Source of the DNA: Candidatus Woesearchaeota archaeon
Lineage (GTDB): Archaea > Nanobdellota > Nanobdellia > Pacearchaeales > GW2011-AR1
Direction: 5' to 3'
Length of the DNA: 64,000 nt
Assembly: GCA_964578845.1 (NCBI GenBank)
Contig: CAZOEF010000003.1
Coordinates: forward strand, 5,009-69,008
Below are positions 1 to 64,000 of this stretch, in pieces. The notes under the pieces were generated by a model. That model saw only the letters and a program-made list of their open reading frames with translations. It was not told the DNA's origin and did not search any database. Each line of letters begins with the position of its first letter. Within the stretch, counting starts at the first letter, position 1. The translations under genes were made by a program, and so were the position numbers.

Positions 1-107
1 TAAAGCTTGTGAAAGAGTTTTCTTTATCTCTTTTTAATAATCCATTAATAAAGCAGCTCTTTAGGTAGGTTATGAACGCAAAGGAGGATAAAATGAAATC
101 GCAATCT

Positions 108-123
108 GCGCCCTTCGGGGCGC
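108..123 (-). terminator. GC hairpin GCGCCC-TTCG-GGGCGC downstream of the surface-protein gene
   Basis: A perfect 6-bp GC stem with a TTCG loop is read directly at 108..123. It lies about 50 nt past the minus-strand stop at 171, in otherwise AT-rich DNA. Confidence 0.35.
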
Positions 124-170
124 TCATATTCCATAGAGGAGACAAGCCGCCACCCTTAGAATATCTTGGT

Positions 171-1640
171 TTACCTGTTTCTCCTGAATTTCACAAAGTA
201 TAAGACTATCCCTGCAGCTATTATCAAAACAATTACTATCCAAAGCCAAATCATCCTTCCAGATTTACCTTCTGAGTCATTTATTTCACCAGTGCCCGTA
301 GGGTCCTGCTGCTCCACATCTGTTGTTTCAACCGCCTCATGAATAGCATTCATTGTAAGATCTGCCTTGTTACCAATTATTGAATTCAACGTGACACTAA
401 GATCATAATAATTATCGCCTGAAATCTCAAACCTTCTTGTCTCCCCGACATCAAGTGTAACTTCCTGAGGATTTGATGAAACCTCGACTGTCACGCTGGA
501 GTCTCCAATGCTCTTTACACCGACATGGTGAATCTCTCCTGAGATTAATAATCTGGCCCTTTCATTGTTGCTTAATTGCTTATTCAGGCTGATTAATTCT
601 TCACTATCCTCAACATAGGTATTTACCCAAGGATTTACTTCTCCTATTAGTCCCCCTCCGCTGCTACAATCGTCGGTAGAGAATGATTCAGAAGCGCTTG
701 CTGAATTTCCTGCATCATCTGTTGCAGTTGCAGTGAGAGTATATGAGTTGCCGCAGCTTAGGTCTGAGACAGTATTCCCTGATACACTCCCTTCAGAGCT
801 TGATAAGCTGCAAGTGACGCTCGAAGTTGCATCACTGCATGAAGTGCTTACTGTTATGGAAGACCTTGTAGAGCTATCCTCGCTTAAGGAAGCGCTTGGA
901 TCAGTATTGTCAAATGTCACGCTGATCCTTGCAGTATTATTTAAGTTTCCTCCGGTATCATTTGCATAGATAGTGATATTATAGTTCCCGTCTGCAAAGT
1001 CTGTTGTGTCAAGTGTTGCATTCCAGTGATCTCCAGAAGGGTTTGTTGCAGTGATTATATCCTGGCTCCCGCTGCTATTTGTTACATTGAACAAGACTTC
1101 ATCTATTGTCCCTGCGTCTGTAATGCTGGCATTGAGGATTATTGTTCCTGCATTGCTGCTTCCATCTGTTGGAGATATAAAGCTCGCGCCCGGATTCCCA
1201 AGATCGTCTATTGTGACACTAAGGTTTGATTGCTGTGTCCCTGTAGCATTAACTGTCAACACAGTAAGATTATAAGTTCCAGGAGTTGAAGCTGTCAGAT
1301 TGAAAAAGAAATGGTTTTCTGTAGAATTCATCACAAGGCCGTCATTGGTCCAGCTTAGGACAGTGCTTGAACTAGTAAATGTATGCGCTCCAGCGTCAGT
1401 ACCATTTGTACCCGAACTAAAAGTAAAGCTTGAAGGGAAAGTTATATTGACTTGAGTAATATTTGCAGCTACACCTGTATCAGTATTAAAAACTGAAACA
1501 TTATAGAGGCTAGAAACATCTTCATCAAAGTTAAAAGTAGTCCCTCCGCCTGAAGTGGTTATTGTATGCGCTGCAAAAGCAAATCCAGCAAGCATAACTA
1601 TTGACAATAAATAGAATAATGGTCTCACTCCTCTTTTCAT
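171..1640 (-). CDS. Secreted cell-surface protein with Ig-like repeats and a C-terminal membrane anchor (S-layer/adhesin-like)
   Basis: The track ORF is 171..1694. The likely true start is the ATG at 1640 (MKRGVRPLFYLLSIVMLAGFAFA, signal-like). The protein is S/T/N-rich with many N-x-S/T sequons. Its C-terminal helix WLWIVIVLIIAAGIVLYFV is followed by the basic tail KFRRNR. Confidence 0.6.
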   Translation of the reverse strand: MKRGVRPLFYLLSIVMLAGFAFAAHTITTSGGGTTFNFDEDVSSLYNVSVFNTDTGVAANITQVNITFPSSFTFSSGTNGTDAGAHTFTSSSTVLSWTNDGLVMNSTENHFFFNLTASTPGTYNLTVLTVNATGTQQSNLSVTIDDLGNPGASFISPTDGSSNAGTIILNASITDAGTIDEVLFNVTNSSGSQDIITATNPSGDHWNATLDTTDFADGNYNITIYANDTGGNLNNTARISVTFDNTDPSASLSEDSSTRSSITVSTSCSDATSSVTCSLSSSEGSVSGNTVSDLSCGNSYTLTATATDDAGNSASASESFSTDDCSSGGGLIGEVNPWVNTYVEDSEELISLNKQLSNNERARLLISGEIHHVGVKSIGDSSVTVEVSSNPQEVTLDVGETRRFEISGDNYYDLSVTLNSIIGNKADLTMNAIHEAVETTDVEQQDPTGTGEINDSEGKSGRMIWLWIVIVLIIAAGIVLYFVKFRRNR

Positions 1641-1690
1641 GATTATTTCATAAAAGGCAGATGTTATATAAACTTTACCTCTAACCAGGG

Positions 1691-2251
1691 TCAACTTTCC
1701 TCAACAAACATTGCCCTCTCACCTGAGACAAGTATCTCTGCAATCTGTGAATCCAGATTCACTAGTGCTCCTTTCTTATACGGCCCTACAACTTCGCCAG
1801 CCATATCTACAAACTGTTCAACATCTTCCTTCACTAATATCATTTTATTAGAGCTCTCTGTTGGTTTTCCGTTAAGTAATTCATGGAGGGATTTATCTGC
1901 ATCGTCAACCGCTCTAACAAGCCTCTCAAATAAGTCCTGCTCAAAACTCAGCATATCTACAAAATCTTTCTTCATTATCCCTGTCTCAGCAGCGACAAAC
2001 ACTAAATTAAGTATTTTCTTCTTTCTTCTAAGCATTAATTCTTTGAAAATAGCCATCGCGTTCTCATATTGCTTTTTCTCCCTGAGAAGATCATCCACTA
2101 TCCCCACGCCATCCATAGAATTAGACAGGCTTTTTCTTTTCTCAGTCATATATTCAGAAAATTGCTTGACAAAATCCTTAGGAAGGTTCTGGAGTTGCTC
2201 ACCATATTTCTCTTTTCTAAGGAATTCATAAAGGTCATTATAATTAATCAT
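1691..2251 (-). CDS. GINS complex subunit (Gins51-like), DNA replication
   Basis: The 186-aa length, the N-terminal LYEFLRKEK..LQNLPKDF pattern and the C-terminal GPYKKGALVNLDSQIAEILVSGERA resemble archaeal Gins51 as I remember it. This was not verified by a search. Confidence 0.6.
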   Translation of the reverse strand: MINYNDLYEFLRKEKYGEQLQNLPKDFVKQFSEYMTEKRKSLSNSMDGVGIVDDLLREKKQYENAMAIFKELMLRRKKKILNLVFVAAETGIMKKDFVDMLSFEQDLFERLVRAVDDADKSLHELLNGKPTESSNKMILVKEDVEQFVDMAGEVVGPYKKGALVNLDSQIAEILVSGERAMFVEES

Positions 2252-2292
2252 AGAAATTAAAGCCTAGTTTGAATTTATAACTATTGCTGTGA

Positions 2293-3543
2293 TTACTTTA
2301 CAAATAAAGTCTTCTCGAGTAGCTTTCTTCCTACTATCTTCTTGCCTTTCATTGCCTGCTCTTCTGTAAACCTTTGTTCATAGTTCTTGATATCACTAGG
2401 ATTGTAGTATAATACTGGAACAGGATCAGCCGTATGGGCTTTCTGCCTGCACGAAGTCGTATGGTCGCTAGTTACAACTAATTTAGCATCATTCTTTTCA
2501 ACAAATCTTTTCAAGAAAGAAAATAGCTTTTTATCGATCATTTCGATCATTTTGACCTTGTCTAACGGCTTATTGTCGTGCCCTGGAATATCTGTCTCTT
2601 TTAGATGGATATAGAAATAATCATACTTCTTTCTATTCCTGACTAGCATTTTGATGGATCGCTTTATCGCTTTGTTTAGTCCGTCATATAGGTTTCCATA
2701 AGCGTCAATTCCTCGCATTGCAGGGTAAGACATTTTGTAAATATCCATCTTGCTGGCGTTAGCTATTCCAATCTCTAAAGGCATGTAGCCTAAAGCCATC
2801 CATCTTCCTTTTAGTTTCTTGAATTTCGCAGGCTCATTTCCAGCTCCCCTGACTAACAAGAAATTAGCAGAGAATAATCCCTTCTGTGCCCTTCTTACAT
2901 TCAAAGGATGCTTGTCTAATATTTCATGACTCTGTCTTAAAAAATTATTTATCAAGTCAGCTGCCAGCCTTGAATCGTCCTCATCATCTAAAGCTCTTGA
3001 GAGTGAAATCTTAGAGTTATTGTTCTTAGCAAAACCATTGTTATAGAATGGATGTACGTCTGAAACATTGTCTGAGAATCCGCCTCTAAATACTAACACT
3101 CCTCTGTGTCCTGCGGTTGGGAAGAATTCAAATTTGAAAGGCAGTTTTACTTTCTGATTTATCTCCTTGGCTAAAATCTCTGCTTCTCTGGTTGTTAATG
3201 TTCTCCCTGCTCGGCTATCTAACACTTGTCCGTCTTTCAAGTCATCTACAGTGGCAAAATTAGCCCTTAATGCTAAATCTCCCCTTGTTAATTTAAGCCC
3301 TGTTCCACTAGCCTCTAATGGGCCTCTTGGAGACAAGTTAGGATCATGGCCTAGTAAAGAAACAACTGCTGAAGAAGATTCAGGAGCTACACCTTCCTTC
3401 ACAGTATAACAATAATCTATCTTGCTTTTTTTAGCAAGTTCGTCTAAATTAGGAGTCTTGGCTGCTTCCAAAGGGGTTTTCTGCCCTAATGCCTGGCAGG
3501 GCTCATCCGCAGCCCCATCAAGAATGACAAATATTCCCTTCAT
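2293..3543 (-). CDS. apgM: 2,3-bisphosphoglycerate-independent phosphoglycerate mutase, archaeal type
   Basis: The N-terminus is MKGIFVILDGAADEP. The length is about 416 aa. TDIPGHD and TSDHTT are alkaline-phosphatase-superfamily metal-site motifs. The track starts at GTG 3549, and an ATG at 3543 is the alternative. Confidence 0.8.
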   Translation of the reverse strand: MKGIFVILDGAADEPCQALGQKTPLEAAKTPNLDELAKKSKIDYCYTVKEGVAPESSSAVVSLLGHDPNLSPRGPLEASGTGLKLTRGDLALRANFATVDDLKDGQVLDSRAGRTLTTREAEILAKEINQKVKLPFKFEFFPTAGHRGVLVFRGGFSDNVSDVHPFYNNGFAKNNNSKISLSRALDDEDDSRLAADLINNFLRQSHEILDKHPLNVRRAQKGLFSANFLLVRGAGNEPAKFKKLKGRWMALGYMPLEIGIANASKMDIYKMSYPAMRGIDAYGNLYDGLNKAIKRSIKMLVRNRKKYDYFYIHLKETDIPGHDNKPLDKVKMIEMIDKKLFSFLKRFVEKNDAKLVVTSDHTTSCRQKAHTADPVPVLYYNPSDIKNYEQRFTEEQAMKGKKIVGRKLLEKTLFVK

Positions 3544-3685
3544 CCACACCTCTTTTTTATGACCATTGTCGAATATAAACTACTCAAACTTATAAACATT
3601 GTTGGCTTAGAGAAGCGAAATCACTTTACAATTACAAATCTAAGTAAACCATAAAGTTCTTAATGCTATTTCAGTTAAAAATTCC

Positions 3686-4981
3686 ATGTTCGGAAAACTA
3701 AAGGATAAGCTAAAGGGCTGGCTGGGTAATGAGGAAGAAGAAGAGCCAAAGAAAGCTACTAAGAAAAAAGATACAAAGGGAAAGAAATCTAAATCTCAAG
3801 AGATTAAGAAAAAGACTGAAAAAAAACCTGTTAAAAAAGAAGTTAAATCTAAGAAAATAAAGCCTGAAATTGTTGAAGTAAAAGAAGAAACTCCTGAAAA
3901 AATTCAAGCCGAAAAAGCCCCCGAAACAGAAGAGATTGAGGAGTCTGAAAAGAAAGGTTTCCTAAAAAGAATATTTAAGAAAAAACCTGAAGCAGAGCTT
4001 AAAGAGAGCGAGAAGGCAGAGGAACCTCAAGAAGTTGTAATAGAAGAATCTGAAACTGTTGAACAGCCCCAAGAAACTGATGAAGAAATAGAAGAAAAAC
4101 CAAAGGAATCATTCCTTTCAAGATTTACAAAAAAGATCTCTGCTGAAAAACTAACTCAAGAACACGTTGATGAAATAATCGAACCATTAGAATTGATTTT
4201 ACTAGAAAATAATGTCGCTCTTGATGTTGTGGATAAAATAAAAGAAGACTTGTCTAAAGCTCTTGTTGGAACAGAAGTAAAAAAATCAGAGATAGAAAAT
4301 ACAATAATTCAGTCACTAAAAGATTCAATTTCGTCAGTATTGATAGAGCCTCCTGACCTATTGAAAGCGATAAAAGAAAAGCATGGGATCTACACGATAA
4401 TATTCTTCGGGATAAACGGCTCCGGCAAGACCACTTCAGTAGCTAAATTAGCTCACAAATTAAAGAAAGAAGGAATATCCTGCGTGTTAGCTGCAGGAGA
4501 CACTTTCAGGGCTGCATCAATAGAGCAATTAGAAACTCACGCTGATAGGATAGGTGTCCCAATAATAAAATCTACTTACGGTTCAGATCCTACGTCTGTC
4601 GCTTTTGACGCAAAGAAATACGCTGAAAAAAATAATATAAAAGTCGTCTTGATAGACACCGCCGGGAGGATGTACACAAAAGAAAATCTCATTAAGCAGA
4701 TGGAAAAAATAATTAGAGTCATTCAGCCTGACCTGAAAATATTTGTCGGCGAATCCATAACAGGAAACGATGCCACAGAACAGGCAAAGACTTTCCACGA
4801 AGCTGTAGGAATACAGGGGATAATATTATCAAAAGCAGACGTAGATGAAAAAGGCGGGACAGCTTTATCAGTATCTTATATCACTAAACAGCCCATTTAC
4901 TTTCTAGGCGTAGGCCAGACATATGATGACCTGCAAGCTTTCAAGAAAGATACTATTCTGAAGAATTTGGGTTTGGATTAA
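3686..4981 (+). CDS. ftsY: Signal recognition particle receptor FtsY
   Basis: The GTPase motifs are GINGSGKTTS (G1), DTAGR (G3) and SKADVD (G4). A roughly 150-aa K/E-rich acidic/basic A-domain lies at the N-terminus. Confidence 0.9.
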   Translation: MFGKLKDKLKGWLGNEEEEEPKKATKKKDTKGKKSKSQEIKKKTEKKPVKKEVKSKKIKPEIVEVKEETPEKIQAEKAPETEEIEESEKKGFLKRIFKKKPEAELKESEKAEEPQEVVIEESETVEQPQETDEEIEEKPKESFLSRFTKKISAEKLTQEHVDEIIEPLELILLENNVALDVVDKIKEDLSKALVGTEVKKSEIENTIIQSLKDSISSVLIEPPDLLKAIKEKHGIYTIIFFGINGSGKTTSVAKLAHKLKKEGISCVLAAGDTFRAASIEQLETHADRIGVPIIKSTYGSDPTSVAFDAKKYAEKNNIKVVLIDTAGRMYTKENLIKQMEKIIRVIQPDLKIFVGESITGNDATEQAKTFHEAVGIQGIILSKADVDEKGGTALSVSYITKQPIYFLGVGQTYDDLQAFKKDTILKNLGLD

Positions 4982-5223
4982 GAATCCCTTAGCCTACTTG
5001 CCGCATGATGGCCTTGTCTTGATAGCGTTTCAATAGCGTAATCCAGTAAGCTTTGTTGAGGGAAGTTATCTTCATAAGCCTTAAGAGCTTCTCTTGCAAG
5101 TGCCCCTAAAGGACCATATCTCCTGGATGATTCAATAGAAGGAACAGGTAGTCCATGTCTCTCAGCCATGCGCTGAGCATCGTCGCTTAAGGATAAACAC
5201 CACTTGTAGCTTGCTTTTATCAT
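4978..5223 (-). CDS. Hypothetical 81-aa helical protein in a locally GC-richer segment
   Basis: It is an intact ORF. A TATA-like box (tttatata on the minus strand) lies about 27 nt upstream of the ATG. The ORF converges on the ftsY stop and overlaps it by 4 nt. I recognised no family. Confidence 0.4.
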   Translation of the reverse strand: MIKASYKWCLSLSDDAQRMAERHGLPVPSIESSRRYGPLGALAREALKAYEDNFPQQSLLDYAIETLSRQGHHAASRLRDS

Positions 5224-5257
5224 TATATTATTAAAAAATCAGCTTATATAAAAATTA

Positions 5258-5614
5258 TTGTGGGACAGTTCCATTTTTGAAAGGCTGATTAATGAATTAC
5301 TTGATTTTTTAGCTATAATATCAAATGTCTTTGAAGTCACAGATAAGACTGGAAGGAAAATAAGGTTGACCAAAAGACAATGGAAAGAGACCACTCTAAA
5401 GCATCCATTCATGTCTGCCTATCTGGAAGAGATTAAAGAGACTATCATTCATCCAAATAAAATAACCAATTACAGCTTGGATAAAGATGTTCACTATTAC
5501 TGTAGATATTTCAAGCATGTGACCCGAAAAGGCAGATTTCTCCTCGTTATAATTAAATATTTAAACGGGCACGGCTTTGTAATAAAAACCTATTTTGAAA
5601 GGAAGATAAAATGA
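5258..5614 (+). CDS. Putative toxin-like small protein, paralog of 25503..25793
   Basis: It shares the blocks R-W..HP.M..YL.EI...I..P and RF.LVII.Y.NG.GFVI..Y...KIK with 25503..25793. An ATGA stop/start overlap links it to the downstream DUF2283-like gene. The only canonical in-frame start is TTG at 5258, which is suspiciously close to the TATA box. Confidence 0.55.
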   Translation: MWDSSIFERLINELLDFLAIISNVFEVTDKTGRKIRLTKRQWKETTLKHPFMSAYLEEIKETIIHPNKITNYSLDKDVHYYCRYFKHVTRKGRFLLVIIKYLNGHGFVIKTYFERKIK

Positions 5615-5850
5615 ATAACTATGAGATCCATTATGATGAGGAATCTGATTTCTTAGAGGTATTTTTCGGTGAAGCTCCTGAGAAAGAATATGCTGACGAG
5701 ATAGAAGAAGGAGTATTCATAACAAGAAATGAGAAAGATGACGAAGTCTATAGTGTAGGTATTTTAAGCTTCAAGAAAAGGGCAAATATCCTCAAGAGCG
5801 TCTTACACAGGCTGAATAAAAAGCTGCCCAAAGAGATAGATTTTTCTTAG
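5611..5850 (+). CDS. DUF2283-like small protein (putative antitoxin partner)
   Basis: The pattern YDEESDFLEV...EGVFITRNEKDDEVYSVGILSF matches the DUF2283 pattern (YD.e.D.L.i ... G.eI). It overlaps the upstream gene by 4 nt. Confidence 0.6.
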   Translation: MNNYEIHYDEESDFLEVFFGEAPEKEYADEIEEGVFITRNEKDDEVYSVGILSFKKRANILKSVLHRLNKKLPKEIDFS

Positions 5851-5892
5851 TCCTTCCAAAAGTTTTAATACTCCTCTCTGACTTGGATTTCT

Positions 5893-7257
5893 ATGCTGGA
5901 TAAGCTATCAAATACACTGAAGAAGACCACAGATAAGATAGCTAACGCTATATTTCTTGATAAAAACGTTGTAGATTCTATAGTCAAAGACTTACAAAGG
6001 TCACTTATTGAGGCCGATGTAAACGTACAGTTAGTGCTTGAAATAACCAAGAAGATAAAGCAGGCAGCACTAGATGAAAGATTAAAGGGTATAGAGAAAA
6101 AAGAGCATATAATTAAGCTCCTGCACGACGAACTGATCAATATTTTAGGTGAAAAAAGAGAGATAGTTCTTGAAAAGAAGAACAGGTTCATGATGCTCGG
6201 TTTATACGGAGCAGGTAAGACTACTACAATATCTAAATTATCTCTGTATTATTCTAAAAGAGGAAAGAAAGTCTGCGCTGTCGGACTTGACGTACATAGG
6301 CCTGCTGCTTCAGAGCAGTTGAAGCAGCTTTGTGATAAGCAGAACATAGCTTGTTTCATAGATACAACAGAAAAGAATCCTGTCAAGATCTGGAAGAAAT
6401 TCGAAAAAGAGATAGAAAAATATGATGTAGTATTAGTAGACACAGCTGGAAGAGATGCATTAGAAGACTCCTTAGTCAAGGAGATAAAAGATATCGCTAA
6501 AGCAGTAAAACCTACTGAGACATTTTTAGTCATGCCTGCTGATATCGGACAGACTGCTAAGAAACAGGCCCAGACTTTCAGGGATGCTGTTAGCATTACT
6601 GGCGTGATAATAACTAGAATGGATTCCACCGCTAAAGCGGGAGGTGCTCTGACTGCGTGTGCTGAGACAAAAGTCCCTGTAGTATTCATTGGTACAGGAG
6701 AAAAACCGATTGACCTAGAGCACTTTAATCCTGAATCTTTCTTGTCTAGGTTGCTAGGTATGGGAGATTTAGAATCCTTGATGGAAAAGATCCAGTCAGT
6801 CACTGACGAACAAAAACTAGCTAAGACAAAGAAGAATATTGAGGAAGGAAAATTAACACTTAGAGATGTACAGGCGCAATTAGAATCTATGGAGTCTTTA
6901 GGAAGTATGGATAAGATCTTAGGAATGATCCCTGGAATGGGAAAAGCTAAAGAAAAAATACCTGAGTCTCAATTAGAACAACAACAAGTTAAGTTGAAAA
7001 GATGGAAGCACGCGATTAATTCTATGACTCAGGAAGAAATAGAAAATCCTGAAATACTTGAAAAACAGACTTCAAGGATTCAAAGAGTAGCAAAAGGCTC
7101 AGGAACTTCAACTTCTGACATCAGGATGCTGATAAAACAATACAAGATGCTAAAAGAGATGATAAAATCTTCTTCAGCCATGGCAGAAGGCAAGATGGAC
7201 CAGAAGACGATGATAAAATTAGCTAGAAAGTTTGGCAAGAAGAAGTTCAGGATGTAA
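5893..7257 (+). CDS. srp54: Signal recognition particle protein SRP54
   Basis: The GTPase motifs are GLYGAGKTTT, DTAGR and TRMDS. The Met-rich M-domain contains GMIPGMGK. Confidence 0.92.
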   Translation: MLDKLSNTLKKTTDKIANAIFLDKNVVDSIVKDLQRSLIEADVNVQLVLEITKKIKQAALDERLKGIEKKEHIIKLLHDELINILGEKREIVLEKKNRFMMLGLYGAGKTTTISKLSLYYSKRGKKVCAVGLDVHRPAASEQLKQLCDKQNIACFIDTTEKNPVKIWKKFEKEIEKYDVVLVDTAGRDALEDSLVKEIKDIAKAVKPTETFLVMPADIGQTAKKQAQTFRDAVSITGVIITRMDSTAKAGGALTACAETKVPVVFIGTGEKPIDLEHFNPESFLSRLLGMGDLESLMEKIQSVTDEQKLAKTKKNIEEGKLTLRDVQAQLESMESLGSMDKILGMIPGMGKAKEKIPESQLEQQQVKLKRWKHAINSMTQEEIENPEILEKQTSRIQRVAKGSGTSTSDIRMLIKQYKMLKEMIKSSSAMAEGKMDQKTMIKLARKFGKKKFRM

Positions 7258-7264
7258 ATTAGTT

Positions 7265-7666
7265 TTACAATAGCTCATTAATTGAGACTACTCTTATTAA
7301 ATCCTGCATCTTGAAATGATTATCGTAGCTCCAAATTCCGTCTGCGTTAATGCTGAGCGCTGCTGCAATAAATACAGAGTCTTTGATATCTATATCTTTC
7401 ATTATTTTTTCTGCCTGGGGCATGAAATCCTTCAGTTCAATGTAGGGCAGGATTATAATATTAGACAATAGTTCTTCTAAAATTTGATAAATCTCTGGAC
7501 TTGACAAACCAGATTTAGCAATGATCTCACCCTCATATTTCTTTATCTCTTCTAGACTTTTCTCTGGAATAAATAAATCATGCCCTGATAATATAATGGT
7601 CTCTCTTATTATTGAATCCTTCAAAAGAGCTGCTATGATCACATTAGTATCTAGAACTATCTTCAC
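7265..7666 (-). CDS. vapC: PIN-domain ribonuclease toxin (VapC-like)
   Basis: The N-terminal KIVLDTNVIIAAL carries the conserved Asp. The size is 133 aa. It overlaps the upstream antitoxin gene by 4 nt. Confidence 0.75.
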   Translation of the reverse strand: MKIVLDTNVIIAALLKDSIIRETIILSGHDLFIPEKSLEEIKKYEGEIIAKSGLSSPEIYQILEELLSNIIILPYIELKDFMPQAEKIMKDIDIKDSVFIAAALSINADGIWSYDNHFKMQDLIRVVSINELL

Positions 7667-7884
7667 TCTTTATATTTAGAGTAAAGGCCTTTCTTGATCT
7701 TATCATTTATCTCTTCCACATCTTTCATAGTAAGCTTGCTTTTAGAGGCAATCTTATCCATCATCTCAAGCTTACTGACTTTCTCGATTATGGCTGCTCT
7801 AGCTACCTCGCTCCATCTCATTTCTTTGTATTTCTTCATTTTCCTATACACCTCGTCCGGAACAGACAGCGTTATGTTTGCCAT
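7663..7884 (-). CDS. vapB: VapB-type antitoxin
   Basis: The sequence MANITLSVPDEVYRKMKK...WSEVARAAI is typical of archaeal VapB-like partners. The TATA-like ttaaatat is centred about 27 nt upstream of the ATG at 7884, so I prefer 7884 to the track start at 7905. Confidence 0.6.
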   Translation of the reverse strand: MANITLSVPDEVYRKMKKYKEMRWSEVARAAIIEKVSKLEMMDKIASKSKLTMKDVEEINDKIKKGLYSKYKE

Positions 7885-7955
7885 ATGTGTATTATGTGAT
7901 ATCACAATATTTAAGCTTTTCTTCTAACCTCCTTAAATGAATATAAAATAGAATT

Positions 7956-8024
7956 GATAAATAACTCTCTCAGGAATGGGAAAACCCTGGTTTTGCAACT
8001 CTGATTAATAACTCTCTAAGGAAT
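7956..8024 (+). promoter_or_regulatory. Two copies of a 22-nt motif (gatWaataactctctMaggaat) upstream of the PIN gene
   Basis: The copies are at 7956..7977 and 8003..8024, with 2 mismatches. The proximal copy places ttaataa about 25 nt before the ATG at 8033, so it looks like a TATA box. Confidence 0.4.
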
Positions 8025-8032
8025 ATTTTTTC

Positions 8033-8452
8033 ATGTCTTCCAGAAGATTCTATTTTGACACTTCAATATGGCTTGACTTCATTGAGAACAGGAACGAGCC
8101 GAATTTCCCTAAAGGAGAATGGGCAAGGAAGCTGGTTGAGAAAATAATTGGTGATGGAAGCAAGATAGTGCTTTCAGATAATAATATCTTCGAACTAGAA
8201 AAGATAGGTTATACAAGGTATGAATTCTCGGAAATAATTGCTTCATTCAAAGAGAATATTATCTACACCAGATCAAAGATCAGGCAAATAGGAAGAGCAA
8301 GAGACTTGGCTAAAAAAAGAAATGTTCCAAACAGAGATGCATTACACGCGTTGCTTGCTCGGGATAATGACGCTGTCTTAATTGCCTGGGACAATCATTT
8401 CAAGAGAATAAAAGACATTTCAAGACCTTTTACACCAAAAGAGATCATTTAG
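8033..8452 (+). CDS. PIN-domain protein
   Basis: The N-terminus is FYFDTSIWLDFIE. Later acidic positions include LSDNNIFELE and AWDNHF. The size is 139 aa. Confidence 0.6.
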   Translation: MSSRRFYFDTSIWLDFIENRNEPNFPKGEWARKLVEKIIGDGSKIVLSDNNIFELEKIGYTRYEFSEIIASFKENIIYTRSKIRQIGRARDLAKKRNVPNRDALHALLARDNDAVLIAWDNHFKRIKDISRPFTPKEII

Positions 8453-8708
8453 TAAGACCAAATTTTCTCTCAAATTGCTTGAAGACCTTCTCTCCAGCCT
8501 TATGGAGCTCTTCATCCGTTGTTCTCCTCTTAGAAGATCCTGCGACTCTTCTGACTGCCCTTATTTTTTCTTCTATCTCAAGCTCTTTTATCTTATCTCT
8601 GATAGCTTCTCTGATAAATTCTGTCTTGGTTGAGTAATTGTTTTTCTTCATAGCGGCTTCTATGGCCTTCAGGAAGTTGCTTTCAAGTTTTATGCTTATG
8701 TTTTCCAT
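8445..8708 (-). CDS. Ribbon-helix-helix (CopG-like) DNA-binding protein
   Basis: MENISIKLESNFLKAIEAAMKKNNYSTKTEFIREAIRDKI has the strand-helix-helix layout typical of CopG/RHH antitoxins. It converges on the PIN gene and overlaps it by 8 nt. Confidence 0.55.
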   Translation of the reverse strand: MENISIKLESNFLKAIEAAMKKNNYSTKTEFIREAIRDKIKELEIEEKIRAVRRVAGSSKRRTTDEELHKAGEKVFKQFERKFGLTK

Positions 8709-8743
8709 ACTACCTAGTAGTATTAAGTAGTATATAAATATTC

Positions 8744-9217
8744 CTAGAGTTCTTTATGCTTAGTGAAAGACTCGATCTTATCATCTAGGCCGTCCTTCTT
8801 TGTCAGTTCTTCAGGGATTCTATATTCAACATATCTTACTCTTTTCTTTTCTATTGTTTCTTTTAGGTTTTTCTCGTGATTTGATAGTTTAGCTTTCCCG
8901 CTTTTCACTTCCACAAATATCACTTCATCTATTTTCTTCTCGTCCGACCCTTTGAAGACCAAAAAATCTATCGGCTTGCCTATGAAAGTGCATTCATTCG
9001 GCCTGAAAGGAAAATCAGGCAAAAACGGAGCTAAGTTCTCTGTAAAATGTCCTCCTAAAACAGCCCTAGATTTCATTATAGCATCTTTCCTATGGATGGG
9101 CAAGTCTTTCAACCATTCATTATGCTTCCGATACGATCCCCATCTATTTCCTAGGTAGAAGCCAATAAAGACAGCTATTAATGAGATTACTAGGATAAGG
9201 ATAGTTGTTAGTTCCAT
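8744..9217 (-). CDS. Membrane-anchored endonuclease related to archaeal Holliday-junction resolvase (Endonuc_Holl-like)
   Basis: It has an N-terminal TM helix. The block GKPIDFLVFKG...IDEVIFVEVKSGKAKLSNHEK resembles the restriction-endonuclease-like core of that family as I remember it. Confidence 0.5.
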   Translation of the reverse strand: MELTTILILVISLIAVFIGFYLGNRWGSYRKHNEWLKDLPIHRKDAIMKSRAVLGGHFTENLAPFLPDFPFRPNECTFIGKPIDFLVFKGSDEKKIDEVIFVEVKSGKAKLSNHEKNLKETIEKKRVRYVEYRIPEELTKKDGLDDKIESFTKHKEL

Positions 9218-9248
9218 CTTTACGATAGACTGGAGAGTTATTTATAGT

Positions 9249-9599
9249 TTAGCAAATGAAGAGCTCTTTCTTTTCTTTATGTCCAAGATTCAAAGTTAGA
9301 GGTATTGGAATGTGAATTTGCTTGCCTTCTTTTTCAAATGCCATTGTCAGGAGGACATAGACATTATTATTCCTGTAGGTGACGGACATCTTTGTATGAC
9401 TGATTGAACTCAAGGATTCTTTAGAAATATCCAAATGTTCGCTCGCATCAATTATTTCTATACCTGAGATATAGTTTGTATGGCTGACATCCAGGATAAA
9501 ATCTCCTATGTCTATTGATGCCTTGACTTTCTCTCCGTCCGATATATATAATATATCATTTTGCTCATCATAATCTATTAATCTTATTTGTCTAGTCAT
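9249..9599 (-). CDS. DUF2283-like small protein
   Basis: The sequence is IDYDEQNDILYISDGEK...ISGIEIIDASEHL. An ATGA overlap links it to the upstream gene. Confidence 0.55.
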   Translation of the reverse strand: MTRQIRLIDYDEQNDILYISDGEKVKASIDIGDFILDVSHTNYISGIEIIDASEHLDISKESLSSISHTKMSVTYRNNNVYVLLTMAFEKEGKQIHIPIPLTLNLGHKEKKELFIC

Positions 9600-9883
9600 T
9601 TTCTCCTCCTATTCCAAACGCTTATTACTTTTAATAACTTTGTCCTGATCTCGGCGATGACTATCAATGAGTATCTTGAGCTCATCTTATACCATAGTTT
9701 ATAGCGATAAACACCCTCCTTTCCTAACTCGATCTTTTCAAGCAGATTAGCATTCAATAAGAGCCTCCTTACAAGCCCTTCATTGACCGGCCTAAACCTT
9801 ATTCTCTTATAAAAATGAGGATCAAAAGATATATTCTCTTGATTTAATGATCCAAGTAATATCTTCATCTCTGCGATATCCAT
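9596..9883 (-). CDS. DUF4258-like putative toxin
   Basis: The segment FDPHFYKRIRFRPVNEGLVRRLL and the C-terminal beta-rich part resemble 14741..15070. It is paired with a DUF2283-like gene. Confidence 0.4.
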   Translation of the reverse strand: MDIAEMKILLGSLNQENISFDPHFYKRIRFRPVNEGLVRRLLLNANLLEKIELGKEGVYRYKLWYKMSSRYSLIVIAEIRTKLLKVISVWNRRRK

Positions 9884-9914
9884 TTTCAGCCCCTAAAGAA
9901 AAGGCTATCTTGAG

Positions 9915-9939
9915 TTAATCAATAAGATTCCCAGATTTG
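9915..9939 (+). repeat. 25-bp direct repeat, left copy (ttaatcaataagattcccagatttg)
   Basis: It is identical to 10866..10890 by direct comparison. Confidence 0.9.
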
Positions 9940-10006
9940 GGGTTATCCCTGGCTCAAAACAAAGATTTAAATATTTAATAGGGTTTAATATTAGATAAAT
10001 AGATGG

Positions 10007-10058
10007 AGGGATTCTGACGAAGACGGCCCTCGTGCCGCCAGTAGGTTAGACGAATCCT
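10007..10058 (-). other. GC-rich stem-loop immediately downstream of the NYN gene stop (possible terminator or small RNA)
   Basis: GAGGGATTC (10007..10015) pairs with GAATCCTC (10051..10058). The pair encloses a GC-rich 35 nt in AT-rich surroundings. Confidence 0.3.
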
Positions 10059-10063
10059 CGATT

Positions 10064-10696
10064 CTATTTCTTGTAGTTTCTTAGACATTTGATCAAATCC
10101 CCTCTCCCCATAATAAAATAATAAAATTTCTGCCTTAGTTCATTTGAATATCCTCTTGGAACAAAGCAGCTCAGGACTTCCTTTTTCAGCGATCTTATCA
10201 ACTCGAAAGCTGGAACAAAATCAGAGTCTCCAGATATTAGTATAGCACAGTCTAGATTATCATTTATTGATTCCTTAACCATATCAATAGCTATCCATAC
10301 ATCTATGCCTTTTTCTTTCTGTGAATGGTCTGTGATATCAAGAAAGCTTCCTTCAACTATTGGTCTGCAAACATCACATAAATCCCATGAGTTTAGCAAA
10401 TCCTGTCTTTTCCTTAATATCTCCTTAGTGGATAGTCTCTGAAGCTTTCTGGTTACTATTTTAATGCCTTTCTTTTCAAGATAGCCTAAGAAAGATCTTT
10501 GGTTTCTGTAAACCAAAGGGTTGTCTTTTATGCTCGGCATTGAAACATACCATCTTATCTCCATTATATCTAATTTGTATCTACTAGATATAAGATCTGA
10601 GACTTTGATTATATCTATATCTCCCGGCTTGAACCAGTGCTTGATATTATGATACCAATTATTAGCATCCACAAATAAAATAGCTCTCTTAGTCAT
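10064..10696 (-). CDS. NYN-domain (LabA-like) ribonuclease
   Basis: The blocks ILFVDANNWYH, EKGIDVWIAIDM and ILISGDSDFVPAF match the NYN catalytic layout. Confidence 0.7.
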   Translation of the reverse strand: MTKRAILFVDANNWYHNIKHWFKPGDIDIIKVSDLISSRYKLDIMEIRWYVSMPSIKDNPLVYRNQRSFLGYLEKKGIKIVTRKLQRLSTKEILRKRQDLLNSWDLCDVCRPIVEGSFLDITDHSQKEKGIDVWIAIDMVKESINDNLDCAILISGDSDFVPAFELIRSLKKEVLSCFVPRGYSNELRQKFYYFIMGRGDLIKCLRNYKK

Positions 10697-10865
10697 TAAG
10701 AGTGGCCTCCAAAAAAAGTATAAAGCCCGGCATGTTCATAAGAAGATACCGGGGACTTAAATCAATATAATTAAGTGATCTGGAGTTTTTAAGATTATAT
10801 GTATCTGATAGCAATATTGCAGATAAGACTAATCCGATACTCATACTGACCTAGTGCCACTAGCA

Positions 10866-10890
10866 TTAATCAATAAGATTCCCAGATTTG
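10866..10890 (+). repeat. 25-bp direct repeat, right copy
   Basis: It is identical to 9915..9939. Confidence 0.9.
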
Positions 10891-10909
10891 AGATCATCTC
10901 ATAAATAAA

Positions 10910-11614
10910 GTGATGATTAATAGACTGGATGAATATTCTTGTATCATGAGAATAATAGATATTCCAGAAGGAAATAGACCAAGAGAACGTATGGAAAAAT
11001 ATGGGGTTGAAGTATTGAGTGATGCTGAATTATTTGCTATTATATTAAGAACCGGAAGTAAGCAAGAAAATATAATAGATATTTCTAATAGATTGATTAA
11101 GACTTACGGATTGAGTAATGTTTTTGATTGTTCATTGAAAGAGCTCCAACAAATTAAAGGAATAGGAAAGGCCAAAGCTATGCAAATTTTAGCTATTTCT
11201 GAATTAAAAAGAAGATCTTCCTTGCATAAAAAAGAAATAAAGAAAATAACTAATGCTAAAGACGTGTTTGATTTATTTCACGATAGACTAAAAGACAAAA
11301 AACAAGAAGAATTCTGGATATTGCTATTAGATACTAAAAATAACATAATTTTAGAAAAACTAATCACGAAAGGAATACTAGACGCTTCAATAATTCATCC
11401 TAGAGAAGTTTTCAAAGAAGCCATAAAAAACTCAGCAAATAGAGTAATAATTTTACATAATCACCCAAGTGGAAATCCAGAGCCTAGCGAACAGGACCTA
11501 AAGATTACGCAAAAATTAATCGAATCTGGAGATTTAATAGATATAGAGGTCCTAGATCACATAATCATAGGAAAAGATAATTATTGGAGTTGGATGGGAG
11601 ATGACAGAATTTAA
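10910..11614 (+). CDS. radC: RadC-like JAB/JAMM-domain protein
   Basis: [28 protein letters not shown] is the HhH part. [20 protein letters not shown] is the JAMM motif. Confidence 0.85.
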
Positions 11615-14600
11615 GGAATATAATTTGGTGTAATGGCCTCTGCTTGTCTTAAAACTAGTTCAGTAGCTTTCTCTCTTCCAGAAGGAGGATAACCATATTT
11701 TTTCAAAATCTTTTTAACTTTTAATCTCAAATCAGCCTGAACACTTTCTCTAACGGTCCAGTCAATTTTTACATTATTCCGTATCATATTAACTAGTTCA
11801 AGGGCTATTATCCTTAGTTTTTCATCCCCTAATACATCTATTGCTTCCTCACAATCAGCTAAAGCATCATAAAATGCTTTTTCATCATCATTAAGCCCTA
11901 AATCATGCCCTTTTTCCTGCTCTTCTCTCATTTTTTTAGCCAAATCAATTAATTCCTCAATAGCTTGAGCAGCTTCGATACTTCTATTAGTGTATCTATT
12001 AATTATTCTTTCAAGCATCTCCATAAAAGATTTCTCTTGCACAACATTCTTCTTGAATCTAATCCTGATATCATCATTTAGAAGCTTTTTCAAGGCTTCA
12101 AAGGCTAAATTCTTTTGAGGAAGACCCTTAACTTCAGACAAGAATTTATCTGATAAAATAAAAATGTCTGGTTTTTGAATACCTGCAGCCTCAAATATAT
12201 CTATAATTCTATCTGAGATTACTGCTTTTGATAATATCTGTTTTATTACACTATCAAATTCAATTGAATCTTTAGGAGAGATAGTGATATTTTTTATTAT
12301 TGATGACTTGATTGCCTGAAAGAATCCTACCTCATCTCTTATCTTAGCCGCCTCTTCACTAGGAACTGATAATGCATAAGCTTTGATTAAAGCAGTAGTT
12401 TCCCTAATAAATCTCTCTTTTAATTTATCTCTGCCTTTTAGAATATGTTCAATTGCTCCAGGTATTATTGATAGTCTTTTTTTCGGACTAAGTTCAAAGA
12501 ATTTCCTATAATTGTAACCATGAAACATTGCTTTAACAATGTCATATTTTTCTAACATCTTTTTAATCGCTTCCTTATTTTTATCCTCAATTAATTTTCC
12601 CTTACCTCCGCTTGCTGTGTATTGCATTACAGCATCTTTGAGTTCTTTACCAATTCCAAAATAATCGACAATTAATCCTGCAGTTTTATCCTTATATTTT
12701 CTATTAGCTCTGGCTATTGTTTGCATCAAACCATGGCTTTTCATTGGCTTATCAATATACATTGTATGGACAGAAGGAGCATCAAAGCCAGTAAGCCACA
12801 TGTCTCTAACTATTACAATTTTTAACTCGTCTTGAGGATCCTTGAATTTATCTCCTATTTCATCTCTTCTTTTCTTATTTCTGATGTGCTCTTGCCACTC
12901 CTTAGGATCTGATGAAGAACCAGTCATTATTACTTTGATATTGCCTTTTTTATCATCTTCATTATGCCAATCAGGTCTTAGGGCAATAATTTCATTATAT
13001 AATTCAACACAAATCCTTCTAGACATTCCAACAATCATCGCCTTTCCATCAAGTATTTTTAACCGTTCTTCAAAATGATCAACAATATCTTTAGCTATTC
13101 GTTTAATTCTTTCAGGACTTCCAACGACCTTCTCAAGTCTTGCCCATTTACTCTTTAATTTTCTCTTTACTTCATCATCTTCTGTTAATTCTTCAATTAA
13201 AGGATCAATCTTTCTTCTTTCTTCTGGTTTGATTCCTAGTTTAGCTAGTCTGCTTTCATACATCAACTTTACTGTAGCATTATCATTAACTGCTTGCTGA
13301 ATGTCGTATTTATCCACATAATTACCAAAAACTGCAGGAGTGGATTTGTCTTGTTTTTCTATAGGAGTACCTGTAAAACCAATAAAAGAAGCATTAGGCA
13401 AGGCATCTCTTAGATATTTAGCAAATCCATATCTAATTAAAGCTGTTTCTTTAACAATATGGGCTGAGAAACCATATTGTGTTCTGTGGGCTTCATCAGC
13501 TACTACAATTATATTTTTCCTGTTAGATAATTCAGGGTATTTTTCTTCATTTTCAGGAAAGAATTTTTGGATTGTTGTAAATATTATTCCACCTGAGGAT
13601 TTTTTCAATAAGGATTGTATATCTTTTCTAGATTCTGCATTTTGAGGTTTTTGTCTTAGTAATCCAGAGCATCTAGAAAAGGTTTTGAAGAGTTGATCAT
13701 CTAAATCATTTCTATCTGTTAAGACTACAATAGTCGGGTTTTCAAGTTCTTCTGCTAAAGCAAGTTTTCCTGCATAAAAAACCATAGAAAGAGATTTACC
13801 AGAACCTTGAGTATGCCAGACGACTCCGGCTTTTTTAGTTTCTTTTGTAGCCTTTATTGTTGATTCCACTGCTTTATTTACAGCATTATATTGATGGTAA
13901 GAAGCAATTTTCTTTATATCTTTATCAAAAACTATGAAATTTCTTAATAGATCAATTAAAGTGTTTTTATTAAACATACCTTTTAGAAGAGTTTCAATCC
14001 CTAGTTTGTTTTTAGGCATTTTTTCATCTATTGTTTTCCAAGCCATAAACCACTCTCGTGAAGATGAAAGAGTGCCTGCTTCAGCTAAATTTCCATCACT
14101 AATTACTAAAATCTCATTGTACCTAAATAATGAAGGAATCTGATCCTTATAGTTTTGTAGCTGAGTAAAGGCATCATTGATAGTTGCTTTTTCTTCCGCT
14201 AGATTTTTTAGTTCAATAACTACTAATGGAAGTCCGTTAATGAATAAAATAATATCAGGTCTTCTGTTGTATTTTTCTTCAATAATGGTAAATTGATTTA
14301 CTGCTAAAAATTCGTTATTTTCTGGTTTTTTGAAGTCAATCAGGTTTACTAAATCATGTTTTATTTGGGATCCTTTTCTGTAAGAAACTGAGACTCCTTC
14401 TACTAAGAGTTTATGAAATTGTTCATTGTCTAAAACTTGGTTTGGAGAGGATGTTCTTAACACCTTTCTTATAGCTTCTTCAATAGAACCTTTGGGAATT
14501 GAAGGGTTTAACTTTTCAAGGGCTTTCAATAATCTATCTTTTAGAACAACTTCCCTAAAGTCTTTTCTTTCAGGATTTTTCCCTCCTGGAGATATCTCAA

Positions 14601-14682
14601 ATCCATTCAGAATTTTATAGTTTAAAGCTTCTAGAATATCTAAAGCTAGTTCTTCAACTTCGTTTTCCGTTATTTTTGTCAT
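11611..14682 (-). CDS. hsdR: Type I restriction enzyme, R subunit
   Basis: The protein is 1023 aa. Walker A is HTQGSGKS and the DEAH box is [10 protein letters not shown]. It has the typical N-terminal nuclease region and a C-terminal helical domain. Confidence 0.9.
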
Positions 14683-14740
14683 TATTTTCTGATACTCAAT
14701 AATCGAACAATATTTTTATATGCTTTGCCATTAACAAAAT

Positions 14741-15070
14741 ATGCTAGAAGGCAATAAAATCCAAAAAAAGGTAGAAGTTGAGAAGTTCTTGAGCTTTATC
14801 AGGGAATATAAGAAGGAACAGATAGAGTGTACTATCCATACATTCTTCAGATTAAGCGAAAAACAGAGAAAAATCTATACCTGTGATGAACTAAGGACCA
14901 TTTTAACTGAAAAAAGACCATTTTTAGTAGGGCTTCAATACAGCGGGAATTATGCTGTATTTTATAAACATCAGAGCAAAAACCTTAAAATAATAGTCGA
15001 TTTAACCAACACAAAGGTTAAAATAGTTACTTTCTTTTTCATAGAAAACTGGCAAATCCCGATAATATGA
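14741..15070 (+). CDS. DUF4258-like putative toxin
   Basis: The sequence is CTIHTFFRLSEKQRKIYTCDELRTIL...LKIIVDL..KVKIVTFF. An ATGA overlap links it to the downstream DUF2283-like gene. Confidence 0.45.
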   Translation: MLEGNKIQKKVEVEKFLSFIREYKKEQIECTIHTFFRLSEKQRKIYTCDELRTILTEKRPFLVGLQYSGNYAVFYKHQSKNLKIIVDLTNTKVKIVTFFFIENWQIPII

Positions 15071-15438
15071 AACCCAGACATTTAGAGGCTAAAGGAGAAA
15101 TGGATTATGATTATGTAAATGATATCCTATTTTTCAAGATTAAAAATAGAGAATATGCTTTTTCTATAGAATTTCATAATATGGTTGTAGATATTGATGA
15201 AGAAATGTTTATAGTAGGGATACAAATCTTTGAGGCTTCTAAATTTTTAAGAATGACTAAACAGAATTTAAGGGAAATACCTAAGTGGAGGTTTAGTTCT
15301 AAACTTGAGAATAATACAATAGAGATCAGACTTGACTATCAGATAAAAATAAGGAACAAAATATTAGAAAAAAACCCAATAATAATCCAAGAGAACAAAT
15401 CTGAAAGCTTAAAACCTCAAATGGTCCAAACTATTTAG
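15067..15438 (+). CDS. DUF2283-like small protein
   Basis: The sequence is MDYDYVNDILFFKIKNREY...IVGIQIFEASKFL. Confidence 0.55.
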   Translation: MKPRHLEAKGEMDYDYVNDILFFKIKNREYAFSIEFHNMVVDIDEEMFIVGIQIFEASKFLRMTKQNLREIPKWRFSSKLENNTIEIRLDYQIKIRNKILEKNPIIIQENKSESLKPQMVQTI

Positions 15439-16369
15439 TTAATTTTCGTTTTAGTTCCCTATATTCTTTCAAATACAACTCAATGGTTGGCTTTAAATTT
15501 TTACTTATCCCATATTCCTTTAATGTGGCATAATATTCTGCCCTATTTTTGAAATCAATATTTAAAGGAGGAAGATTATGCTTGATCAATATATTATTTA
15601 GTAAAATTCTTCCAACTCTTCCGTTACCATCTGCAAACGGATGAATATTCTCAAACTGGTTATGGATAACGGCTGCTAAGACTAATGTGGGATATTTTAG
15701 TTTATTTTCTTCATACCATTTAACTAATTCTTTTAATAAATGAAGAACTCTTGGTTGAGGGGCTCCTTCATGGACTACTTCGCCTGCTTTATTTGTCACT
15801 ACGACTTCTTCTCCTTTTTTTCTTAGTTTTCCTGCAAAGGGTTTTGAATTTTTGAATACTATCTTATGTATTTTCTTTATTAATTCTATTGAGAGATGCT
15901 CTTTTGTTTTTCTGATAAATTTAATGGCTTCATCTACTCCGTAGGTTTCTGCTATATCTTCTTTTGATTTATCAGGCCATTTATCTTCTTCTAAAAGATC
16001 TTTTACCTCTTTTTGGTTTAATTTGCTTCCTTCAATAGCATTAGTATTGTAAGTGAATATTTCAGAAAAAATCTGCCAATCTTTCTCTGACAAATGTTTT
16101 ACTTTTAGAGGAATACCTTTCTCTAATTCTTTAATCTCTTTAATCTGCTCTTTAGTTAATTCAAATTGTAAAGGATCACTAATAACATCATATTTATGAA
16201 TTTCTTCAAGAATTAGCTTTTCAGCTATAGTTTTTCTCTCCTCTAGTTTATCCTTAGTTAAGTCTACACCTAAATATTTCCTAAATTTATGGACTTTTCT
16301 ACCCTCTCTATAAGAATGAGCTAAATAATACTTTATCTTCTTTCCAACCCTTCTTCTCTCAATATGCAT
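15431..16369 (-). CDS. Fic/DOC family protein (AMPylase-type)
   Basis: The canonical Fic motif HPFADGNGRVGR is present. The size is 312 aa. Confidence 0.85.
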   Translation of the reverse strand: MHIERRRVGKKIKYYLAHSYREGRKVHKFRKYLGVDLTKDKLEERKTIAEKLILEEIHKYDVISDPLQFELTKEQIKEIKELEKGIPLKVKHLSEKDWQIFSEIFTYNTNAIEGSKLNQKEVKDLLEEDKWPDKSKEDIAETYGVDEAIKFIRKTKEHLSIELIKKIHKIVFKNSKPFAGKLRKKGEEVVVTNKAGEVVHEGAPQPRVLHLLKELVKWYEENKLKYPTLVLAAVIHNQFENIHPFADGNGRVGRILLNNILIKHNLPPLNIDFKNRAEYYATLKEYGISKNLKPTIELYLKEYRELKRKLTK

Positions 16370-16379
16370 ACTAATATAA

Positions 16380-16446
16380 TAGGTGACTACATATTTAAAC
16401 TTTCTGTCGTTAGGTGACTACAACTGCCCCTTTTTGTAGACACCTA
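16380..16446. promoter_or_regulatory. Three copies of taggtgactaca (two direct, one imperfect inverted) upstream of the Fic gene
   Basis: Direct copies are at 16380..16391 and 16411..16422. The inverted copy tgtagacaccta is at 16435..16446 with 1 mismatch. All lie 11-77 nt upstream of the start at 16369. Confidence 0.4.
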
Positions 16447-16466
16447 TTTTTTAGATAAAACCGGGG

Positions 16467-16487
16467 CTTTTTGCCAAGGGCAAAAAG
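16467..16487 (-). terminator. Perfect 9-bp hairpin CTTTTTGCC-AAG-GGCAAAAAG after the 16524..17207 gene
   Basis: The hairpin is read directly. It lies 37 nt past the minus-strand stop and has T/A runs inside the stem. Confidence 0.5.
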
Positions 16488-16523
16488 TGGTGAATCAAGT
16501 ATATATTTGTTTCTTAAAATATA

Positions 16524-17207
16524 TTATCGGTCAATTTCTTCCAAAATTTTATCTTTTATTATCTTTTTTACTTGGCCTTCAATATCAAAGTTATTTTGAA
16601 GTTTATTTTTGATAAATACAAATTTGGGCTTATCTCCGTAATCAGCTAAAGACTTTCCTTTAAGATGATTACAATGAAACTGTGCAACCAAATGCCTTTT
16701 TGGAGGATTCTGAAATTCACAATAATATAATGTTTCATCCTTGCCAACCTTTATGCCATGTCTTTGACCATGTCCAAATAAAATGATAGAACTAATATTT
16801 TTATTATTAATTATTTTCTTAAGTTGATTAGATGTAACTCTGTCGTAAACTCTATATGGAATTTTCCTTTTTTTTAGATACTTCACAATTCTTTTTACAC
16901 CATCTATCCCGAAAGAATAAATATTTTCTGGAAAGTAATTATTTGCCAATACTATCGCTACATGATTATCCAACCTTCCTTGTTGAGAGTTCTTACTCAG
17001 ATATCTTCTATATGTTACAAAAGAAATCAACAATAGAGGAAAGACTAAAAGATATTGATAGCTTTTTTTACCGGAACCCATCAATCTCAAATAAAGTTTT
17101 GAGTATAGAGAAGAAAGCTCATAAATAAAATATAATCCGATTGGCATAAAAATAAAAATTGTAATCAAAAATGAGATAATATAAATTAACATAAGTAAAA
17201 AAGTCAT
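16524..17207 (-). CDS. Hypothetical membrane protein translationally coupled to hsdS
   Basis: Two N-terminal hydrophobic helices precede a soluble domain (IILFGHGQRHG...). It overlaps the hsdS stop by 4 nt. I recognised no family. Confidence 0.5.
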   Translation of the reverse strand: MTFLLMLIYIISFLITIFIFMPIGLYFIYELSSLYSKLYLRLMGSGKKSYQYLLVFPLLLISFVTYRRYLSKNSQQGRLDNHVAIVLANNYFPENIYSFGIDGVKRIVKYLKKRKIPYRVYDRVTSNQLKKIINNKNISSIILFGHGQRHGIKVGKDETLYYCEFQNPPKRHLVAQFHCNHLKGKSLADYGDKPKFVFIKNKLQNNFDIEGQVKKIIKDKILEEIDR

Positions 17208-18412
17208 TTTACTCTAATCTCTCCGTTCATTAGTTTAGGCAAAAGAGAATCTCGGATTTGTGAGAGTCTTTGGTTTTGGAAACAATTAAGAGATATTTGA
17301 TTAAATATTGGTTTTATTACCTCGTTGAAATTATCTAAAGTTTCTTTATTTGGGATTAATAATTCATAATTATCAACATTGTTTTTGTTAATGTGTTGTT
17401 GCGCTCCTCCAGTTTGATGGGATATTATCTCTTTAATTTCATTTTTAATCCAATAATAAATATATTCCGATTTTATTCTTTCGCTTTCAATTATACCGAT
17501 AACTGACTGATTAGCACAAGAATCTATTTCTAATCTACTTACTTGTCCAAGTGTTGCCCCAGTAATAGCTAAAACTGTAGTTCCCTTAGGTAGGAGTTTA
17601 GCTGCTGAATTATTCATGCCGGAAATAGTTATTTTCTCAGAAGGTTCCATTATTCTAAATTCATTTACCTTTCCTGAGTTTATCCAATTAATATTTCCGT
17701 TCCAGAAAATGGGATTTGTTCGATCCGGAGTCCCACCTAAAATAGTTTTTAGTTCTTTTCCAATTTTGGACATTTTCCAATCATCCTTTCTTTCATCAAT
17801 AAACCATTTCTTAAATAAAGCCTGGCCAATTTCCTCAAGAGTTTTGTTCATTTTATTGTTTAATTCTATTTTAGCATCTAAGTCGGAAAGGATTTTTGCT
17901 ATTGCTTTTTGCTCAGAAAGTGGAGGTAACAGGACAAATATGTTTTTGAAAGTATCAGTTGTAATTGTGTTAAAAACCGCTCCATGGCCAACATTTCTAA
18001 TCTTATTGATATTAAACTTCAGTAAATAATACAAGAAATCATTTGTAAGTTTCTCCTTAGCATTTAGTCCATAACATGATTGATTAAATGCCATTTCTCT
18101 AGATAATTGTCCTATTTCTCCAACAGTCCCTCTAGCAGAAATAATTATTTGATCTTTTTTCAATAATTTAGTTGAACTATTTTTAAGCCCTTCTTGAGTT
18201 ATATGCTTTTCAGTATCATAAATCCACCTTCTATCACCCACAAAGTCTACAACTGATATCCAGGGAATATCTCCGCCCCAGTATTCTGGAACAGAGGTTT
18301 TTGGAGTTCCGCCGCCAATTATATATACGACTCCATATAATGAATGTTCTGTCCAATCTTCAGGAATTTTTCCGATCTTATTTTTATTAAGTTTTACTTT
18401 TTTATGCTCCAT
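17204..18412 (-). CDS. hsdS: Type I restriction-modification system, S (specificity) subunit
   Basis: The protein is 402 aa with a two-TRD layout. The conserved central and C-terminal helices are LPPLSEQKAIAKILSDLDAKIELN and RLSQIRDSLLPKLMNGEIRV. Confidence 0.88.
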   Translation of the reverse strand: MEHKKVKLNKNKIGKIPEDWTEHSLYGVVYIIGGGTPKTSVPEYWGGDIPWISVVDFVGDRRWIYDTEKHITQEGLKNSSTKLLKKDQIIISARGTVGEIGQLSREMAFNQSCYGLNAKEKLTNDFLYYLLKFNINKIRNVGHGAVFNTITTDTFKNIFVLLPPLSEQKAIAKILSDLDAKIELNNKMNKTLEEIGQALFKKWFIDERKDDWKMSKIGKELKTILGGTPDRTNPIFWNGNINWINSGKVNEFRIMEPSEKITISGMNNSAAKLLPKGTTVLAITGATLGQVSRLEIDSCANQSVIGIIESERIKSEYIYYWIKNEIKEIISHQTGGAQQHINKNNVDNYELLIPNKETLDNFNEVIKPIFNQISLNCFQNQRLSQIRDSLLPKLMNGEIRVK

Positions 18413-19055
18413 GTTTATGACTCCCGACCATACTATTACAAATATGAACTATCTTTCCTGTATTCTCTGATACCCTATTGATTTCATCGAAATCATTATT
18501 TTGAGGAAAATCTTCTTTATTAAAAGTCAGAAAAATAACCCAAGAATATTCTCTTAAATCTTGACAAGCTATACTTTCCCAAATTAAGGCATCTCTAAAA
18601 TTTCTATCTCCCTTTTTATTAAATGGTTTCTCATGATTGATTGATTTTTGTAATATTTTATCATAGATTTCCAACTTTTTTTCTTCGGGAATGCTAAATA
18701 AAACAAAGTTGCTTGCAGAGTTAACCAGCTTAATTAGGAAATCTGAATAGTTAAATGAATCTTTAAATTTTATATCGAAAGAACCGGCCTCAAGAATCTC
18801 CATTTCCTTAAATTGGTTAGCCTTCCTTTTAAGTTCTTCAAAGTCGTCATTAAATTTACTGCTCCTATGAAACAAGTGCTCTTTTAGAGTTATTTCTGAC
18901 ATACCGATATAGACTTTATCTTTGAGATTTTTTTCTTCTAGGAATCCTTCAAGCTCAATAAGAAGACCGCTTGAAGATATTCTAGAATGATTCACATTAT
19001 TGCTTTTGCCCTCATTAATGCAGTTTGTATCCAATATCAATAAAGTTTTATCCAT
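18402..19055 (-). CDS. PIN-like (DUF4935-type) protein
   Basis: The sequence is LLILDTNCI...NFRDALIWESI. It is embedded between hsdM and hsdS. Confidence 0.4.
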   Translation of the reverse strand: MDKTLLILDTNCINEGKSNNVNHSRISSSGLLIELEGFLEEKNLKDKVYIGMSEITLKEHLFHRSSKFNDDFEELKRKANQFKEMEILEAGSFDIKFKDSFNYSDFLIKLVNSASNFVLFSIPEEKKLEIYDKILQKSINHEKPFNKKGDRNFRDALIWESIACQDLREYSWVIFLTFNKEDFPQNNDFDEINRVSENTGKIVHICNSMVGSHKHGA

Positions 19056-19084
19056 TTTTTACCAGTCTCATCTACGTTCAATTT

Positions 19085-19561
19085 TCATTTTTCCTTAAAT
19101 CCATCTTTAAGAGGATTAAATACAACAACCTCTTTCATTCCCTCAAATTCTGCATCTATTGAAAGAATATTCTTAACAAGGTTGTTCCTCATAATAACTC
19201 CGTGGATTACATCTCCCAAACTACCCTTGAATTTAAGTTGCCTCTGTTGTATTTCGTAAAAGAATTTCTCAAATGAATAATCATTCTTTTTTCCTTCAGT
19301 ATTAATCCATATAAACCTAATACCATCAAGTTCGTTAGTTCTAATTAATTCTTGTATGTAGTTAGCAACTTTAGCAGGAGATTTTTTCTTTTCCCTTATT
19401 AAGACTTTAACCGTTTCTGTGAGCGCCCAATCTGAAGAAACAAATTCTGAAGAGTCCTTAACTTCTTCAATAAATTTTTTAATTTTTTTGTACCTTTCCT
19501 CTTTCAAAAATTTACTAACAAATATGCAACTATCAAGGTAAATTACCTTCTTCTTTACCAT
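19085..19561 (-). CDS. PIN-domain protein
   Basis: The conserved acidic positions lie in VIYLDSCIF, ALTETVKVL, GDVIHGV and LSIDAEF. Confidence 0.6.
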   Translation of the reverse strand: MVKKKVIYLDSCIFVSKFLKEERYKKIKKFIEEVKDSSEFVSSDWALTETVKVLIREKKKSPAKVANYIQELIRTNELDGIRFIWINTEGKKNDYSFEKFFYEIQQRQLKFKGSLGDVIHGVIMRNNLVKNILSIDAEFEGMKEVVVFNPLKDGFKEK

Positions 19562-19755
19562 TTTTTATACCTCTTTTTTTTAGCATAGAAATCTACTTTA
19601 ACAGGTTTCCTCACAATTTTTGTTGCCCTGAATTTAGCAACACTGCCATCAGATCTTTTAAATTTTACAGTGACAGGTTTCTTTATTGGCTTTGTTGCCC
19701 AAAAATTCACCCTTCTTCTACGCACCATTTTCTCCTTCTCCATCAGCAAATTCAT
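19555..19755 (-). CDS. Small polybasic protein with an internal duplication, upstream partner of the PIN gene
   Basis: ATKPIKKPVTVKFKR and ATKIVRKPVKVDFYAKKK form an internal repeat. It overlaps the PIN start by 7 nt. The true start may be an internal Met (MVRRRR at about 19725), because the track start overlaps the DUF4145-like gene. Confidence 0.4.
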   Translation of the reverse strand: MNLLMEKEKMVRRRRVNFWATKPIKKPVTVKFKRSDGSVAKFRATKIVRKPVKVDFYAKKKRYKKW

Positions 19756-20302
19756 AGTTTACTTTTAATAACAATTCAACAAATTCAAAACAATTTTGTG
19801 CTTCTTCCTTGGTGCGAGTCTCTATCTCATGATTAGCAATGTTTCCTAGACCCCTTACAGAATCTGCTTTGCTTTTACTCTTCTTGGGAACAATATTATT
19901 CTCGCATAAATAATCCACGTATTCTGCAAATCCAAGATTTTTCTTGGCTCCCTCATGCACTGCAACATTCATTATAACTTTTCTCATTAACATAATTGCG
20001 CCAGTAAAAGATCCAGACTGCATACATTTTCTAACTTCTTCATATACATCATTTATGTTCCTCGGAAGTTTTTTTATCTCCTTACCAGGTAAAGGTGCAA
20101 GTACTTCTCTATTAGCATTATCAACTATTACCGGAGCATTGCAATGATGGCAAATATAAATATGGCTATGTCTACGACCTAATCCATCATTAGTGTAATA
20201 TGCTAGCTGAGAGGCTATCTTTTCACCGCAATTCCAACAAATAAAAGACTTAGAATCTAATATTACAACGCCGTCCCAACTTGCTCCTTTAAAGCTATAC
20301 AT
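19718..20302 (-). CDS. DUF4145-like protein with an N-terminal zinc ribbon
   Basis: The Cys pairs are CWNCGEK...CHHCNAP. The C-terminal part is LGNIANHEIETRTKEEAQNCFEFVELLL. This family is commonly associated with R-M loci. Confidence 0.55.
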   Translation of the reverse strand: MYSFKGASWDGVVILDSKSFICWNCGEKIASQLAYYTNDGLGRRHSHIYICHHCNAPVIVDNANREVLAPLPGKEIKKLPRNINDVYEEVRKCMQSGSFTGAIMLMRKVIMNVAVHEGAKKNLGFAEYVDYLCENNIVPKKSKSKADSVRGLGNIANHEIETRTKEEAQNCFEFVELLLKVNYEFADGEGENGA

Positions 20303-20303
20303 C

Positions 20304-21830
20304 TTAAACCCTCCACCCCAGTTTCTCTAAATTATTCTTAATATCTCCTTCTAGTTTCTCACTCTCCCTAAACTGTTCACTTAACTCTTTAGTCAATCTA
20401 GTCATCTTCTCCTCAAAAGGCTCGCCGTCATCTTCCACTTCAGCAACACCAACATATCTCCCAGGAGTTAAAATAAAACCGTTCTTACTAACATCCTCTA
20501 AACTAGCACTCTTACAAAATCCAGCAACATCCTCATACTTTCCCTCTCCTCTCCAAGCATGATAAACATCTGAAATCTTCTTAATATCTTCATCACTTAA
20601 TTCCCTGTGCCTTCTATCAATCATTCTTCCCATATTTCTAGCATCAATAAACAATATCTCACCCTTCCTCTCCCGTTTACCATGATTACTCTTATCCTTA
20701 GTCAAAAACCATAAACAAGCAGGAATCATAGTATTGTAAAATAATTGCGAAGGCAAAGCAACCATACAATCAACTAAATCATCCTCAACAATCTTCCGCC
20801 TAATCTCTCCTTCCCCGGAAGTATTACTAGACATTGAACCATTAGCCAAAACAAAACCAGCAATACCACTAGGAGACAAATGATGTACAAAATGCTGAAC
20901 CCAAGCAAAATTAGCATTACCAGTAGGAGGAACTCCATACTTCCATCTAACATCTTCCTTAAGCAAATGCCCATTCCAATCACTAGAATTAAACGGAGGA
21001 TTAGCCAAAATATAATCAGCCCTCAAATCCTTATGCTTACTATCATGAAAAGTATCTCCCCACCCAATATTTGACTCAATACCTCTAATAGCCATGTTCA
21101 TCTTGCAAAGCTTCCAAGTAGTAGAATTAGACTCCTGTCCATAAACATAAATATCTCCCTTCTTACCAGAATGTTCCTCAACAAACTTCTCTGATTGAAC
21201 AAACATCCCTCCTGAACCACAACAAGGATCGTAAATTCTGCCTCTAAAAGGCTCAATCATCTCAACTAATAACTTAACAATAGACTTAGGAGTGTAAAAC
21301 TGCCCTCCCTTCTTACCCTCAGCATCTGCAAACTGTCCCAAAAAATACTCATACACTGCTCCAAGCATATCCTTACTCTTACTCTCCTTATCCCCTAAAC
21401 CAATAGTTCCAATCAAATCTATCAACTCACCTAAACGTGTCTTATCTAATGACTCTCTAGCATAATCCTTAGGTAAAACCCCTCGCAGAGAAACATTCTC
21501 CCTTTCAATTGAATCCATAGCAGCATCAATAAGCTTCCCTATAGTTGTCTGTCTAGCATTTTTCTGCAAATATTCCCATCTAGCCTCAGGCGGAACCCAA
21601 AAAATATTCCTAGCCTTATACTCATCTATATCCTCTGGATCTCCATCCGGATCTTGCTTAATCTCATTATATGCCTCCTCAAAAGAATCAGAAATATACT
21701 TCAAGAAAATGAGACCTAAAACCACGTGTTTGTACTCAGCGGCATCCATATTGCTTCGAAGCTTATCAGCCGCTATCCACATCTTCTGCTCAAATCCCAG
21801 TTTCACCCCGTTAGAGTTTTCTCTGCCCAT
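20304..21830 (-). CDS. hsdM: Type I restriction-modification system, M subunit (N6-adenine DNA methyltransferase)
   Basis: The N-terminal HsdM domain contains [11 protein letters not shown]. The SAM site is DPCCGSGGM and the catalytic motif is NPPF ([12 protein letters not shown]). Confidence 0.92.
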
Positions 21831-21885
21831 TCAAAATCCGATATCATAGTCCTAAATAAGCTTTTCTCCTATAAATGGGATAAAT

Positions 21886-22248
21886 CTAAATCTCATTATA
21901 TTTCTTATTAGAACCTTTGAACTTATCTACTGGATATTTCTCCTCGTTCTTCTTTATCTTGTTGAATAAAGACTCAGAAAGATCGATATCATATTTCTGG
22001 GAGAACCTTAACAGAAAATAAAGAACATCAGACAATTCATCAGCTATCTGCTCCCTTTTCTTCTCGTCTTTAAAGATAGCATCGGATTCCTCGTGATCCT
22101 TCCATCTGAAATGTTCAAGTAATTCTGAAGCCTCAATAGACATAGAAAGTGCTAAATCTTTAGCATTGTGGAACTTCTCCCAGTCCCTCTCCTGACAAAA
22201 AGCCTTCACCTTATCCTTCAAATCACGTATTCTAAGCTCGTCATCCAT
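21886..22248 (-). CDS. MazG-like nucleotide pyrophosphohydrolase
   Basis: The protein is 120 aa. The blocks SIEASELLEHFRWK and ADELSDVLYFLLRF are typical of small all-alpha NTP pyrophosphatases. Confidence 0.7.
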   Translation of the reverse strand: MDDELRIRDLKDKVKAFCQERDWEKFHNAKDLALSMSIEASELLEHFRWKDHEESDAIFKDEKKREQIADELSDVLYFLLRFSQKYDIDLSESLFNKIKKNEEKYPVDKFKGSNKKYNEI

Positions 22249-22272
22249 TGAAATGTCCTATAATTTAAACTA

Positions 22273-22291
22273 TTTAAAACTCTTCCGAATC
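22273..22291 (-). promoter_or_regulatory. BRE/TATA-like promoter element GATTCGGAAGAGTTTTAAA
   Basis: It lies about 25 nt upstream of the ATG at 22248. A near-identical element is at 24015..24032. Confidence 0.5.
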
Positions 22292-22299
22292 TGGGACTA

Positions 22300-22443
22300 T
22301 CCAGGAATTAGGACCCCTTCAAGGGAAATACAAACAGTTAAATATCCAATAAGCTAAGGTATAATGTCTGGGTAAGTCCTAGGGAGGTTGTGTGCCGGAT
22401 GGTACACCTTGTCTTAATCCCTAGGGTCCGGATGCCTAAATTC
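22300..22443 (-). other. GC-richer structured intergenic element (possible ncRNA or 3' UTR structure)
   Basis: An 8-bp stem, TCCTAGGG/CCCTAGGA on the plus strand (CCTAGGGA/TCCCTAGG as transcribed), encloses 33 nt. The heptamer ccggatg occurs at about 22394 and about 22428 on the plus strand. A second small hairpin is CCCTT-C-AAGGG at about 22314..22326. Confidence 0.3.
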
Positions 22444-23064
22444 TCAAGGAAATTGCTTCTCTGTAGTGATTTTGTCTTTGATTTTATCATAATAATCAAG
22501 ATTGCCAAACTCATATTTGTTAAAAATAGCTCCTGAAACAAAATCCAATGCTTGCAAGGAGCCATTGGACTTGGAATCTTCATGTTTGATTGATAGATTA
22601 TTGCATTTGTCAAGCAATTTAAAGCGGATATAATTATCAAAATCGTCCCTTAAAGATCTCTTATTCTTAGATCTATCAACAATGAGCTCAAATGATCCAT
22701 CTACAGAACATTCAGCAATAATAAGATTGCATAGATAATTATATAATTTATGCTTTTTCTCCTTAAGATAATCATACACCTTTGATTTATCAAGTATTAT
22801 CGTAAATATCTCAAAGTCGATCTTAGCAAGCTTCTCAAATACCTTGCTCTTTATAATATCACTAGAATTATTCCACTTTATTTCTGTAGATTTCTTTAAT
22901 TTCTTCTTAAGTATTCTTTGCCTGACTTTTCTTACAATCCTATGAAGCTCCTGTTCTTCAACAGCGCCGCAAACCAACAAAGTTATAGTCAAAAATTTAG
23001 AAGATTTTTCTCCAAATCCGAGTTCACCGCTTTCATCCAAAAAAATATATTTCATATTTTCCAA
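22444..23064 (-). CDS. DUF3800-like protein
   Basis: The N-terminal MKYIFLDESGELG is the hallmark start of that family. The size is 206 aa. Confidence 0.6.
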   Translation of the reverse strand: MENMKYIFLDESGELGFGEKSSKFLTITLLVCGAVEEQELHRIVRKVRQRILKKKLKKSTEIKWNNSSDIIKSKVFEKLAKIDFEIFTIILDKSKVYDYLKEKKHKLYNYLCNLIIAECSVDGSFELIVDRSKNKRSLRDDFDNYIRFKLLDKCNNLSIKHEDSKSNGSLQALDFVSGAIFNKYEFGNLDYYDKIKDKITTEKQFP

Positions 23065-23113
23065 GACAAGGTTTAATTAATAAATTTATCCGAGAGAAAA
23101 ATATCGTTGTCTG

Positions 23114-23437
23114 TTAATCACTCTCTTCCCAAAACTGCTTCAACTCTATCAACAAAACTCTAACATAAGGTAGACTAACTCGACTGGGAGCCCTATCAAA
23201 AAGGAATCTTACTTCTGCTCCGTAAGGAACTTCCATGCACATCACGTCTATGAAATCCTTGCCATCGACATAATTTTCATCAAGCTTCCCGTCTTTGACC
23301 CTTGCCACCCAGACAGAATTATCATAATCCTTGAGTATTCCTGTCAACACACAGCAAGGACCTGCGTGTAGTCCATCTAGTATTCTCACAGACGTTCTTG
23401 CCTCATAGAACTCTGCTCGTTCAATTATGTCAACCAT
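23114..23437 (-). CDS. Hypothetical protein (107 aa)
   Basis: It is an intact ORF that abuts the upstream gene with no gap (stop at 23438, start at 23437). I recognised no family. Confidence 0.4.
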   Translation of the reverse strand: MVDIIERAEFYEARTSVRILDGLHAGPCCVLTGILKDYDNSVWVARVKDGKLDENYVDGKDFIDVMCMEVPYGAEVRFLFDRAPSRVSLPYVRVLLIELKQFWEESD

Positions 23438-23992
23438 CTAAAACCTCTTTCTAAAAACAGAATACAAAGGAAAGATAATATCTGCCTCTCTCATCTGTCT
23501 CTTGGATTCACGAACGCTCAACAACTCCGCAGGATGTCTATCATGATCGATAGATCCCATGAATCCATACCTTAAAGATCCTAATAACCTACTCGTATTA
23601 TCATTTAAGTCATTAGTTAATATATACCCTCCTCGCCCGACAGTTCCGATAACGCTTTCGACAGTGATATAAAAGTTAGACAGCACCAATAAATCAAACT
23701 TCTTTTCAGGAGCATATTTCTTAAAATCCATAAATCTGGCATCCATTCCTCTTTCTCTCAACTTGTCAATAGCCTCCTGGTCAGTATCCATAAATATGAT
23801 CTCTGAATCAGGGAAAACTATCATTGGAGTGACGTCTAAACCACAACGAGGATAAAAAACTCTTTCTGGAACCATAAATCTTTCCTTGAAGAGAATGCAT
23901 GCCTTAGCTAAACTCGGTCTAAATTCATAATCATCTGACCTGATAAAAACATCAGAAGGTCTTCCCTTGATCTCAATTATCTCGTTATCCAT
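23438..23992 (-). CDS. Rossmann/methyltransferase-like protein with a degenerate SAM motif
   Basis: VFYPRCGLDV, IIFMDTD, FDLLVLSN and GGYIL follow the strand order of class I methyltransferases, but the glycine-rich loop is missing. Confidence 0.35.
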   Translation of the reverse strand: MDNEIIEIKGRPSDVFIRSDDYEFRPSLAKACILFKERFMVPERVFYPRCGLDVTPMIVFPDSEIIFMDTDQEAIDKLRERGMDARFMDFKKYAPEKKFDLLVLSNFYITVESVIGTVGRGGYILTNDLNDNTSRLLGSLRYGFMGSIDHDRHPAELLSVRESKRQMREADIIFPLYSVFRKRF

Positions 23993-24014
23993 AGAATAAT
24001 TCCAAGAATTGGAT

Positions 24015-24032
24015 TTTTAAACTCTTCCGAAT
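24015..24032 (-). promoter_or_regulatory. BRE/TATA-like promoter element GATTCGGAAGAGTTTAAA
   Basis: It lies about 23 nt upstream of the ATG at 23992. It is a near-identical copy of 22273..22291. Confidence 0.5.
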
Positions 24033-24055
24033 CAAATAAGCTGCTAAATATTTGA

Positions 24056-25057
24056 TCACTTATTCAACGCCCTCTCCTCGCCGCGTTTAGGATCATCAAA
24101 CCATTCAAAATATTTCTTAACACCTTCTCTGCCATTCTCAACTAATTCTTTTATCTGCTCTTCAGTCAAAGAAAAATCAGTAGCTTTCACATTATTGTTC
24201 TCGATAAATATTGTCCTATGCCAGTCATTCTTATGCAAGTGCATCCTATTGACTATCTCTGTCAGGCCTTCAACCAGTGCTTTAGCATAATCACCAAAGC
24301 CATTCACATCTTTATCAACTGAATCTATTTTACCAAGGTTCTTGGCTATCTCTTCGACTGAATCAACTCTTAATCCAATAGTCTCCTTGTTATAGATCGC
24401 CTCAGCAAAAGGCAAATAAGGTGCAGGAGAAAACTTCTTACTATCAAACAAATAATCTTTAGAATCAAAGACATTCAGAGGATAATTATAATATAATCCT
24501 CCATCAACATAAACATCTTTGTCTAATCTAACGCTTCTAAAGAACAAAGGAATGCTCATCGATATTCTTACAGCGTCAGCTATTCTCATTTCAGGATGAG
24601 TCTCATGACTAAACACTACTGATCTTTTCTCATCTAGATTAGTCCCGATAACAAATAGTTCCTTCTTGCTATTATCAGCTCTCCTCAAATCAGCTAATCC
24701 AGAAAAAGTCAGATCAGGATCTACCTTCTTAGATATGTGTTTCCTAAACCATTTCCTAAAAGCCTCCCCTTTATACCATCCATAATTCTTAAAGAACCTA
24801 AAAATATCAAACACAATAAAACCAGAATCCTTGAACATATTGAAATCAGTTTCAGCTAATATCTCTTTTATCTCACTAGCAGAAAAGCCCAAAGCAAAAA
24901 AAGCAGCAGTGATAGCTCCTGCACTGGTCCCAGCACATCTTTCAATATTATCTAGAACACCCTTCTCTTCTAATACTTCAAGAGCTCCAGTGTAAGCAAT
25001 GCCCTTGACACCTCCGCCCTCAAAGACTATGTTCCTGAAATGATAACCTCTTTTCAT
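24056..25057 (-). CDS. Patatin-like phospholipase
   Basis: The oxyanion motif is FEGGGVKG, the nucleophile elbow is GTSAG, and the dyad Asp lies in VYVDGG. Confidence 0.85.
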   Translation of the reverse strand: MKRGYHFRNIVFEGGGVKGIAYTGALEVLEEKGVLDNIERCAGTSAGAITAAFFALGFSASEIKEILAETDFNMFKDSGFIVFDIFRFFKNYGWYKGEAFRKWFRKHISKKVDPDLTFSGLADLRRADNSKKELFVIGTNLDEKRSVVFSHETHPEMRIADAVRISMSIPLFFRSVRLDKDVYVDGGLYYNYPLNVFDSKDYLFDSKKFSPAPYLPFAEAIYNKETIGLRVDSVEEIAKNLGKIDSVDKDVNGFGDYAKALVEGLTEIVNRMHLHKNDWHRTIFIENNNVKATDFSLTEEQIKELVENGREGVKKYFEWFDDPKRGEERALNK

Positions 25058-25087
25058 TAAACTAAATAGAGATCTAGTTATATAAAA

Positions 25088-25336
25088 CTAACCAGTTTCT
25101 CTATAAATCCCATTTCTATCCTGGTCTCTTGTGTTCATTATCCTGGTTTCAAGCTGCCAAAGCTCCTCTTCAATCTCACTTAGCCTATTATAAACTGCTA
25201 AATACCTTCTATCCACATTAGGCCCTTCAAGATACTTCTCTCTGATTCTTCTCATGACTCTACTCACAAACCTTCGATTTGCATAAACATCATCAACATT
25301 AAGATTCTCATCCTCATCCTTGACAACTCTATCCAT
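25088..25336 (-). CDS. Hypothetical small protein
   Basis: The track ORF is 25088..25375. I prefer the internal Met (MDRVVKDED) because a TATA-like box lies about 22 nt upstream. I recognised no family. Confidence 0.3.
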   Translation of the reverse strand: MDRVVKDEDENLNVDDVYANRRFVSRVMRRIREKYLEGPNVDRRYLAVYNRLSEIEEELWQLETRIMNTRDQDRNGIYRETG

Positions 25337-25502
25337 TCTCAAAGAAAAAATTGCTTTTAAGCATAAAACACTCAAGCAAAACTCCTATTTAAACCGTTCG
25401 TTGTATTCCCTAAGTGCATCTGTTCCGGTTAAACAATTCCATTAATAGGACTCTCCCAATTTCAATGCCTTGATTAATAACCCTTCAAAATAAACCAGTT
25501 CG

Positions 25503-25793
25503 ATGTCAATATCTTTTCAGATAACAGATGTGATGGGCAGGGAGATCCAGCTTGGCCCAAGACAATGGAGCCATATAATGAAAAGCCATCCTTATATGGA
25601 GAGATATCTTCAGGAAATAATAAACACTCTGAAAAAGCCGGATAGACTAGACAGAAAACTATACTTGAAAGGATACTACTATAAGCATTTTAAATACTTA
25701 AAAAATCCAAACAGATTTATCCTTGTCATAATCAGATATTCAAACGGCAAAGGCTTTGTTATAACTTCTTACTTAACTGACAAGATAAAATGA
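25503..25793 (+). CDS. Putative toxin-like small protein, paralog of 5258..5614
   Basis: Shared conserved blocks are listed under 5258..5614. An ATGA overlap links it to the downstream gene. Confidence 0.55.
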   Translation: MSISFQITDVMGREIQLGPRQWSHIMKSHPYMERYLQEIINTLKKPDRLDRKLYLKGYYYKHFKYLKNPNRFILVIIRYSNGKGFVITSYLTDKIK

Positions 25794-26032
25794 ACATCTA
25801 CGAAATATATTATGATGAAGAATCTGATTTTCTAGAAATATCCTTCGGTGAGTCTGCAAACGAAGGGACAACTGAGGAAATAGAACCAGGAATATTCCTA
25901 ACTAAAGACATCCAAACAGATAAAATAACCAACATTGGAATAATGGATTTCAGGAAAGGTGCTAATATACTAAGAAGAATATTAACAGAACTAAATATCT
26001 CCTTTCCCCTTAAAATAGATATCTCTGATTAA
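25790..26032 (+). CDS. DUF2283-like small protein, paralog of 5611..5850
   Basis: The sequence is YEIYYDEESDFLEISFGE...IGIMDFRKGANIL. Confidence 0.6.
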   Translation: MNIYEIYYDEESDFLEISFGESANEGTTEEIEPGIFLTKDIQTDKITNIGIMDFRKGANILRRILTELNISFPLKIDISD

Positions 26033-27159
26033 TTGATTACTTCAACCCCTGCATCTTTAGCCAATTGAATAATTTCTTTCCTTGTATCGTTAGCCTGGAC
26101 ATTTAGCCTGTTTATCCTTTTCTCTCCATCAATTATTTCATCCCCTAAATTCTTGATATCTATCTCTGATTTTTCCAAGTCTCTATCCAGTTCATTAACA
26201 GGATCTTCACCCAAAACAATATTCTTGATTTTTTTATCCAGTTCAGTAATCTCTTCTAGTATTTCGTTTATTTCCTCTCTGTTATCAAGTGAATTGATCA
26301 AAGTTAGCAGCATGCCTTTATTCTCGTTAAATGCTTCTTCAAAATCATCCCTGTATCTCTTCACATAGTCCATCTCCTTCTCGTTTGTATGCCATATTCT
26401 TGCCAGCCTCTTAAAATCAATGCTCTCTTTTGCCTTGCCTATCTTTCTTAATAGGTCTTTCTTGGAATCCTCCAGGTTTTGCCGCCTTTCCTCTCTATTA
26501 ATTGATTCAGGGCTTTTCCTTATTCTCTCAATCTCTTTCTTAAGTGATTCTTTCTCCTTATCCTTTCCGTCAATCTCTAGATTAAGTTCCTTTATCTCGT
26601 CTCTAACTCTTGATTCAGATTCATTAAGATCGTTTAACTCTTCAAGCTTGCTCTTCATGTCAGAAAACAATTTATCCTTCCTGATAACTTCCTCATTGTC
26701 TTTGTATATTCTATCTAAGTCCCTTAAGAAATTCCTTATTGATTCTTTTGTTGCGGCAAGCTCTTTCCCGATAAGAAAAGTAGACTTTCCATAACTAATT
26801 CCTGCCTTCCTGTCAAAATCAGAAAGTATCTTGCCTATTTTTTCAATATCTTTGTTCAGCTCAAGATCATTCCCCAGCTTTCTTATATATCTGATATAGT
26901 TTCCAAGATTCTCCTTGACAATCAATTTTACCCTATCCTCTTCTTTTATTTTGTCCCAGTCTAAATTATCTAATTCGTCTGCGCTGCCCCTTAATTCATC
27001 AACTAACTTAGATGTCCTTTCATTAACAGAATTATGGAATGCATCTTTTCTTTTTATTAAGCCTTTATGCATCTCTTCTGCATAGTTATAGATCTCGGAA
27101 AAAGGAATTCTATTAATTGTTGCTTCTTTCTTTTTCTTAAAAATATCCTTAAATCCCAT
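26029..27159 (-). CDS. Coiled-coil protein (376 aa)
   Basis: It is K/E/D/L-rich with a heptad-like composition throughout and has no TM helix. Confidence 0.5.
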   Translation of the reverse strand: MGFKDIFKKKKEATINRIPFSEIYNYAEEMHKGLIKRKDAFHNSVNERTSKLVDELRGSADELDNLDWDKIKEEDRVKLIVKENLGNYIRYIRKLGNDLELNKDIEKIGKILSDFDRKAGISYGKSTFLIGKELAATKESIRNFLRDLDRIYKDNEEVIRKDKLFSDMKSKLEELNDLNESESRVRDEIKELNLEIDGKDKEKESLKKEIERIRKSPESINREERRQNLEDSKKDLLRKIGKAKESIDFKRLARIWHTNEKEMDYVKRYRDDFEEAFNENKGMLLTLINSLDNREEINEILEEITELDKKIKNIVLGEDPVNELDRDLEKSEIDIKNLGDEIIDGEKRINRLNVQANDTRKEIIQLAKDAGVEVIN

Positions 27160-27193
27160 TAAAAATACTCAGTATTAGCAAATATAAACATTA

Positions 27194-27757
27194 TTAATCT
27201 TCGATCTTCTCAAATATTAAGTCAACATCAGAATTGCTGCTTATTTCAATTCCAAGCCTTTCAGATAATTTACCCAATAACTCAGTCAATCCTTCCTCAT
27301 TCACTGTTCCGTCAGCAGAAGTTATCAGTTCTCCAGAATCCATCACAAATTCCAAGTTCTCATCAACAATTTCATAATGGCCATTTATAGCTGATACTCC
27401 ATCAAAATCTTCTTTTATTAAACCTGAATATAATCCCAAATACATTTCAGGGGTAAAGCCTTCAATAGGTATAGCCCCTCCTTGTTTGTCAACTGCCCTT
27501 TTCCAGATCTCCTGTGCAAAATATTCATTCACTTCCTCATTTGTTTCCTGCACAAATACTTTCCCATCAAGAGTATAGCACTTCTGAGGATAACCCTCGG
27601 CTACAGCATATCCAGCATTAACACAATCCTCAAAATTATTTACCTCGACCTTCTTGCTTTCAGAATTATACACTAATACTCCGAATACTAACAATAGTGA
27701 GAATAATATTCCAAGTATTACCTTGTTCTCTTTGCTCATGCTTCTTAAAAACATCAT
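27194..27757 (-). CDS. Secreted or signal-anchored protein (187 aa)
   Basis: It has an N-terminal hydrophobic segment VILGILFSLLLVFGVLVY. Confidence 0.5.
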   Translation of the reverse strand: MMFLRSMSKENKVILGILFSLLLVFGVLVYNSESKKVEVNNFEDCVNAGYAVAEGYPQKCYTLDGKVFVQETNEEVNEYFAQEIWKRAVDKQGGAIPIEGFTPEMYLGLYSGLIKEDFDGVSAINGHYEIVDENLEFVMDSGELITSADGTVNEEGLTELLGKLSERLGIEISSNSDVDLIFEKIED

Positions 27758-27817
27758 AGATACAATAAAATAATCCTGTATTTAAATCATATCAAGAGTT
27801 CTAATCTGATTGAACTC

Positions 27818-28150
27818 TTATGACATCCCCTTGTTCTTATGCCTTCTTCTTCTACACATCCCATTGCTTTTCGTATATTCCCTTCCAAATATCTTAAAAA
27901 TTAAGTCCTCGGGGGTAACTCTTTCTAAGGTTATTGGGCTGAATTTTCTTGTAAAATTATTAGAACGAAGAGCTGTATAGCCCTCAATAAATGATTTTTC
28001 CACTTCATGGTAGTTTCTCACGTTTCCTGCATACTTATCAAATATCTTAAAGAATCTGTCAGTCAGTTCATCTAATTCTCTGGCTTTGCCCAGATGTAAA
28101 TATACTGTAGCAGCTCCTCGTGCTCTGAGCCTTGCCGTCTCGAGTTCCAT
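27818..28150 (-). CDS. Hypothetical protein
   Basis: The track ORF is 27818..28204. The internal Met at 28150 (MELETARLRARG) avoids overlap with the upstream gene. Confidence 0.35.
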   Translation of the reverse strand: MELETARLRARGAATVYLHLGKARELDELTDRFFKIFDKYAGNVRNYHEVEKSFIEGYTALRSNNFTRKFSPITLERVTPEDLIFKIFGREYTKSNGMCRRRRHKNKGMS

Positions 28151-28178
28151 AAAAAAGAATAAGTTGATTATTTTTAAA

Positions 28179-28541
28179 TTATGTGCTTCCTTCAATAATT
28201 CCAAATATCCCTCCTATCAAGGAAAAAGGGTCGCTTGTGAATATTCCTAATACTAATGCTATCACTCCTCCCATGAGTGAAGTCTTATCATATCTCATTA
28301 AGTTAGCTGCGTATATCTTCAAACATCCTATAATGGCAATAAATAAAAATATTATTAATAGCAAAACCCATAATATCTTAACAGGTATTGCAAACTCCCC
28401 TAAGAATTCATTATAGATTTCTCCTCCAGCCAGGACAAATACAAATCCTATTAAAATAGCTAAGGACATCAGCAAAGTGAGTATTCCTCCTATTAATGTC
28501 AATATATATCCAGGCATTGAGCCATTTTTCATTCTTCTCAT
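28179..28541 (-). CDS. Small integral membrane protein (3-4 TM helices)
   Basis: Hydrophobic helices run through the whole sequence. Confidence 0.5.
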   Translation of the reverse strand: MRRMKNGSMPGYILTLIGGILTLLMSLAILIGFVFVLAGGEIYNEFLGEFAIPVKILWVLLLIIFLFIAIIGCLKIYAANLMRYDKTSLMGGVIALVLGIFTSDPFSLIGGIFGIIEGST

Positions 28542-28590
28542 AAGTTATTTATATTTATAAAATTAATATAAGATGGCTGTATTAATTAAA

Positions 28591-31500
28591 CTATCTGATT
28601 TCAGCATAGAATATCACCTTTCTATCCCCGTTATCTATATACTCCCTTAATCTTGCAGGTATCCTTATTTCATAGTCATATATCCCATAAGTCCCTTGTA
28701 CATCTTTAGAAATATCTGTCACAAAAACTAAATCCTCTTTATCATCCTGGCTGAACTGCCCGTCGCCTATATCATCTGCTGTGTCCCAGAGTATTCCTGT
28801 AAAGAACTCTGTATTGTTTGTGGAATTTGCTGCTGGTATCTCATCTATAGTATTCCCGAAAATTATCAAGTCCAGGTCAGGGTTGCCTGTAAAGGTATTG
28901 CTGACTGAATCTACAAAACTTCCCATCCCTAACAAAGTATCTAAATCTGAAAGGTCATTAGCAGCATCCCCTTCAGAAGAAGTCTTGCCTATTGCCTGTA
29001 GATTAGTCCAGGAGATTGCAGATTCTGAATCAGCGACAAATAAGTTCCCATCCTCAAAATTGCTGGCATTCCAGATTAACAGTTTTTGGTCATCCTGGTC
29101 AGTCAGCCTGAATATGCTCTGTTCTTCTATTTGCCCATACACATATTGCCAAGCGCCAACTGTTGCAGCGCTGCTTATATTGTTATTCAATTCGTTCCAC
29201 TCCTCTATAGAGCCGTTGCTCAATATTGGAGGATCAACATGGACATGTATATCGCTAGTCCCTAAAGTGGCAGGCCAGTCTATTGAAACAATATCACTAG
29301 ATAATGGGTCTAATTGGTCTATAACCAAATCAGAATCTATTTGCTCTCCTCCAAGTAAAGGGTCTCCATCAAAGAATCTTACTGTTATGTTCCTGACAGT
29401 CACGTTTACTAGATTATATATTGCTGCATCCACTCTCACGGTCTCATTTTCCTTGGGGCTGGTAGAATTGAAGGTTATCGAAGAGGAATTGACCATCAGG
29501 TCTGCTAATGTCACATTGAAGACCCAGGTAACAGAGCTCCCCATATTAGGGGCATTATCAAAACAATCAACATCCCAATTATGCTGTCCTAGCTGATACT
29601 TTCCTAATGTCTGCACAGAAGAGCTTCCACTAGCCACATTAATATTAGTGGCGTTCAATACCCCATCCACATAAAGATTACAGCTAAGCTCATTGTCTAA
29701 GTTATCACTTACTGTGAAATTAAAGTCAACCAGTCTTAATACATTAGATCCGTTCAAAGGCAGAGTCAGATTGACAGTTGGGGGAGTTACATCTATAGTG
29801 AAGTTTGTTGTATTGGACTCTCCAGTATTGAAATCTGGGAAGGCATCAACACATTCAACATTCCAGTCATGGTGCCCCTCGCTTATTCCATTAACATCGA
29901 AAGTATTGTTCTGGTTAGCATCGACTGAATCATCGCTATTTATGAAGGAATCATCCATGAATAAAGAACAATTGAATATTCCAATCGCGTCCTCAGGCAG
30001 ATAAACAAATGTTAAGTCAGTGATATTCAATGTAGTGGTATCAGCCGGGAAAAGATTAGTGACTCTCGGAGGGGCTTCCATGACAAAAGAATATTCATCA
30101 CTTGAGTTGAAATTACCTGCATCATCGAAACATCCTATAGACCATGTATAACTGCCGTCCTGCTGGATGGAAGTTAGATTAGTTAGAGTTCCATTACTGA
30201 GTTCAGCGTCATCAATAGCGCTGAATCCATTAATGACAATATCGCAAGTCAATGACTGGTCTATATTATCAAATGCTGTTAATTCAAAAGTAATATTGTT
30301 CCAGTCAAGCAGGCTATTATTGGCGGGGCCAAGTATCTCAAAATAAGGTGCATGGGTATCTACAGTGAAATTCCTGGTTTCATTGCTGCTCCCTACTAGG
30401 CCAGTTAAGTCAGTCACATCAACGCTCCAGTTATATAATCCATCAGGAAGCTGGAAAGTGAAATTGTTCATGCCTCCATTTATCACTGCTGATTGGTTAG
30501 TAACATTTGCTAAACCGTTCAATATCAATGTTGAATTCGCTATGTTATCGTTGTCATCCGTAGTATTATAAAACAGGGTAATGTTCGGTGTACTAAAGAA
30601 ATGGTTGTTTTGAGGATTGATTAATTCTACAACAGGCGCGAATGCCAGGGTAAAGTTCCTTGTCTCGCTAGTTATAGAGTTGAATGCATCATCCACACAA
30701 GTCACGTTCCAATATTTCAATCCTCCTTGTGTGAAGAACACGCTCCTGTTAGTGATCGCGCCATTTGTAGCGTTGAATGAATCAACTATCTGGCTATTTA
30801 CATTGATATTACACTGCAGAAGATTATCTAAATTATCCGTGGCATTATAGCTGAATTCAACAGTATCTGTGAATAATTCATCTCCGTCAAAAGGATATAA
30901 CAAGCTTATATTGAGCCCGTCTGTGTCTACTGTGAATGTTCTTGTCTCTGATTGGTTTAACAATCCTATGATGTCTGTACAGTCCACTCTCCATAAATGT
31001 ACTCCTGAGGATATACCACTAATATTAAAGGCATTCACTCCTCCGTTCACTATCGCTGATTGGTTTGTCTGGCTGGAAGTTCCATCAACATATAGCTCAC
31101 ACATATTAAACGCTGTATTATCGATAGGCTGATATTCCAAAGTAATATTCGGCTCATTGAAGAAGGAATTATTTGCAGTCATTAACTGTATGCTTGGGCT
31201 TTCACTAACATTGACAAACCAATTCTCGCTAAATCCTGTAGCATCCGCGCTATTCACGCAGCTTGCATTCCACATCTGCATACCATCAAACAATCCATTA
31301 ACCACTCTGCTAACAATGCTGTTATTTGTTACAGTAAAGCCTAAATCTTGTTGGTTTCCTGCATACAGGTTACACACAAAGGAAGAATCAAAATTATCCA
31401 CCGCTGTAAAGTTGAAGGCCACTGTTGAAGAATTAGATAAACTGTTATTTGCAGGGGATATCAATGTTATTGTTGGGGCATTTAAGTCAGTCCTTATTGA

Positions 31501-34500
31501 TAAGCTTCTGCTGATGCTTGAGCTCTTGCCAAGCAAATCTGTTGCATAAGCTGAATAATTATATTCTCCATCAGGTAAACCTGTCAGATTAGCATAGAAT
31601 TGCCAACTGTCTGGATCATATTTAGAGACGCTTGTAGAATAACTCATGCTCACCTCTTCCGGGCTTAATGCCCTATCATAGATATTTACTTCATCAATCA
31701 TACCTTGCCAGGATTCCCCATAATTGGCGTTCAATATACCTATATACATATCAGCCACGCTTTCTCTAGAGATAGTTGTAGCAGTAGAATCAGCAGTGCC
31801 AACAAGCTCCCCGTTATAATAAAATTTCTTCCTTTCTCCGGATGGTAGCGAACCATCAAAAGTGACCGCTAAATGAGTCCATTCATTTGCTGTGACAGCA
31901 ACTCCTGAACTGTCTCTTTCTGTTCCAATATCAAAATATATTTCCCTATCTGTGAACAGGAATATGCTCCAGGCCCTATTGTTTGTTGAATCAACTCTCT
32001 TAGAGGCAATACCTCTTGCAAGCTCATCATTGGCTGTGTCTAGTATCCATGCTTCAAAGGTGAACTGGTCCATATCATCTAAGCTCGCATCATCAGGTAT
32101 TTCTATCCAGTCATTAGTTCCATCAAATCCTACAGCTGAATTATACCTTCCATTTTGCACCCAATTAGCATTTCCGTTTAAAACTCCGTTATTGCCATAT
32201 ATAGAAGAGTCAATAATATTAGTACTATTTTCTCCTAAGATTGTCCTATTATCTAGGTCCATCATAAGGACAAGGCTTTCATTGTATAAAGTGTAATTTG
32301 TATTATTCCATTGCCAGATAAAATCTGCTAAATTAGCCTCAGTCATTGAAATGTTTATTTCAGTATGATTAGCTGTGACTGTAGTTTCATCAGCAGGGGT
32401 AGGTGAGACAAAACTCATTGCAGGGGCAGTTGCATCAACTGAAAACTCTACTTCCTCTGAAGTTCCAGTAAGCCCGAATGTGCTTGTGCAGCTGAAGATT
32501 ACTGTATGCGTCCCATCTGCTACAGTGGGAAGTGCTGAAAAATAAGTTGAATTGGCCATAGTCATAGATACGTTTGATTCTCCATCAAGGCTATAACTGC
32601 AGGAATTGCTAGCCTTATCTACTGAGACTTCAAATGGAACTTGGCTAACTCCGTAAAGGTCTTCTAGAGGAGATATCACAGTAATCACTGGGGGAAGGGT
32701 TTCAGTAGTATTGATAATTACATATCTCACTTCAGTCATGTTAGAGTTTCCTGCAAAATTCTCAGCATAGCCATAATAGCTATACACACCATCAGCTAAA
32801 TTTGTCACATTTGCAAAAAATTGCCATGTTCCGCTATCTTTCTGGAATTCATAACTACTGTGGGCGCTTATCTCATCATCACTCAATGCCCTATCCCATA
32901 TCCTGAATTCGTCCACATTTCCTTCTAAGCCTCCTGAATCCCTAGATCCAATTTCATAATCAGGAGAGATAGCACTTATTGAAGTCTGTGTATCTGTTCC
33001 GTTATAGATATTTTCTCCATTCAGGTATATCCTTGTAGCGCCGTTATCAAAGACAAAAACCCAGTGGTTCCATTCATCAGTAGTAAGGATGTTCTGTACA
33101 GTGTGGCTGTTTCTCCAGTCACCTTCCAAATTCCATCTTAACCTTAAGTTTGATGACCCTGGAATATTGAAACTGTCCCCGAATTCTATCAATACATTGC
33201 CATCAGCCCAAAGCAAGTACTGGTCCTGTGAGAGGGAGCTTTGGTTCACCCATGTAGATATTGTTGCTTTGCTTTGCCCGTTAAGCTTATCAAAGGAAGG
33301 TACAGTCACTCGATCAGTTCCGCCTGAAAAACTAATTCCTCCGTCCTGTTTACCTGCAGAAATTAATGTTGCTCCATTTATTGTTCCATTATTTGTATAT
33401 TGGCTTAAGTCAGAAACTGTGTTAGCGTCTCCAAAATCACTCTCATTATCAAAATTATACGCTAAAACCAAATTTGGTTCAGGGATTAAATTAAGAGGCC
33501 CGCTTCCTAGAATAGGTTGGGTTATGTCTATTAAGTCATTTGTCGATTCATTTCCATAGAATAGACCAAGTTCATTAGGCCCAAAAGTATAATTCTTGCC
33601 ATTGAAATTAAATATGAATCTCTCTAGGCTACTGTCTTCTATAGTTATGTTAATAGGGATATTATTGATTAACCTCATAGTCCCATTAGTTAAGGTCGGA
33701 GGAGTAAAATATATTGAGGGTATTCCTGCTAAATTTATTGTTGTTGAATCACTCTCATCACTGTCATAATCTGATGCTGTAAAGCATCTTAGGTTATTTA
33801 CAGAATCCTGGTTTCCCTGCAGATTAAAAGTAGTCTGTACAGGGGTCGTCCCTATATTCCCTAAATCATGTGGATTCGTCTCTCCTGCTCCTAAAATAAT
33901 GTTTCCCGATGAGCTTATGTTCCGCCAATCTTCTGAAGAAGTATTGCTCTGTACATAGACTTCAACATTCCTGCATATTCCGATGGTGCAACTAGCTTCA
34001 CAAGTAACATTAAATGATTCACCCACTGCAGCTCCAGGATCAACTAAAGGATTGGTTAAGTTGGAGTTTACAAATCCCTCTGTAGTTATATTAATATCCA
34101 CAAATGAGCTGGTAAATCCTTCCCAACCATGAGTTATTGACCTTGCTTGTGTGCTATGGGTATTAAATCCATTGATAACTAATTGGATCCTATCTTGAGA
34201 GCTGAGATAAAAATCAGTTGGAAAGCAGGTTGAGTTTGAGGCAGTTTCTGTCCCGAGATTTGCAGGCTCTCCATTAGGGCCGTCATCTCCAAACTGGCAT
34301 AGAAGGCTAGTAGAGGTTGAATTCATCAGCAACAATTTCCAGGTCAGCTCAATATTTCCGCTTGTTGTAGTGAAGCTGCTTTGCCAATTAACAGTAGTCC
34401 CTGCAGGGATAATAGCTCCATTATTTCCCAGATGGTGTGATGTGGCATTAACCATATGTGCAAATTGCCCTGCAATTATGCTGAAGGCGGCAGTGTTTCC

Positions 34501-36987
34501 ACTTCCGTCCTCACTATCATCAAGATTTATTATAGCTGGATCATTTCCTGTAAAGCTCTGGGTAGAAGTCTCAAAAAGCCTTGTTCCAAAAACGCTTGGA
34601 GTTATATCAACATCGACTGTCTTATTGTCTGTTATAAAAGTATTCCCGCCGTCATCCGAGCATTCAACAGCCCATGAATGCTCTCCATTAGGGAGATAAT
34701 AAAAGAATGATTGGTTAATTGATTCTTCAACAGAATTGACAGTTGTAGAAAATATTCCATCAACATATAATGAACAGCTGCTGATCCCTGATGCTGCATC
34801 TGTAGCATTGTAGATGAATTCAAGGTCAAATGGATCATTAATTGTGCTCCCATTTACTGGCGAAACTAAGCTTACAATTGGAGGAGTTAAGTCAACTGTA
34901 AATGTCCTATTAGAAACTGCGAAAACACATTCATCATCAGTGCAGCATTCTACATTCCAGATAAATGTCCCGCTTGAACTATAGGAATTAGTAAAGAAAT
35001 TTTCTGATCCGTTTGTTATTGAGTTATCTGTCTGGTTCAGAACAAAGCTGCCAGTAGAATCATCCCATAAGCTGCAACTAACAATAGGATCGTTAGATAC
35101 TGGAGTGTAATTGAAAGATACAGGAGAGCTTACAAATCCATCATTTTCTGGGCTGTTTAATGTTACTCCGAAATTTCCGGTGAATGATTCCTCATAATCC
35201 ACATCAAAATATAGCACATCCCAGTTAGCAGTTGATGGCCCCCCTGCATTAGTGGTCTTTACAGCTTCTGATTTTGCTCTAGCCCTAGTTCCGCTCGCTC
35301 CGAAGAAATTTGAACAAGTCCAATCCTCTAAACTAGTTACATCCACGCAGCTCACTCCTGGATTCGGGCTAGTCCCCGGACAGCTGCTAGATACTGCCTG
35401 CCAGCTATTGTCACCATCATTATCGACCGAGATATCACAATCCGTTACTGAGCTAGTTCCTGTCCACCATTCATAGCATAGTTCTACAGTTTGTATTGTA
35501 TTGCAGTTTGTAATGCTTGAATTATAGGATTCAATTCTAATCCCTCCATACCTTGAATTTCCATGGATATTGTGGGCCTCTAAAAAACCATCGTTGCATG
35601 AAAGCAGATCCCCTGAGGATCCACAAGCTCCAGGATAACTTCCGTCGCAGGCAGATCCAAAGCTTCCTTGTGATCCTTGGCTTTCAGCTGAACATACTTG
35701 CGCCCTTAGGTCAGTAGCTCCCGATGGCGCTGCAGTCGGATCGACAATTAAATCAAATTCCAAGTATGATTCCCCTGTCCCTGACTGGTCAACCACTTTC
35801 AGATCAAAAGAATCATGCATTCCAGCCATTCCAGTCAATAATTCCCTATAATAGGCTTCAGCAGTTATCAATGGAAAATCAATTACCTTAATATCTGTCC
35901 CTGCTATATATACCTCAACATTGACAGGTTTGCCGCTTGGATTTCTTGCATAAAAGGTAATATCATTAACACTTGTCAAGCTTTTTTCAAAAACAACTCT
36001 TGCATATTCTCTATTATTAATTTGCTCACTCCATATTCCATCTAGAGATCTAACTTGTTGATATATATCAGAAATGAACTCTTTATTCTCATCAAGATGC
36101 TGTGCAGAGGTTATTAGGATTATGATAAAATTCTGATCACTATCCATTTCAGGAATTATCCACTCAATCCTGTCTATTGATCCATCATTATTCGTATCGA
36201 CAGGATTGAAATCTATGTACTTGTCTTTTTCTTGCCAATAGACTTTTATTGAATTTGGATCTAAGCCATCTACATCTGAAAAAGCAAGGACATTGTTATA
36301 TTTTAATCCTGAAGATTTTATCTTAACTTTCTTCTCTTTATTATTGATCAAAGTCTCTTCTTTTTCAGGTCCAGGAGTATAATATGTAAGTTCAGAATTG
36401 CCTCTAAAATTTATTGGCTGAATATATTTCTCAGTCTGTATATTTAATCCGACAATCCTCAAAAGACTAGCTATACCTCCATCATCTATTGTGAAATCTA
36501 TTTCTTCGTTCTCACTGGATAAAGTTATATTGTAAGCCTCTGAAGGAATTCCTATCCTTTCCTGGACACTTACCTCTTTTTTCCATCTAACAGGTTCACC
36601 TATCTTAACAAAAGTCTCTTCATTTTGATAGATTGAAGTCTGGACAACTTCATTGTTTAATATCTGTTGATCAATCACCTCAAATTGATAGGATTCAAGA
36701 TTATCTTCATAGAATAAGACTAATGTGTATTTTCCAGTTTCCTCAGGGTTGAATGCGAATACATCATCGCTCCCTTCCTTAAGGTATGAAGTTGAAGGAG
36801 TGTTTATTTTTATCCTATAATTATCAATTCCTTTTAAGTCTATGCTGACCTTCTCTCCCAAATAATAAGTCTCTTTGTTTATGATGGCAGATGACAGATC
36901 AGATGAAAAAAGTGTGAATAAGATTGCAAATGTTCCTAGAACAAATAAAAAGATAATTCCTAGTTTTACAATTCCCTTCTGGTTCAT
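28591..36987 (-). CDS. Giant (2798 aa) N-terminally anchored surface adhesin with 2 LamG-like lectin domains, more than 10 Ig-like repeats and a CARDB-like domain
   Basis: The N-terminal helix is VKLGIIFLFVLGTFAILFTLF. LamG-like modules lie at about 32870..33472 and about 31650..32274 (…VDEFRIWDRALSDDEI and …IDEVNIYDRALSPEEV). Repeats of P-x-I-x-L-x-S/P-x-N…F-x-Y…D…C-x-L recur through the protein. A CARDB-like module lies at about 29180..29470 and ends in EWNELNNN. N-x-S/T sequons are very dense. Confidence 0.85.
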   Translation of the reverse strand: MNQKGIVKLGIIFLFVLGTFAILFTLFSSDLSSAIINKETYYLGEKVSIDLKGIDNYRIKINTPSTSYLKEGSDDVFAFNPEETGKYTLVLFYEDNLESYQFEVIDQQILNNEVVQTSIYQNEETFVKIGEPVRWKKEVSVQERIGIPSEAYNITLSSENEEIDFTIDDGGIASLLRIVGLNIQTEKYIQPINFRGNSELTYYTPGPEKEETLINNKEKKVKIKSSGLKYNNVLAFSDVDGLDPNSIKVYWQEKDKYIDFNPVDTNNDGSIDRIEWIIPEMDSDQNFIIILITSAQHLDENKEFISDIYQQVRSLDGIWSEQINNREYARVVFEKSLTSVNDITFYARNPSGKPVNVEVYIAGTDIKVIDFPLITAEAYYRELLTGMAGMHDSFDLKVVDQSGTGESYLEFDLIVDPTAAPSGATDLRAQVCSAESQGSQGSFGSACDGSYPGACGSSGDLLSCNDGFLEAHNIHGNSRYGGIRIESYNSSITNCNTIQTVELCYEWWTGTSSVTDCDISVDNDGDNSWQAVSSSCPGTSPNPGVSCVDVTSLEDWTCSNFFGASGTRARAKSEAVKTTNAGGPSTANWDVLYFDVDYEESFTGNFGVTLNSPENDGFVSSPVSFNYTPVSNDPIVSCSLWDDSTGSFVLNQTDNSITNGSENFFTNSYSSSGTFIWNVECCTDDECVFAVSNRTFTVDLTPPIVSLVSPVNGSTINDPFDLEFIYNATDAASGISSCSLYVDGIFSTTVNSVEESINQSFFYYLPNGEHSWAVECSDDGGNTFITDNKTVDVDITPSVFGTRLFETSTQSFTGNDPAIINLDDSEDGSGNTAAFSIIAGQFAHMVNATSHHLGNNGAIIPAGTTVNWQSSFTTTSGNIELTWKLLLMNSTSTSLLCQFGDDGPNGEPANLGTETASNSTCFPTDFYLSSQDRIQLVINGFNTHSTQARSITHGWEGFTSSFVDINITTEGFVNSNLTNPLVDPGAAVGESFNVTCEASCTIGICRNVEVYVQSNTSSEDWRNISSSGNIILGAGETNPHDLGNIGTTPVQTTFNLQGNQDSVNNLRCFTASDYDSDESDSTTINLAGIPSIYFTPPTLTNGTMRLINNIPINITIEDSSLERFIFNFNGKNYTFGPNELGLFYGNESTNDLIDITQPILGSGPLNLIPEPNLVLAYNFDNESDFGDANTVSDLSQYTNNGTINGATLISAGKQDGGISFSGGTDRVTVPSFDKLNGQSKATISTWVNQSSLSQDQYLLWADGNVLIEFGDSFNIPGSSNLRLRWNLEGDWRNSHTVQNILTTDEWNHWVFVFDNGATRIYLNGENIYNGTDTQTSISAISPDYEIGSRDSGGLEGNVDEFRIWDRALSDDEISAHSSYEFQKDSGTWQFFANVTNLADGVYSYYGYAENFAGNSNMTEVRYVIINTTETLPPVITVISPLEDLYGVSQVPFEVSVDKASNSCSYSLDGESNVSMTMANSTYFSALPTVADGTHTVIFSCTSTFGLTGTSEEVEFSVDATAPAMSFVSPTPADETTVTANHTEINISMTEANLADFIWQWNNTNYTLYNESLVLMMDLDNRTILGENSTNIIDSSIYGNNGVLNGNANWVQNGRYNSAVGFDGTNDWIEIPDDASLDDMDQFTFEAWILDTANDELARGIASKRVDSTNNRAWSIFLFTDREIYFDIGTERDSSGVAVTANEWTHLAVTFDGSLPSGERKKFYYNGELVGTADSTATTISRESVADMYIGILNANYGESWQGMIDEVNIYDRALSPEEVSMSYSTSVSKYDPDSWQFYANLTGLPDGEYNYSAYATDLLGKSSSISRSLSIRTDLNAPTITLISPANNSLSNSSTVAFNFTAVDNFDSSFVCNLYAGNQQDLGFTVTNNSIVSRVVNGLFDGMQMWNASCVNSADATGFSENWFVNVSESPSIQLMTANNSFFNEPNITLEYQPIDNTAFNMCELYVDGTSSQTNQSAIVNGGVNAFNISGISSGVHLWRVDCTDIIGLLNQSETRTFTVDTDGLNISLLYPFDGDELFTDTVEFSYNATDNLDNLLQCNINVNSQIVDSFNATNGAITNRSVFFTQGGLKYWNVTCVDDAFNSITSETRNFTLAFAPVVELINPQNNHFFSTPNITLFYNTTDDNDNIANSTLILNGLANVTNQSAVINGGMNNFTFQLPDGLYNWSVDVTDLTGLVGSSNETRNFTVDTHAPYFEILGPANNSLLDWNNITFELTAFDNIDQSLTCDIVINGFSAIDDAELSNGTLTNLTSIQQDGSYTWSIGCFDDAGNFNSSDEYSFVMEAPPRVTNLFPADTTTLNITDLTFVYLPEDAIGIFNCSLFMDDSFINSDDSVDANQNNTFDVNGISEGHHDWNVECVDAFPDFNTGESNTTNFTIDVTPPTVNLTLPLNGSNVLRLVDFNFTVSDNLDNELSCNLYVDGVLNATNINVASGSSSVQTLGKYQLGQHNWDVDCFDNAPNMGSSVTWVFNVTLADLMVNSSSITFNSTSPKENETVRVDAAIYNLVNVTVRNITVRFFDGDPLLGGEQIDSDLVIDQLDPLSSDIVSIDWPATLGTSDIHVHVDPPILSNGSIEEWNELNNNISSAATVGAWQYVYGQIEEQSIFRLTDQDDQKLLIWNASNFEDGNLFVADSESAISWTNLQAIGKTSSEGDAANDLSDLDTLLGMGSFVDSVSNTFTGNPDLDLIIFGNTIDEIPAANSTNNTEFFTGILWDTADDIGDGQFSQDDKEDLVFVTDISKDVQGTYGIYDYEIRIPARLREYIDNGDRKVIFYAEIR

Positions 36988-37148
36988 CTCTTCCTCCTCA
37001 CAGAAATGCTCTTTCTCTCTGGATCATAATACAGATCTATAAAGTCCCCTTCCTTTAGATCAAGATTCTCTAAGAGCTCTTTCGGTATTGCAATCCTATT
37101 TAGCCCTTGTATTTTTACGCCTCTCTTGAATAATATCTCCTCTTTCAT
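36984..37148 (-). CDS. AbrB/SpoVT-type small DNA-binding protein (54 aa), not in the ORF track
   Basis: My own translation is MKEEILFKRGVKIQGLNRIAIPKELLENLDLKEGDFIDLYYDPERKSISVRRKR. The core RIAIPKEL...L.LKEGD is the AbrB looped-hinge-helix signature. Its TGA overlaps the ATG of the giant gene (ATGA at 36984..36987). Confidence 0.65.
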   Translation of the reverse strand: MKEEILFKRGVKIQGLNRIAIPKELLENLDLKEGDFIDLYYDPERKSISVRRKR

Positions 37149-37235
37149 ACTTTTAAAATACTATCTTTATACTAAATTAATACTAGTATTTAAACCTGAT
37201 TATATATTAAAATTGAATACAATATTTAAAAAATT

Positions 37236-38240
37236 TTAGATGCCTGGAGCTTGTGTTGCTCCAAAAATGATGTTTCCTGAACAGCTTCCAGCTACACCAG
37301 TAGGTACATAAATTCTCCAGTAAGTAGCATTTGTGTCGTCTAAATAAGGAGCTGCATCATTTAGTCTATAAGGCAAATTAAATCTTCTAACTACATTAGA
37401 ACTAGTAAGATTTGAGTACAGGGATTCAAATTCTGCCGGTGTTAAAGCACTGCTATTCGAGATAGTTAGATTATACTTTTCATAATTTACAGATATATTC
37501 TTTATTGCTCCAAGAGTGCAATTCATGGCCAAACCATCTCCTTGTGTGACTGCGTATCCTTCAAGGCTTAAATTAAGGAATACATTTCCAAAATTAGTGA
37601 CGTTAGCTAGTTGTTCTGATGAAACAAATGTGGCATTCACTTCACCATAATCAATTGAATCAGGCAAGCCTACTGCTAAAAGTGTATTAATAGTAATTAA
37701 GTCGCTGTCCTGATCAGTAAGGCTGACGTTGTCTGTAGCAACCACTGTAGCGTTCCAGGTAGCATTGTTTGCATAATATTCTACATCAAAAGTGCAGGAC
37801 GCATTGACTTCATACTGGTCTCCATAAGCTGTATCAATAAAGCAGGAATTATTAGTATAATGATGGTTATTATCATCTGCATCCCCGTAAGAGGAAGTAA
37901 CAGAATCAAAGAAATGGGCAGTAAAGTTAATTATATCATCTTCGCCATTGAAATCTCTTGCAATTATATTGACAATTACAGGGGTTGTAGCATTTGCAGT
38001 AAGATCTACTCCTGAATCATCATTATTGATCGAAACATTAAGAATTTCTGGTGAAACAGTCCCTACTTCAAGCTGTGTGTTGACAGTCACACTCTCTCCA
38101 ACTATAGCTAAAGCTAGATTAGGGAATAAAGTAAGCACTGCAACAAAGAACAGCACTTCCACAGTTAACAATATAGTTACGAAAAGAGCTTCCTTCTGTC
38201 TTAAAGGATTTCTATTTAAAGTATTATTTTTTTTGTTCAT
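37236..38240 (-). CDS. Secreted or anchored surface protein (334 aa)
   Basis: A polar basic N-region (MNKKNNTLNRNPLRQKE) precedes a roughly 25-residue hydrophobic segment. The protein is N/T/S-rich with many sequons and 4+ Cys. Confidence 0.6.
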   Translation of the reverse strand: MNKKNNTLNRNPLRQKEALFVTILLTVEVLFFVAVLTLFPNLALAIVGESVTVNTQLEVGTVSPEILNVSINNDDSGVDLTANATTPVIVNIIARDFNGEDDIINFTAHFFDSVTSSYGDADDNNHHYTNNSCFIDTAYGDQYEVNASCTFDVEYYANNATWNATVVATDNVSLTDQDSDLITINTLLAVGLPDSIDYGEVNATFVSSEQLANVTNFGNVFLNLSLEGYAVTQGDGLAMNCTLGAIKNISVNYEKYNLTISNSSALTPAEFESLYSNLTSSNVVRRFNLPYRLNDAAPYLDDTNATYWRIYVPTGVAGSCSGNIIFGATQAPGI

Positions 38241-38243
38241 TTT

Positions 38244-38969
38244 TTAAGTGAGTTCTACATAGAGATAATATGGAGTAGCTCCTGTGAAAGTTGCTGCTCC
38301 ATTCTCTGGGACTATCATCTGGAAATCATAAGTTCCCCCATCAAATCCTGTAGCTCCTTCCTCCATTATAGTTGCATATATTAAATTGCTTCCAGTTGAC
38401 TCATACAAGGCTATTTCTTCAAATGATAGATCCTGTGAAGCTCCGTTGACATAAGTGTTAAGTGTAGGGCATGAATCTGAGCCTATACTTGATGTCCCTA
38501 CAAAAAATGCATCGTGAGTGCCGCTCTGTCCGTTATTGAACGTTGCAGTAATATTATCTGAAAATCCTGTATGATTCATCCTGGTGTTCTCAAGTTCTAA
38601 AGTGGTCGCATTAGAGCAGTCTATATTAGTCCAGGAAATGCTTGAGCTATTTCGCGTAGCATATATCTCACCGCTTACTGAAGCAAGGCTCCAGTCATAA
38701 ATAGCAGATCCTGAAGCATCTTCAAGGCTAAATGTACCTGTTACCTCTCCTACAAATGCTTTCCACCTTGTATTTATAGTATCTGCTGTGATATTCAAAG
38801 TAGCTATGTATCCTCCTGAAATGTTTAGTTCATAAGCTGAACTTGTCCCTCCAGTCTCATTAGCCAAGACTGTAACACTGCTAGGCCCTTCAGGTGCAGC
38901 TAAAACAAAAGTAAACATAAACCCTGTCGCCACAAGCCCTAATATAATGATTAACAATGATTTAATCAT
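38244..38969 (-). CDS. Secreted protein (241 aa), paralog of 39011..39808
   Basis: It has a Sec-type signal, MIKSLLIIILGLVATGFMFTFVLA. It shares the blocks W..F.G.VTG, Y.WSLAS..GE.Y, ISW.NI.C, HD.FF, FEE..LYE, HDFQM.V and Y...VEL with the neighbouring gene. Confidence 0.7.
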   Translation of the reverse strand: MIKSLLIIILGLVATGFMFTFVLAAPEGPSSVTVLANETGGTSSAYELNISGGYIATLNITADTINTRWKAFVGEVTGTFSLEDASGSAIYDWSLASVSGEIYATRNSSSISWTNIDCSNATTLELENTRMNHTGFSDNITATFNNGQSGTHDAFFVGTSSIGSDSCPTLNTYVNGASQDLSFEEIALYESTGSNLIYATIMEEGATGFDGGTYDFQMIVPENGAATFTGATPYYLYVELT

Positions 38970-39010
38970 TACTTTCCCATTTGAAGTTTTTTTTTAAATT
39001 TCATCTTTAG

Positions 39011-39808
39011 TTACTCTAGCTCTACAAAGAAGAAATACGTTGTAGGTGCTGTATCAGTTCCGTGCCCATTATCTAAGACTAGCATCTGGAAATCATGAGT
39101 TGCCTGGTCAAAGCCTCCTAAATCTTCTTCTAGTAATGAAGCGAACACGACACTTGATGAAGTAGGCTCGTATAATAATACTTCCTCAAATTCCTGGTCT
39201 ACTCCTGATCCTGTATCACCATATACTCTAGTGCTTAGGCACTCATCAGCAGAGAACTGCTGGCTTGCAGTGAAAAATTCATCATGATCTTGCAATGAAA
39301 ATGTTTCATTTATTCCATCAACATCATCAAAAGCTATTCCAAATGTTTCTTCTAATACTGAAAGGTTAGTTCCTCCTAAGTTTGTTTCTCCAGGAGTCTC
39401 AGCTCCTCCAGCACCATTTGCCGTAAAATTAAAGCATTGGATATTTGACCAAGATATAGAGGTGTTAGTAGAGGAATAAACTTCTCCCTGTGGACTTGCT
39501 AAGCTCCAATTATAGAATACATCATCATTTGCATTTGCCAACTGAATAACTCCAGTGACATTTCCGTAGAAACCTTGCCAGGTCTGTGTTGTAGTATAAC
39601 CAAAAATATCTACATTAGTGACATTTCCAGCAGTAGCATTAGCGCTTCCTGCTGTATCAGCTAGTGCACCCTCAGATGTTCCAACAGTGGTTTCTGCTCC
39701 AGAAGGTCCAACTGCACTAGTCAAAGGAAAAAATGAAAATGCTAAAGCTAAAACAGCTAAAGCTATTAATGCTTTATTAAAAAATACTATGTTTGTTTCT
39801 CTTGTCAA
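39011..39808 (-). CDS. Secreted protein (265 aa), paralog of 38244..38969
   Basis: It starts at TTG, preceded by AAAGGTGAT (Shine-Dalgarno-like). The signal peptide ends in LTSA. The shared blocks are listed under 38244..38969. Confidence 0.7.
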   Translation of the reverse strand: MTRETNIVFFNKALIALAVLALAFSFFPLTSAVGPSGAETTVGTSEGALADTAGSANATAGNVTNVDIFGYTTTQTWQGFYGNVTGVIQLANANDDVFYNWSLASPQGEVYSSTNTSISWSNIQCFNFTANGAGGAETPGETNLGGTNLSVLEETFGIAFDDVDGINETFSLQDHDEFFTASQQFSADECLSTRVYGDTGSGVDQEFEEVLLYEPTSSSVVFASLLEEDLGGFDQATHDFQMLVLDNGHGTDTAPTTYFFFVELE

Positions 39809-39940
39809 TTTATCACCTTTGTAATAACTTTGTCACCAAGTCATTACCTCTTTCTTTATTGATACATAAAAATAGTAATGCTTTATAAATGTTTTCCTCC
39901 TTTTCAGTGAAAATACTCTTAAGTTTGTTTCAGTCAAAGA

Positions 39941-42862
39941 TTAATTTATAAAGTTATGGGTATTATTATTTAGTAATGACATATAAGGAACCATTTTTTC
40001 ATAGATCTTTTTCCTGAATTTCCCAGGCATCCTATTATAGATTGACTGAATATCTGAATAGATCATCATGGCAATATCTGTCCTTCCTTGTCTAAGTGCC
40101 TCCAGACATTCATTAATAAGGCCTTGCACTTCTTTTTTATCTACTTTAACTCTTAAAGAGCTTATTCTCTTATACAGGAAAGGCTTTACTCTTCCATCAG
40201 CAGATGAATATAATTCTGCCATTCTGACATAATTGTCCTTTGCTCTGGACAATTCTCCAATAGATAAAGCGTTTTCGCTGTCTTTTATTAAGCTTAATGT
40301 TGCCAAGACTTCTGGCCTTGATTTATATTGGTTTGTTTTATAGCCCCTGAAAGCATAGAAACCTCCTGCTAAAAAGACTAAAATAAAGACTAGCCATCCT
40401 ATAAATATCCCTAAACTTCCTGAATTGCCAGCTCCAGGCAATATTGCAAAAGCTGAGATAGGGCTGAACCCTTTCTCAGGAGCATCTTCATGAAATGCGA
40501 AAGTGTCTGAAGATCTGACTTCAGCCAGGTCGATTATTTTATCCATATAATAGACTATTTTTCCATCTATTAAGTCAGAGCTCTTTATTTCATAAATATT
40601 GTTTTCATCTATCGCATTATTTATATTAAGAAAGCTCACTTCATCTAAGTCTTTAGAGATTTCTTCAGGAATTACTTCCAGGTAAGTATCAGGAATTTCT
40701 CCATGGGAATCCAATGTCTTTCTTACTAAGGTGATCTTTTCCTCCCTGCCAGCATATTCTATTTCGACATGCTTGATATTGACTGAGATGCTTAATGAAT
40801 TCTGAAGCTGGGCATTATAGTCTATCAAATTACTTTCTGCTGCCTTGCTTAGGATTATATTTTTATTATCCAGGAATTTCCTGATTACATCGCGGATATT
40901 TGAGTCTATCTTGTTCTTGATGAATTCATCGGTAGCCAGCACCTCCACATTTTCAGGAATGTTTTCAGCTATCTCATCAAGTTCGCTATTTATCTCATCT
41001 CTTCTTTCATCTCTTTTATCTTCATCAGTGATATGGTCCAGGTTATGTTGTAAATCAAGCTTTATTTGTGAAAGTTTCTTCTTATAGTATAGCGCATCAT
41101 CAACTAGTCCTAAGTCATCCATTGCTTCCTGTTCTTCTTTGCCGTAATTTCCTGAATCAATTAGAAACTCGCTTATTCTGTCAAGCATTTCATCTATTTC
41201 TTCAGCCCTTTCAAAAGTAGTGTTTAATGCTCTGGAAGATGCTTTCAATGAATAAGTTGAGTTATGGTAATTAAAATCCCTATCTTTAGAATCCCTGTTT
41301 CCCTTTGTATCATAACATTCCACTTCCCAGGTATAATCCCCCTCATCAAAATCAACTAATTGGACAATGACTTCTTCATTATTATCTACATCATTATTAA
41401 AAGCATCATAGACAAGCTCCCCTATTGAACTGCTATTGAAGTAAAAAAGATTGAATGTGCAATTGCTTATGTTGCTCACATCATGCGCTTCATAGCTGAA
41501 GTTTATATTATATTCATCCAAAGTGTCTTCATCAGAAGGATAATTTAGCTCTATTGTTGGTCCATCCTCGTCAGTAGTATTTGCCCCTGTTACAGATATT
41601 TCAATTGACTCAGTTAAATTATAATTTCCTGTTTCTCCTAATATCAATCCGCTTAAGCTTGCAGTAAATTCTCCTGAAGAAGAGTATTCATGCGAGAATT
41701 CCTGATAAGGATTCCCATTGAGTTGCTCAAATCCCCCATCCCCGAATATTATGATGCCGCTTAGGCTATACTCATCAAGCCCTGTGACATTGACATTGAA
41801 AGTGATTTCTTCATCTTGGATTATTTGATTATCACTGGAAGTGAATGCTATTATTGGGGAATAGTCCATCATTATATCAAAATTATTGGACTCTGAATCA
41901 TTGATTGAAGAATTGATTTCATCCTTGCAAAATATTTTCCAGTTATAGTTCCCATTGTCCAATTCAAGTGTAGAGATATTCAATTCTCCCATGTTAATTC
42001 CATCGATCTGTTCCTTCACTGTCTCACCTTTTTTAAGATCGAATGAGCAATCAACATTAGACAGATTAGAATAAGAGACATTAAAATCAAAATCCAGGTC
42101 TGCTGCATTAGTTATCTCGCCCTGGGGGTAATCACCCATCTCTATGCTCAAACTGGTCAAATTAGAATTCTCTGTGCCTTGTGTTAGATTGATGATTATA
42201 TCAAAGTTTTGCACTGAAAGATGCGGCGCAATAAATGATATCCTGTCATTAAGGCCGTTATCATCCTGGTCGTAAAGAGTAAGGTCGAAGGATCTGTCGT
42301 CAGTTATATCAATAATGCCATCTTCCTTTATCCAGAGAACTTTTAGTTCTTCATCTGTCTCTATTATATCAGCATATACTGTGACAGGGCTATCAAAATG
42401 TTCATCACTGGAGACCGTAACCCTTTTCTTCCATAGATCACTATCTTCATCAACTGATTCGCTCTTGAATATCTCAACTTCTTTTCCTTCTTCCATCTTG
42501 GCCTCTATTTCTTTTTTCCCGTTCTTGACAATAACGTAATCTACTAGTTTGCCCGAATCACTATCTTCACTGTTTTCCATTGATTCATCAACAGTAAATG
42601 AGGCATCTATGTCTATTTTGTCAGAGATTTTATCTAATTCAACATCTATCTTATCAGAAATTTTGTCTAGTTCTGGTTCAATATTAGTAAGTTTAGCATC
42701 AGATGCTCCGGAAGCTTCATCAAGAACTTTTTCTTCATTAAGAGGTAATTCCTTTGCTAAATCCTCTGCATAAGTTGCAAAGCCTGCGATAATGATGAAT
42801 GCTGATAGGACAATAATTAATAAAACTAATCTTGGCTTGTCCAGACTCACCTTTTTAAGCAT
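39941..42862 (-). CDS. Large (973 aa) surface protein with signal peptide, PKD/Ig-like modules, helical stalk, C-terminal TM helix and cytoplasmic helical tail
   Basis: The signal is LVLLIIVLSAFIIIAGFATYA. The PKD-like segment is IIFGDGGFEQL...SHEYSSSGEFTASL. The acidic helical segment begins near AEEIDEMLDRISEF. The TM helix is IGWLVFILVFLAGGFYAF. The tail contains LINECLEALRQGRTDIAMMIYSDIQSIYNRMP. Confidence 0.75.
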   Translation of the reverse strand: MLKKVSLDKPRLVLLIIVLSAFIIIAGFATYAEDLAKELPLNEEKVLDEASGASDAKLTNIEPELDKISDKIDVELDKISDKIDIDASFTVDESMENSEDSDSGKLVDYVIVKNGKKEIEAKMEEGKEVEIFKSESVDEDSDLWKKRVTVSSDEHFDSPVTVYADIIETDEELKVLWIKEDGIIDITDDRSFDLTLYDQDDNGLNDRISFIAPHLSVQNFDIIINLTQGTENSNLTSLSIEMGDYPQGEITNAADLDFDFNVSYSNLSNVDCSFDLKKGETVKEQIDGINMGELNISTLELDNGNYNWKIFCKDEINSSINDSESNNFDIMMDYSPIIAFTSSDNQIIQDEEITFNVNVTGLDEYSLSGIIIFGDGGFEQLNGNPYQEFSHEYSSSGEFTASLSGLILGETGNYNLTESIEISVTGANTTDEDGPTIELNYPSDEDTLDEYNINFSYEAHDVSNISNCTFNLFYFNSSSIGELVYDAFNNDVDNNEEVIVQLVDFDEGDYTWEVECYDTKGNRDSKDRDFNYHNSTYSLKASSRALNTTFERAEEIDEMLDRISEFLIDSGNYGKEEQEAMDDLGLVDDALYYKKKLSQIKLDLQHNLDHITDEDKRDERRDEINSELDEIAENIPENVEVLATDEFIKNKIDSNIRDVIRKFLDNKNIILSKAAESNLIDYNAQLQNSLSISVNIKHVEIEYAGREEKITLVRKTLDSHGEIPDTYLEVIPEEISKDLDEVSFLNINNAIDENNIYEIKSSDLIDGKIVYYMDKIIDLAEVRSSDTFAFHEDAPEKGFSPISAFAILPGAGNSGSLGIFIGWLVFILVFLAGGFYAFRGYKTNQYKSRPEVLATLSLIKDSENALSIGELSRAKDNYVRMAELYSSADGRVKPFLYKRISSLRVKVDKKEVQGLINECLEALRQGRTDIAMMIYSDIQSIYNRMPGKFRKKIYEKMVPYMSLLNNNTHNFIN

Positions 42863-43067
42863 TTTTCACCTCTTTTTCAAGTAGAGAGTCCGTCTTTAAA
42901 AAACCTTCATTGTATATCCAGAGAGTTATTATTTTGCTAACTACGTCTTGTTCATTGCTTCCTAATACACCTATAAGTTTTTGGATAATTTCCTTCTGCC
43001 TTATCGTCACTGTCCCCCTGACAACAGTGGTTTCTGATTTAGAACTTTTTAATATTTTTTTAGGCAT
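42855..43067 (-). CDS. Small (70 aa) protein, possibly RHH-like DNA-binding, coupled to the 973-aa gene
   Basis: It overlaps the downstream start by 8 nt. GTVTIRQKEIIQKLIGVLGSNEQDVVSKII could form a strand-helix-helix, but the fold assignment is weak. Confidence 0.35.
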   Translation of the reverse strand: MPKKILKSSKSETTVVRGTVTIRQKEIIQKLIGVLGSNEQDVVSKIITLWIYNEGFLKTDSLLEKEVKNA

Positions 43068-43148
43068 TTTTTAGTTATTAAATAGTTATTAATTAAATCT
43101 TTATAAATATATCTATAATTATTTAAATAAGGTAACAAATGAAGTGCT
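43068..43148. promoter_or_regulatory. Divergent AT-rich control region between the two surface-locus operons
   Basis: The 81-bp region has TATA-like boxes: atttaaataa about 24 nt before the ATG at 43149, and tttataaat/ttaattaa 20-35 nt before the minus-strand ATG at 43067. Confidence 0.5.
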
Positions 43149-45254
43149 ATGAAAAGAGGTAATCTCCCGATTTGTTTAGTCGTGACATTTATGTTTTTAC
43201 TAACTATCTCAATTGTAAATTCTCAGGACGTTCCAACAATATTGGAAGTGCCATTTCAAGAAGGGGCTCCCGAGCTGATCAAAGTAATTCCTGATCAATC
43301 CTGGCCAGTGAATACTAACAATACCGAGGCATTTGATCTTGATGAATACTTTAGGGATAATGAGACCTCAAACCTGACTTATACTGCTACATTTGTTTCT
43401 AATATTAATATATCAATAGAAGAGTCATTAAATTCAACAAATGGAACTATGCATCTTGTTTCCTTCTATCCAGAAACTGATTTTACTGGAACAAGACTGG
43501 TAAGATTTATCGCATCAGATGGAACATTCCAGACTCAAAGCAACATAGTGACTTTGAACGTAGTGAACGACACAGAGCCGCCCCAATGGAGTTTTCCTGC
43601 AAAAGATAAGCTGACAATATTACAGAATGACTTTATCAATTTCACTACCCTCTGGACTGATAATGTTCAGCTGAGCAATTATACATTTTCTATAAATCAA
43701 GGATCTGGATGGAGCAATTCGTCGCGATCATTTTCTGGAACTATGGCAACTTCAGCTGAAAGGGTGCAGATAAGTGCGCCTGGAGGGACAATAGTGCAAT
43801 GGATGTTCTTCGCATCAGATACTTCCGGAAATATGAATGCCACAGATATCCAGAGTTTCACTGTCACTGCTACAAACACTCCTCCTACAACAGGCAATGT
43901 GGGAAATGAGGACGAGGATGATGATTCACCTAGTCCTGCTCCTGTCGAGGAAACGCCTAGAAATGAAACCCAGGATTTTTCTGTTTCAGCAGACTCATTC
44001 AGGGTTGAAGCTAAACAAGGAAGCAGGTCGACAATATCACTAAAAGTCACTAACACAGGTGTTGGGACACTTAATTTCACTATTGGGATAACTGGGCTGG
44101 ATATGTTTGATATATCTATTAGTGAAGATGAATTCTCCTTGATTGGAGGAGATTCAAAAACATTGATAATTGAAATATCTACTGATCGGTTCACCACTCC
44201 TGATTTATATTTTGGAGATATGCTTATCAGTGCCGCTGACAAGAACGTTACCCTTCCGATAATAGTAGAGGTAAAGCCGATAATAACAAGTATTGATCTC
44301 AAGACAGAAGTTATTGAAGAGGAAATCCTTCCTGGAGAGGACATAAATGCAAATATTACTTTGACTAATCTCGAAGACATTGAGGAAAAAGAGATCGAAT
44401 TATATTATGCGATTATTGATTATTCAGGAAATACATTAGACTCAAATCAGGAAACTCTGAATTTTTCAAGCAGGTCACTCGGGATGATCAAAAATTTGAC
44501 AATTCCTTCAGATGCCACCCAAGGAGAATATATTTTCCTGACAAGAGTGGTCTTTGATGATGAAATTAATATTGACTCTGACACTTTCCTTGTTGGAGCA
44601 AGGTTTGATCTTGCTGCATTTCTAAAAGCCAATCTGATTTTAGTTTTGATTGCATTGTTCTTGGTATCTGCTTTAGTATTTATCCTTAGATACAGGCAGA
44701 ATAAGCAAAGGCTAAAGCTATTGAACTTGTACTTATTGATGAACCAGATGAAATCCTTGCTTGAGGAAAACAAGATAGATGAGGCTATTAATATCTATAT
44801 AAAGATAAAAGGAGTTTATGGTGAGCCTCTGTCTCAGACAGCTATATATAACAAAGAAGAACTGAAAAAATCAGTTGAGGAGCTTGCAAAAAAACTGGAT
44901 CTTCTGGCAATAAATCAGCCCCCTCAGCCCCAAGAGAATGCAGAGAAACCTGAGCAGACAGCAGGCTCTAAAAATGAAACTAAGACAGAAAATCCAGAGT
45001 CAACTCCTGCAGAAACAGATCAATCACAGGCAGCAGGCTCTGAAGCTAAAATTCAGGCAGCAGAAAATCCAGAGTCAACTCCTGCAGATGAACCTCAGAC
45101 AGAGAAAACAATAGAGCAAAGTGAGCCCCCTGAAGCTAAATCTACTCAGGCAAATAAGAAAGCTAGACCAAAAAGACCAAAATCCGTCAAGCAAAAAAGA
45201 GCAAAAAAAGTAACGAAATCTAAAAAAGTAAAGAAATCTAAAAAAAGAAGATGA
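43149..45254 (+). CDS. Surface protein (701 aa) with signal peptide, Ig/CARDB-like modules, C-terminal TM helix, helical tail, acidic P/T/E repeat and polybasic terminus
   Basis: The signal is LPICLVVTFMFLLTISIVNS. The TM helix is LILVLIALFLVSALVFIL. The tail contains MNQMKSLLEENKIDEAINIYIKIKGVYGEPL. ENPESTPA occurs twice. The protein ends in KKVTKSKKVKKSKKRR. Confidence 0.75.
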   Translation: MKRGNLPICLVVTFMFLLTISIVNSQDVPTILEVPFQEGAPELIKVIPDQSWPVNTNNTEAFDLDEYFRDNETSNLTYTATFVSNINISIEESLNSTNGTMHLVSFYPETDFTGTRLVRFIASDGTFQTQSNIVTLNVVNDTEPPQWSFPAKDKLTILQNDFINFTTLWTDNVQLSNYTFSINQGSGWSNSSRSFSGTMATSAERVQISAPGGTIVQWMFFASDTSGNMNATDIQSFTVTATNTPPTTGNVGNEDEDDDSPSPAPVEETPRNETQDFSVSADSFRVEAKQGSRSTISLKVTNTGVGTLNFTIGITGLDMFDISISEDEFSLIGGDSKTLIIEISTDRFTTPDLYFGDMLISAADKNVTLPIIVEVKPIITSIDLKTEVIEEEILPGEDINANITLTNLEDIEEKEIELYYAIIDYSGNTLDSNQETLNFSSRSLGMIKNLTIPSDATQGEYIFLTRVVFDDEINIDSDTFLVGARFDLAAFLKANLILVLIALFLVSALVFILRYRQNKQRLKLLNLYLLMNQMKSLLEENKIDEAINIYIKIKGVYGEPLSQTAIYNKEELKKSVEELAKKLDLLAINQPPQPQENAEKPEQTAGSKNETKTENPESTPAETDQSQAAGSEAKIQAAENPESTPADEPQTEKTIEQSEPPEAKSTQANKKARPKRPKSVKQKRAKKVTKSKKVKKSKKRR
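44988..45088 (+). repeat. 75-bp tandem duplication inside the 701-aa gene tail
   Basis: The 26-nt string gaaaatccagagtcaactcctgcaga occurs exactly at 44988..45013 and 45063..45088. The period is 75 nt, which is 25 aa. Confidence 0.85.
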
Positions 45255-47440
45255 TAAAAAATAAATTCCTGGTTGCATTAGTATTCTTAGTTATAGTGGT
45301 TTCTCCTGCCCTTGCTCAAAGCGCTTACGGTGATCCTATTGATGCTGAATCATATACTATTTCAAGAAGCTTTGTAGACAGGGAGCTTGCTTTAGGGGAT
45401 ATATTCATGGATTCTTTTTCAATAGAGAACAAGCAAGGGTCTCAGATGTCTGTGACTCTTTCAACAACAGGAGAGATATCTGATTTGATAGAATTTGATG
45501 TTGCAGGAGTGATAATTGATGCGCAAAATAAGTCAGACATTGATTTTAATATAATTGCTAGAGAACTCGGAACATTCACTGGAACTATAGTTGTCTCAGG
45601 AGATATAAATGAAGAGATTCCTGTAAATTTGACTATCCTGGAACAGTCTAATTATCAAAAATTTATTTTGAATATAGAGCCATTGAAAAAAACTTTCACT
45701 TTGGATGAAAGGATAGAAGTAAAGATAAACCTTCGCCAAATACTCTCTGAAGCCCTGCAGAATGTTTCATTTGTCTACACTCTTGGAAAATTGAATGCTG
45801 AAAATTTCCAGATACAGTTAAGTCCTGAAGAGACAGAGAGCGAAGTATTTGTAAGATTGAGCCCGCAGGAAGAAGTCAGGGATATTGAGGGTTCTTTCCA
45901 GATAACTAAAAAATTTCAAATACCTGAAGAGGTGACTGAAGGGGATTATGTACTGAATGTTGTAGCCAATTACAAGAATGAATCTGTCCTGGCAAGCACA
46001 ACATTCACATTGACAATTCCCTTCCTTCAAATAAGATTATTTGGGCTGATACCTGTCTGGCTAATAATCACAATCGTCTCTGTCCTTGCTTTTGGGACTA
46101 TTGCTTTCTTGATAATACGCAGAGAGATAAAGAAAAGGAAAAAATACAAAATGCAGCTTGTCACTAACACGTTGCCAAAAAAGGGAGAGAGAAATCTATG
46201 GTTCGGGAAAGTTGCCGAGAAGAACATCCCTGCTTATTATGAGATGGATAAATTGACAACACACGCTGTTGTGGCAGGAGCTACCGGAGGGGGAAAGAGC
46301 ATTGCTGCGCAGGTCATAATAGAAGAGGCTTTATTGAAGAACATTGCTGTAATAGTCTTCGATCCAACAGCTCAGTGGTCAGGAATGCTTAGAAAAGGGG
46401 ACGATAAGAAAATGTTTTCTTTCTATCCAAAATTCGGCCTTAAGCCATCTGACGCCAGGGCTTTCCCTGGGAATGTTCGGCAGGTTATGAATGAAAGGCA
46501 GGTCATAGACATAGAAAAATACACTCAGCCAGGGCATATCCAGATATTCACATTGAATAAATTAGATCCATCAAAAATGGATGTGTTCGTCGCAAGTGTT
46601 ATTGCATCTATCTTCAGGTCAGATCCTAAGGAGCACCCTGGACTAAAGACCTTATTAGTATTTGATGAAGTCCATAGATTGCTTCCTAAATTCGGGGGTT
46701 CAGGCGAAGGATTCCTTCAGATTGAAAGAGCTTGCAGGGAATTTAGAAAATGGGGATTGGGAGTGATGTTGGTATCTCAGGTATTATCAGACTTCGTCGG
46801 AGAGATCAAGGCTAACATCAACACAGAAGTCCAGATGAGGACAAGGGATGAAGCTGATCTCAACAGGTTAAAAACTAAATACGGAGAAGAGGTCTTGCAA
46901 TCCCTGATCAAAGCATCTGTAGGGGTTGGAATGTTTGTAAATCCATCTTATAACAGAGGTAAGCCTTATTTCATAAATTTCAGGCCCATATTGCACAATA
47001 CTAGAAGATTAAGTGATGAAGTCCTGGAGAAATATAATCAATATGGGGAAGTAATAGATGACCTGGAATACCAGATAGAACAATTAGAAGCTGAAAAAAT
47101 AGATACATTTGACCTTAAGATGGAATTGAAATTAGTCAAGGATAAGCTGATGACTGGCAATTTTACTGTTGTTGATATTTATCTTGAAGGTTTGACTCCT
47201 AGATTTGAGAAGCAGTGGCAATCATTAGGAAAGAAGCCTAAGAAGAAAGAGATAGAACTGATAGATGCTAAGGAAGTTGAAGCTTCCATAAACCAGGCCA
47301 AGAGCGAAAGAGCTAAAATAGAATCTGGTTCAAAAGACAAGAAAGAGGGAAGTGACGAAGCTGATAAGCCTGTGAAAGAAAAGAAAAAATCTCCTAAAAA
47401 GGAAAAGATCAAAAAGCCAAAAGCAAAAAAACATAAATGA
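45251..47440 (+). CDS. Bitopic membrane protein: extracellular N-domain, one TM helix and a cytoplasmic HerA/FtsK-like (DUF87-type) P-loop ATPase
   Basis: The signal is FLVALVFLVIVVSPALA. The TM helix is aa 265-289 (46043..46117). Walker A is GATGGGKS at 46277..46300 and Walker B is LLVFDEVH at 46652..46675. REFRKWGLGVMLVSQ is typical of HerA-like ATPases. A C-terminal coiled coil and a polybasic tail follow. ATGA overlaps link it to the genes on both sides. Confidence 0.75.
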   Translation: MIKNKFLVALVFLVIVVSPALAQSAYGDPIDAESYTISRSFVDRELALGDIFMDSFSIENKQGSQMSVTLSTTGEISDLIEFDVAGVIIDAQNKSDIDFNIIARELGTFTGTIVVSGDINEEIPVNLTILEQSNYQKFILNIEPLKKTFTLDERIEVKINLRQILSEALQNVSFVYTLGKLNAENFQIQLSPEETESEVFVRLSPQEEVRDIEGSFQITKKFQIPEEVTEGDYVLNVVANYKNESVLASTTFTLTIPFLQIRLFGLIPVWLIITIVSVLAFGTIAFLIIRREIKKRKKYKMQLVTNTLPKKGERNLWFGKVAEKNIPAYYEMDKLTTHAVVAGATGGGKSIAAQVIIEEALLKNIAVIVFDPTAQWSGMLRKGDDKKMFSFYPKFGLKPSDARAFPGNVRQVMNERQVIDIEKYTQPGHIQIFTLNKLDPSKMDVFVASVIASIFRSDPKEHPGLKTLLVFDEVHRLLPKFGGSGEGFLQIERACREFRKWGLGVMLVSQVLSDFVGEIKANINTEVQMRTRDEADLNRLKTKYGEEVLQSLIKASVGVGMFVNPSYNRGKPYFINFRPILHNTRRLSDEVLEKYNQYGEVIDDLEYQIEQLEAEKIDTFDLKMELKLVKDKLMTGNFTVVDIYLEGLTPRFEKQWQSLGKKPKKKEIELIDAKEVEASINQAKSERAKIESGSKDKKEGSDEADKPVKEKKKSPKKEKIKKPKAKKHK

Positions 47441-48006
47441 AAAAGACAAGGAAAAATCATGCTAAGAAAAAGACTAAGCCAGCTAAGAAAATTGTAGAGA
47501 AAGCTGAAGAGACTTATGTCCCTTACAAGTCAGCCATAGCTAAAAAAGAAGAGAAGCCTGTTGCAAAAAAATACAAGACTTTTCTCTCAGAAAAGAAATT
47601 GAACCATTTGCTTAAGATTGGAGATGTAGAGGAATTCTATTATTTGGCTAATATTCTGAAAGAGAATGAGATTGAAGCGTTTATTGAGCACTATAAACTA
47701 AAAAAGCCGAACCCTAAAGAGAATAGAATTTCTGCGATGATCCATAGGGCAAAAACTCCTTCTGAGCTGCTTGACATTGTAAAATCAGAAAGTGCAAATC
47801 ATTTGAAAGAAAGATACGATGATCTGAAGAAATTGATCAGTGAAAAAAGGAAAAAAGGCAAGGACGTTTATGTTCCAGACATAAAGCTGATGTCAGTGCC
47901 TTTAAAGATAAAGATTTATTTGGCAACCATGGAGAAAAAAGACTTTTACAAAGTAAAGAAAATGCTTGATGATATTCAGGCAGAGCTTGAAAAAATTATT
48001 CCTTAA
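47437..48006 (+). CDS. Polybasic helical protein (189 aa), last gene of the ATPase operon
   Basis: It starts MKKTRKNHAKKKTKPAKK. An ATGA overlap links it to the ATPase gene. I recognised no family. Confidence 0.5.
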   Translation: MKKTRKNHAKKKTKPAKKIVEKAEETYVPYKSAIAKKEEKPVAKKYKTFLSEKKLNHLLKIGDVEEFYYLANILKENEIEAFIEHYKLKKPNPKENRISAMIHRAKTPSELLDIVKSESANHLKERYDDLKKLISEKRKKGKDVYVPDIKLMSVPLKIKIYLATMEKKDFYKVKKMLDDIQAELEKIIP

Positions 48007-50701
48007 AATATTGTATCTTGTTCTTGAAATGTATTCCTATAGCGGTCAGTACTAGTACTCCGAATGTTACTGCCATTATCATTCCCCAATCTGTTAGATT
48101 TAATGGGACAGTGCCAAAGAATGTGCTTAGTGGTGTATATATTACTGATAACTGCAATGCCATTGAAGCTGCCACAGCAAGAACCAGGTATTTATTGCTA
48201 AATGGGCCTAGTTTATATTCTGATCTTATAGCCTGCAATCTTACTAATTCCATGACTATGATTGCAGTAAACGCTAAGGTCTGGATTTTCATGATCATTT
48301 CATTGTGTTCTAGAATGGAATAATGGACCATTCCCCAATAGAATAATCCCAGGACTGCTAAAGTTATCAAGCTGGAAACATACAGGATATTGAACATCAT
48401 TGACCTGTTCATTATTCCCTCCTTTGCCTTTCTAGGAGGTTTCTTCATTAGGTCCTTAGAATTATTATCAACTCCTAATGCTAATGCAGGCAGTCCATCA
48501 GTGACTAAATTCAGCCATAGAAGCATTACTGCTGTCATGGGCAATGGCCATCCTAATATGACTGCAAGGAATATTATCAATACTTCTGCAAGATTTGATG
48601 ATAATAGATAATTGACAAACTTTGTTATGTTCTCATAAACTCCTCTTCCTTCCTCGACAGAATTGACAATGCTTGCAAAATTATCATCTTGCAGCACCAT
48701 ATCGCTTGCTTCTTTCGCTACATCAGTCCCCTTAATCCCCATTGCTATTCCGATATCTGCTTTCTTCAATGCAGGGGCATCATTCACTCCGTCTCCAGTC
48801 ATTGCGACAATTACATTCCCCTTGTCTTGTAACAGGTTGACTATCAGCATCTTATGGCTAGGGTCTACTCTTGAGAAAATAGATATTGTTTCCAGGGATT
48901 TTCTTTGTTCATCTTCAGGCATGCTTGCAAAATCAGTCCCATTTATCGATGTGCCTTCAATGCCTATTTCTTTGGCTATTGCTTCAGCTGTATGCTGGTT
49001 ATCCCCTGTTATCATTATTACTCTTATGCCTGCTTCCTTGCATCTTTGCAAAGCTTCCTTTACTTCTGGCCTTGGAGGATCTATCATTCCCTGCAAGCCG
49101 ACAAAGATCAGGTCTTCCTCTATTTTTCCCTTTGAATACTGTTTATAAGCAAATCCTAACACCCTTAAGGCTTGGCTGGAAAATATCTCATTTTTTTCAA
49201 GTATCTCTTTCTTCAAACTTGGAGTTAATCTTATGACTCTATTATTTATTAGAACCTTATTGCACCTTTCCAGAACTTGCTCAGGGGCGCCTTTAGTGAA
49301 GACAAGTTCCTTGTTCGTCTTAGGGTCCTTGTTTATTGTGCTCATCATCTTTCTCTCAGAATCAAAAGGCTCTTCTTTCGTTCTTGCCCAGGATTTCCTT
49401 AATTCATTATAATCTATTCCTGCTTTCTCAGCACTTATTATCAAAGCTGTTTCTGTTGGGTCTCCAGTGCCAATGATCTTATGGCCCTCAACATTAAGAG
49501 TTGAATTATTGCAAAGCGCCCCTATCTTGAATAAAAATAAGTCCTTTTCATTTAAGTCTAATCCGTCGCACTTTATTTCCCCATTTAATTCATGGCATTC
49601 CCCTCCGATTTCTATTTCCTTCCCATTTACAAACGCTTTCCTGACTGTCATCTCGTTCATTGTCAATGTTCCTGTCTTATCAGAACATATTACAGTTGTT
49701 TCTCCAAGAGTTTCGACAGATGGAAGTTTCCTTATCAGGGCATTGCGTTTTATCATTCTTCTCACCCCTAATGCAAGCGAGATCGTGACTATTGCAGGTA
49801 GCCCTTCAGGAACAGCTGCAACAGCTAACGCTACAGCAGTCAATAGCCACTCCTTTGCATCCAGAAGAAAGTCAATATAATTGCCTGCCAATAAAAAGTT
49901 TATACTGCCGTCCTTTAAGATTCCTGATATGAATATAATTATGCAGATCCCTATAGTAGCCATGCCAATCCAATGCCCTAACCGCTCAAGTTTTTTCTGC
50001 AAAGGGGTCGCTTCATCCTCTACTTTTGTGATCATCCCTGCAATCTTGCCTATCTCAGTTTTCATCCCGATGGATGTTACAACTGCTTTTCCTCTTCCTC
50101 TAGTTATTGCTGTTCCTGAAAATACCATGTTTTTCCTTTCAGCAAGAGGAACTATTCCATTAAGCGCTCCATCTGTTTTCGAGATAGGGTTTGATTCCCC
50201 TGTTAAGGAAGACTCTAAGGTCTGCAGGTTTATGTTCTCAATTATCCTTGCATCAGCAGAGATCTTATCGCCTTCTTCTAGCACAAGTATATCTCCTGGA
50301 ACAAGGTCCTTAGAGTCGATCATGACTATCTTGCCTCCTCGAAGAACTCGGGATTTAGGCGAGGATAATTTCTTTAATGCCTCGATTGATTTCTCTGCGC
50401 GGTATTCTTGTATGAACCCAAAAAAAGCATTAAATAATAATATGGCCAGGATGACTGCTGAATCAATGTATTCTTTTGCTAAAATCGATACTACAACTGC
50501 AAAAAGAAGGATATAAATTATAAAGCTTTTAAATTGGTTTAGAAAAAGGATTATAGGATTAAGTCTTTTTTTGCTCTCAAGCTCATTAAGTCCGAAAAGC
50601 TGCCTTCTATTAGTAACCTTATGCCCGTCTAACCCTTCCTCTTTATTTACCTTAAAATGTTCCAGTACATCCTTGGAATCTAGATTGTAAAAATTATTCA
50701 T
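47996..50701 (-). CDS. P-type (P2, Ca2+/cation-transporting) ATPase
   Basis: The motifs are TGES, the phosphorylation site CSDKTGTLT, PEGLPAIVTISLALG (M4) and the hinge TGDGVNDAPAL. The protein is 901 aa with about 10 TM helices. Confidence 0.9.
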   Translation of the reverse strand: MNNFYNLDSKDVLEHFKVNKEEGLDGHKVTNRRQLFGLNELESKKRLNPIILFLNQFKSFIIYILLFAVVVSILAKEYIDSAVILAILLFNAFFGFIQEYRAEKSIEALKKLSSPKSRVLRGGKIVMIDSKDLVPGDILVLEEGDKISADARIIENINLQTLESSLTGESNPISKTDGALNGIVPLAERKNMVFSGTAITRGRGKAVVTSIGMKTEIGKIAGMITKVEDEATPLQKKLERLGHWIGMATIGICIIIFISGILKDGSINFLLAGNYIDFLLDAKEWLLTAVALAVAAVPEGLPAIVTISLALGVRRMIKRNALIRKLPSVETLGETTVICSDKTGTLTMNEMTVRKAFVNGKEIEIGGECHELNGEIKCDGLDLNEKDLFLFKIGALCNNSTLNVEGHKIIGTGDPTETALIISAEKAGIDYNELRKSWARTKEEPFDSERKMMSTINKDPKTNKELVFTKGAPEQVLERCNKVLINNRVIRLTPSLKKEILEKNEIFSSQALRVLGFAYKQYSKGKIEEDLIFVGLQGMIDPPRPEVKEALQRCKEAGIRVIMITGDNQHTAEAIAKEIGIEGTSINGTDFASMPEDEQRKSLETISIFSRVDPSHKMLIVNLLQDKGNVIVAMTGDGVNDAPALKKADIGIAMGIKGTDVAKEASDMVLQDDNFASIVNSVEEGRGVYENITKFVNYLLSSNLAEVLIIFLAVILGWPLPMTAVMLLWLNLVTDGLPALALGVDNNSKDLMKKPPRKAKEGIMNRSMMFNILYVSSLITLAVLGLFYWGMVHYSILEHNEMIMKIQTLAFTAIIVMELVRLQAIRSEYKLGPFSNKYLVLAVAASMALQLSVIYTPLSTFFGTVPLNLTDWGMIMAVTFGVLVLTAIGIHFKNKIQYFKE

Positions 50702-50780
50702 ATCACCCTCTTAATAGAATAAAAATCTATGAAATATAAATCTATAGGTAAGTTATGTTGACAATGGATACTTCATTTTC

Positions 50781-50889
50781 GCGTTGCCCGTAAATCCATT
50801 CAGGAAGACAGTTATGCTGCTGATAATGGGTATTCCATTACATTTTCTTCTCTCAGGGCGTTGCCGCAAATCCATTCAGGAAGACAGTT
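50781..50889 (-). repeat. Duplicated about 32-bp gene-end segment (gcgttgcc[c]g[t/c]aaatccattcaggaagacagtt)
   Basis: One copy (50858..50889) encodes NCLPEWICGNA inside the 217-aa ORF. The other copy (50781..50813) spans and follows its stop codon and would encode NCLPEWIYGQ. Confidence 0.8.
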
Positions 50890-51465
50890 TAACCTAGTGC
50901 TTTCTAATGAGTATGGAGGTAAATGCCACTGCCCATTATTGTAATGCAATAATCTCATCCCGGAACGGTCATCACTTGAGTAACTTAGGCTGTTTAACCG
51001 TTCAATAGCTTCATCCCCGTCTGTTATTTTCCAGGGATTTTCTAAATAAGGTGTTATTTTTCCATTTGCTACATATCCCAATGCTCCGAATGGCACTATT
51101 AGAGGTGTACTAAGCCTGAAAAATTCTGCCTGGGTTTTTAATCTATCAGCTATTTCCCTGTTAGGATAACGTGTATCAAATATCACTGCCCCATAAATTC
51201 CTTCATGCTCCTTAGAAATTAGGCCTCTATTGTTCAATTCATCCATTTCATTAAAAGTTGGAAGCCTTAATCCATAAGACCTTAGTTCATTATCCTGGAC
51301 AAGATTAGAAAGAAACGTGGAAGATCCACTAGGCGGGACTAATTTATCAAGCCATCCAGCACGTGGTTTTAAAGCATAATGGAACTCATGGCTAGATATA
51401 CCTAAAAGTACAATTTCATTCACATCCCTCAGTATATTGGGCCTTTCCCACACTGCCATGGCCAT
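50812..51465 (-). CDS. Hypothetical protein (217 aa), paralog of 51518..52252
   Basis: It shares a similar layout with its neighbour: PLIVPFGALGYV versus PLIIPLRDLAYQ, and EWICGNA versus DWACGKA. I recognised no family. Confidence 0.5.
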   Translation of the reverse strand: MAMAVWERPNILRDVNEIVLLGISSHEFHYALKPRAGWLDKLVPPSGSSTFLSNLVQDNELRSYGLRLPTFNEMDELNNRGLISKEHEGIYGAVIFDTRYPNREIADRLKTQAEFFRLSTPLIVPFGALGYVANGKITPYLENPWKITDGDEAIERLNSLSYSSDDRSGMRLLHYNNGQWHLPPYSLESTRLNCLPEWICGNALREENVMEYPLSAA

Positions 51466-51517
51466 AATAAACCTAATGATTTGTTCTTATTAATTTCTTG
51501 TAGTATAAACGCCACAA

Positions 51518-52252
51518 CTATACAAGGAGTTCTATTCTTTGCCTGTATAATTCCACAACTTCATCACACTTATTCTCAACTAGTTTAGCATAAGCCTCTA
51601 ATAGCTCTCTTTTTGTTGCCTTCCCGCAAGCCCAGTCAAATGTGCTGAATGGATCTGTCAAGATCCTCCATCCTACATCTGTTCCATTAAATCCTGCAAG
51701 CCTGTAAAGTCCTGATGAAAGGGTTATTCCTGAAAGGCGCATTGCCTCTTCTCCATCAAAGATTTCAGTAGGATGCTCTTTTAAGGATATTTCATCTGAT
51801 TGATAGGCTAAATCTCTTAAGGGAATTATTAAGGGAGGTCTAAAACCGAGAGCTTGTGCCTGCTTGATAAGCTTTACAGAGATCTGGTTATTTTGACAAT
51901 GGCCTTCTGCTATGCCTAATCCATATTCCCTGCATAATTGATGGTTAGAATAAGATTCTTTCATCACCACTCCCATCTCAAACATTCCAGGAGTCCATAA
52001 TCCTCTCGGCCTTAAGACATTAATATCGAAATTTAATGCTGTGAAGAAATTGAATCCTTCTAAAATCCCTGTGTTTTCGTTGATTTGTATCTCCTTGTGT
52101 CTATTTCCTGAAAATTCCCTGCTCTGTTCATAAAAATCCATGATCCTCTCTTTTCCAAGCAAGGCAACATAAGAAAAACTACCCATTCCAAGATCCTCAA
52201 GAACAAATATGTCTCTGGCGTCATCCAGCACGTTAGAATCTCTATGGGCCAT
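51518..52252 (-). CDS. Hypothetical protein (244 aa), paralog of 50812..51465
   Basis: The shared layout is described under 50812..51465. Confidence 0.5.
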   Translation of the reverse strand: MAHRDSNVLDDARDIFVLEDLGMGSFSYVALLGKERIMDFYEQSREFSGNRHKEIQINENTGILEGFNFFTALNFDINVLRPRGLWTPGMFEMGVVMKESYSNHQLCREYGLGIAEGHCQNNQISVKLIKQAQALGFRPPLIIPLRDLAYQSDEISLKEHPTEIFDGEEAMRLSGITLSSGLYRLAGFNGTDVGWRILTDPFSTFDWACGKATKRELLEAYAKLVENKCDEVVELYRQRIELLV

Positions 52253-52296
52253 TTTAAAAAAAAGATAATTTATATTTTAATGATGTGTTGTACTAA

Positions 52297-52563
52297 TTAG
52301 GACAAGTCAAGATGGTGCTTATACATCAGGGCAACATCTTTATCTTCAAGATTATTGATTATTTGGTCACGTATTTCGTCAGAAGTGACGAATGATTTTC
52401 CCTTTATCCATGAAGTCACTTTTCGGGTGACCTTGCTAGCTATTTCTTCTGCCTTCTTTTCGCTATAATGGCAGTTTAAAGCAGCTGCATAGCACGAAGC
52501 ATAAACTTTTTTCTCATCGTAATGTTCATTAAACCCTCTTCTCTTGACCACGTGTTTTTCCAT
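52297..52563 (-). CDS. Stand-alone ATP-cone domain protein
   Basis: The 88-aa protein has VVKRRGFNEHYDEKKVYASCYAAAL...VTSDEIRDQIINNL, which matches the ATP-cone pattern. Confidence 0.6.
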   Translation of the reverse strand: MEKHVVKRRGFNEHYDEKKVYASCYAAALNCHYSEKKAEEIASKVTRKVTSWIKGKSFVTSDEIRDQIINNLEDKDVALMYKHHLDLS

Positions 52564-52580
52564 CTTTTAATTACTTCTCC

Positions 52581-53288
52581 TTAGTTTAAATTTATTGTCC
52601 CGTTTGCTATTAATATTAGCAATAACCCTAGTCCTAGTAATATCAATCCAGTTACTAGTCTCATGTACGCTTTGTTCATCTGTTTCCATTTCTGTATATT
52701 CTGCACCTTTGCTCCAAAGAACACTAAAAGTAATATTACTACTAAAGGCATTACAAAGATGATATTATAAAAAATAAGTAGTATGAATGCTGTGAGGTTA
52801 AAGTTTTGGGACAACAGCAATGTGATTGCTAAATATGGCCCTCCAGTGCATGGAAGTTCAACAGATGCAACAAAAATGCCTAGGAATACGCACGTCCCTA
52901 TCGAAACCTTTTTCATTTTCTCTTTTATTTTTTCCGCATACTTTGGGGAGATTGCTAAAGAGATCCCTTGCCCATACCAGAAATAATCTTTTATCTCCAA
53001 AACACCTGCAAAAACAACAAGCATCCCTACCGCTATAGATATATACTCAGCCCAGACTATAGGTATAGCAGAAAGGAAAGTGACTAATCCAAGCCCAAAG
53101 GCAAAATATGTCAGGAAGACAGCAAATATATACATAAATCCTATCTTTATCATCTCATTTTTTCTTTTGGCTACGACCAGTGTCGATATCAATAATATAA
53201 GGACACCTATAGCGCAAGGATTAATCGAATCTACTATTGCTGTGGCAATAACTGTTGCCAACGTCGGTAAAGCTATTTCTACTGCCAT
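52581..53288 (-). CDS. CcdA/DsbD-family thiol-disulfide transfer membrane protein
   Basis: It has six TM helices. The first motif is DSINPCAIGVLILL and a second Cys motif is LPCTGGPYL. Confidence 0.75.
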   Translation of the reverse strand: MAVEIALPTLATVIATAIVDSINPCAIGVLILLISTLVVAKRKNEMIKIGFMYIFAVFLTYFAFGLGLVTFLSAIPIVWAEYISIAVGMLVVFAGVLEIKDYFWYGQGISLAISPKYAEKIKEKMKKVSIGTCVFLGIFVASVELPCTGGPYLAITLLLSQNFNLTAFILLIFYNIIFVMPLVVILLLVFFGAKVQNIQKWKQMNKAYMRLVTGLILLGLGLLLILIANGTINLN

Positions 53289-54118
53289 TGTCTGTCTCCT
53301 ATTTTAATATCATCCCTCTTATCTTTATAATTTTCATAGTTCCATCCTTTAACTTCCCAGCTTTCGCATAAAATATCAATTGTCTCTGATTCAGATGGGT
53401 CAAATGAGATTATTATGCAGTCTCCTGGAGGAACTAATGGATCAGGATAATAAAGATAATCAGCATAATCCTCTATTCTCTCACCATTGACATATACTTT
53501 TAATGAAGAAGGCGTTCCATTGCATTCATCCCCATCCTTATATTCCTTAATGCCTTGGACAGTATTATAGATTAAATGTCCTTCCTCGAGCTTTCCCCCT
53601 ATAACCTCAAAATATTTGCCAAGGCTGATATCTTCCAGATTATTCACAGTCCCTTCTATATGTATCCTGTCATCATTATGCTCATGCAGGAGTGGACTGC
53701 CAATCTTGTTTTTTGGAAAAGTAGGGTTTACTAAGTCAAGTTTATTCCCGCATGTTAGCACCTGATAATCTGCATGCCAATGGACAGGGCCATTTGTTTC
53801 TGAAGTTATATTTTCATAGATTGTGTATCCTGAAAGATATAATGCGGACAATACAACAGGAAGCACCATGATCCAGAAAATATATTTTTTATTATTATCT
53901 TTAATCTTATCCTTGAAGATTATGCTTCCTACAGAGATTAAAACTAGCCATATGCTTGAATATACAACATATTGCACTGGACTATAAGGATTGCTGTTAG
54001 AAGTCTCTTGGGCTAATGCTCCTGAGATAGTCACAACTAATAAAAACAAGACAAAAAAAGTCCTATAAAATAAGCTTAATTTCATCTCCATCTTCTGCTT
54101 AGCAGAATTCACAGACAT
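53279..54118 (-). CDS. Membrane-anchored extracytoplasmic protein with His-rich motifs
   Basis: The TM helices are followed by PVHWHADYQVLTCG...LLHEHNDDRIHIEG. The track start at 54142 is a TTG. ATG codons at 54118 or 54091 are more likely starts. Confidence 0.5.
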   Translation of the reverse strand: MSVNSAKQKMEMKLSLFYRTFFVLFLLVVTISGALAQETSNSNPYSPVQYVVYSSIWLVLISVGSIIFKDKIKDNNKKYIFWIMVLPVVLSALYLSGYTIYENITSETNGPVHWHADYQVLTCGNKLDLVNPTFPKNKIGSPLLHEHNDDRIHIEGTVNNLEDISLGKYFEVIGGKLEEGHLIYNTVQGIKEYKDGDECNGTPSSLKVYVNGERIEDYADYLYYPDPLVPPGDCIIISFDPSESETIDILCESWEVKGWNYENYKDKRDDIKIGDRQWQ

Positions 54119-54281
54119 TCTTCTTTGAAGCCTTCTTTGCAACAGGTTTCTTCTTGCTGCTAGTTGCCTTCTTTTTTGTCCCCTTTTTTACTGGCATACT
54201 ATTCAATAGAATTTATGATTTTTAAAGATTGTTATTTGATAGTTTTTTAATTTTACAGAATTTAAGGGTTTGCGCGTTTTT

Positions 54282-54335
54282 GTAGTTCATAACTAGCTCT
54301 GCATTTACGTAGTTCATAACTAGCTCTGCATTTAC
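54282..54335. repeat. Perfect tandem repeat, 2 x 27 bp (gtagttcataactagctctgcatttac)
   Basis: The units at 54282..54308 and 54309..54335 are identical by direct reading. Confidence 0.95.
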
Positions 54336-54431
54336 GTAGTTCGTAAAAACTAAAGTTCGTAAAGACTCAGCATTTGCGTAGTTCGCAAATGCTAACGTAA
54401 ACGCTCGTGTGTTTACGCATTTCGTAAACAC
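54331..54431. promoter_or_regulatory. Array of three related palindromes TTT(A/G)CG-N5-CG(T/C)AAA
   Basis: The palindromes are 54331..54347 (6-bp arms), 54370..54392 (9-bp arms, GCATTTGCG-TAGTT-CGCAAATGC) and 54409..54431 (9-bp arms). The centres are about 42 and 39 bp apart. An extra CGTAAAC at 54396..54402 can pair alternatively with GTTTACG at 54411..54417. Confidence 0.6.
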
Positions 54432-54432
54432 T

Positions 54433-56130
54433 CTACCAATTGTCCTCATTCCTTCTTCTCAAGAAAAACACTACAATCAGGGCTATGATCAATAATATTA
54501 TTATCGCGATTATCAGGACTGTCAACATAGATATGCTCTGGATGCCAAACTCAAATCTGCCTTGGAATACTTTAACTAAGCTATCTTCCTTCTCGCCATA
54601 ATAGACTATCAAATCTACAAAAGAGTTGTCTTCTAGGTCTTCATCAGTCAATTCCTGTTCTATGAATATATTTCTTTTCTTTCCTGAAGGTATCTGTATA
54701 CTTCCTTCTGAACCTATTGTTGTCGGCTCACCATCTATCAATAGCTCATTCATCTCTACATCTGCCCAGCAGTCAACATCTGCAGTGTTCTTGATATTTA
54801 CAACAAATCCTCCCTTTGGTTTGCTATAAGTGACTTTCTTGACATCTATCTCGCAACTATCCAAAACATTTATTATGCTTATGTCTACATTGCCTTCAAA
54901 CACCCTGTCCATTGAACTAGGGGTATCTCCATAAAGGGTAAAGATATCAACAGATAAGTCATCACCTGACAAGTCTACATCTGAGTAAAGCACTGTCTTA
55001 TAATCATTTGGAGCAATAAAAATAGCATCAGTATCCCCGAATCTGGCCCCTACCCCATTTTCATCCCTCGGAGTAAGAGTTCCTTTGAAATATACTGGCA
55101 CGCTGGACTCGCTCCTATAAGTTATCTCTAAATTAGATGTTGCCCGATTATATTTAGCAGAATAGACTGAAAGATCAAGTACTGGGACAGGCAAGTAGAA
55201 CAGATCAAGTCCCTCGACAGAGGCAATTGGCCCAGTCGGATTCCTGGCCCCCCTAGCAAATTTGACTATCACGCTTAATCCAGTGCTTCTTCTTATATTT
55301 GTAGCGGCGCCAACCAAGTCTGATCCCACTAAGACTCCGACAGTGAACTCAGAGCTTTTCAAATATTCACTTATCTGCTCAGGAACATTTTCCTTTCCAG
55401 TGAAGAGTATAGGGTCAAAGCCGGTCATCAGCCCCTTTTCTATGAATTCCCCATTTGATAATGCTACCTGCTGAGTCGGATTTATCTCAAGATATTTTTC
55501 AACAATATCAATATTGTCCTGGAATCTGTCACCGTTATCTATTATCTCAGGATCATATTGTTCTAATGCTTCAGTGACTTCCCTGTCCACATGTCCGTAA
55601 ATAATGATCTCATTGACATCTCTTCCTTCTAGAATAGATTCTATATCAGCTATATTAGTCCTGTCTGCAAAAAATACCCATGCATCATCGTGGACTGCAT
55701 AAGGTGCGACAGCTATTGCATTATACCCGTAAGTATTCCCGACAATTATGAAATTATTTATTTCTGGAAGGTCATTTATAAGTTCGAGATTTGCATTCTC
55801 AAGAGTCACCTCATCAACATCAGAGAATCCCTGGCTCTCAAGATAGTTAGGATAATTCAGTGTGAATTGCTTGTTTCTTACGCTGATGATCCTTAAGTTA
55901 AGGTCGTGGTTCAATCCTGATGCTAAAATAGGCCCGTGTCTTGTGCTAACCAGAAAATCACTCTGGACTCCTGCAAGATTGCCAAAGTGCACAACTGAAT
56001 AAACATCCCTCCAATCTTCTGAATTTGAGATGAGGTAATCAAAATCCCTCTCCTGTGCAAATGCACTATGCAGGTTAATGGCTATTAATATAAACAGCAG
56101 AAAAAAGTAAACACTCCTCTTAATCCTCAT
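54433..56130 (-). CDS. Secreted protein (565 aa) with a C-terminal TM anchor, possibly with cell-wall-binding-repeat-2-like modules
   Basis: The signal is VYFFLLFILIAINLHSAFA. The C-terminal helix LTVLIIAIIILLIIALIVVFFL is followed by RRRNEDNW. The repeat assignment is tentative. Confidence 0.6.
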   Translation of the reverse strand: MRIKRSVYFFLLFILIAINLHSAFAQERDFDYLISNSEDWRDVYSVVHFGNLAGVQSDFLVSTRHGPILASGLNHDLNLRIISVRNKQFTLNYPNYLESQGFSDVDEVTLENANLELINDLPEINNFIIVGNTYGYNAIAVAPYAVHDDAWVFFADRTNIADIESILEGRDVNEIIIYGHVDREVTEALEQYDPEIIDNGDRFQDNIDIVEKYLEINPTQQVALSNGEFIEKGLMTGFDPILFTGKENVPEQISEYLKSSEFTVGVLVGSDLVGAATNIRRSTGLSVIVKFARGARNPTGPIASVEGLDLFYLPVPVLDLSVYSAKYNRATSNLEITYRSESSVPVYFKGTLTPRDENGVGARFGDTDAIFIAPNDYKTVLYSDVDLSGDDLSVDIFTLYGDTPSSMDRVFEGNVDISIINVLDSCEIDVKKVTYSKPKGGFVVNIKNTADVDCWADVEMNELLIDGEPTTIGSEGSIQIPSGKKRNIFIEQELTDEDLEDNSFVDLIVYYGEKEDSLVKVFQGRFEFGIQSISMLTVLIIAIIILLIIALIVVFFLRRRNEDNW

Positions 56131-56208
56131 AATTGTTTTATTCCCTGGCTATTTATAAAAGTTGCTAGATTTCCAAAAAAATATAAAGCATGATGAAGTT
56201 AACCGGTT

Positions 56209-57015
56209 ATGTTCAGGTTATCCCACCTTCTGCTAAATCCCAAAAAAGCGTCAAGGCACCCCTTAGAGATGCTGCTAGTTGGATTTTTCTATGCCTCATT
56301 ATCATTGCTGCTAAGCCTTTGGATATTTCCAGGTCATGCCTCATTGACAATGGTATTCCTGACAATTATCTCCTGTTTATATGTTGTTCAGGGGGCAATA
56401 ATTAAGGAAGCGGAAAAAGAGAGAAAATTGGATTCTGAGAAGATGCTGATAAAACATCATGCTAGAACCCTAATGTTCCTGCTTTTCTTGTTTATTGGGT
56501 TCTTATTGGCATTTATGTTCTGGACAATTGTTCTGCCAGGCTCAATAGTATCAGCAGTATTTAATATGCAGATGTCAGAAATAAATAATATAAGGGCAGT
56601 TACAGGAAATGCTATAAGCAATAATGGATTCAATTTGATTCTTGAGAATAATATGAAGGTTTTATGTATATCCCTGCTGTTCGCAATATTCTACGGTGCT
56701 GGTGCGATTTTCATCCTTGCATGGAACGCCAGTGTCATGGGGTTTGTTATGGGGGAGCTTGTGAGAAACACTCTGGGCTTTGCATCGCTGCCACTGGTCT
56801 TTGCAAGATATTTTCTGCACGGCATTCCTGAGATGATTGCATATTTCATTGCAGCTTTATCAGGAGGGATAATATTCATCACTATACTAAGGTCAGATTT
56901 CAGCAAAGAAAAACTGAAAAGGACAGCGATAGACATATTTTCATTAATAACTCTCTCTTTGCTTATATTAATAATTGCAGCTTTCCTGGAAGCATATGTT
57001 TCCCCATTGATTTAA
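56209..57015 (+). CDS. SpoIIM/DUF95-family integral membrane protein
   Basis: It has multiple TM helices. The block FLHGIPEMIAYFIAALSGG is typical of the family. Confidence 0.6.
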   Translation: MFRLSHLLLNPKKASRHPLEMLLVGFFYASLSLLLSLWIFPGHASLTMVFLTIISCLYVVQGAIIKEAEKERKLDSEKMLIKHHARTLMFLLFLFIGFLLAFMFWTIVLPGSIVSAVFNMQMSEINNIRAVTGNAISNNGFNLILENNMKVLCISLLFAIFYGAGAIFILAWNASVMGFVMGELVRNTLGFASLPLVFARYFLHGIPEMIAYFIAALSGGIIFITILRSDFSKEKLKRTAIDIFSLITLSLLILIIAAFLEAYVSPLI

Positions 57016-60000
57016 GCTTGAGTCCAGTTTACATCCTGTGCAACTGATACTTCGTATCCCTTTTCTATAATGATTGGGAAATTATTTCCTATGAATCCTG
57101 GTCCGAAAGGATTTGGTATTAATCCCTGGGATGTTTGCATCTGCGCATTCCAATTAGTAATCGCATCAGCACCTGTTATATTTTCTATTAGAGAAGTTGC
57201 ATTAACTAGTTTTGTTCCTGCATATAATGATATCCAGTTCTTGCCAAAATCTGTTGAATTTTTTATCAGTATTATATCCATCGGACGATTAGTTATTCCT
57301 GTCAAGCTCCAATTATAAGGGCTATCAGTATCACTGTCAACATTTAGCTCGTAACCTTTCCCGCTTTCTAGGTTAAAGTTGCAATTGGTGTCTGTACATG
57401 ATGGGAAAGAAGGACAGGAGAACTCATTGCAAGTTACTCTTTCCTGGCGCGTGGCATTCCAGGTAGTCAATGCAGTTATGTTGATTATTTCATTCAGGGA
57501 CTGGCTTGCAGTTGTCATGTATGAGGGTCTTGTCGGGAATCCAATCCAGTTCCTTGTGTTGCCATTATGCATAAAAGTATATACATGCGCCCCGAAATAA
57601 TCTTCACTCGCATTCTGGCCAGTAGGATTTACTGAATCAACCCTGTAGAATCTTCTGGTATGTCCTGCAAAATTTGTATCAGTATAATTTAGCATAGAGG
57701 TTTCATTTAACAAAATAAATTCTCCAGGGATTCTATCTGCGTAATATATTTTGTAGGATAATGCGTTGCTTACCTCATCCCACGAAAGGGTGATATTCCC
57801 CGTCCCATCGTTGCTGCTCTGGGTTATATTTGACAAAATTGTTTGGTTAGGAAAAAAGAACGAAGCAAAAGTGAAATTAGTGCTATTCGTCCCGATATTT
57901 CCAGCTCCGTCTGTGCATTCTATATTCCAGATATAAAATCCTTCCTCTTCAACATCAACTCCGGAGAAATTTCCAGTGTCAATTGGATTGCTTGAACTTT
58001 GGTTAAGGTGCCATCCATTGCTCCAATTTCCATAGAGCGAGCAATTGCTTATATATAATAAATCACTAACACTATAATTGAATTCTGGAATTGAAAGATT
58101 TGAAAAATTAGTATGGTCTATGGGATAAAGCAGGTTGACTTGTGGAGGAGTGTAATCAGTTGTAAATGTATTTTCCAGGACTGAATCTCCACAGTTTCCA
58201 GCATTATCACATGCAAGGCAGTTCCATATGAAATTACCTTCTCCGGGTGCTGCGCTAAAAGAATAATTCACATTATTTATTCCGCTTGTATTAGTCTGGT
58301 TGATATGTTCTCCCTGTGAACTCCAGTTCCCGAACAAGCTTACGTTTGAAATAGAGTTATCATCCTCTACGAAACAGCTGAAATCCACATTAGTGAGTGA
58401 AGTGTTTATAAAACTAGCAGGTGAATTTAATGTGACTATCGGTGCTATTATGTCAGTCCTTACTTCTGCCTCTATTTGGTCAGTAGCTATATCTACAAAT
58501 CTATTAGAAGGATTTCCACTTGATGGCGCAGCAGAAAACGATCTTGCAAGTATAATTATCCAGCCTGAGCTGTTTACAATATCCGAAAAGCTATTTGTAT
58601 AGGCCAGGTTTCTTGTCTGTTCTGCATTATCGGTATTGTAACTTGCAAATTGGCTATAACCTCCTGCGCTGTTGTTGAATACTGAGAGGATAAATCCATC
58701 TGTTCCAGACCCCGTATTCCCAAATCCTCTCCAGGTAAGATTTATCATAGTCACCTCATTTAATGGCTCGTCTATCTTGATCTCAAATCTTGAAAATGCG
58801 AATGATCCTTCTCCAGCCTGAAAATCCTGGAAAATATCATCATCATCAACTAAGTCATTATAAGGATCATTTATCTCTGTAATGGTTGTCTCGCTAGTGC
58901 CTTCAAATGCTGTATTGAAAGTTAAGTTGTTATAATTATAAATTCTGCTTCCGAACCCTACACCTAATGAAGCGCTTCCCTGGTTATCGCTGGAGGAATC
59001 ATAGAATATTTCAGGATAATCCGTAATGTTGCAAGAATAAGAGAATGAACCTGCAAAAAACGTCCTTATAGGTATTGAAGCTAGTCCATTGCTGTCAGTC
59101 AAGTTGCTTCCTATTAATCCAGTGCTATTATAAAATGAGACATTATAATCAGCTAGAGGTTCTGATGTGGCGCTATCAGTCACTTCACAATAGAAGGTCG
59201 CGTTTGCCATTAAGTCTACTCCTGAAGGATCCATGAATGAATTGCTTATTTCTGATAATCCCCATAGCTCGAAATTTCTTGCAGCAGTCGCATTTTCATT
59301 GCCTGAAGTATCATTTGCATAGATTTTCCATGAGATAACACTACCAGGGATAATAGTCGTATTCGACCAATTGAAGCTGCTGATTGAATCTGTCCCGCTC
59401 AGGCCTTGAGGTGAATTATATAACCCGCTCCAATTTATCCAGGTTCCTGTCTGATTTGTGGAAAGCCATGCGCTTTCCATTCCTGTAACGTCTAGCCATC
59501 TTGCTGATAAATTTACTTCCTGCCCTCTATATACCTTGTTAATTTTTGAGTTATTGATAGTCTGGTTAAGCTCAGTATAAGACGGAGGGACTATATCAAT
59601 GAGAGTTATATTTCTTGTCGGAGTAGATCCAAAATTCCCTAAAATATCATAAACACTGACATTGTAATAATACAATTTATTATTATTTTGCAGCCCTTGC
59701 CAGGTTATTGTACTGACAGGGTTTGTATATGTTGTCCTATTTTCTAAACCAGTGCTGTTGTAAAGCTCATAAGTGATATTGGCGAAATTGCTTTCAGTTA
59801 TAGAAACATTCACAAAAATAGAGTTTGCAGCCATACTTGCTCCGTCGGGTTCTGTGCCTGTGATGAATGATACTATAGGATTTGTATTATCTAATAAGAT
59901 AGATCTCGTCTCACTTGAATTTGAGTTGCTAGAATAGTCAAATGCTGTTGCATTAAAAAAATACTCTCCGTCCTGGAGATTTGAAAAATTAAAGAAAGCA

Positions 60001-63000
60001 GGGGAATTAAAAGATGCTGATGTATTGATCAGGCTGGTCGAATTATAGAGATTTACTGTGATATTCATCAGGTTTATATCGTTTGCAGTCACATTTAATA
60101 AAATATAATCTTGAGAGGCATTAGCTCCTGAGTCTAATGTTGGCTGGACAAATTGTATTCCATATGGGGCAGCAGTGTCCAAAACCAAGGTTCTTGTTTG
60201 AGTGAGATTTGTATTGTTAGCTATGTCCATGACACTTACATTAAAGCTATATTGCCCGTCCGGAAGGCTTGTCCAGTTTATTGTCCTTCTTGAATCTGTG
60301 TAAATAGTTTCATTTACTAAAGAGGTTGAGTTGAATAGCCTGAAGATTAGACTGGCGAAATTTGCTTCATCCACTGAAGCATTGGCAAAAATATTGCTCT
60401 TTGATAAGTTTGCCCCACTTATTTCTGTCCCTTGTCCATATTCTATAAGTGGAAATATTGTATCTATTGTGAATCCTCTTGTTTTGTTCCCCACATTTCC
60501 TGTAGAGTCATTCGCATAGAAATTAACTAAATACTCTCCGTCTACTATTGAAGAGTTTGTTGCGTTCCAGTTTATATTGTCTGTACTGGACATTGAGATA
60601 TTATTGATCCCGTTATCTAGTGTATACCATGCACTGCTGCCATTTTCATCAAGAGTTATGTCAAAGGATAAAAAGCTTTCATTTATTCCTGCTCCTTCAA
60701 ACTCAGGATTATTGATTGTTATAACAGGAGGCTGCAAGTCAAGAACTGTCAAGGTCAAAGTGCGCGTCTCTGTTGAATTTGAATTTCCCAAGATGTCTGT
60801 GACGCTGACATTATATGAATAATCTATATTTGACTGGCTTAATCCTGTCCAGTTAAATTCTGTGACTGGCGTGTTGAAAATTGTCCTGTTTTCTAAACCA
60901 GTGCTGTTGTAAAGCTCATAAGTGATATTGGCGAAATTTGCCTCGCTTATTGTTACTTTGACAGGAATATAATTCTCTCCAAAAAAGCTCCCATTAGGTC
61001 TTGTTGGAGGAGTAACGAAACTTAATGAAGGAGCTATACTGTCTACAAAAAAAGTCACTTTTTCAGAATCGTTTAAATTTCCTGCAGAGTCATTCGCATA
61101 AACATTGAGAGTGGTCACGCCTTGCAGAGCAGAATATATTATGTCCTGACAACTATTAAGAGTATTATTGGTAATTCCCCCATCATCAGAATACCAGCAT
61201 GATTCTAAGCCCGAATCTACAGCTGAAAAATTAAGCAGCAAGGAGTTTGTCGTGTAATTGATAGGCTGAGGGCTAAATATGATCACACTGGGGTTGATTG
61301 TATCGATTCCAAATACTCTGGAGGAAGTTCCAGTATTTCCTGCAGAGTCATTCGCATAGAAATTAACTAAATACTCTCCGTCTGCTATTGAAGAGTTTGT
61401 TGCGTTCCAGTTTATATTGTCTGTACTGGACATTGAGATATTATTGATCCCGTTATCTAGTGTATACCATGCTAAATCTGCAGGCTCGCTCAGGGAAATA
61501 TTGAAATTGATCAGGGAAGATGAAAAATTATCAGCATTAGGTGAGTTAATATTTATGACTGGATCTGTTGAATCAATAGTTATTGTCCTGTTTTCAGAAA
61601 CATTGCAATTATTAGAGATATCGCAAGCCTGGATTGCCCAGACAAAAGTCCCGTCTGGAAGTTCTTGGTTAAACTCATATACACTATCCAAGCCAGAGCT
61701 GTTTGTAAGATTTCTTGAGAATGATCCTGTCCAGTTTCCAAATAAAGAGACGTTTGCAATACCGGAATTATCTGAGATGCTTGCATTAAATATTACATTT
61801 TGATCGTTTGTTATGAAGTCATTAGCTGGTGAATCCAGTGTTATGGAAGGCGGCTCAAAATCCGATGAGGCAAATGCAAATATCACATCAATATAAGGAG
61901 GAATATGGCTGACATTATCAAAACTGACTGTCAATAGGTGTGTATGCTGGTCATCTCCTGCGTTTGCGCCTGCACCAGTCCTTCTGGATTCTGTACTGGA
62001 TGGTGGGCCTGTATTGAATTGTGCATTAGGATGGGAATGAGTATTTGCCCCTCCTGTTCCACCATATGAATCATCTCCCTGCAAAAACCTCTGGAAAAAT
62101 GGCTGGCCTGATGAAGAGACCACATCCCACCCTTGAGGAGGTGTTGAATTGAACATCGCTATTAAGCCTGTTCCTGCCCATGATGAATACGGCAATGAAA
62201 TATCAGAAAGTGCGACTGCAAAAGTAACATTTATGAAAGGAGGCCTGTTGTCAACACTTGCTGTGCTTCCTGTTCCTGCAGGGTGTGTGTGCCCATCACT
62301 CGCTACTAAAGTTGTACTTCCCCCGTTTCTAGTTACTGATGTTCCGCTGGATGAATCTAATCCTGCTGAAATAATATGGCTGTGAGTATTGCTGCCTCCA
62401 TTTGTATTTGAAGTTGCATTAGCTAAAGCAAACCTGCCATCTAGAGCTGAATATCTCTGCCAATTCTCAGGCAAATCAGTTGTATTGAATATAGCTATTG
62501 CTCCCTGAGGAATAATCGAAGGGATATCTGTTCCATTATATCTAATGACTTTCAAAGTGCTGAAAGCTGGATAATTTGATTCTGTGCTAACGCTTGGCGA
62601 GGTTAATGTAGAGTGTGTGTGGAATTCAGCAGAAGATACCTGATTTTGAGAATCAACTGCTTGCCCTGCTCCTGATCCTATTAACACTAATGACATTGAA
62701 TGTGTATGAGTAGTTGTCCCGCCTGTTCCTCCATAAGTCCCTGCCCCTCTTACAAACCTTCCAAAGAAATCATCTCCTGTATTGCAGGAAACACACTCCC
62801 ACCCGTTAGGAGCATCATCTGTTCCGTTATAAAATAAATAAAGTTCGCCATTATATACTGCATCGTTTGCCATCTGCCATTGCCTTCTTTCCTCAAAATG
62901 GCCTATTCTTAAGGGTCCTAAAAAGAATAAATCAGGGCTCTGATCAGGAGCGTCAAATTCATACAAGAATTGATAAGTTTCTCCTGCTGTGAATTCAGCT

Positions 63001-64000
63001 TTCCAGGTCAAGATTTTTGTGTCCCCTTCAATCCTTGTCTGGGCCCCCTCGATATCAAATAAAGCCGGCACTTTTTCCTCAACAATCCCTGAATAATCCT
63101 CATTTGCTTTTATAGTAATATTCATTTCATACGGCTGGGCTGGATAAAGCCTTGTCGGCCCGGTTCTTTTAATATCGAAAGGCAAGTTATTCCTGACCTC
63201 AAAACTATCCAAAATATTTCTCATTCCATTATTTGTGTATGCAGTCAGGTTCATCAAATATATCCCTGTTTGTCCTGTTTCATATTCAGTATAATAATCA
63301 GGCAAATTAGTTACTCCGCTGATTCTGCAGCTATCAGAAATAGTTATACTCCCCTCTTCAGTGGACAATACTGTTTTCCTGCCATTTGGAGAAGTTATCT
63401 CAAGAATGACATCTGCATTGCATACCATTCTTCCAAGATCATCAAGTATAGCCATTCCAATAAAAGCTTCTTCATTCTCTAAGTAAATAGATTTGTCTGT
63501 ATTTATCGCTAATACGCCCCATAAAAAATCATTCTCTATCGTAGTAGTATCTCCATTTCCATCCAAGAATATCGTCTTCAGAAAGTATTTGCCAGGTTTT
63601 AATGATTTCACCCTATTTATCTTCAAGGAATTATTTTCATATATTGTTTCTAAAGGCATGACTTCTCCATTTGAATTCCTTATCTCTGAACTCACATAGG
63701 TCAATTCTGGCAAAGACTCATTAGAATTAGAAAATAATTCTTTAATCCTGTCAACAAGGCTAGATTCTGTTTCAATATCTTTCCTCGCCAGGTTAAATGT
63801 AGGATCTTCACTCAATGAGAAGCTTGGCTTTCCAGGCTTTAATATTAGATCAATATTTATTAAATCTGAGTCATTAAGAATCTCCATAGCTGTACTATTC
63901 AATGTAATATTATTTGGTTGAATGTTTTGTTCAATAGCTTGGCCAACAAAAAAGGAATACTCTTTCCTTCCCTTGCTGTTCTCAACAATTAAATTATATT
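57012..64000 (-). CDS. Giant surface protein, 5' end outside the window (more than 2296 aa), with 3 tail-collar-like repeats, many Ig-like repeats and an FN3-like module
   Basis: The track start at 63902 is a TTG. My own translation of 63903..63998 in the same frame has no stop (…YNLIVENSKGRKEYSFFVGQAIEQNIQPNNIT), so the ORF is open to the window edge. The tail-collar-like repeats lie at 61866..62849. Confidence 0.85.
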   Translation of the reverse strand, partial: YNLIVENSKGRKEYSFFVGQAIEQNIQPNNITLNSTAMEILNDSDLINIDLILKPGKPSFSLSEDPTFNLARKDIETESSLVDRIKELFSNSNESLPELTYVSSEIRNSNGEVMPLETIYENNSLKINRVKSLKPGKYFLKTIFLDGNGDTTTIENDFLWGVLAINTDKSIYLENEEAFIGMAILDDLGRMVCNADVILEITSPNGRKTVLSTEEGSITISDSCRISGVTNLPDYYTEYETGQTGIYLMNLTAYTNNGMRNILDSFEVRNNLPFDIKRTGPTRLYPAQPYEMNITIKANEDYSGIVEEKVPALFDIEGAQTRIEGDTKILTWKAEFTAGETYQFLYEFDAPDQSPDLFFLGPLRIGHFEERRQWQMANDAVYNGELYLFYNGTDDAPNGWECVSCNTGDDFFGRFVRGAGTYGGTGGTTTHTHSMSLVLIGSGAGQAVDSQNQVSSAEFHTHSTLTSPSVSTESNYPAFSTLKVIRYNGTDIPSIIPQGAIAIFNTTDLPENWQRYSALDGRFALANATSNTNGGSNTHSHIISAGLDSSSGTSVTRNGGSTTLVASDGHTHPAGTGSTASVDNRPPFINVTFAVALSDISLPYSSWAGTGLIAMFNSTPPQGWDVVSSSGQPFFQRFLQGDDSYGGTGGANTHSHPNAQFNTGPPSSTESRRTGAGANAGDDQHTHLLTVSFDNVSHIPPYIDVIFAFASSDFEPPSITLDSPANDFITNDQNVIFNASISDNSGIANVSLFGNWTGSFSRNLTNSSGLDSVYEFNQELPDGTFVWAIQACDISNNCNVSENRTITIDSTDPVININSPNADNFSSSLINFNISLSEPADLAWYTLDNGINNISMSSTDNINWNATNSSIADGEYLVNFYANDSAGNTGTSSRVFGIDTINPSVIIFSPQPINYTTNSLLLNFSAVDSGLESCWYSDDGGITNNTLNSCQDIIYSALQGVTTLNVYANDSAGNLNDSEKVTFFVDSIAPSLSFVTPPTRPNGSFFGENYIPVKVTISEANFANITYELYNSTGLENRTIFNTPVTEFNWTGLSQSNIDYSYNVSVTDILGNSNSTETRTLTLTVLDLQPPVITINNPEFEGAGINESFLSFDITLDENGSSAWYTLDNGINNISMSSTDNINWNATNSSIVDGEYLVNFYANDSTGNVGNKTRGFTIDTIFPLIEYGQGTEISGANLSKSNIFANASVDEANFASLIFRLFNSTSLVNETIYTDSRRTINWTSLPDGQYSFNVSVMDIANNTNLTQTRTLVLDTAAPYGIQFVQPTLDSGANASQDYILLNVTANDINLMNITVNLYNSTSLINTSASFNSPAFFNFSNLQDGEYFFNATAFDYSSNSNSSETRSILLDNTNPIVSFITGTEPDGASMAANSIFVNVSITESNFANITYELYNSTGLENRTTYTNPVSTITWQGLQNNNKLYYYNVSVYDILGNFGSTPTRNITLIDIVPPSYTELNQTINNSKINKVYRGQEVNLSARWLDVTGMESAWLSTNQTGTWINWSGLYNSPQGLSGTDSISSFNWSNTTIIPGSVISWKIYANDTSGNENATAARNFELWGLSEISNSFMDPSGVDLMANATFYCEVTDSATSEPLADYNVSFYNSTGLIGSNLTDSNGLASIPIRTFFAGSFSYSCNITDYPEIFYDSSSDNQGSASLGVGFGSRIYNYNNLTFNTAFEGTSETTITEINDPYNDLVDDDDIFQDFQAGEGSFAFSRFEIKIDEPLNEVTMINLTWRGFGNTGSGTDGFILSVFNNSAGGYSQFASYNTDNAEQTRNLAYTNSFSDIVNSSGWIIILARSFSAAPSSGNPSNRFVDIATDQIEAEVRTDIIAPIVTLNSPASFINTSLTNVDFSCFVEDDNSISNVSLFGNWSSQGEHINQTNTSGINNVNYSFSAAPGEGNFIWNCLACDNAGNCGDSVLENTFTTDYTPPQVNLLYPIDHTNFSNLSIPEFNYSVSDLLYISNCSLYGNWSNGWHLNQSSSNPIDTGNFSGVDVEEEGFYIWNIECTDGAGNIGTNSTNFTFASFFFPNQTILSNITQSSNDGTGNITLSWDEVSNALSYKIYYADRIPGEFILLNETSMLNYTDTNFAGHTRRFYRVDSVNPTGQNASEDYFGAHVYTFMHNGNTRNWIGFPTRPSYMTTASQSLNEIINITALTTWNATRQERVTCNEFSCPSFPSCTDTNCNFNLESGKGYELNVDSDTDSPYNWSLTGITNRPMDIILIKNSTDFGKNWISLYAGTKLVNATSLIENITGADAITNWNAQMQTSQGLIPNPFGPGFIGNNFPIIIEKGYEVSVAQDVNWTQA
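59732..59789. repeat. 58-bp intragenic repeat, copy A (partner at 60881..60938)
   Basis: The copies have one mismatch at an offset of 1149 bp (383 aa). They encode NFANITYELYNSTGLENRT. Confidence 0.9.
60497..60632. repeat. 136-bp near-identical intragenic repeat, copy A
   Basis: It matches 61337..61472 with 2 mismatches at an offset of 840 bp (280 aa). It encodes AWYTLDNGINNISMSSTDNINWNATNSSI(A/V)DGEYLVNFYANDS. Confidence 0.9.
61337..61472. repeat. 136-bp near-identical intragenic repeat, copy B
   Basis: It is compared with copy A above. A third, partial copy (tttcctgcagagtcattcgcata) is at about 61077..61100. Confidence 0.9.

Follow-up and report, generated by a model that had tools for sequence, protein, structure and literature searches.

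A type I restriction-modification locus of a Candidatus Woesearchaeota archaeon with predicted defence and toxin-type genes between its subunit genes

Results

Inspection of the window, a 64,000-nucleotide stretch of DNA from a Candidatus Woesearchaeota archaeon, revealed hsdM, hsdS and hsdR on the minus strand and split by passenger genes, as an earlier note on this DNA had claimed; both the open reading frames and the domain profiles agreed with that assignment. The operon's first gene, hsdM (20304..21830, minus strand), encodes a 508-aa type I methyltransferase subunit with HsdM_N and N6_Mtase domains (9e-115 in Pfam; MTase_I at 781 bits in PADLOC). A genome-wide search identified it as the sole N6_Mtase gene in the 0.98-Mb genome, and sequence inspection showed a TATA-like cttattta about 28 nt upstream. 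The 402-aa specificity subunit encoded by hsdS (17204..18412, minus strand) has two target-recognition domains (Methylase_S at 6.8e-50 in two stretches in Pfam; Specificity_I at 6e-102 in PADLOC). Finally, hsdR (11611..14682, minus strand) encodes a 1023-aa restriction/translocase subunit with HSDR_N, SWI2_SNF2, T1R_D3-like and T1RH-like_C domains (TIGR00348 at 1e-196; REase_I at 1167 bits in PADLOC). All three proteins match their models over the full length and are as long as their relatives. As judged from the domain content of HsdM, HsdS and HsdR, the type I restriction-modification (R-M) system is intact.

Eight passenger genes were counted between the hsd genes, rather than the seven claimed earlier. 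The hsdM-hsdS junction holds a DUF4145 gene, a small basic gene, a PIN gene and a truncated PIN_12 gene, while the hsdS-hsdR junction holds a membrane protein gene, a Fic gene and a 109-aa/DUF2283 gene pair. Six of the eight share the strand of the hsd genes; the pair is on the other one. The short overlaps that had been reported between passengers were mostly confirmed, hsdM to the membrane gene being joined by overlaps or a 1-nt gap (hsdM/DUF4145 gene), except for a 29-nt gap between the PIN and PIN_12 genes. The overlaps are 11 nt between the DUF4145 and polybasic genes when counted from the likely start of the latter (38 nt from its first Met), 7 nt between the polybasic and PIN genes, 11 nt between PIN_12 and hsdS, and 4 nt between hsdS and the membrane gene. 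Given this close packing, hsdM, the DUF4145, basic, PIN and PIN_12 genes, hsdS and the membrane gene are probably expressed as a single seven-gene transcript. The membrane gene is followed by a 154-nt spacer (16370..16523, minus strand) containing a 9-bp hairpin and T-tracts and then the Fic promoter/operator. The hairpin and T-tracts likely mark the end of the operon, although we infer all operon boundaries from spacing and from promoter- or terminator-like sequence in AT-rich DNA. In the flanking DNA, a NYN gene matches HEC-09 in PADLOC. Searches with Pfam, NCBIfam and PADLOC gave no ATPase domain in any passenger, and none has the ABC-ATPase-like N-domain fused to an anticodon nuclease domain that marks PrrC/RloC.

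The first passenger (19718..20302, minus strand) encodes a 194-aa RAZR/PD-T7-4-like protein in which an N-terminal Cys4 zinc ribbon is followed by a DUF4145/HEPN domain at the C terminus. Its DUF4145 domain scored 42.3 bits against a Pfam cut-off of 23.1 (7.9e-11), and the PADLOC model for PD-T7-4 matched residues 16-178 at 3.6e-9. The ribbon cysteines are C22, C25, C51 and C54 (CxxC...CxxC) and the HEPN domain contains R150-x7-H158; a Cys4 ribbon joined to a DUF4145/HEPN domain with catalytic-type Arg and His is the domain content that defines RAZR and PD-T7-4. These matches and the ribbon cysteines uphold the previous description of a Zn-ribbon/DUF4145-like gene. The nearest homologue (65%) sits between the TdeIII endonuclease gene and that of its methylase, a type II R-M system, and DUF4145 was previously noted in operons with R-M genes (PMC3710099). 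DUF4145 genes also occur outside R-M loci, in nine of 11 genomes of the order.

The PIN gene has a conserved partner just upstream, which encodes a small polybasic protein (19555..19728, minus strand). This protein had been described as a 66-aa protein; the polybasic reading frame is present, but most likely starts at the third Met (Met10, position 19728), giving 57 aa. We prefer this start because the homologues are 51-59 aa long. The protein has a pI of 11.4 (computed on the 66-aa form) and an internal KKPVxVxF duplication, and no Pfam match was found at E<=10. Its partner, a 158-aa VapC-type PIN nuclease (19085..19561, minus strand), keeps the acidic residues, and most of its 18 homologues (identity 45-78%) are listed under PF01850, but its own score of 23.4 bits is just below the Pfam cut-off of 23.6; the PIN assignment made earlier holds with that qualification. 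With this score, and with a partner that has no family match at E<=10 to indicate an antitoxin of known DNA-binding fold, the pair was not assigned to VapBC. In L011-L016 and L041, a homologue of the basic protein (47-67% identity) is encoded directly before a PIN homologue, whose start its gene overlaps, and the pair adjoins hsdM in four other contexts (L014, L016, L041 and L011-13).

What had been called a PIN-like gene (18402..19055, minus strand) is a PIN_12/DUF4935 nuclease gene by Pfam (45.8 bits against a cut-off of 32). However, alignment to relatives of 331-343 aa revealed that the 217-aa product has lost about 115 C-terminal residues, and it may be inactive or deregulated. Its overlap with the hsdS start is seen in five other loci as well (L002, L003, L059, L106 and L110), where the PIN_12 genes are only 21-56% identical to the studied copy. 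A survey of 201 genomes from the order gave four PIN_12 genes above the cut-off, three of which fall in hsd loci.

A membrane protein gene (16524..17207, minus strand) was found downstream of hsdS with the expected 4-nt overlap. The protein has N-terminal transmembrane helices and no family match above cut-off; Peptidase_C14 scored 14.9 bits against a cut-off of 21.4 and matched three of 22 members. Among the 28 homologues found, a GHG motif (H146) and an HCN motif (C179) are invariant in 22 sequences. When an AlphaFold2 model (pLDDT 85) was compared with the PDB using Foldseek, the best 50 fold matches were all caspases (E from 7e-4, probability 1.0, TM about 0.4). The soluble domain is therefore predicted to be caspase-like. 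Homologues lie between hsdS and hsdR in L005-10 and L017, which represent three independent contexts.

These arrangements raise the possibility that PIN_12 and the membrane protein are PrrC-type guards, that is, subunits held latent by HsdM/S/R and released as suicide effectors upon viral inhibition. There is a precedent in PrrC, which is almost confined to type I R-M loci (10.1101/2024.01.29.577857). The overlap of hsdS by divergent PIN_12 genes and their concentration in hsd loci would fit such a role, as would the position of the membrane gene, which overlaps hsdS here and in relatives lies 6 nt from hsdR. However, the region missing from the studied PIN_12 protein is probably the regulatory part, at most loci with an hsdM of this subfamily one or both of PIN_12 and the membrane gene are missing, their slots being taken by other genes, and distant relatives of the membrane protein occur outside type I loci. 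We consider a guard of this type unlikely.

The Fic gene (15431..16369, minus strand) encodes an AMPylase-type protein. The Fic domain scored 72.3 bits against a Pfam cut-off of 24 (6e-20), and the AMPylase signature HxFx(D/E)GNGRxxR is present as HPFADGNGRVGR (residue 243) together with an inhibitory (S/T)xxxE(G/N) motif as TNAIEG (residue 109), in agreement with the intact motif noted before. PADLOC, which had been recommended for the passengers, returned PD-T7-4 for the DUF4145 protein and, for Fic, PDC-S04 (6e-36, the best match) and SoFic (9e-34). Orthology to SoFic was ruled out, as the score with the NF046030 equivalog model was 51.5 bits against a cut-off of 550. Upstream of the gene, a TATA element, TTTAAATA, is placed between TGTAGTCACC repeats, with the TATA box 26 nt before the ATG; this element is kept in L023 and across 66 Fic loci. 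We identified 72 DPANN orthologues, spread over about 70 genomes, whose neighbours differ in nearly every genome. About 86% of them are away from any hsd gene, and they are found inside hsd loci only occasionally. These features mark Fic as an autonomous cassette that brings its own predicted promoter and operator.

Beyond Fic is the opposite-strand pair (14741..15438, plus strand), in which genes for a 109-aa protein and a 123-aa DUF2283 protein overlap by 4 nt. It had been presented as a DUF4258/DUF2283-like pair. The strand and the DUF2283 domain (29 bits against a Pfam cut-off of 23) were confirmed, but the partner has no DUF4258 match in Pfam at E<=10 and no family, and its AlphaFold2 model (pLDDT 88) gave no PDB match below E 0.24. 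The 58-nt spacer upstream of hsdR is common to hsdR and this divergent pair. The pair is also divergent from an 81%-identical hsdR in G039/L109, where the promoter region is conserved, and it adjoins Fic in L061. A second DUF2283 pair is present nearby, at 9249-9883, and the genome has a third DUF2283 copy at another site.

We considered whether the locus is decaying, with insertions that split hsdR off from hsdMS and disrupted the cargo genes, leaving functionless debris. The truncation of PIN_12 would be in keeping with this, as would the 1.8 kb that carries the opposite-strand pair and parts hsdR from the hsdMS operon; in addition, the G039 sister locus has a broken hsdM and no hsdS. However, all eleven open reading frames at the studied locus are open and, save for PIN_12, full length. 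The hsd genes match their models end to end, the hsdR promoter region is conserved, and no leftover gene fragments were found when the spacers were searched. Decay is thus very unlikely.

Base composition differs along the locus, hsdM having 39% GC and the remainder 27-32%. The stretch from RadC through the 158-aa PIN gene, at 27-32% GC, ranks in the bottom 0.1-3% of 1-kb windows across the genome, which we take as a sign of horizontal origin. Such a foreign composition would also be expected if the gene pairs and toxin-like single genes were addiction modules that retain an acquired island and have no antiviral function. The basic/PIN and 109-aa/DUF2283 pairs have the overlapping layout of toxin-antitoxin genes, and the additional DUF2283 copies point in the same direction. 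Conversely, the cargo genes that stand alone have relatives with an experimentally shown or proposed role in defence (RAZR/PD-T7-4, SoFic/PDC-S04 and the flanking HEC-09-like NYN gene), and the same slots in relatives carry bona fide defence systems such as short pAgo with SIR2 and AbiTii. Purely selfish stabilisation appears quite improbable.

All examined loci with an hsdM 72-85% identical to the studied one, whether from the order-level sample (L106-L111 and L113) or from metagenome relatives (L002, L005, L008, L017, L059 and L087), have embedded genes at one or both junctions. The cargo of relatives includes short pAgo (Piwi) with SIR2, AbiTii, a Schlafen/AlbA_2 ATPase, KwaB, HEPN, AIPR, a MNT-type nucleotidyltransferase, DUF3800 and DUF4145, and it varies from one related locus to the next. 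In another hsdM family (30-39% identical), three of four loci are compact M-S-R and the fourth has a lone 182-aa reading frame between hsdS and hsdR. From these data we conclude that embedding is the rule in this archaeal R-M lineage. The type of layout is already documented, as defence genes embedded in type I R-M loci have been described (10.1101/2024.01.29.577857, PMC11411939).

Discussion

Our preferred interpretation, which we regard as probable, is that this is an intact type I locus of the DPANN (Woesearchaeota/Nanoarchaeota-type) whose inter-subunit junctions dock independently mobile defence or toxin cassettes. The earlier note had viewed the passengers as a layered defence unit. They are indeed of defence or toxin type, and most recur in or beside R-M loci, but the view of them as one dedicated unit is not supported: the cargo differs from locus to locus, Fic has its own promoter/operator and the DUF2283 pair runs against the strand of the hsd genes. 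Recurrent linkage to R-M genes, the test proposed for that view, was found for PIN_12, the basic/PIN pair, the membrane protein and DUF4145, but Fic is mostly away from hsd genes.

According to the docking model, the R-M enzyme would cleave incoming unmethylated DNA and the cargo would add a second line of defence in the form of separate abortive-infection or toxin-type responses. The HEPN and PIN nucleases would cleave RNA, Fic would AMPylate protein, and proteolysis might take place at the membrane. The seven-gene transcript would end at the hairpin/T-tract, with Fic as a self-contained and probably autoregulated cassette downstream, and the DUF2283 pair and hsdR would use their shared 58-nt promoter region. 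Embedding would allow the cargo to be co-expressed and co-transferred with the R-M genes without a single fused machine. A real functional dependence could still lie behind the very tight linkage that repeatedly joins PIN_12 and the membrane protein to hsdS. It is doubtful that PIN_12 and the membrane mini-caspase are accessory components that monitor the R-M complex, as a non-homologous archaeal analogue of PrrC; if they were, an RNase or protease would trigger dormancy or death at the membrane once restriction is blocked.

Several passengers resemble known proteins in part. The predicted fold of the membrane protein matches the caspases of clan CD, which includes Peptidase_C14 and CHAT proteases. 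Two consecutive strands of the domain end in an invariant His (GHG) and an invariant Cys (HCN), the arrangement of the caspase dyad. CHAT proteases (clan CD) are linked to prokaryotic immunity. Unlike Peptidase_C14 and CHAT proteins, however, the domain is minimal (about 150 aa), anchored by membrane helices, below the C14 threshold and coupled to hsdS. The basic/PIN pair resembles VapBC in that a small upstream gene overlaps a gene for a PIN nuclease of about 155 aa and the pair is conserved, but the partner is extremely basic, internally duplicated and without an antitoxin family, and the pair recurs beside hsdM. RAZR is a zinc-finger HEPN RNase (R146/H154) that is activated by assembling around viral ring-shaped proteins (PMC13017515). 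The DUF4145 protein shares its size class, its order of Cys4 ribbon and DUF4145/HEPN domain and the identical R-x7-H spacing; it differs in being archaeal and embedded after hsdM rather than stand-alone, and the sequence resemblance is at the profile level only. DUF4935 proteins are about 350 aa long, with an N-terminal PIN-like and a C-terminal alpha/beta domain, and are mostly monocistronic and bacterial (Matelska et al. 2017). The studied protein retains the PIN-like domain and its conserved acidic residues, but is only 217 aa, and its gene overlaps hsdS as those of its full-length DPANN relatives do. SoFic and PDC are enriched in DPANN (PMC12988326). The studied Fic shares with SoFic and PDC-S04 the Fic core, the class-II-type TxxxEG motif upstream of it and the status of a single-gene module enriched in DPANN. 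It differs in having a distinct N-terminal region of about 90 aa, and its operator with TGTAGTCACC-flanked TATA is absent from the SoFic and PDC-S04 descriptions that we compared.

At the level of the operon, the closest named kin are PrrC in EcoprrI, TgvAB in Vibrio cholerae VPI-2, the rlo genes of Campylobacter and the candidates of Payne et al. 2024. The six co-oriented passengers fall within guilt-by-embedding as those authors define it, which covers genes that interrupt a single defence system and share its strand without belonging to it (10.1101/2024.01.29.577857). As in those operons, non-hsd defence or toxin genes that are variable and mostly co-oriented lie between hsdM, hsdS and hsdR. 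The studied locus differs in its DPANN host with a genome of less than 1 Mb and in having eight passengers over two junctions, two of them on the opposite strand. Moreover, embedding is more than occasional in this hsdM subfamily, all examined loci of which carry cargo.

Organization of the type I R-M locus

[quoted passage not shown] The earlier note had counted seven passenger genes between them, but the map contains eight. Every passenger is single-copy in the genome (0.98 Mb, 6 contigs, 89% complete), and hsdM of the window is its sole N6_Mtase gene. A PADLOC run, which the earlier note had proposed, matched PD-T7-4 (the DUF4145 protein), PDC-S04 (Fic) and HEC-09 (a flanking NYN gene). Public records with close relatives of the locus genes are labeled Woesearchaeota, Nanoarchaeota or Pacearchaeota.

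At 27-32% GC, the stretch from RadC through the gene for the 158-aa PIN protein ranks among the lowest 0.1-3% of 1-kb windows in the genome, compared with 39% GC for hsdM and about 37% genome-wide. This difference in composition suggests that the locus is a mosaic that was acquired horizontally. A repeat search found no direct or inverted repeats flanking the cargo inside the locus. Similarly, neither leftover hsd gene ends nor the missing C-terminus of the PIN_12 protein was found in any frame of 8-26 kb, where hsdS contributed the sole extra match, its normal internal repeat. Contigs C5 (40 kb, 49.5% GC) and C6 (11 kb, 70.7% GC) differ from the approximately 37% GC of C1-C4 and are probably binning contamination.

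From hsdM to the membrane protein gene, four junctions are overlaps (11, 7, 11 and 4 nt) and the other two are gaps of 1 and 29 nt. In the 154-nt spacer after the membrane protein gene, a hairpin of 9 bp and T-tracts come before the Fic promoter. The 58-nt region upstream of hsdR is common to a divergent gene pair. The start codons of hsdM and Fic are each preceded, at about 26-28 nt, by a TATA-like box. From these features we infer the probable transcription units of the locus: one from hsdM to the membrane protein gene, with Fic and hsdR each starting separately. A scan for sigma-70 promoters and intrinsic terminators, which is not applicable to archaea, gave no excess over shuffled sequence.

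Wedged-in genes in related R-M loci

Our order-level sample comprised 201 genomes, about one quarter of which have a full-length HsdM-type gene, and 20 such loci were fetched. Each fetched locus with an hsdM 72-85% identical to that of the window contains wedged-in genes at one or both junctions. In contrast, three of four loci of another hsdM family have the compact order M-S-R, and the fourth has a single 182-aa ORF between hsdS and hsdR. Thus, the split hsd arrangement is the normal state of this R-M lineage, with the content of the slots swapped freely. Cargo in the order-level relatives includes Piwi plus SIR2 (a short Argonaute system), AbiTii, Schlafen/AlbA_2 ATPases, an MNT-type nucleotidyltransferase, DUF3800, DUF4145 and PIN_12, and cargo in metagenome relatives includes KwaB, HEPN and AIPR. 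In one locus (L107, G050:C84, 4902-8179), the short Argonaute (Piwi, 669 aa) and SIR2 (426 aa) genes lie between hsdM and hsdS.

Passengers between hsdM and hsdS

The DUF4145 protein (194 aa, 19718-20302, minus strand) has a Cys4 ribbon (C22, C25, C51 and C54) and the motif R150-x7-H158, and it matches the PD-T7-4 model at 3.6e-9. PD-T7-4 now goes by the name RAZR; it is a HEPN RNase with a zinc finger and the catalytic residues R146 and H154, and phage ring proteins activate it (PMC13017515). DUF4145 genes in operons with R-M systems have been noted before (PMC3710099). The nearest homologue (65% identical) sits between a TdeIII endonuclease and its cognate methylase, and 2 of 11 DUF4145 genes in the order-level sample are in hsd loci.

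The polybasic protein (19555-19728, minus strand; 57 aa from Met10, the most likely start) is encoded by a gene that is overlapped by that of the 158-aa PIN protein (19085-19561, minus strand), and the two genes travel as a pair. They were found between hsdM and hsdS (L014/15), after hsdM (L041), in a locus of another type I family (L016, hsdM only 28% identical) and, in a single case, behind a PLD-SNF2 helicase-nuclease (L011-13).

The PIN_12/DUF4935 gene (18402-19055, minus strand) overlaps the start of hsdS by 11 nt. Its 217-aa product retains conserved acidic residues, and since its nearest relatives have 331-343 aa, the C-terminal region has been lost. Relatives that are 53-59% identical lie directly upstream of, and overlap, hsdS in loci ordered Mrr-hsdM-AIPR-PIN_12-hsdS (L002) and NYN-...-PIN_12-hsdS (L003/4), and more divergent PIN_12 genes (21-29% identical, 330-339 aa) occupy the same slot before hsdS in L059, L106 and L110. 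PIN_12 was above the cut-off in 4 of the 201 genomes, with three of these four genes in hsd loci.

A probable caspase-fold membrane protein coupled to hsdS

The gene for the 227-aa membrane protein (16524-17207, minus strand) has a 4-nt overlap with the hsdS stop codon. This family, which is without annotation, has 27 homologues besides the window copy (28 clusters in all) with the invariant signature GHG...H...Q-x-HCN...G in common. An AlphaFold2 model with a pLDDT of 85 was obtained, and its 50 best PDB matches were all caspases (E from 7e-4, probability 1.0). Three of 22 members gave a sub-threshold Pfam Peptidase_C14 match that spans the His and Cys region, and His146 and Cys179 end consecutive strands in a caspase-dyad-like manner. 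A search of the family profile against PDB sequences returned spurious matches only. The model points to a probable membrane-anchored minimal caspase-fold protein, from which we infer a putative protease activity.

Because only 2 of the 201 order-level genomes carry the membrane protein, species representatives were a poor source and its contexts were taken from metagenome contigs. Three independent contexts (L005-7, L008-10 and L017) place it between hsdS and hsdR. Outside type I loci, one relative of about 40% identity adjoins a Dam-type methylase and another has many methylases and small ORFs around it. In a genome where no hsdM was detected, a weak, stop-interrupted match to the membrane protein (G105:C8:73003-75636) has a DUF4145 gene 2 kb away and may be a remnant of a lost R-M locus.

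The Fic gene and the opposite-strand pair

Fic (15431-16369, minus strand) carries the catalytic and inhibitory motifs; PDC-S04 is its best PADLOC model, and its score is far under the SoFic equivalog cut-off. Orthologues 56-80% identical were found in 72 DPANN genomes. An hsd homologue is within the flanks of only 10 of these 72 loci, and no neighboring gene family occurs in more than four. By a rough estimate, chance would place fewer than one Fic locus near hsd genes; Fic is thus enriched near R-M genes without being tied to them, and we rejected a specific R-M link. One such locus (L023) has the order hsdS-157aa-Fic-hsdR, in which Fic overlaps an hsdR 81% identical to that of the window; L042 and L087 are arranged similarly.

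The region upstream of Fic (16370-16450 in the window, minus strand; L021-L092 elsewhere) is kept whatever gene precedes it. A TTTAAATA box lies about 26 nt from the Fic ATG between two direct TGTAG(T/A)CACC repeats (TGTAGTCACC), with an inverted copy farther upstream. Of 66 DPANN loci, 50 have two or more copies of the repeat and 63 have one or more. This element is a putative conserved promoter/operator, kept even though the neighbors change in nearly every locus, which indicates that Fic forms an autonomous cassette with probable autoregulation. The N-terminal ~90 residues of Fic (RRRVGKKIKYYLAHSYREGRKVHKFRKYLG...) resemble a small DNA-binding module built on a beta-sheet and are a candidate for binding the upstream repeats.

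The opposite-strand pair (14741-15438) encodes a 109-aa protein and a DUF2283 protein. Assignment of the former to DUF4258 was dropped, as it had neither a profile match nor a significant fold match. The pair occupies the same place in genome G039, divergent from an 81%-identical hsdR, and the intergenic region there keeps its TATA-like core; in L061 the pair adjoins Fic. The G039 sister locus (L109, G039:C8, 2226-11339) has the same hsdR and divergent pair, an hsdM interrupted by one in-frame TAG, and no detected hsdS, with a Schlafen ATPase, DUF3800 and a 427-aa protein filling the gap. It resembles the window's locus in a state of decay.

Two of the genome's three DUF2283 genes are in this island (9249-9883 and 14741-15438; the third is at C1:305700-305996). 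The two island proteins are 32% identical, and each gene is preceded by one for a ~100-aa basic protein with a common H...R...R pattern. The flanking NYN gene (10064-10696) matches HEC-09, an embedded defence RNase with experimental support, at 1.8e-15. Direct repeats of 25-33 nt at 9915 and 10866 enclose this gene.

Comparison with known systems

The earlier note had proposed that R-M is backed by toxin effectors in a layered defence unit. Neighborhood comparison upheld a recurrent linkage to R-M genes for PIN_12, the basic-PIN pair and the membrane protein, and in part for DUF4145; the note's interpretation is supported in part, but not that of one dedicated unit, as Fic appears autonomous and slot content is swapped. 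PrrC is an example of a defence gene embedded in type I R-M, and the genes that overlap hsdS could have a comparable guard role. Their recurrence in R-M loci is consistent with this idea while the exchange of slot content argues against it, and we consider it an improbable, minority explanation. We favor, with reasonable confidence, the reading that the R-M operon would serve as a dock for autonomous defence cassettes.

In DPANN archaea, genomes are very small and recognized defence systems are few. Defence cargo at the junctions of every locus examined of one DPANN R-M lineage provides a list of candidate antiviral genes for guilt-by-embedding searches, including two families without described function, the hsdS-coupled membrane protein with its predicted caspase fold and the polybasic PIN partner. 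Operon-wired cargo and cargo that has merely landed, such as Fic with its own putative operator, can also be told apart in this locus. Embedding of defence genes in type I R-M is established, as for TgvAB (PMC11411939), and the phenomenon being published, the locus gives specialists examples and leads rather than a new principle. Enrichment of SoFic and PDCs in DPANN has been noted in a recent survey (PMC12988326). The PDC models originate from a systematic guilt-by-embedding survey in which 96.7% of embedded genes were co-oriented, and Fic of the window matches models from that survey (10.1101/2024.01.29.577857).

What the first reader, a model, noticed from the sequence alone, without database searches (positions are those of the whole stretch)
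36984..48006. Divergent two-operon surface locus around a membrane-anchored HerA/FtsK-like ATPase that matches no appendage or transfer system I know
Seen in the sequence: two tightly packed operons diverge from an 81-bp AT-rich region (43068..43148).

Plus arm: a 701-aa secreted and TM-anchored protein, a 729-aa bitopic protein with a cytoplasmic P-loop ATPase, and a 189-aa polybasic protein. ATGA stop/start overlaps at 45251 and 47437 link all three.

Minus arm: a 70-aa small protein overlaps the start of a 973-aa signal/PKD/Ig/stalk/TM protein. Three secreted proteins follow (265, 241 and 334 aa). Then a 54-aa AbrB-like ORF is fused by ATGA to a 2798-aa adhesin.

No PilB/FlaI-type ATPase, prepilin peptidase, secretin or VirB/Trb-like membrane component is visible.

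Inference: an ATP-driven hexameric translocase is genetically wired to extracellular stalk, adhesin and possible filament proteins. This could be a cell-cell contact apparatus for attachment plus DNA or protein transfer. It would be analogous in logic, not in sequence, to Ced/Ted or conjugative coupling systems. In a host-dependent DPANN-type archaeon it would be a candidate host-interaction machine.
Basis: partly seen in the sequence, partly recalled or inferred. Interest (0 to 1): 0.8.

Follow-up and report, generated by a model that had tools for sequence, protein, structure and literature searches.

The report
Adhesin-coupled membrane HerA motor module
This region encodes a conserved but undescribed archaeal membrane complex in which a HerA-type ring ATPase is anchored in the membrane by its own extracellular Ig-like domains and is wired (in relatives, fused) to giant surface adhesins, making it a strong candidate for a new envelope-spanning machine in DPANN and some other archaea.

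Summary

The module is real and conserved.
- The ATPase has about 480 relatives in GTDB species genomes.
- Among 43 distinct short-type copies, p701 sits directly upstream in 36/40. The divergent p70/p973 pair is present in about 75%. p189 lies downstream in 24/39.
- Paralogous long-type loci recur with p265/p241-like, p334-like and AbrB-plus-adhesin genes.

New findings:
- The ATPase ectodomain is a paralog of p701's membrane-proximal Ig-Ig module.
- The cytoplasmic tails of p701 and p973 are homologous.
- In relatives the same TM-HerA unit is the C-terminus of giant surface proteins (2,000-7,818 aa; 49 of the 150 closest clusters).
- p189 is fused to the ATPase C-terminus in four clusters.

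The ATPase is HerA-clade but lacks a HAS-barrel or VirB4-like N-domain. The module has no VirB6-like, VirB2-like, PilB/FlaI, WXG100 or NurA component. p241 has no fold neighbour. I found no description in the literature.

Best reading: a new trans-membrane HerA-motor/adhesin complex, probably translocating a polymer at cell-contact sites. The substrate is unresolved. Members outside DPANN (Hadarchaeales, Altiarchaeota) weaken a strictly host-interaction reading.

The parts
45251..47440 (+). Core motor: a 729-aa type-I membrane HerA-clade ATPase. Signal peptide at about residues 1-24. Two Ig-like ectodomains at about residues 33-255 (nt ~45347-46015). TM helix at about residues 263-296 (nt ~46037-46138). 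RecA-like ATPase at about residues 315-580 (nt ~46193-46990), with Walker A GATGGGKS (343-350) and Walker B LLVFDEVH (468-475). Long C-terminal helices at residues 589-703.
   Evidence: Pfam DUF87 4.9e-11 and HerA_C 3.6e-07, both above cutoff. PADLOC mad8/HerA hits. PDB sequence and profile hits are to HerA chains only. Invariant motifs. AF2 model, pLDDT 73.4, with domain order. Ig/PapD/ASH-like Foldseek hits for the ectodomain. More than 700 homologs. 483 matches in GTDB species genomes.
43149..45254 (+). p701: bitopic partner. Signal peptide, distal beta-rich domains, membrane-proximal Ig-Ig module (about residues 270-485), TM 488-506, cytoplasmic helical tail (about 505-590), then a low-complexity basic tail. 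Its stop overlaps the ATPase start (ATGA).
   Evidence: Directly upstream of the short-type ATPase on the same strand in 36/40 loci, with gap <=0 in 32. Its Ig-Ig(-TM) module is homologous to the ATPase ectodomain: HMM E 3.9e-9 for the window ATPase and about 1e-22 for long forms. A single-sequence, TM-free query hits 45/76 ATPases, best 4e-12. Weak Pfam DUF4625/fn3_6 hits.
47437..48006 (+). p189: cytoplasmic helical protein. The conserved core is a C-terminal hairpin of about 80 aa (helix - RKKGxD turn - helix). Its start overlaps the ATPase stop (ATGA).
   Evidence: Downstream on the same strand in 24/39 short-type and 19(+4)/27 long-type loci. Alignment A4. The module is fused to the C-terminus of the ATPase polypeptide in 4/150 representative clusters, and is visible in the P0314 C-terminus. 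No Pfam or PDB match.
43068..43148 (.). Divergent AT-rich intergenic region, the presumed bidirectional promoter region. A TATA-like TTTATAAATA lies about 40 nt upstream of the p701 ATG (seen by eye).
   Evidence: 81 bp at 14% GC. 28 distinct homologous p70/p701 spacers have median length 102 bp and GC 0.195, against 0.30 for the loci. Promoter function was not tested.
42855..43067 (-). p70: small cytoplasmic protein, highly conserved (62% mean column identity), overlapping the p973 start by 8 nt. Possibly a regulator; my ribbon-helix-helix impression is unconfirmed.
   Evidence: Divergent from p701 in 24/38 short-type loci. Overlap with p973 is usually -8 or -4 nt. Alignment A3. No Pfam or PDB hit.
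39941..42862 (-). p973: bitopic surface protein. N-terminal signal/anchor (12-30), large ectodomain with weak PKD/Ig signals, TM 817-835, cytoplasmic helical domain 845-973.
   Evidence: Divergent partner in 26/35 short-type loci. Its cytoplasmic tail is homologous to the p701 tail (hhalign 89.6%, E 1.9e-6; seven control pairs <7%). PKD_4 E 0.003, below cutoff. Topology.
39011..39808 (-). p265: secreted, sequon-rich protein, paralog of p241.
   Evidence: 35% identity to p241, E 2e-41. Found in 22-27 of 79 related loci, typically in the operon of the long ATPase paralog. No Pfam or NCBIfam hit.
38244..38969 (-). p241: secreted beta-rich protein of a conserved orphan family. Two invariant Cys and a C-terminal YYLYVEL motif.
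   Evidence: 387 homologs, all unnamed and without Pfam domains. Alignment A2. AF2 pLDDT 76.7, pTM 0.72. No Foldseek hit with E<0.2 in PDB or BFVD. No PDB profile hit.
37236..38240 (-). p334: signal-anchored or secreted protein with 18 N-glycosylation sequons. A recurrent accessory gene.
   Evidence: Homologs in 24-37 of 79 loci. No family hit. Not significantly similar to p2798.
36984..37148 (-). p54: AbrB/SpoVT-domain small protein, translationally coupled (ATGA) to the giant adhesin gene.
   Evidence: NCBIfam TIGR01439 33.1 bits, above the 28.3 cutoff. An AbrB-like gene next to a p2798-like gene recurs in about 25 loci.
28591..36987 (-). p2798: giant secreted adhesin-like protein (LamG/ConA-like domains plus Ig-like arrays).
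   Evidence: Pfam Laminin_G_3 8.1e-50, Big_13, Big_3_3, Big_7. Shares Ig arrays with p2296. In relatives, comparable giant ectodomains are fused to the ATPase.
54433..56130 (-). p565: signal peptide, large ectodomain and C-terminal TM anchor. A recurrent neighbour of the module; here it is displaced by about 6 kb.
   Evidence: Second gene downstream of the short-type ATPase in 14/38 loci, and present in 30/79 loci. Sequence and topology. No Pfam hit.
56209..57015 (+). SpoIIM-family 6-TM membrane protein, recurrently next to p565.
   Evidence: Pfam SpoIIM 4.8e-15, above cutoff. Present in 18/79 loci. This archaeal family was predicted to act in membrane remodelling/division (PMC5898192).
57012..63902 (-). 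p2296: second giant Ig-array surface protein, a recurrent neighbour.
   Evidence: Pfam Big_13 1.5e-24. Homologs in 26/79 loci.

Best explanation
The window carries the 'split, short' form of a widespread, undescribed archaeal envelope module. Its centre is a HerA-clade ring ATPase that is itself a type-I membrane protein.

Shown:
- The ATPase has two extracellular Ig-like domains, one TM helix and a cytoplasmic motor with intact Walker motifs.
- p701 carries a paralogous Ig-Ig-TM module.
- p701 and p973 share a homologous cytoplasmic tail.
- p189 is a cytoplasmic hairpin protein that some relatives fuse to the motor's C-terminus.
- In a third of the closest relatives the same TM-motor unit is the C-terminus of a 2,000-7,800-aa adhesin-like surface protein.
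- Gene order is conserved across hundreds of genomes, with 2-3 paralogous versions per genome.

Inferred:
- The motor hexamerises under the membrane, as HerA/FtsK-family ATPases do.
- This gathers its TM helices and Ig collars, together with p701 and p973, into a ring that forms the base of an extracellular adhesive structure. p973, p2798, p2296 and perhaps p265/p241/p334 would contribute to that structure.
- ATP hydrolysis threads a polymer through the ring and across the membrane at sites where the adhesins hold another cell or surface. DNA is the most likely substrate, by analogy with every characterised membrane-bound HerA/FtsK relative: CedB/CedD, FtsK/SpoIIIE, Streptomyces TraB (own knowledge) and Thermus TdtA.
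- p70 and the AbrB-like p54 are probably local regulators.

My probabilities: physically coupled motor/surface-protein complex about 0.85; polymer translocase about 0.5; DNA as the substrate about 0.3. The confidence value given for this entry (0.5) refers to the translocase reading as a whole.
For: - HerA-clade assignment and intact catalytic motifs.
- Domain order signal / Ig-Ig / TM / ATPase / helices in the AF2 model, with Ig-type Foldseek hits for the ectodomain.
- Neighbourhood conservation: p701 upstream in 36/40, p70 in 24/38, p973 in 26/35, p189 in 24/39 (short type) and 19(+4)/27 (long type). Overlapping starts and stops, and the short AT-rich spacer, are also conserved.
- Module sharing: p701 ectodomain to ATPase ectodomain; p701 tail to p973 tail, 89.6% against controls <7%.
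- Rosetta-stone fusions. 49 of the 150 closest 50%-identity clusters are >=2,000 aa with the motor at the C-terminus. A TM helix lies 30-110 aa before Walker A in 110/123. p189 is fused in 4. One giant carries an extracellular subtilase. A 7,818-aa member exists.
- Membrane-anchored HerA-clade ATPases with a known role (CedB/CedD) import DNA (PMC11868833; PMC9905601).
- Pacearchaeota are thought to live on scavenged nucleotides (PMC8204110 abstract).
Against: - No experiment or expression data bears on function.
- Each motor subunit contributes only one TM helix, and no polytopic channel protein is consistently linked. SpoIIM occurs in 18/79 loci. A giant fusion locus has only the coiled-coil c10 as partner. 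How a DNA-sized pore would form is therefore unclear.
- No nuclease, relaxase, SSB or DNA-binding component is conserved in the neighbourhood.
- The polybasic tails that might have suggested nucleic-acid binding are not conserved.
- Two or three paralogous sets per genome, each with its own surface proteins, resembles dedicated secretion/assembly systems more than a DNA importer.
- I could not classify the ATPase domain structurally, because Foldseek on the full-length model was swamped by Ig domains.
Confidence: 0.5

Rival explanations
1. Dedicated protein export or surface-structure assembly system, analogous in logic to type VII secretion. The membrane HerA ring exports signal-less helical proteins (p189, and the c10 and c9 coiled-coil proteins of paralogous loci), or drives assembly or anchoring of the co-encoded surface proteins (p265/p241/p334, giant adhesins). 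It would not move DNA.
For: - Small or medium cytoplasmic helical proteins without signal peptides sit immediately downstream of the motor in all locus types: p189 in 24/39 and 19(+4)/27; c10 in 20/27 long-type loci and after giant fusions.
- Multiple paralogous sets per genome, each with its own surface proteins, as with ESX paralogs (own knowledge).
- In long-type loci the secreted p265/p241 genes follow the motor on the same strand.
- No DNA-processing genes are linked.
Against: - p265, p241, p334, p701, p973 and the giants all have ordinary N-terminal signal/anchor segments, so they should use Sec (the N-terminus is variable and the first invariant residues lie just after the hydrophobic segment).
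- There is a single HerA-type P-loop domain rather than the three tandem FtsK/SpoIIIE-type domains of EssC/EccC (own knowledge), and the Pfam FtsK_SpoIIIE hit is below cutoff.
- No WXG100 or other T7SS family hit.
- p189 fused to the motor's C-terminus in some relatives fits a subunit better than a substrate.
Confidence: 0.2
2. No transport at all: a mechanochemical or 'inside-out' controller of adhesins. The cytoplasmic ring uses ATP to cluster, tension, retract or switch the conformation of the ectodomains it is fused or bound to. p189 or c10 might act as a central coiled-coil stalk in the ring, as FliJ or the F1 gamma subunit do.
For: - The motor is covalently fused to giant ectodomains through a single TM helix in 49/150 close clusters.
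- There is no consistent polytopic channel partner.
- The conserved partners are coiled-coil or hairpin proteins.
- The ectodomain and tail modules are shared among three bitopic proteins, suggesting a mixed ring.
Against: - From own knowledge, no HerA/FtsK-family ATPase is known to work this way. Characterised members thread DNA, or dislocate pilin in the case of VirB4.
- No sequence relationship was detected between p189, c10 and the ATPase C-terminus.
- The idea is entirely inferential.
Confidence: 0.18
3. Divergent member of a known DNA-transfer system: Ced/Ted or another T4SS-derived conjugation apparatus.
For: The top NCBIfam hit of the ATPase is CedD. CedB/CedD are TM-anchored HerA-clade ATPases. 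There are weak sub-threshold hits to TraD/VirB4/TrwB models.
Against: - The CedD hit scores 34 bits against a 600-bit cutoff and covers mainly the P-loop region.
- There is no cytoplasmic VirB4-like N-domain; the TM is followed almost directly by the ATPase.
- The module has no VirB6/CedA-like polytopic protein and no small two-TM VirB2/CedA1-like pilin.
- PDB profile hits are HerA only, with no VirB4 or TrwB.
Confidence: 0.03
4. An FtsK-like chromosome segregation or cell-division translocase. This is suggested by the recurrent adjacency to the SpoIIM-like membrane protein, which has been predicted to act in archaeal membrane remodelling/division.
For: p565 and SpoIIM lie next to the module in 14-18 loci and are present in the window at 54433-57015. 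Prediction for the SpoIIM-like arCOG01994 (PMC5898192). The motor is membrane-anchored and belongs to the FtsK-HerA superfamily.
Against: - Two or three paralogs per genome, with highly variable and often giant extracellular parts, are not expected of a division protein.
- The tight linkage is to adhesin-like surface proteins.
- There is no FtsK gamma or winged-helix domain hit.
- SpoIIM is absent from most loci.
Confidence: 0.05
5. Part of an integrated mobile element or virus, with a HerA-like packaging or transfer ATPase.
For: HerA-like ATPases are common in archaeal mobile elements (PMC4158269). A defence island (type I R-M, Fic, PIN) lies upstream in the window. One giant homolog was auto-named 'predicted phage tail protein'.
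Against: - The module occurs in hundreds of species genomes, with conserved order and housekeeping flanks: DNA polymerase DP2, gyrase B, SRP54.
- No integrase, capsid or terminase was found among the conserved neighbour families that I scanned.
- GC content is unremarkable across the locus.
Confidence: 0.02

Closest known systems
CedB/CedD ATPases of the crenarchaeal Ced DNA-import system (and TedB of Ted)
   Same: HerA-clade/VirB4-like P-loop ATPases tethered to the archaeal membrane by TM helices. They act with cell-cell contact structures and are thought to power passage of DNA across the membrane (PMC11868833, PMC9905601). CedD is the best NCBIfam hit of the window ATPase.
   Different: - The hit is 34 bits against a 600-bit cutoff.
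- Ced/Ted ATPases have a cytoplasmic VirB4-like N-domain. Here the N-terminal half is extracellular (Ig-Ig) and is paralogous to a partner protein.
- Ced/Ted need a VirB6-like channel and a VirB2-like pilin. Neither is present.
- Giant ectodomain fusions are not reported for Ced/Ted in the two papers read.
HerA (HerA-NurA DNA end-resection helicase; bacterial anti-phage HerA)
   Same: Closest sequence relatives of the ATPase domain. DUF87 and HerA_C are above Pfam thresholds. The only PDB sequence hits are HerA chains (8wiv, 9c1m, 9x1l, 4d2i, 8xau). The HerA-type 'EVHRLLPK ... CREFRKWG ... SQ' motifs are conserved.
   Different: - Scores are far below the NCBIfam HerA equivalog cutoffs (about 31 bits against 800-970).
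- There is no room for an N-terminal HAS-barrel domain between the TM helix and the ATPase core.
- It is a membrane protein with an ectodomain.
- No NurA, Mre11, Rad50 or defence partner lies in the neighbourhood.
Type VII secretion system (EssC/EccC with EsaA/EssB and WXG100 substrates)
   Same: By logic only (own knowledge of T7SS): a membrane-anchored FtsK/HerA-superfamily ATPase is encoded with bitopic membrane proteins bearing large extracellular domains and with small signal-less helical-hairpin proteins. There are several paralogous sets per genome.
   Different: - One HerA-type ATPase domain rather than three FtsK/SpoIIIE-type domains.
- The Pfam FtsK_SpoIIIE hit is below threshold.
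- No WXG100, EssB, EsaA or EccB-E family hits.
- The p189 hairpin has a conserved RKKGxD turn rather than WXG and can be fused to the motor.
Single-protein membrane DNA translocases: FtsK/SpoIIIE, Streptomyces TraB, Thermus TdtA
   Same: [quoted passage not shown]
   Different: - Those proteins have multi-TM or peripheral anchors, no large ectodomain and DNA-recognition domains (gamma/wHTH).
- Here there is one TM, an Ig-Ig or giant ectodomain and no detectable DNA-binding domain.
Giant DPANN surface proteins such as the SPEARE proteins of Nanohaloarchaeota
   Same: Very large, sequon-rich, adhesin-like extracellular proteins, sometimes with a serine protease domain, in host-associated small archaea (own knowledge of SPEARE). 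One motor-fused giant here has a subtilase domain.
   Different: SPEARE proteins are not known to end in a TM helix plus a HerA ATPase. I did not test any SPEARE sequence here.

Membership tests
HerA clade of the FtsK-HerA P-loop ATPase superfamily (ATPase domain only) | Pfam DUF87/HerA central domain and HerA_C above gathering thresholds | tested here: met
   PF01935 43.6 bits (cutoff 23.2); PF05872 29.6 bits (cutoff 22). PDB profile hits are HerA chains only.
HerA clade of the FtsK-HerA P-loop ATPase superfamily (ATPase domain only) | Intact Walker A and Walker B motifs conserved across the family | tested here: met
   Within GATGGGKS (343-350), positions 343-350 are invariant. Within LLVFDEVH (468-475), V470, F471, D472, E473 and H475 are invariant in 16 sequences. 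A Walker A pattern is present in 123/150 representatives.
Canonical HerA helicase (HerA-NurA / anti-phage HerA) | N-terminal HAS-barrel domain preceding the RecA-like core | tested here: not met
   In the AF2 model the TM helix (269-296) is followed by only a short beta-hairpin before the P-loop at 343. The N-terminal half is extracellular Ig-Ig. I inferred this from secondary structure; there was no HAS-barrel-specific search.
Canonical HerA helicase (HerA-NurA / anti-phage HerA) | NCBIfam equivalog score, and a linked nuclease or defence partner (NurA, Sir2, DUF4297 and the like) | tested here: not met
   HerA models score 26-32 bits against cutoffs of 800-970. No partner proteins were hit in Pfam, NCBIfam or PADLOC.
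Ced/Ted (T4SS-derived archaeal DNA import) | CedB/CedD/VirB4-type ATPase with a cytoplasmic VirB4-like N-domain | tested here: not met
   CedD NF053655 34.2 bits against cutoff 600. There is no cytoplasmic N-domain. Features are as defined in PMC11868833.
Ced/Ted (T4SS-derived archaeal DNA import) | VirB6/CedA-like polytopic membrane channel protein | tested here: not met
   No protein in 36984-48006 has more than two hydrophobic segments. The only polytopic neighbour is a SpoIIM-family protein at 56209-57015. A remote VirB6 relationship was not probed with profile-profile tools.
Ced/Ted (T4SS-derived archaeal DNA import) | VirB2/CedA1-like small two-TM pilin | tested here: not met
   The small proteins p70, p54 and p189 have no TM segment, and there were no pilin family hits.
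Type VII secretion system | EssC/EccC-type ATPase with tandem FtsK/SpoIIIE domains | tested here: not met
   There is a single ATPase domain, and Pfam FtsK_SpoIIIE scores 19.3 bits, below the cutoff of 24.
Type VII secretion system | WXG100-family substrates encoded nearby | tested here: not met
   No WXG100 hit for p70 or p189 in Pfam or PDB profiles. The conserved turn motif of p189 is RKKGxD.
Type IV pilus / archaellum (TFF superfamily) | PilB/FlaI ATPase, PilC/FlaJ platform, class III signal peptidase and prepilins | tested here: not met
   None were detected in Pfam/NCBIfam scans of the locus and flanks. In the p241 family the N-terminus is variable and the first invariant residues (A24, P26, G28, P29) lie just after the hydrophobic segment, which looks like a Sec-type signal. 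No dedicated signal-peptide predictor was run.
FtsK/SpoIIIE DNA translocase | Multi-TM N-terminal domain and a gamma (winged-helix) DNA-recognition domain | tested here: not met
   There is one TM after the ectodomain, and no Ftsk_gamma hit.
Makarova 2015 predicted archaeal secretion complex (arCOG01314/arCOG02884) | MoxR-type AAA+ ATPase, vWA-domain protein and DUF4350 membrane protein | tested here: not met
   No MoxR, vWA or DUF4350 hits in the locus. The system is as described in PMC5898192.
AbrB/SpoVT family (p54 only) | AbrB-type domain above the NCBIfam cutoff | tested here: met
   TIGR01439 33.1 bits, above the cutoff of 28.3. DNA binding was not tested.

The most novel reading that the evidence does not exclude
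This is a new class of archaeal trans-envelope machine. A hexameric HerA motor has subunits that continue through single TM helices into Ig collars and, in many lineages, into kilodalton-to-megadalton adhesive fibres. Together they form one 'grapple-and-pump' device that attaches to another cell and moves DNA or protein between the two cytoplasms. It would be the long-sought material-exchange apparatus of Woese-/Pacearchaeota and other small archaea, and evolutionarily independent of T4SS/Ced, T7SS and type IV filaments.
Probability: 0.25. Interest if true: 0.95.

Novelty: categorically new. Interest (0 to 1): 0.8.

Why it matters
How DPANN archaea attach to partner cells and obtain DNA, nucleotides, lipids or proteins from them is a central open question. 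No dedicated machinery has been identified for the huge Woese-/Pacearchaeota radiation.

This module is present in hundreds of their genomes, usually in 2-3 paralogous versions, and is conserved at 50-65% identity. It joins the only obvious energy source (a ring ATPase) directly to adhesin-like surface proteins.

The architecture is an extracellular domain, one TM helix and a HerA motor, scaling up to 7,800-aa fusions. I could not find it in the literature, and it challenges current ideas of what HerA/FtsK-family motors do.

It gives concrete targets (ATPase, p701, p973, p189, c10, p241) for multimer modelling, cryo-ET, proteomics and biochemistry. Because relatives occur in Aenigmarchaeota, Altiarchaeota and Hadarchaeales, it may be a general archaeal surface machine rather than a DPANN curiosity.

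Tried and rejected
1. Polybasic cytoplasmic tails as evidence for nucleic-acid binding. Only 7-27% of homologs have such a tail, so it is not a family feature.
2. p189 sharing a domain with the ATPase C-terminus. BLAST E 8.2, no HMM hit, hhalign 6%. The single-linkage link is explained by genuine p189-ATPase fusions.
3. p70 as a ribbon-helix-helix protein. No Pfam or PDB profile support. It remains a guess.
4. p241/p265 as a known filament subunit or viral-type protein. No Foldseek hit with E<0.2 in PDB or BFVD, and no PDB profile hit.
5. Foldseek classification of the ATPase.
6. c10, c9 and c8 related to p189 or to the p701/p973 tails. hhalign <7%.
7. p334 as a fragment of p2798. Not significant.
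8. p565 as the 7-TM arCOG02177 partner of SpoIIM. It has only a signal peptide and one C-terminal TM.
9. Identity with the 2015 predicted archaeal secretion complex. The components are different.
10. Finding the source record. The window proteins are in the protein collection, from an unnamed 156,553-bp NCBI contig. Gene-position look-ups failed.
11. Eight literature searches and nine papers read gave no description of a membrane-anchored HerA with an ectodomain or giant fusions. PMC521647 (the founding FtsK-HerA paper) was not held.

Full report
OBSERVATION. The finding's coordinates and gene structure are correct.

The mechanical ORF list reproduces every ORF.
- Minus arm: p70 (42855-43067), p973 (39941-42862), p265 (39011-39808), p241 (38244-38969), p334 (37236-38240), p54 (36984-37148), p2798 (28591-36987).
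- Plus arm: p701 (43149-45254), a 729-aa ATPase (45251-47440), p189 (47437-48006).

The spacer 43068-43148 is 81 bp at 14% GC. ATGA overlaps link p701 to the ATPase, the ATPase to p189, and p54 to p2798. p70 overlaps p973 by 8 nt.

A hydropathy scan supports the stated topologies. p701, p973 and the ATPase have a signal/anchor segment plus one later TM. p265, p241 and p334 have only an N-terminal hydrophobic segment. p70, p54 and p189 have none.

Family assignments:
- The ATPase passes the Pfam thresholds for DUF87/HerA central domain and HerA_C.
- p54 passes the NCBIfam AbrB cutoff.
- The PKD/Ig signals in p973 and p701 are sub-threshold.
- No type IV pilus, archaellum, secretin or VirB/Trb family appears in the locus or flanks.

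The flanks hold a type I R-M/Fic/PIN defence island, a patatin gene and a P-type ATPase. Eight nearby flank genes (26029-28541 and 50812-54142) have no homolog in any related locus, so they are not part of the module.

ORGANISM. There are no rRNA or tRNA genes in the window, and GC is about 0.37. Where the ATPase's full-length homologs (50-65% identity) carry a name, they are labelled Pacearchaeota, Woesearchaeota, Nanoarchaeia or Nanobdellota MAGs. The window's own proteins are in the protein collection, from an unnamed 156,553-bp NCBI contig that also carries a 1,215-aa paralog of the ATPase. A DPANN (Nanoarchaeota sensu GTDB) origin is therefore well supported.

IS THE NEIGHBOURHOOD CONSERVED? 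Yes.

A scan of one genome per GTDB species found 483 confirmed relatives of the ATPase, and I analysed 79 loci. I called ORFs myself and ran phmmer/hmmsearch with the window proteins. Three recurrent architectures emerged:
- Type A, as in the window: ATPase of 700-840 aa; p973 and p70 divergent from p701, ATPase and p189; often followed by p565 with or without SpoIIM.
- Type B: ATPase of 1,120-1,280 aa; followed by a p189-like gene, a roughly 290-aa coiled-coil gene (c10), p265-like, a wHTH gene, p241-like, further genes and a p2798-like adhesin. An AbrB-like gene plus a p2798-like gene lies upstream.
- Type C: a p973-like gene directly upstream of an ATPase of about 1,300 aa.

Counts among 73 distinct ATPases:
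- p701 is directly upstream of the short type in 36/40, overlapping or abutting in 32.
- p70 is the next gene, divergent, in 24/38.
- p973 follows in 26/35.
- p189 is downstream in 24/39 (short type) and 19(+4)/27 (long type).
- c10 follows in 20/27 long-type loci.

The divergent spacer is conserved as short and AT-rich. It has a median of 102 bp and GC 0.195, against 0.30 for the loci. The p70/p973 overlap is typical. At least 14 genomes carry both a short and a long copy.

In the window, p565, SpoIIM and a second giant protein (p2296) lie at 54433-63902. They are recurrent neighbours that have been displaced here by a few unrelated genes.

The 11-kb finding is therefore a mosaic. It combines a conserved five-gene type-A core with accessory genes (p265, p241, p334, AbrB, giant adhesin) that elsewhere travel mostly with the long paralog.

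THE PROTEINS SHARE MODULES.
1. The ATPase's extracellular half is a paralog of the membrane-proximal part of p701.
   - The p701 HMM (positions about 281-529) matches ATPase residues 33-299 with E 3.9e-9.
   - It matches long ATPases at about 1e-22.
   - A single-sequence query with p701 residues 270-485 (no TM) hits 45/76 ATPases down to 4e-12.
   - The HMM seed contained no ATPase sequences.
2. The cytoplasmic tails of p701 and p973 are homologous by profile-profile comparison (89.6%, E 1.9e-6). Seven other pairs of helical regions from the same loci score below 7%.
3. p265 and p241 are paralogs (35% identity, E 2e-41).

Shared ectodomain, TM and tail modules in three bitopic proteins encoded side by side are best explained by a mixed membrane complex.

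FUSIONS IN RELATIVES. An exhaustive HMMER search of 1.84 billion cluster representatives with only the cytoplasmic part of the ATPase found 368 clusters at E<=1e-30.

Among the best 150 (46-79% identity over all 369 residues), the module lies at the C-terminus of proteins of very different sizes: 38 below 900 aa, 63 of 900-1,999 aa, and 49 of 2,000-6,253 aa. A TM helix lies 30-110 residues before Walker A in 110/123. The p701-type module is detectable in 99/150.

Sequences I read directly (P0314 6,253 aa, P0288 4,862 aa, P0275 4,192 aa, P0261 3,000 aa) have this layout:
- a signal peptide;
- thousands of residues of sequon-rich extracellular sequence;
- the Ig-Ig module, one TM helix, the ATPase and the C-terminal helices.

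P0275 carries an extracellular subtilase domain. A 7,818-aa member exists. The p189 module is fused to the ATPase C-terminus in four clusters.

A giant fusion gene in a Woesearchaeota contig sits among housekeeping genes and is followed only by c10 (E 7e-47). The same pairing occurs on a contig whose protein clusters at 90% identity with Hadarchaeales proteins (E 2e-42).

Source labels of divergent members include Aenigmarchaeota, Altiarchaeota, Nanoarchaeota and Hadarchaeales. All are annotated merely as DUF87, DUF853 or HerA-like.

These are classic Rosetta-stone fusions: the motor, an adhesin-like ectodomain and p189 act as one physical unit.

STRUCTURE.
- The ATPase model (pLDDT 73.4) shows a signal helix, two beta-sandwich domains (35-255), a TM helix (269-296), a RecA-like core (315-577) and long C-terminal helices.
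- There is no room for a HAS-barrel or a VirB4-like cytoplasmic N-domain.
- Foldseek on the full model returned only Ig/PapD/ASH-type matches, such as RbmA, WxLIP and HYDIN, so it does not classify the motor.
- Sequence and profile searches of the PDB hit HerA chains only.
- p241 was modelled from 40 homologs (pLDDT 76.7, pTM 0.72, beta-rich C-terminal half). It has no neighbour with E<0.2 in PDB or BFVD and no PDB profile hit.
- The p241 family has 387 unnamed members, two invariant cysteines and a conserved C-terminal strand.
- p70, p189, p334, p565 and the extra families c8-c11 have no Pfam or PDB assignment. c14 is a winged-helix protein.

COMPARISON WITH KNOWN SYSTEMS. The membership table gives the tests.

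The ATPase domain is a member of the HerA clade, but not a canonical HerA:
- equivalog scores are about 31 bits against cutoffs of 800-970;
- it has no HAS-barrel;
- it has no NurA or defence partner.

The closest functional analogue is CedB/CedD, which are TM-anchored HerA-clade ATPases needed for DNA import (PMC11868833). However, Ced/Ted are defined by a VirB4-like N-domain, a VirB6-like channel and a VirB2-like pilin (PMC9905601). None of these is present.

The other candidate systems also fail:
- T7SS: there is a single HerA-type domain and no WXG100.
- FtsK/SpoIIIE: there is no multi-TM anchor and no gamma domain.
- Type IV filaments: there are no TFF components.
- The archaeal 'secretion complex' predicted in 2015: that system is MoxR, vWA and DUF4350.

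Eight full-text searches and nine papers gave no description of this architecture. Absence from the held library is not proof that it is undescribed.

MECHANISM. Shown: the parts list, their topology, their conservation, their shared modules and the fusions.

Inferred:
- The motor forms a ring, as its relatives do.
- Its TM helices and Ig collars, mixed with p701 and p973, form the membrane base of an adhesive extracellular structure.
- ATP hydrolysis threads a polymer through the ring and across the membrane at contact sites.

I favour DNA for two reasons. Every characterised membrane-bound HerA/FtsK relative moves DNA. These organisms are also thought to depend on scavenged nucleotides.

The case is weak for four reasons:
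- there is one TM per subunit;
- there is no consistent polytopic partner;
- no DNA-processing genes are linked;
- there are several paralogous sets per genome.

The main rivals are a T7SS-like protein export or assembly role (0.2) and a non-transport, mechanochemical control of the fused or bound adhesins, with p189 or c10 as a possible central stalk (0.18). Known-system, division and mobile-element readings are unlikely. Members in lineages not known to be host-dependent temper the 'host-interaction machine' idea without excluding it for DPANN.

VERDICT.

This is a real, conserved and apparently undescribed envelope module built on an unprecedented ectodomain-TM-HerA architecture. It is known only as 'DUF87 domain-containing protein' in databases.

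I rate it categorically new at the level of the system. The motor domain itself belongs to a known superfamily. I give it high interest (0.8), with function still to be established.

Noticed in passing
relatives of window 45251-47440 (P0314, P0288, P0275, P0261, P0400; loci L080, L081): The TM-plus-HerA unit forms the C-terminus of giant surface proteins of 2,000-7,818 aa in 49 of the 150 closest 50%-identity clusters. One (P0275) also has an extracellular subtilase domain and a C-terminal DUF835 domain.
   Followed up: yes
window 11611-21830: Type I restriction-modification system: HsdR 11611-14682, HsdS 17204-18412, HsdM 20304-21830. It is interleaved with Fic/DOC (15431-16369), PIN (19085-19561) and DUF4145 (19718-20302) genes, forming a defence/toxin island upstream of the module.
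   Followed up: partly
window 22444-25057: A DUF3800 protein (22444-23064) and a patatin-like phospholipase (24056-25057) lie between the defence island and the giant adhesin gene. Neither has a counterpart in related loci.
   Followed up: no
window 47996-50701: A P-type cation-transporting ATPase gene on the minus strand converges on p189 and overlaps its 3' end by 11 nt. In most related loci p565 occupies this position instead.
   Followed up: partly
L052, L056, L063, L065, L072 and other type-B loci: In the long-ATPase operons a winged-helix (MarR/ArsR-like) gene of about 207 aa sits between the p265-like and p241-like genes. A 10-TM protein of about 366 aa containing an HESGH sequence follows. 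Neither is present in the window.
   Followed up: partly
L081 25558-26310: A ParA/MinD-like (CbiA) ATPase gene follows the c10 coiled-coil gene after the 7,818-aa HerA fusion on a Hadarchaeales-like contig. ParA/VirC1-like genes also accompany the Ted DNA-import system. This is a single case.
   Followed up: no
window 45251-47440 (database record P0241): In the 90%-identity protein clustering, the window's own 729-aa ATPase is filed under a 56-aa representative. This is why the homology search did not return a self-hit. It is a clustering artefact to keep in mind when hits seem to be missing.
   Followed up: yes
L002, L014, L017, L018, L021, L023, L025, L028, L030 (type-A2 loci): A sub-variant replaces p189 and p565 downstream of the short ATPase with a convergent block: a p2798-like gene (~623 aa), a p973-like gene (~675 aa), a signal-Ig-Ig-TM gene (~402 aa), a p334-like gene (~397 aa), a ~107-aa gene and an AbrB-like gene. 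This shows modular reshuffling of the same families.
   Followed up: partly
window 28591-36987 and 57012-63902: The two giant proteins share repeated Ig-like (Big_13-type) arrays (BLAST E 6e-13). p2798 additionally has two LamG/ConA-like lectin domains.
   Followed up: partly

What the first reader, a model, noticed from the sequence alone, without database searches (positions are those of the whole stretch)
38244..39808. Two tandem paralogous secreted proteins with conserved Cys pair and conserved C-terminal beta-strand: candidate filament or sheath subunits
Seen: the 241-aa and 265-aa proteins both have Sec-type signals. They share collinear blocks: W(K/Q)(A/G)F(V/Y)G(E/N)VTG, (I/F)Y(D/N)WSLAS, ISW(T/S)NI(D/Q)C, HD(A/E)FF, FEE(I/V)(A/L)LYE, (Y/H)DFQM(I/L)V and a terminal Y(Y/F)(L/F)(Y/F)VEL. 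Two Cys are conserved in each. The upstream gene has a clear GGTGA-type ribosome-binding site, which suggests high expression.

Inference: small, abundant, beta-rich subunits with a conserved C-terminal strand recall archaeal donor-strand-complemented filaments (threads, bundling pili). The ends of these genes could play that role. This is speculative.
Basis: partly seen in the sequence, partly recalled or inferred. Interest (0 to 1): 0.6.

Follow-up and report, generated by a model that had tools for sequence, protein, structure and literature searches.

The report
Undescribed DPANN surface-protein domain pair
The two genes encode exported, probably sugar-coated proteins built from a protein domain that appears in no database or paper I could search. 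In tiny symbiotic (DPANN) archaea the same domain also ends a giant adhesin-like protein and starts the outer part of a membrane ATPase, so they are most likely connector pieces of an unknown cell-surface machine, not strand-swapping filament subunits.

Summary
ORFs 38244..38969 (A, 241 aa) and 39011..39808 (B, 265 aa) are Sec-exported paralogs (35% identity, E 3e-39). Every listed motif is present, as are the conserved Cys pair, the fixed C-terminal YY[LF][YF]VEL ending and a GGTGA ribosome-binding site.

They belong to a large unannotated family (796 clusters at 50% identity) restricted to Pace-/Woese-/Nanoarchaeota genomes. There is no Pfam, NCBIfam or PDB sequence match. A confident AlphaFold2 model (pLDDT 93.8) has no Foldseek match in the PDB.

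The gene order B-A-C occurs in 52 of about 80 loci. In 35 of them a 2,000-3,000-aa giant protein lies directly upstream, and its last ~190 residues are a divergent copy of the same domain. The window's 2798-aa protein has this tail too. The domain also opens the ectodomain of ~1,200-aa membrane HerA-type ATPases (19 of 19 examined). The family co-occurs with the window's 729-aa ATPase type (odds ratio 21).

Donor-strand complementation through the C-terminal strand is not supported. The modelled domain is closed, it resembles no known pilin, and in the ATPases the chain continues past that strand. My best reading is a shared assembly or docking domain that joins adhesin, small subunits and membrane ATPase. 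The function is untested.

The parts
39011..39808 (-). Gene B (265 aa): Sec signal (aa 1-32), a ~45-aa conserved N-terminal arm, then the 'YVEL-end' domain core. It has 8 N-x-S/T sequons and Cys125/Cys190. B-type copies are the ones found fused to larger N-terminal parts (Beta_helix, LamG, Ig-like domains) in other genomes.
38244..38969 (-). Gene A (241 aa): Sec signal (aa 1-24), N-terminal arm (aa 25-68) carrying three conserved sequons, and domain core (aa 69-241) ending YYLYVELT. Cys118/Cys167.
39813..39817 (-). GGTGA ribosome-binding site four bases upstream of the TTG start of B. A TATA-like TTTATAAA lies at 39882..39889; it was read from the sequence and not tested.
37236..38240 (-). Gene C (334 aa): third member of the conserved B-A-C cassette. 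It has an N-terminal hydrophobic anchor or signal, 18 sequons and 4 conserved Cys. It is not detectably homologous to A/B. It represents a second modular domain family that also occurs at the C-termini of larger proteins.
28600..29181 (-). C-terminal domain (aa 2603-2796) of the 2798-aa giant adhesin-like protein (gene 28591..36987). It is a divergent copy of the A/B domain core and lacks the N-terminal arm. It ends ...VIFYAEIR.
45251..47440 (+). 729-aa membrane-anchored HerA/DUF87-type ATPase. Its family co-occurs genome-wide with the A/B family. Its ~1,200-aa paralogs carry the A/B domain at the N-terminus of their ectodomain; in this genome that paralog is the 1215-aa protein at C3:76511-80158, outside the window.

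Best explanation
A and B are secreted, disulfide-stabilised and probably N-glycosylated single-domain proteins of an undescribed beta-rich domain family specific to DPANN archaea of the Pace-/Woese-/Nanoarchaeota type. I call it the 'YVEL-end' domain.

The domain occurs in three forms: as small free proteins (A-type and B-type), as the last ~190 residues of a giant adhesin-like protein encoded in the same cassette, and as the first module of the ectodomain of ~1,200-aa membrane HerA-type ATPases.

The most likely role is a shared assembly or docking module. Through contacts between like domains, A and B would act as connector or scaffold subunits. Together with protein C, they would tie the giant adhesin to a membrane-anchored ATPase base, giving a non-covalent, multi-gene version of the single-chain SPEARE-type giant surface proteins.

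What is shown: homology, export signals, domain distribution, synteny, co-occurrence and a closed predicted fold. What is inferred: physical association of the domain copies, and the connector role.
For: (1) Paralogy and family size. A against B gives E 3e-39. There are 387 hits in the 90% clusters and 796 representatives at 50% identity. Every source name shown is 'hypothetical protein', from Pacearchaeota records.

(2) The same domain sits in the partner proteins. The A2 profile finds it with near full-length alignments at the C-terminus of the window's 2798-aa protein (E 3e-8), at the C-terminus of a 611-aa protein, and at aa 56-244 of a 1215-aa membrane ATPase in this genome. It also ends 34 large proteins in related loci and opens 19 of 19 intact ~1,200-aa ATPases from 19 genomes.

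(3) Synteny. B-A-C occurs in 52 of about 80 loci. A giant protein ending in the domain lies directly upstream on the same strand in 35 of them.

(4) Equal evolutionary rates. In the same 36 genomes, mean pairwise identity is 0.49 for the giant's C-terminal domain, 0.52 for B, 0.51 for A and 0.52 for C. Conservation of the giant protein rises towards its C-terminus, from 0.30 to 0.55. This is the pattern expected if that end contacts conserved partners.

(5) Co-occurrence in 301 genomes of the phylum. The domain is in 87 and the 729-type ATPase in 60, with 48 having both (odds ratio 20.7, Fisher p 1e-20). Of 45 genomes with close A/B homologs, 42 have the ATPase.

(6) Architecture contrast. Where the ATPase occurs without the domain, its ORF is giant (at least 2,000 aa) in 9 of 12 genomes, against 1 of 48 where the domain is present (p 1.4e-7). 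Five fused giants examined contain no A/B domain.

(7) Extracellular character. Sec signals, an invariant Cys pair and position-conserved sequons.

(8) The domain is self-contained. The AF2 model has pLDDT 93.8 and pTM 0.88.
Against: No direct evidence shows that any of these proteins touch each other. Multimer modelling was not available, and no transcript or proteome data could be obtained.

The ATPase gene is usually not adjacent; it lies within 10 kb in only about 14 of 80 loci.

Thirty-nine genomes have the domain, mostly as more divergent subfamilies, without a 729-type ATPase at E <= 1e-15. The link is therefore not obligatory.

The co-occurrence statistics are not corrected for phylogeny.

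The giant protein XL shares only generic LamG modules with the ectodomains of the fused giant ATPases. The 'split versus fused' argument is therefore one of architecture, not of orthology.

Conserved aromatic and acidic residues would fit a carbohydrate-binding role equally well.
Confidence: 0.5

Rival explanations
1. A and/or B polymerise into a filament, tube or sheath, which is the first reader's idea in its general form. Subunits would be linked by exchange of a terminal segment: either the C-terminal strand, or the conserved ~45-aa N-terminal arm that only the free subunits possess. The giant adhesin would sit at one end, as in tip-adhesin pili.
For: The gene logic (giant protein with a C-terminal subunit-like domain, then B, then A) parallels tip adhesin, adaptor and major subunit in chaperone-usher loci. 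Free A/B proteins carry a conserved N-terminal arm (aa 25-68 of A) that the giant's C-terminal domain lacks and the ATPase domain has only in part (profile start 46-69). That arm was unplaced (pLDDT below 50) with a shallow alignment. Some genomes hold tandem arrays of up to five A/B paralogs. The C-terminus is fixed in length. Conserved sequons are typical of archaeal filament subunits.
Against: The deep-alignment model is a closed domain with both the arm (pLDDT 87-94, modelled as coil and not as an inserted strand) and the C-terminal strand packed in cis. Covariation pairs both elements with core residues: 29-238, 50-70, 60-102, 72-236 and 222-235. There is no Foldseek similarity to any solved pilin, TasA-like or thread subunit. 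The signal peptides are Sec-type, not class III. No dedicated chaperone, usher or sortase was recognised. In the ATPases the chain continues after the 'terminal' strand. The domain is present in only 29% of genomes of the phylum.
Confidence: 0.2
2. The domain is a carbohydrate- or host-surface-binding (lectin-like) module. In this reading the giant protein carries it at its distal end, and A and B are soluble or loosely bound lectins that recognise host envelope glycans.
For: It is a beta-rich extracellular domain with near-invariant Trp, Tyr and Phe and acidic residues (W69, W93, W113, D138, D215, E239 in A). It sits at chain termini of adhesin-like proteins that also carry LamG modules. DPANN cells depend on host contact (PMC6642349).
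Against: Host-binding modules usually evolve fast. Here A, B, C and the giant's C-terminal domain all keep ~50% identity across many genera, and the C-terminal end is the most conserved part of the giant protein. Three or more paralogous copies encoded side by side, plus one on a membrane ATPase, fit mutual recognition better than ligand binding. There is no Foldseek or profile match to any lectin or CBM.
Confidence: 0.15
3. A and B are S-layer or other general envelope lattice proteins.
For: They are exported, carry conserved sequons and a strong RBS, and are conserved in sequence.
Against: They are found in only 87 of 301 genomes of the phylum and are missing from 11 of the 13 other sampled genomes of the organism's own family that are listed. 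A general wall component should be near-universal. The proteins are small (about 22-25 kDa mature). They are tightly coupled to an accessory adhesin cassette.
Confidence: 0.05
4. A and B are secreted enzymes, for example a glycosidase or a protease acting on the host envelope.
For: His152, Asp138, Asp215 and Glu239 are invariant within the A-centred alignment.
Against: His152 is not conserved across the wider family, and the residues invariant family-wide are Gly, Trp, Leu and Thr, which look structural. There is no match to any enzyme family or fold. The modular use of the domain at the ends of structural proteins also argues against an enzyme.
Confidence: 0.03

Closest known systems
Chaperone-usher pilus loci (FimH tip adhesin with its C-terminal pilin domain, FimG/FimF adaptors, FimA major subunit)
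   Same: The organisational logic is the same. A large adhesin's C-terminal domain is a paralog of small secreted subunits encoded next to it, and all are exported by Sec.
   Different: There is no sequence or fold similarity. The predicted domain is complete, not a groove-bearing Ig fold. No chaperone or usher was recognised. The organisms are archaeal, with no outer membrane. A HerA-type membrane ATPase carries the same domain.
SPEARE-type giant surface proteins of DPANN archaea (Hamm et al. 2019, PMC6642349): giant LamG/adhesin ectodomain, one TM helix and a cytoplasmic ResIII/HerA-like NTPase
   Same: The ATPase family is the same kind as the window's 729-aa protein and its relatives, which include single ORFs of 2,000-9,400 aa. 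LamG-bearing giant ectodomains occur in both. Both are presumed to act in host contact.
   Different: A and B have no TM helix and no ATPase. The YVEL-end domain is absent from the five fused giants examined and is not mentioned in the SPEARE passages I read. Here the adhesin, the small subunits and the ATPase are separate genes.
Archaeal donor-strand filaments (Sulfolobus 'threads', Pyrobaculum bundling pili AbpA / TasA-like) and the CPR Pam pili (PMC13278184)
   Same: They too are small, Sec-exported, beta-rich, glycosylated subunits of ultra-small or archaeal cells.
   Different: In those systems the donor strand is N-terminal and the acceptor fold is incomplete. Here the model is closed and no PDB chain matches. 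No Peptidase_M73/TasA Pfam hit was found.
Cohesin-dockerin scaffolding of cellulosomes
   Same: The concept is shared: modular extracellular domains at chain termini plug separately encoded surface proteins into one complex.
   Different: There is no homology. Here the interacting modules would be paralogs of one another, not two different folds. The interaction itself is not demonstrated.

Membership tests
Donor-strand-complemented filament subunits (chaperone-usher pilins, TasA/AbpA, archaeal threads) | Incomplete Ig-like or jelly-roll fold that needs a strand from the neighbouring subunit | tested here: not met
   The AF2 model with a 144-sequence alignment is a closed domain, pLDDT 93.8 and pTM 0.88, with all strands satisfied in cis. 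This is a monomer prediction only, so strand exchange in trans is not strictly excluded.
Donor-strand-complemented filament subunits (chaperone-usher pilins, TasA/AbpA, archaeal threads) | Fold or sequence similarity to a solved subunit | tested here: not met
   Foldseek against the PDB: best E 1.4, TM at most 0.21. Profile against PDB sequences: nothing below E 0.36. No Pfam hit.
Donor-strand-complemented filament subunits (chaperone-usher pilins, TasA/AbpA, archaeal threads) | Terminal extension that acts as the donor strand | tested here: inconclusive
   A conserved ~45-aa N-terminal arm exists only in the free subunits. It is modelled as coil packed on its own core and covaries with core residues. 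Cis and trans contacts cannot be told apart.
Type IV pilins / archaeal T4F subunits | Class III signal peptide (cleavage before the hydrophobic helix, which stays in the mature protein) | tested here: not met
   Read from the sequence: a charged start, a hydrophobic core, then the small-residue sites VLA|AP (A) and TSA|VG (B), followed by a conserved P-x-G-P motif. This is Sec/SPase I type.
SPEARE-type giant surface proteins | Giant ectodomain, TM helix and cytoplasmic NTPase in one polypeptide | tested here: not met
   A and B are 241 and 265 aa with no TM helix after the signal and no NTPase. They co-occur with the ATPase family but are not members of it.
S-layer proteins | Near-universal presence in the lineage as the main wall component | tested here: not met
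   Present in 87 of 301 genomes of the phylum and absent from most genomes of the organism's own family.
Any curated protein family (Pfam-A, NCBIfam) | Score above the family's gathering threshold | tested here: not met
   A has no hits. B has only a spurious hit at E 0.1.
YVEL-end domain family (defined here) | Profile match over the ~190-aa core, the conserved Cys pair, and the C-terminal YY[LF][YFW]VE[LI] ending 1-2 residues before the stop | tested here: met
   A scores E 4e-88 and B E 3e-81 against the A2 profile. Cys columns are 99% conserved. 250 of 270 members share the ending.

The most novel reading that the evidence does not exclude
The cassette encodes a previously unrecognised archaeal surface organelle. 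In this reading a hexameric membrane HerA-type ATPase presents a ring of YVEL-end domains. Free A and B subunits stack or chain onto that ring, possibly by exchanging their N-terminal arms. The giant adhesin is plugged in by its own C-terminal copy. The result would be a powered, modular host-contact device: a multi-gene counterpart of SPEARE proteins, built on a protein fold not yet represented in the PDB.
Probability: 0.15. Interest if true: 0.85.

Novelty: categorically new. Interest (0 to 1): 0.62.

Why it matters
How DPANN archaea attach to and exploit their hosts is an open question, and almost nothing is known for Pace- and Woesearchaeota, which have no cultured members.

This family is large and conserved (about 50% identity across many genera) and entirely unannotated. 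It physically marks three classes of surface protein: small subunits, giant adhesins and membrane ATPases. That gives a concrete, testable hypothesis for how the giant adhesins are mounted on the cell.

It also provides a sequence profile for finding these loci, and a confidently predicted domain that matches no solved structure. A recent survey argues that truly new folds are rare in archaea (PMC13607799), so this domain is a worthwhile structural target.

Tried and rejected
(1) The first AF2 run, on full-length A with 41 sequences, gave a mediocre model (pLDDT 74, arm below 50). Foldseek searches with it against the PDB and BFVD found nothing. It was superseded by the 144-sequence run.

(2) Foldseek of the good model against the PDB found no match. 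No AFDB library was available, so an unnoticed similarity to a known beta-sandwich topology cannot be excluded.

(3) Profile searches of PDB sequences with A1, A2 and A3 found nothing significant.

(4) I tested whether protein C is a distant homolog of A/B. hhalign gave probability 21% over 25 columns, so I rejected this.

(5) I tested whether the giant protein is an ortholog of the ectodomains of fused giant ATPases. Only LamG modules match, so I rejected orthology.

A Pacearchaeota metaproteome paper (PMC11537232) reports only 'hypothetical proteins', and its relevant supplementary tables are not held. A Woesearchaeota metatranscriptome paper had nothing relevant.

(7) Literature searches for the domain or the cassette found no description.

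(8) An enzyme reading was dropped because the His is not conserved family-wide.

(9) Mean-field DCA (Neff 370) gave plausible strand pairings, but it cannot separate intra-chain from inter-chain contacts.

Full report
OBSERVATION

They are clear paralogs, with 35% identity and E 3e-39.

Each protein has a Sec-type signal: a hydrophobic core followed by VLA|AP in A and TSA|VG in B. Each has two Cys, which are 99-100% conserved in the family. A GGTGA motif at 39817..39813 precedes the start of B.

Of 270 family members, 250 stop 1-2 residues after YY[LF][YFW]VE[LI]. A has 7 N-x-S/T sequons and B has 8. Four of A's sequons are kept in at least 90% of A-type orthologs.

THE FAMILY

Neither protein matches Pfam or NCBIfam. 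Family profiles do not match any PDB sequence.

The family is nevertheless large. There are 387 hits among 90%-identity clusters, and the only source names shown are 'hypothetical protein' (three from Pacearchaeota records). There are 796 representatives at 50% identity. In GTDB species genomes the loci come from MAGs labelled Pacearchaeota, Woesearchaeota or Nanoarchaeota.

In most members the domain ends the protein. B-type copies also end proteins of 340-1,724 aa whose N-terminal parts carry Beta_helix, LamG or Ig-like domains.

STRUCTURE

A shallow alignment gave a mediocre model. A 144-sequence alignment of the mature protein gave a confident one, with pLDDT 93.8 and pTM 0.88. It has about 14 strands and two short helices in one compact domain. 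The first ~47 residues are modelled as a confident but irregular arm, and the C-terminal strand is part of the fold.

Foldseek finds no PDB match (best E 1.4, TM at most 0.21).

Mean-field DCA (399 sequences, Neff 370) pairs the C-terminal strand with core strands 69-83 and with the preceding strand (72-236, 80-236, 222-235). It pairs the arm with the core (29-238, 50-70, 60-102, 57-209/214). This agrees with a closed domain, although covariation cannot exclude the same contacts being made in trans.

I therefore treat the fold as unmatched, not as proven new. No AFDB or ECOD comparison was possible, and truly new folds are rare in archaea (PMC13607799).

CONTEXT: THE SAME DOMAIN IN THE NEIGHBOURS

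The deeper profile, searched against all ORFs of this genome, finds the domain in six proteins, all within about 50 kb of contig C3:
- A, B and a third paralog, B'. B' is 65% identical to B and lies 4.5 kb past the window end.
- The last ~190 residues of the window's 2798-aa giant protein (aa 2603-2796, E 3e-8).
- The C-terminus of a 611-aa protein.
- Residues 56-244 of a 1215-aa protein that continues through Ig-like modules and a TM helix into a HerA-type ATPase.

The pattern holds in other genomes:
- In about 80 related loci the order B-A-C occurs 52 times.
- In 35 of those, a 2,000-3,000-aa protein ending in the divergent domain lies directly upstream on the same strand.
- In about 6 loci, as in the window, a divergent pair of HerA-type genes lies upstream instead.
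- All 19 intact ~1,200-aa ATPases fetched from 19 genomes carry the domain at their N-terminus.

Protein C (334 aa) is not homologous to A/B. It is a second modular family that also ends larger proteins.

CO-EVOLUTION AND CO-OCCURRENCE

In the same 36 genomes, the giant's C-terminal domain, B, A and C have nearly equal mean pairwise identity (0.49-0.52). Conservation of the giant protein rises steadily towards its C-terminus, from 0.30 to 0.55.

In 301 genomes sampled from the phylum:
- The domain occurs in 87 genomes (60 of 225 genera; 1-9 copies per genome), and the 729-type ATPase in 60.
- Forty-eight genomes have both (odds ratio 20.7, Fisher p 1e-20, not corrected for phylogeny).
- Of 45 genomes with close A/B homologs, 42 have the ATPase.
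- Most genomes of this organism's own family have neither, so the system is accessory.

Where the ATPase occurs without the domain, its ORF is usually giant: at least 2,000 aa in 9 of 12 genomes, against 1 of 48 genomes that have the domain (p 1.4e-7). Those fused giants are of the published SPEARE kind (PMC6642349) and contain no YVEL-end domain. They share only LamG modules with the window's giant protein. The 'fused versus split' contrast is therefore one of architecture, not of orthology.

INTERPRETATION

The specific mechanism does not. The domain is predicted closed, with the C-terminal strand integrated. It resembles no solved donor-strand subunit. The signals are not pilin-type. In the ATPases the chain continues past the 'terminal' strand.

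The best-supported reading (about 0.5) is a shared assembly or docking domain. By contacts between like domains, it would join the giant adhesin, the free subunits A and B (with C) and the membrane ATPase into one surface complex.

A polymer reading (about 0.2) stays open. Its most plausible form uses the N-terminal arm. Only free subunits have the complete arm; the giant's C-terminal domain lacks it and the ATPase domain has it only in part.

A lectin reading (about 0.15) fits the aromatic and acidic conservation. It fits poorly with the slow, equal evolution of all four parts.

S-layer and enzyme readings are unlikely.

LIMITS

No multimer modelling was available. No usable proteome or transcriptome data were found. 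All functional statements are inferences.

Earlier notes of this scan describe the same domain family in other genomes. I reached the domain distribution independently and used those notes only as leads, including the pointer to SPEARE.

NOVELTY

I found no database entry or paper that describes the domain, the B-A-C cassette or its link to the ATPases. The ATPase-bearing giant proteins themselves are in print as SPEARE.

Noticed in passing
window 37236..38240; G000:C3:87605-88378; many genomes: Protein C defines a second modular family. It occurs as free ~310-335-aa proteins and as the C-terminal ~270 residues of proteins of 580-4,152 aa, in 57 of 301 genomes of the phylum. This genome has three copies. 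There is no Pfam or PDB sequence match.
   Followed up: partly
L007 (G000:C3:66000-84000), 4.5 kb beyond the window end: A second, partial cassette: B' (260 aa, 65% identical to B), a 186-aa protein that looks ArsR-like from its sequence (not scanned), and C' (320 aa, 61% identical to C). It sits beside the 1215-aa domain-bearing HerA ATPase, a 611-aa protein ending in the domain, and another giant protein.
   Followed up: partly
proteins P0139, P0156, P0188: In B-type fusion proteins, a weak sub-threshold match to the Nup98-type S59 autopeptidase domain (E 4e-6 to 2e-4) lies 100-200 residues upstream of the YVEL-end domain. It hints that the terminal domain might be released by self-cleavage.
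   Followed up: no
(family f1): Most of the other sampled genomes of the organism's own family lack both the domain and the ATPase. This genome has five domain matches and two ATPase matches. The surface island is accessory, either gained here or lost in the smaller relatives.
   Followed up: no
window 43149..45254 and 45251..47440: A jackhmmer search seeded with the 729-aa ATPase protein also recruits the adjacent 701-aa non-ATPase protein and its orthologs. The two share ectodomain and/or tail segments.
   Followed up: no
(G173, G178, G277, G093, G077): Several relatives have in-frame TAG, TGA or TAA codons inside their HerA-type ATPase ORFs. These could be pseudogenes, assembly errors or recoding; this was not examined.
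   Followed up: no
window 20304..21830, 24056..25057, 47996..50701, 52581..53288, 56209..57015: Ordinary neighbours by Pfam: a type I R-M HsdM methylase, a patatin-like phospholipase, a P-type cation ATPase, an SfLAP-family membrane protein and a SpoIIM-like protein.
   Followed up: yes
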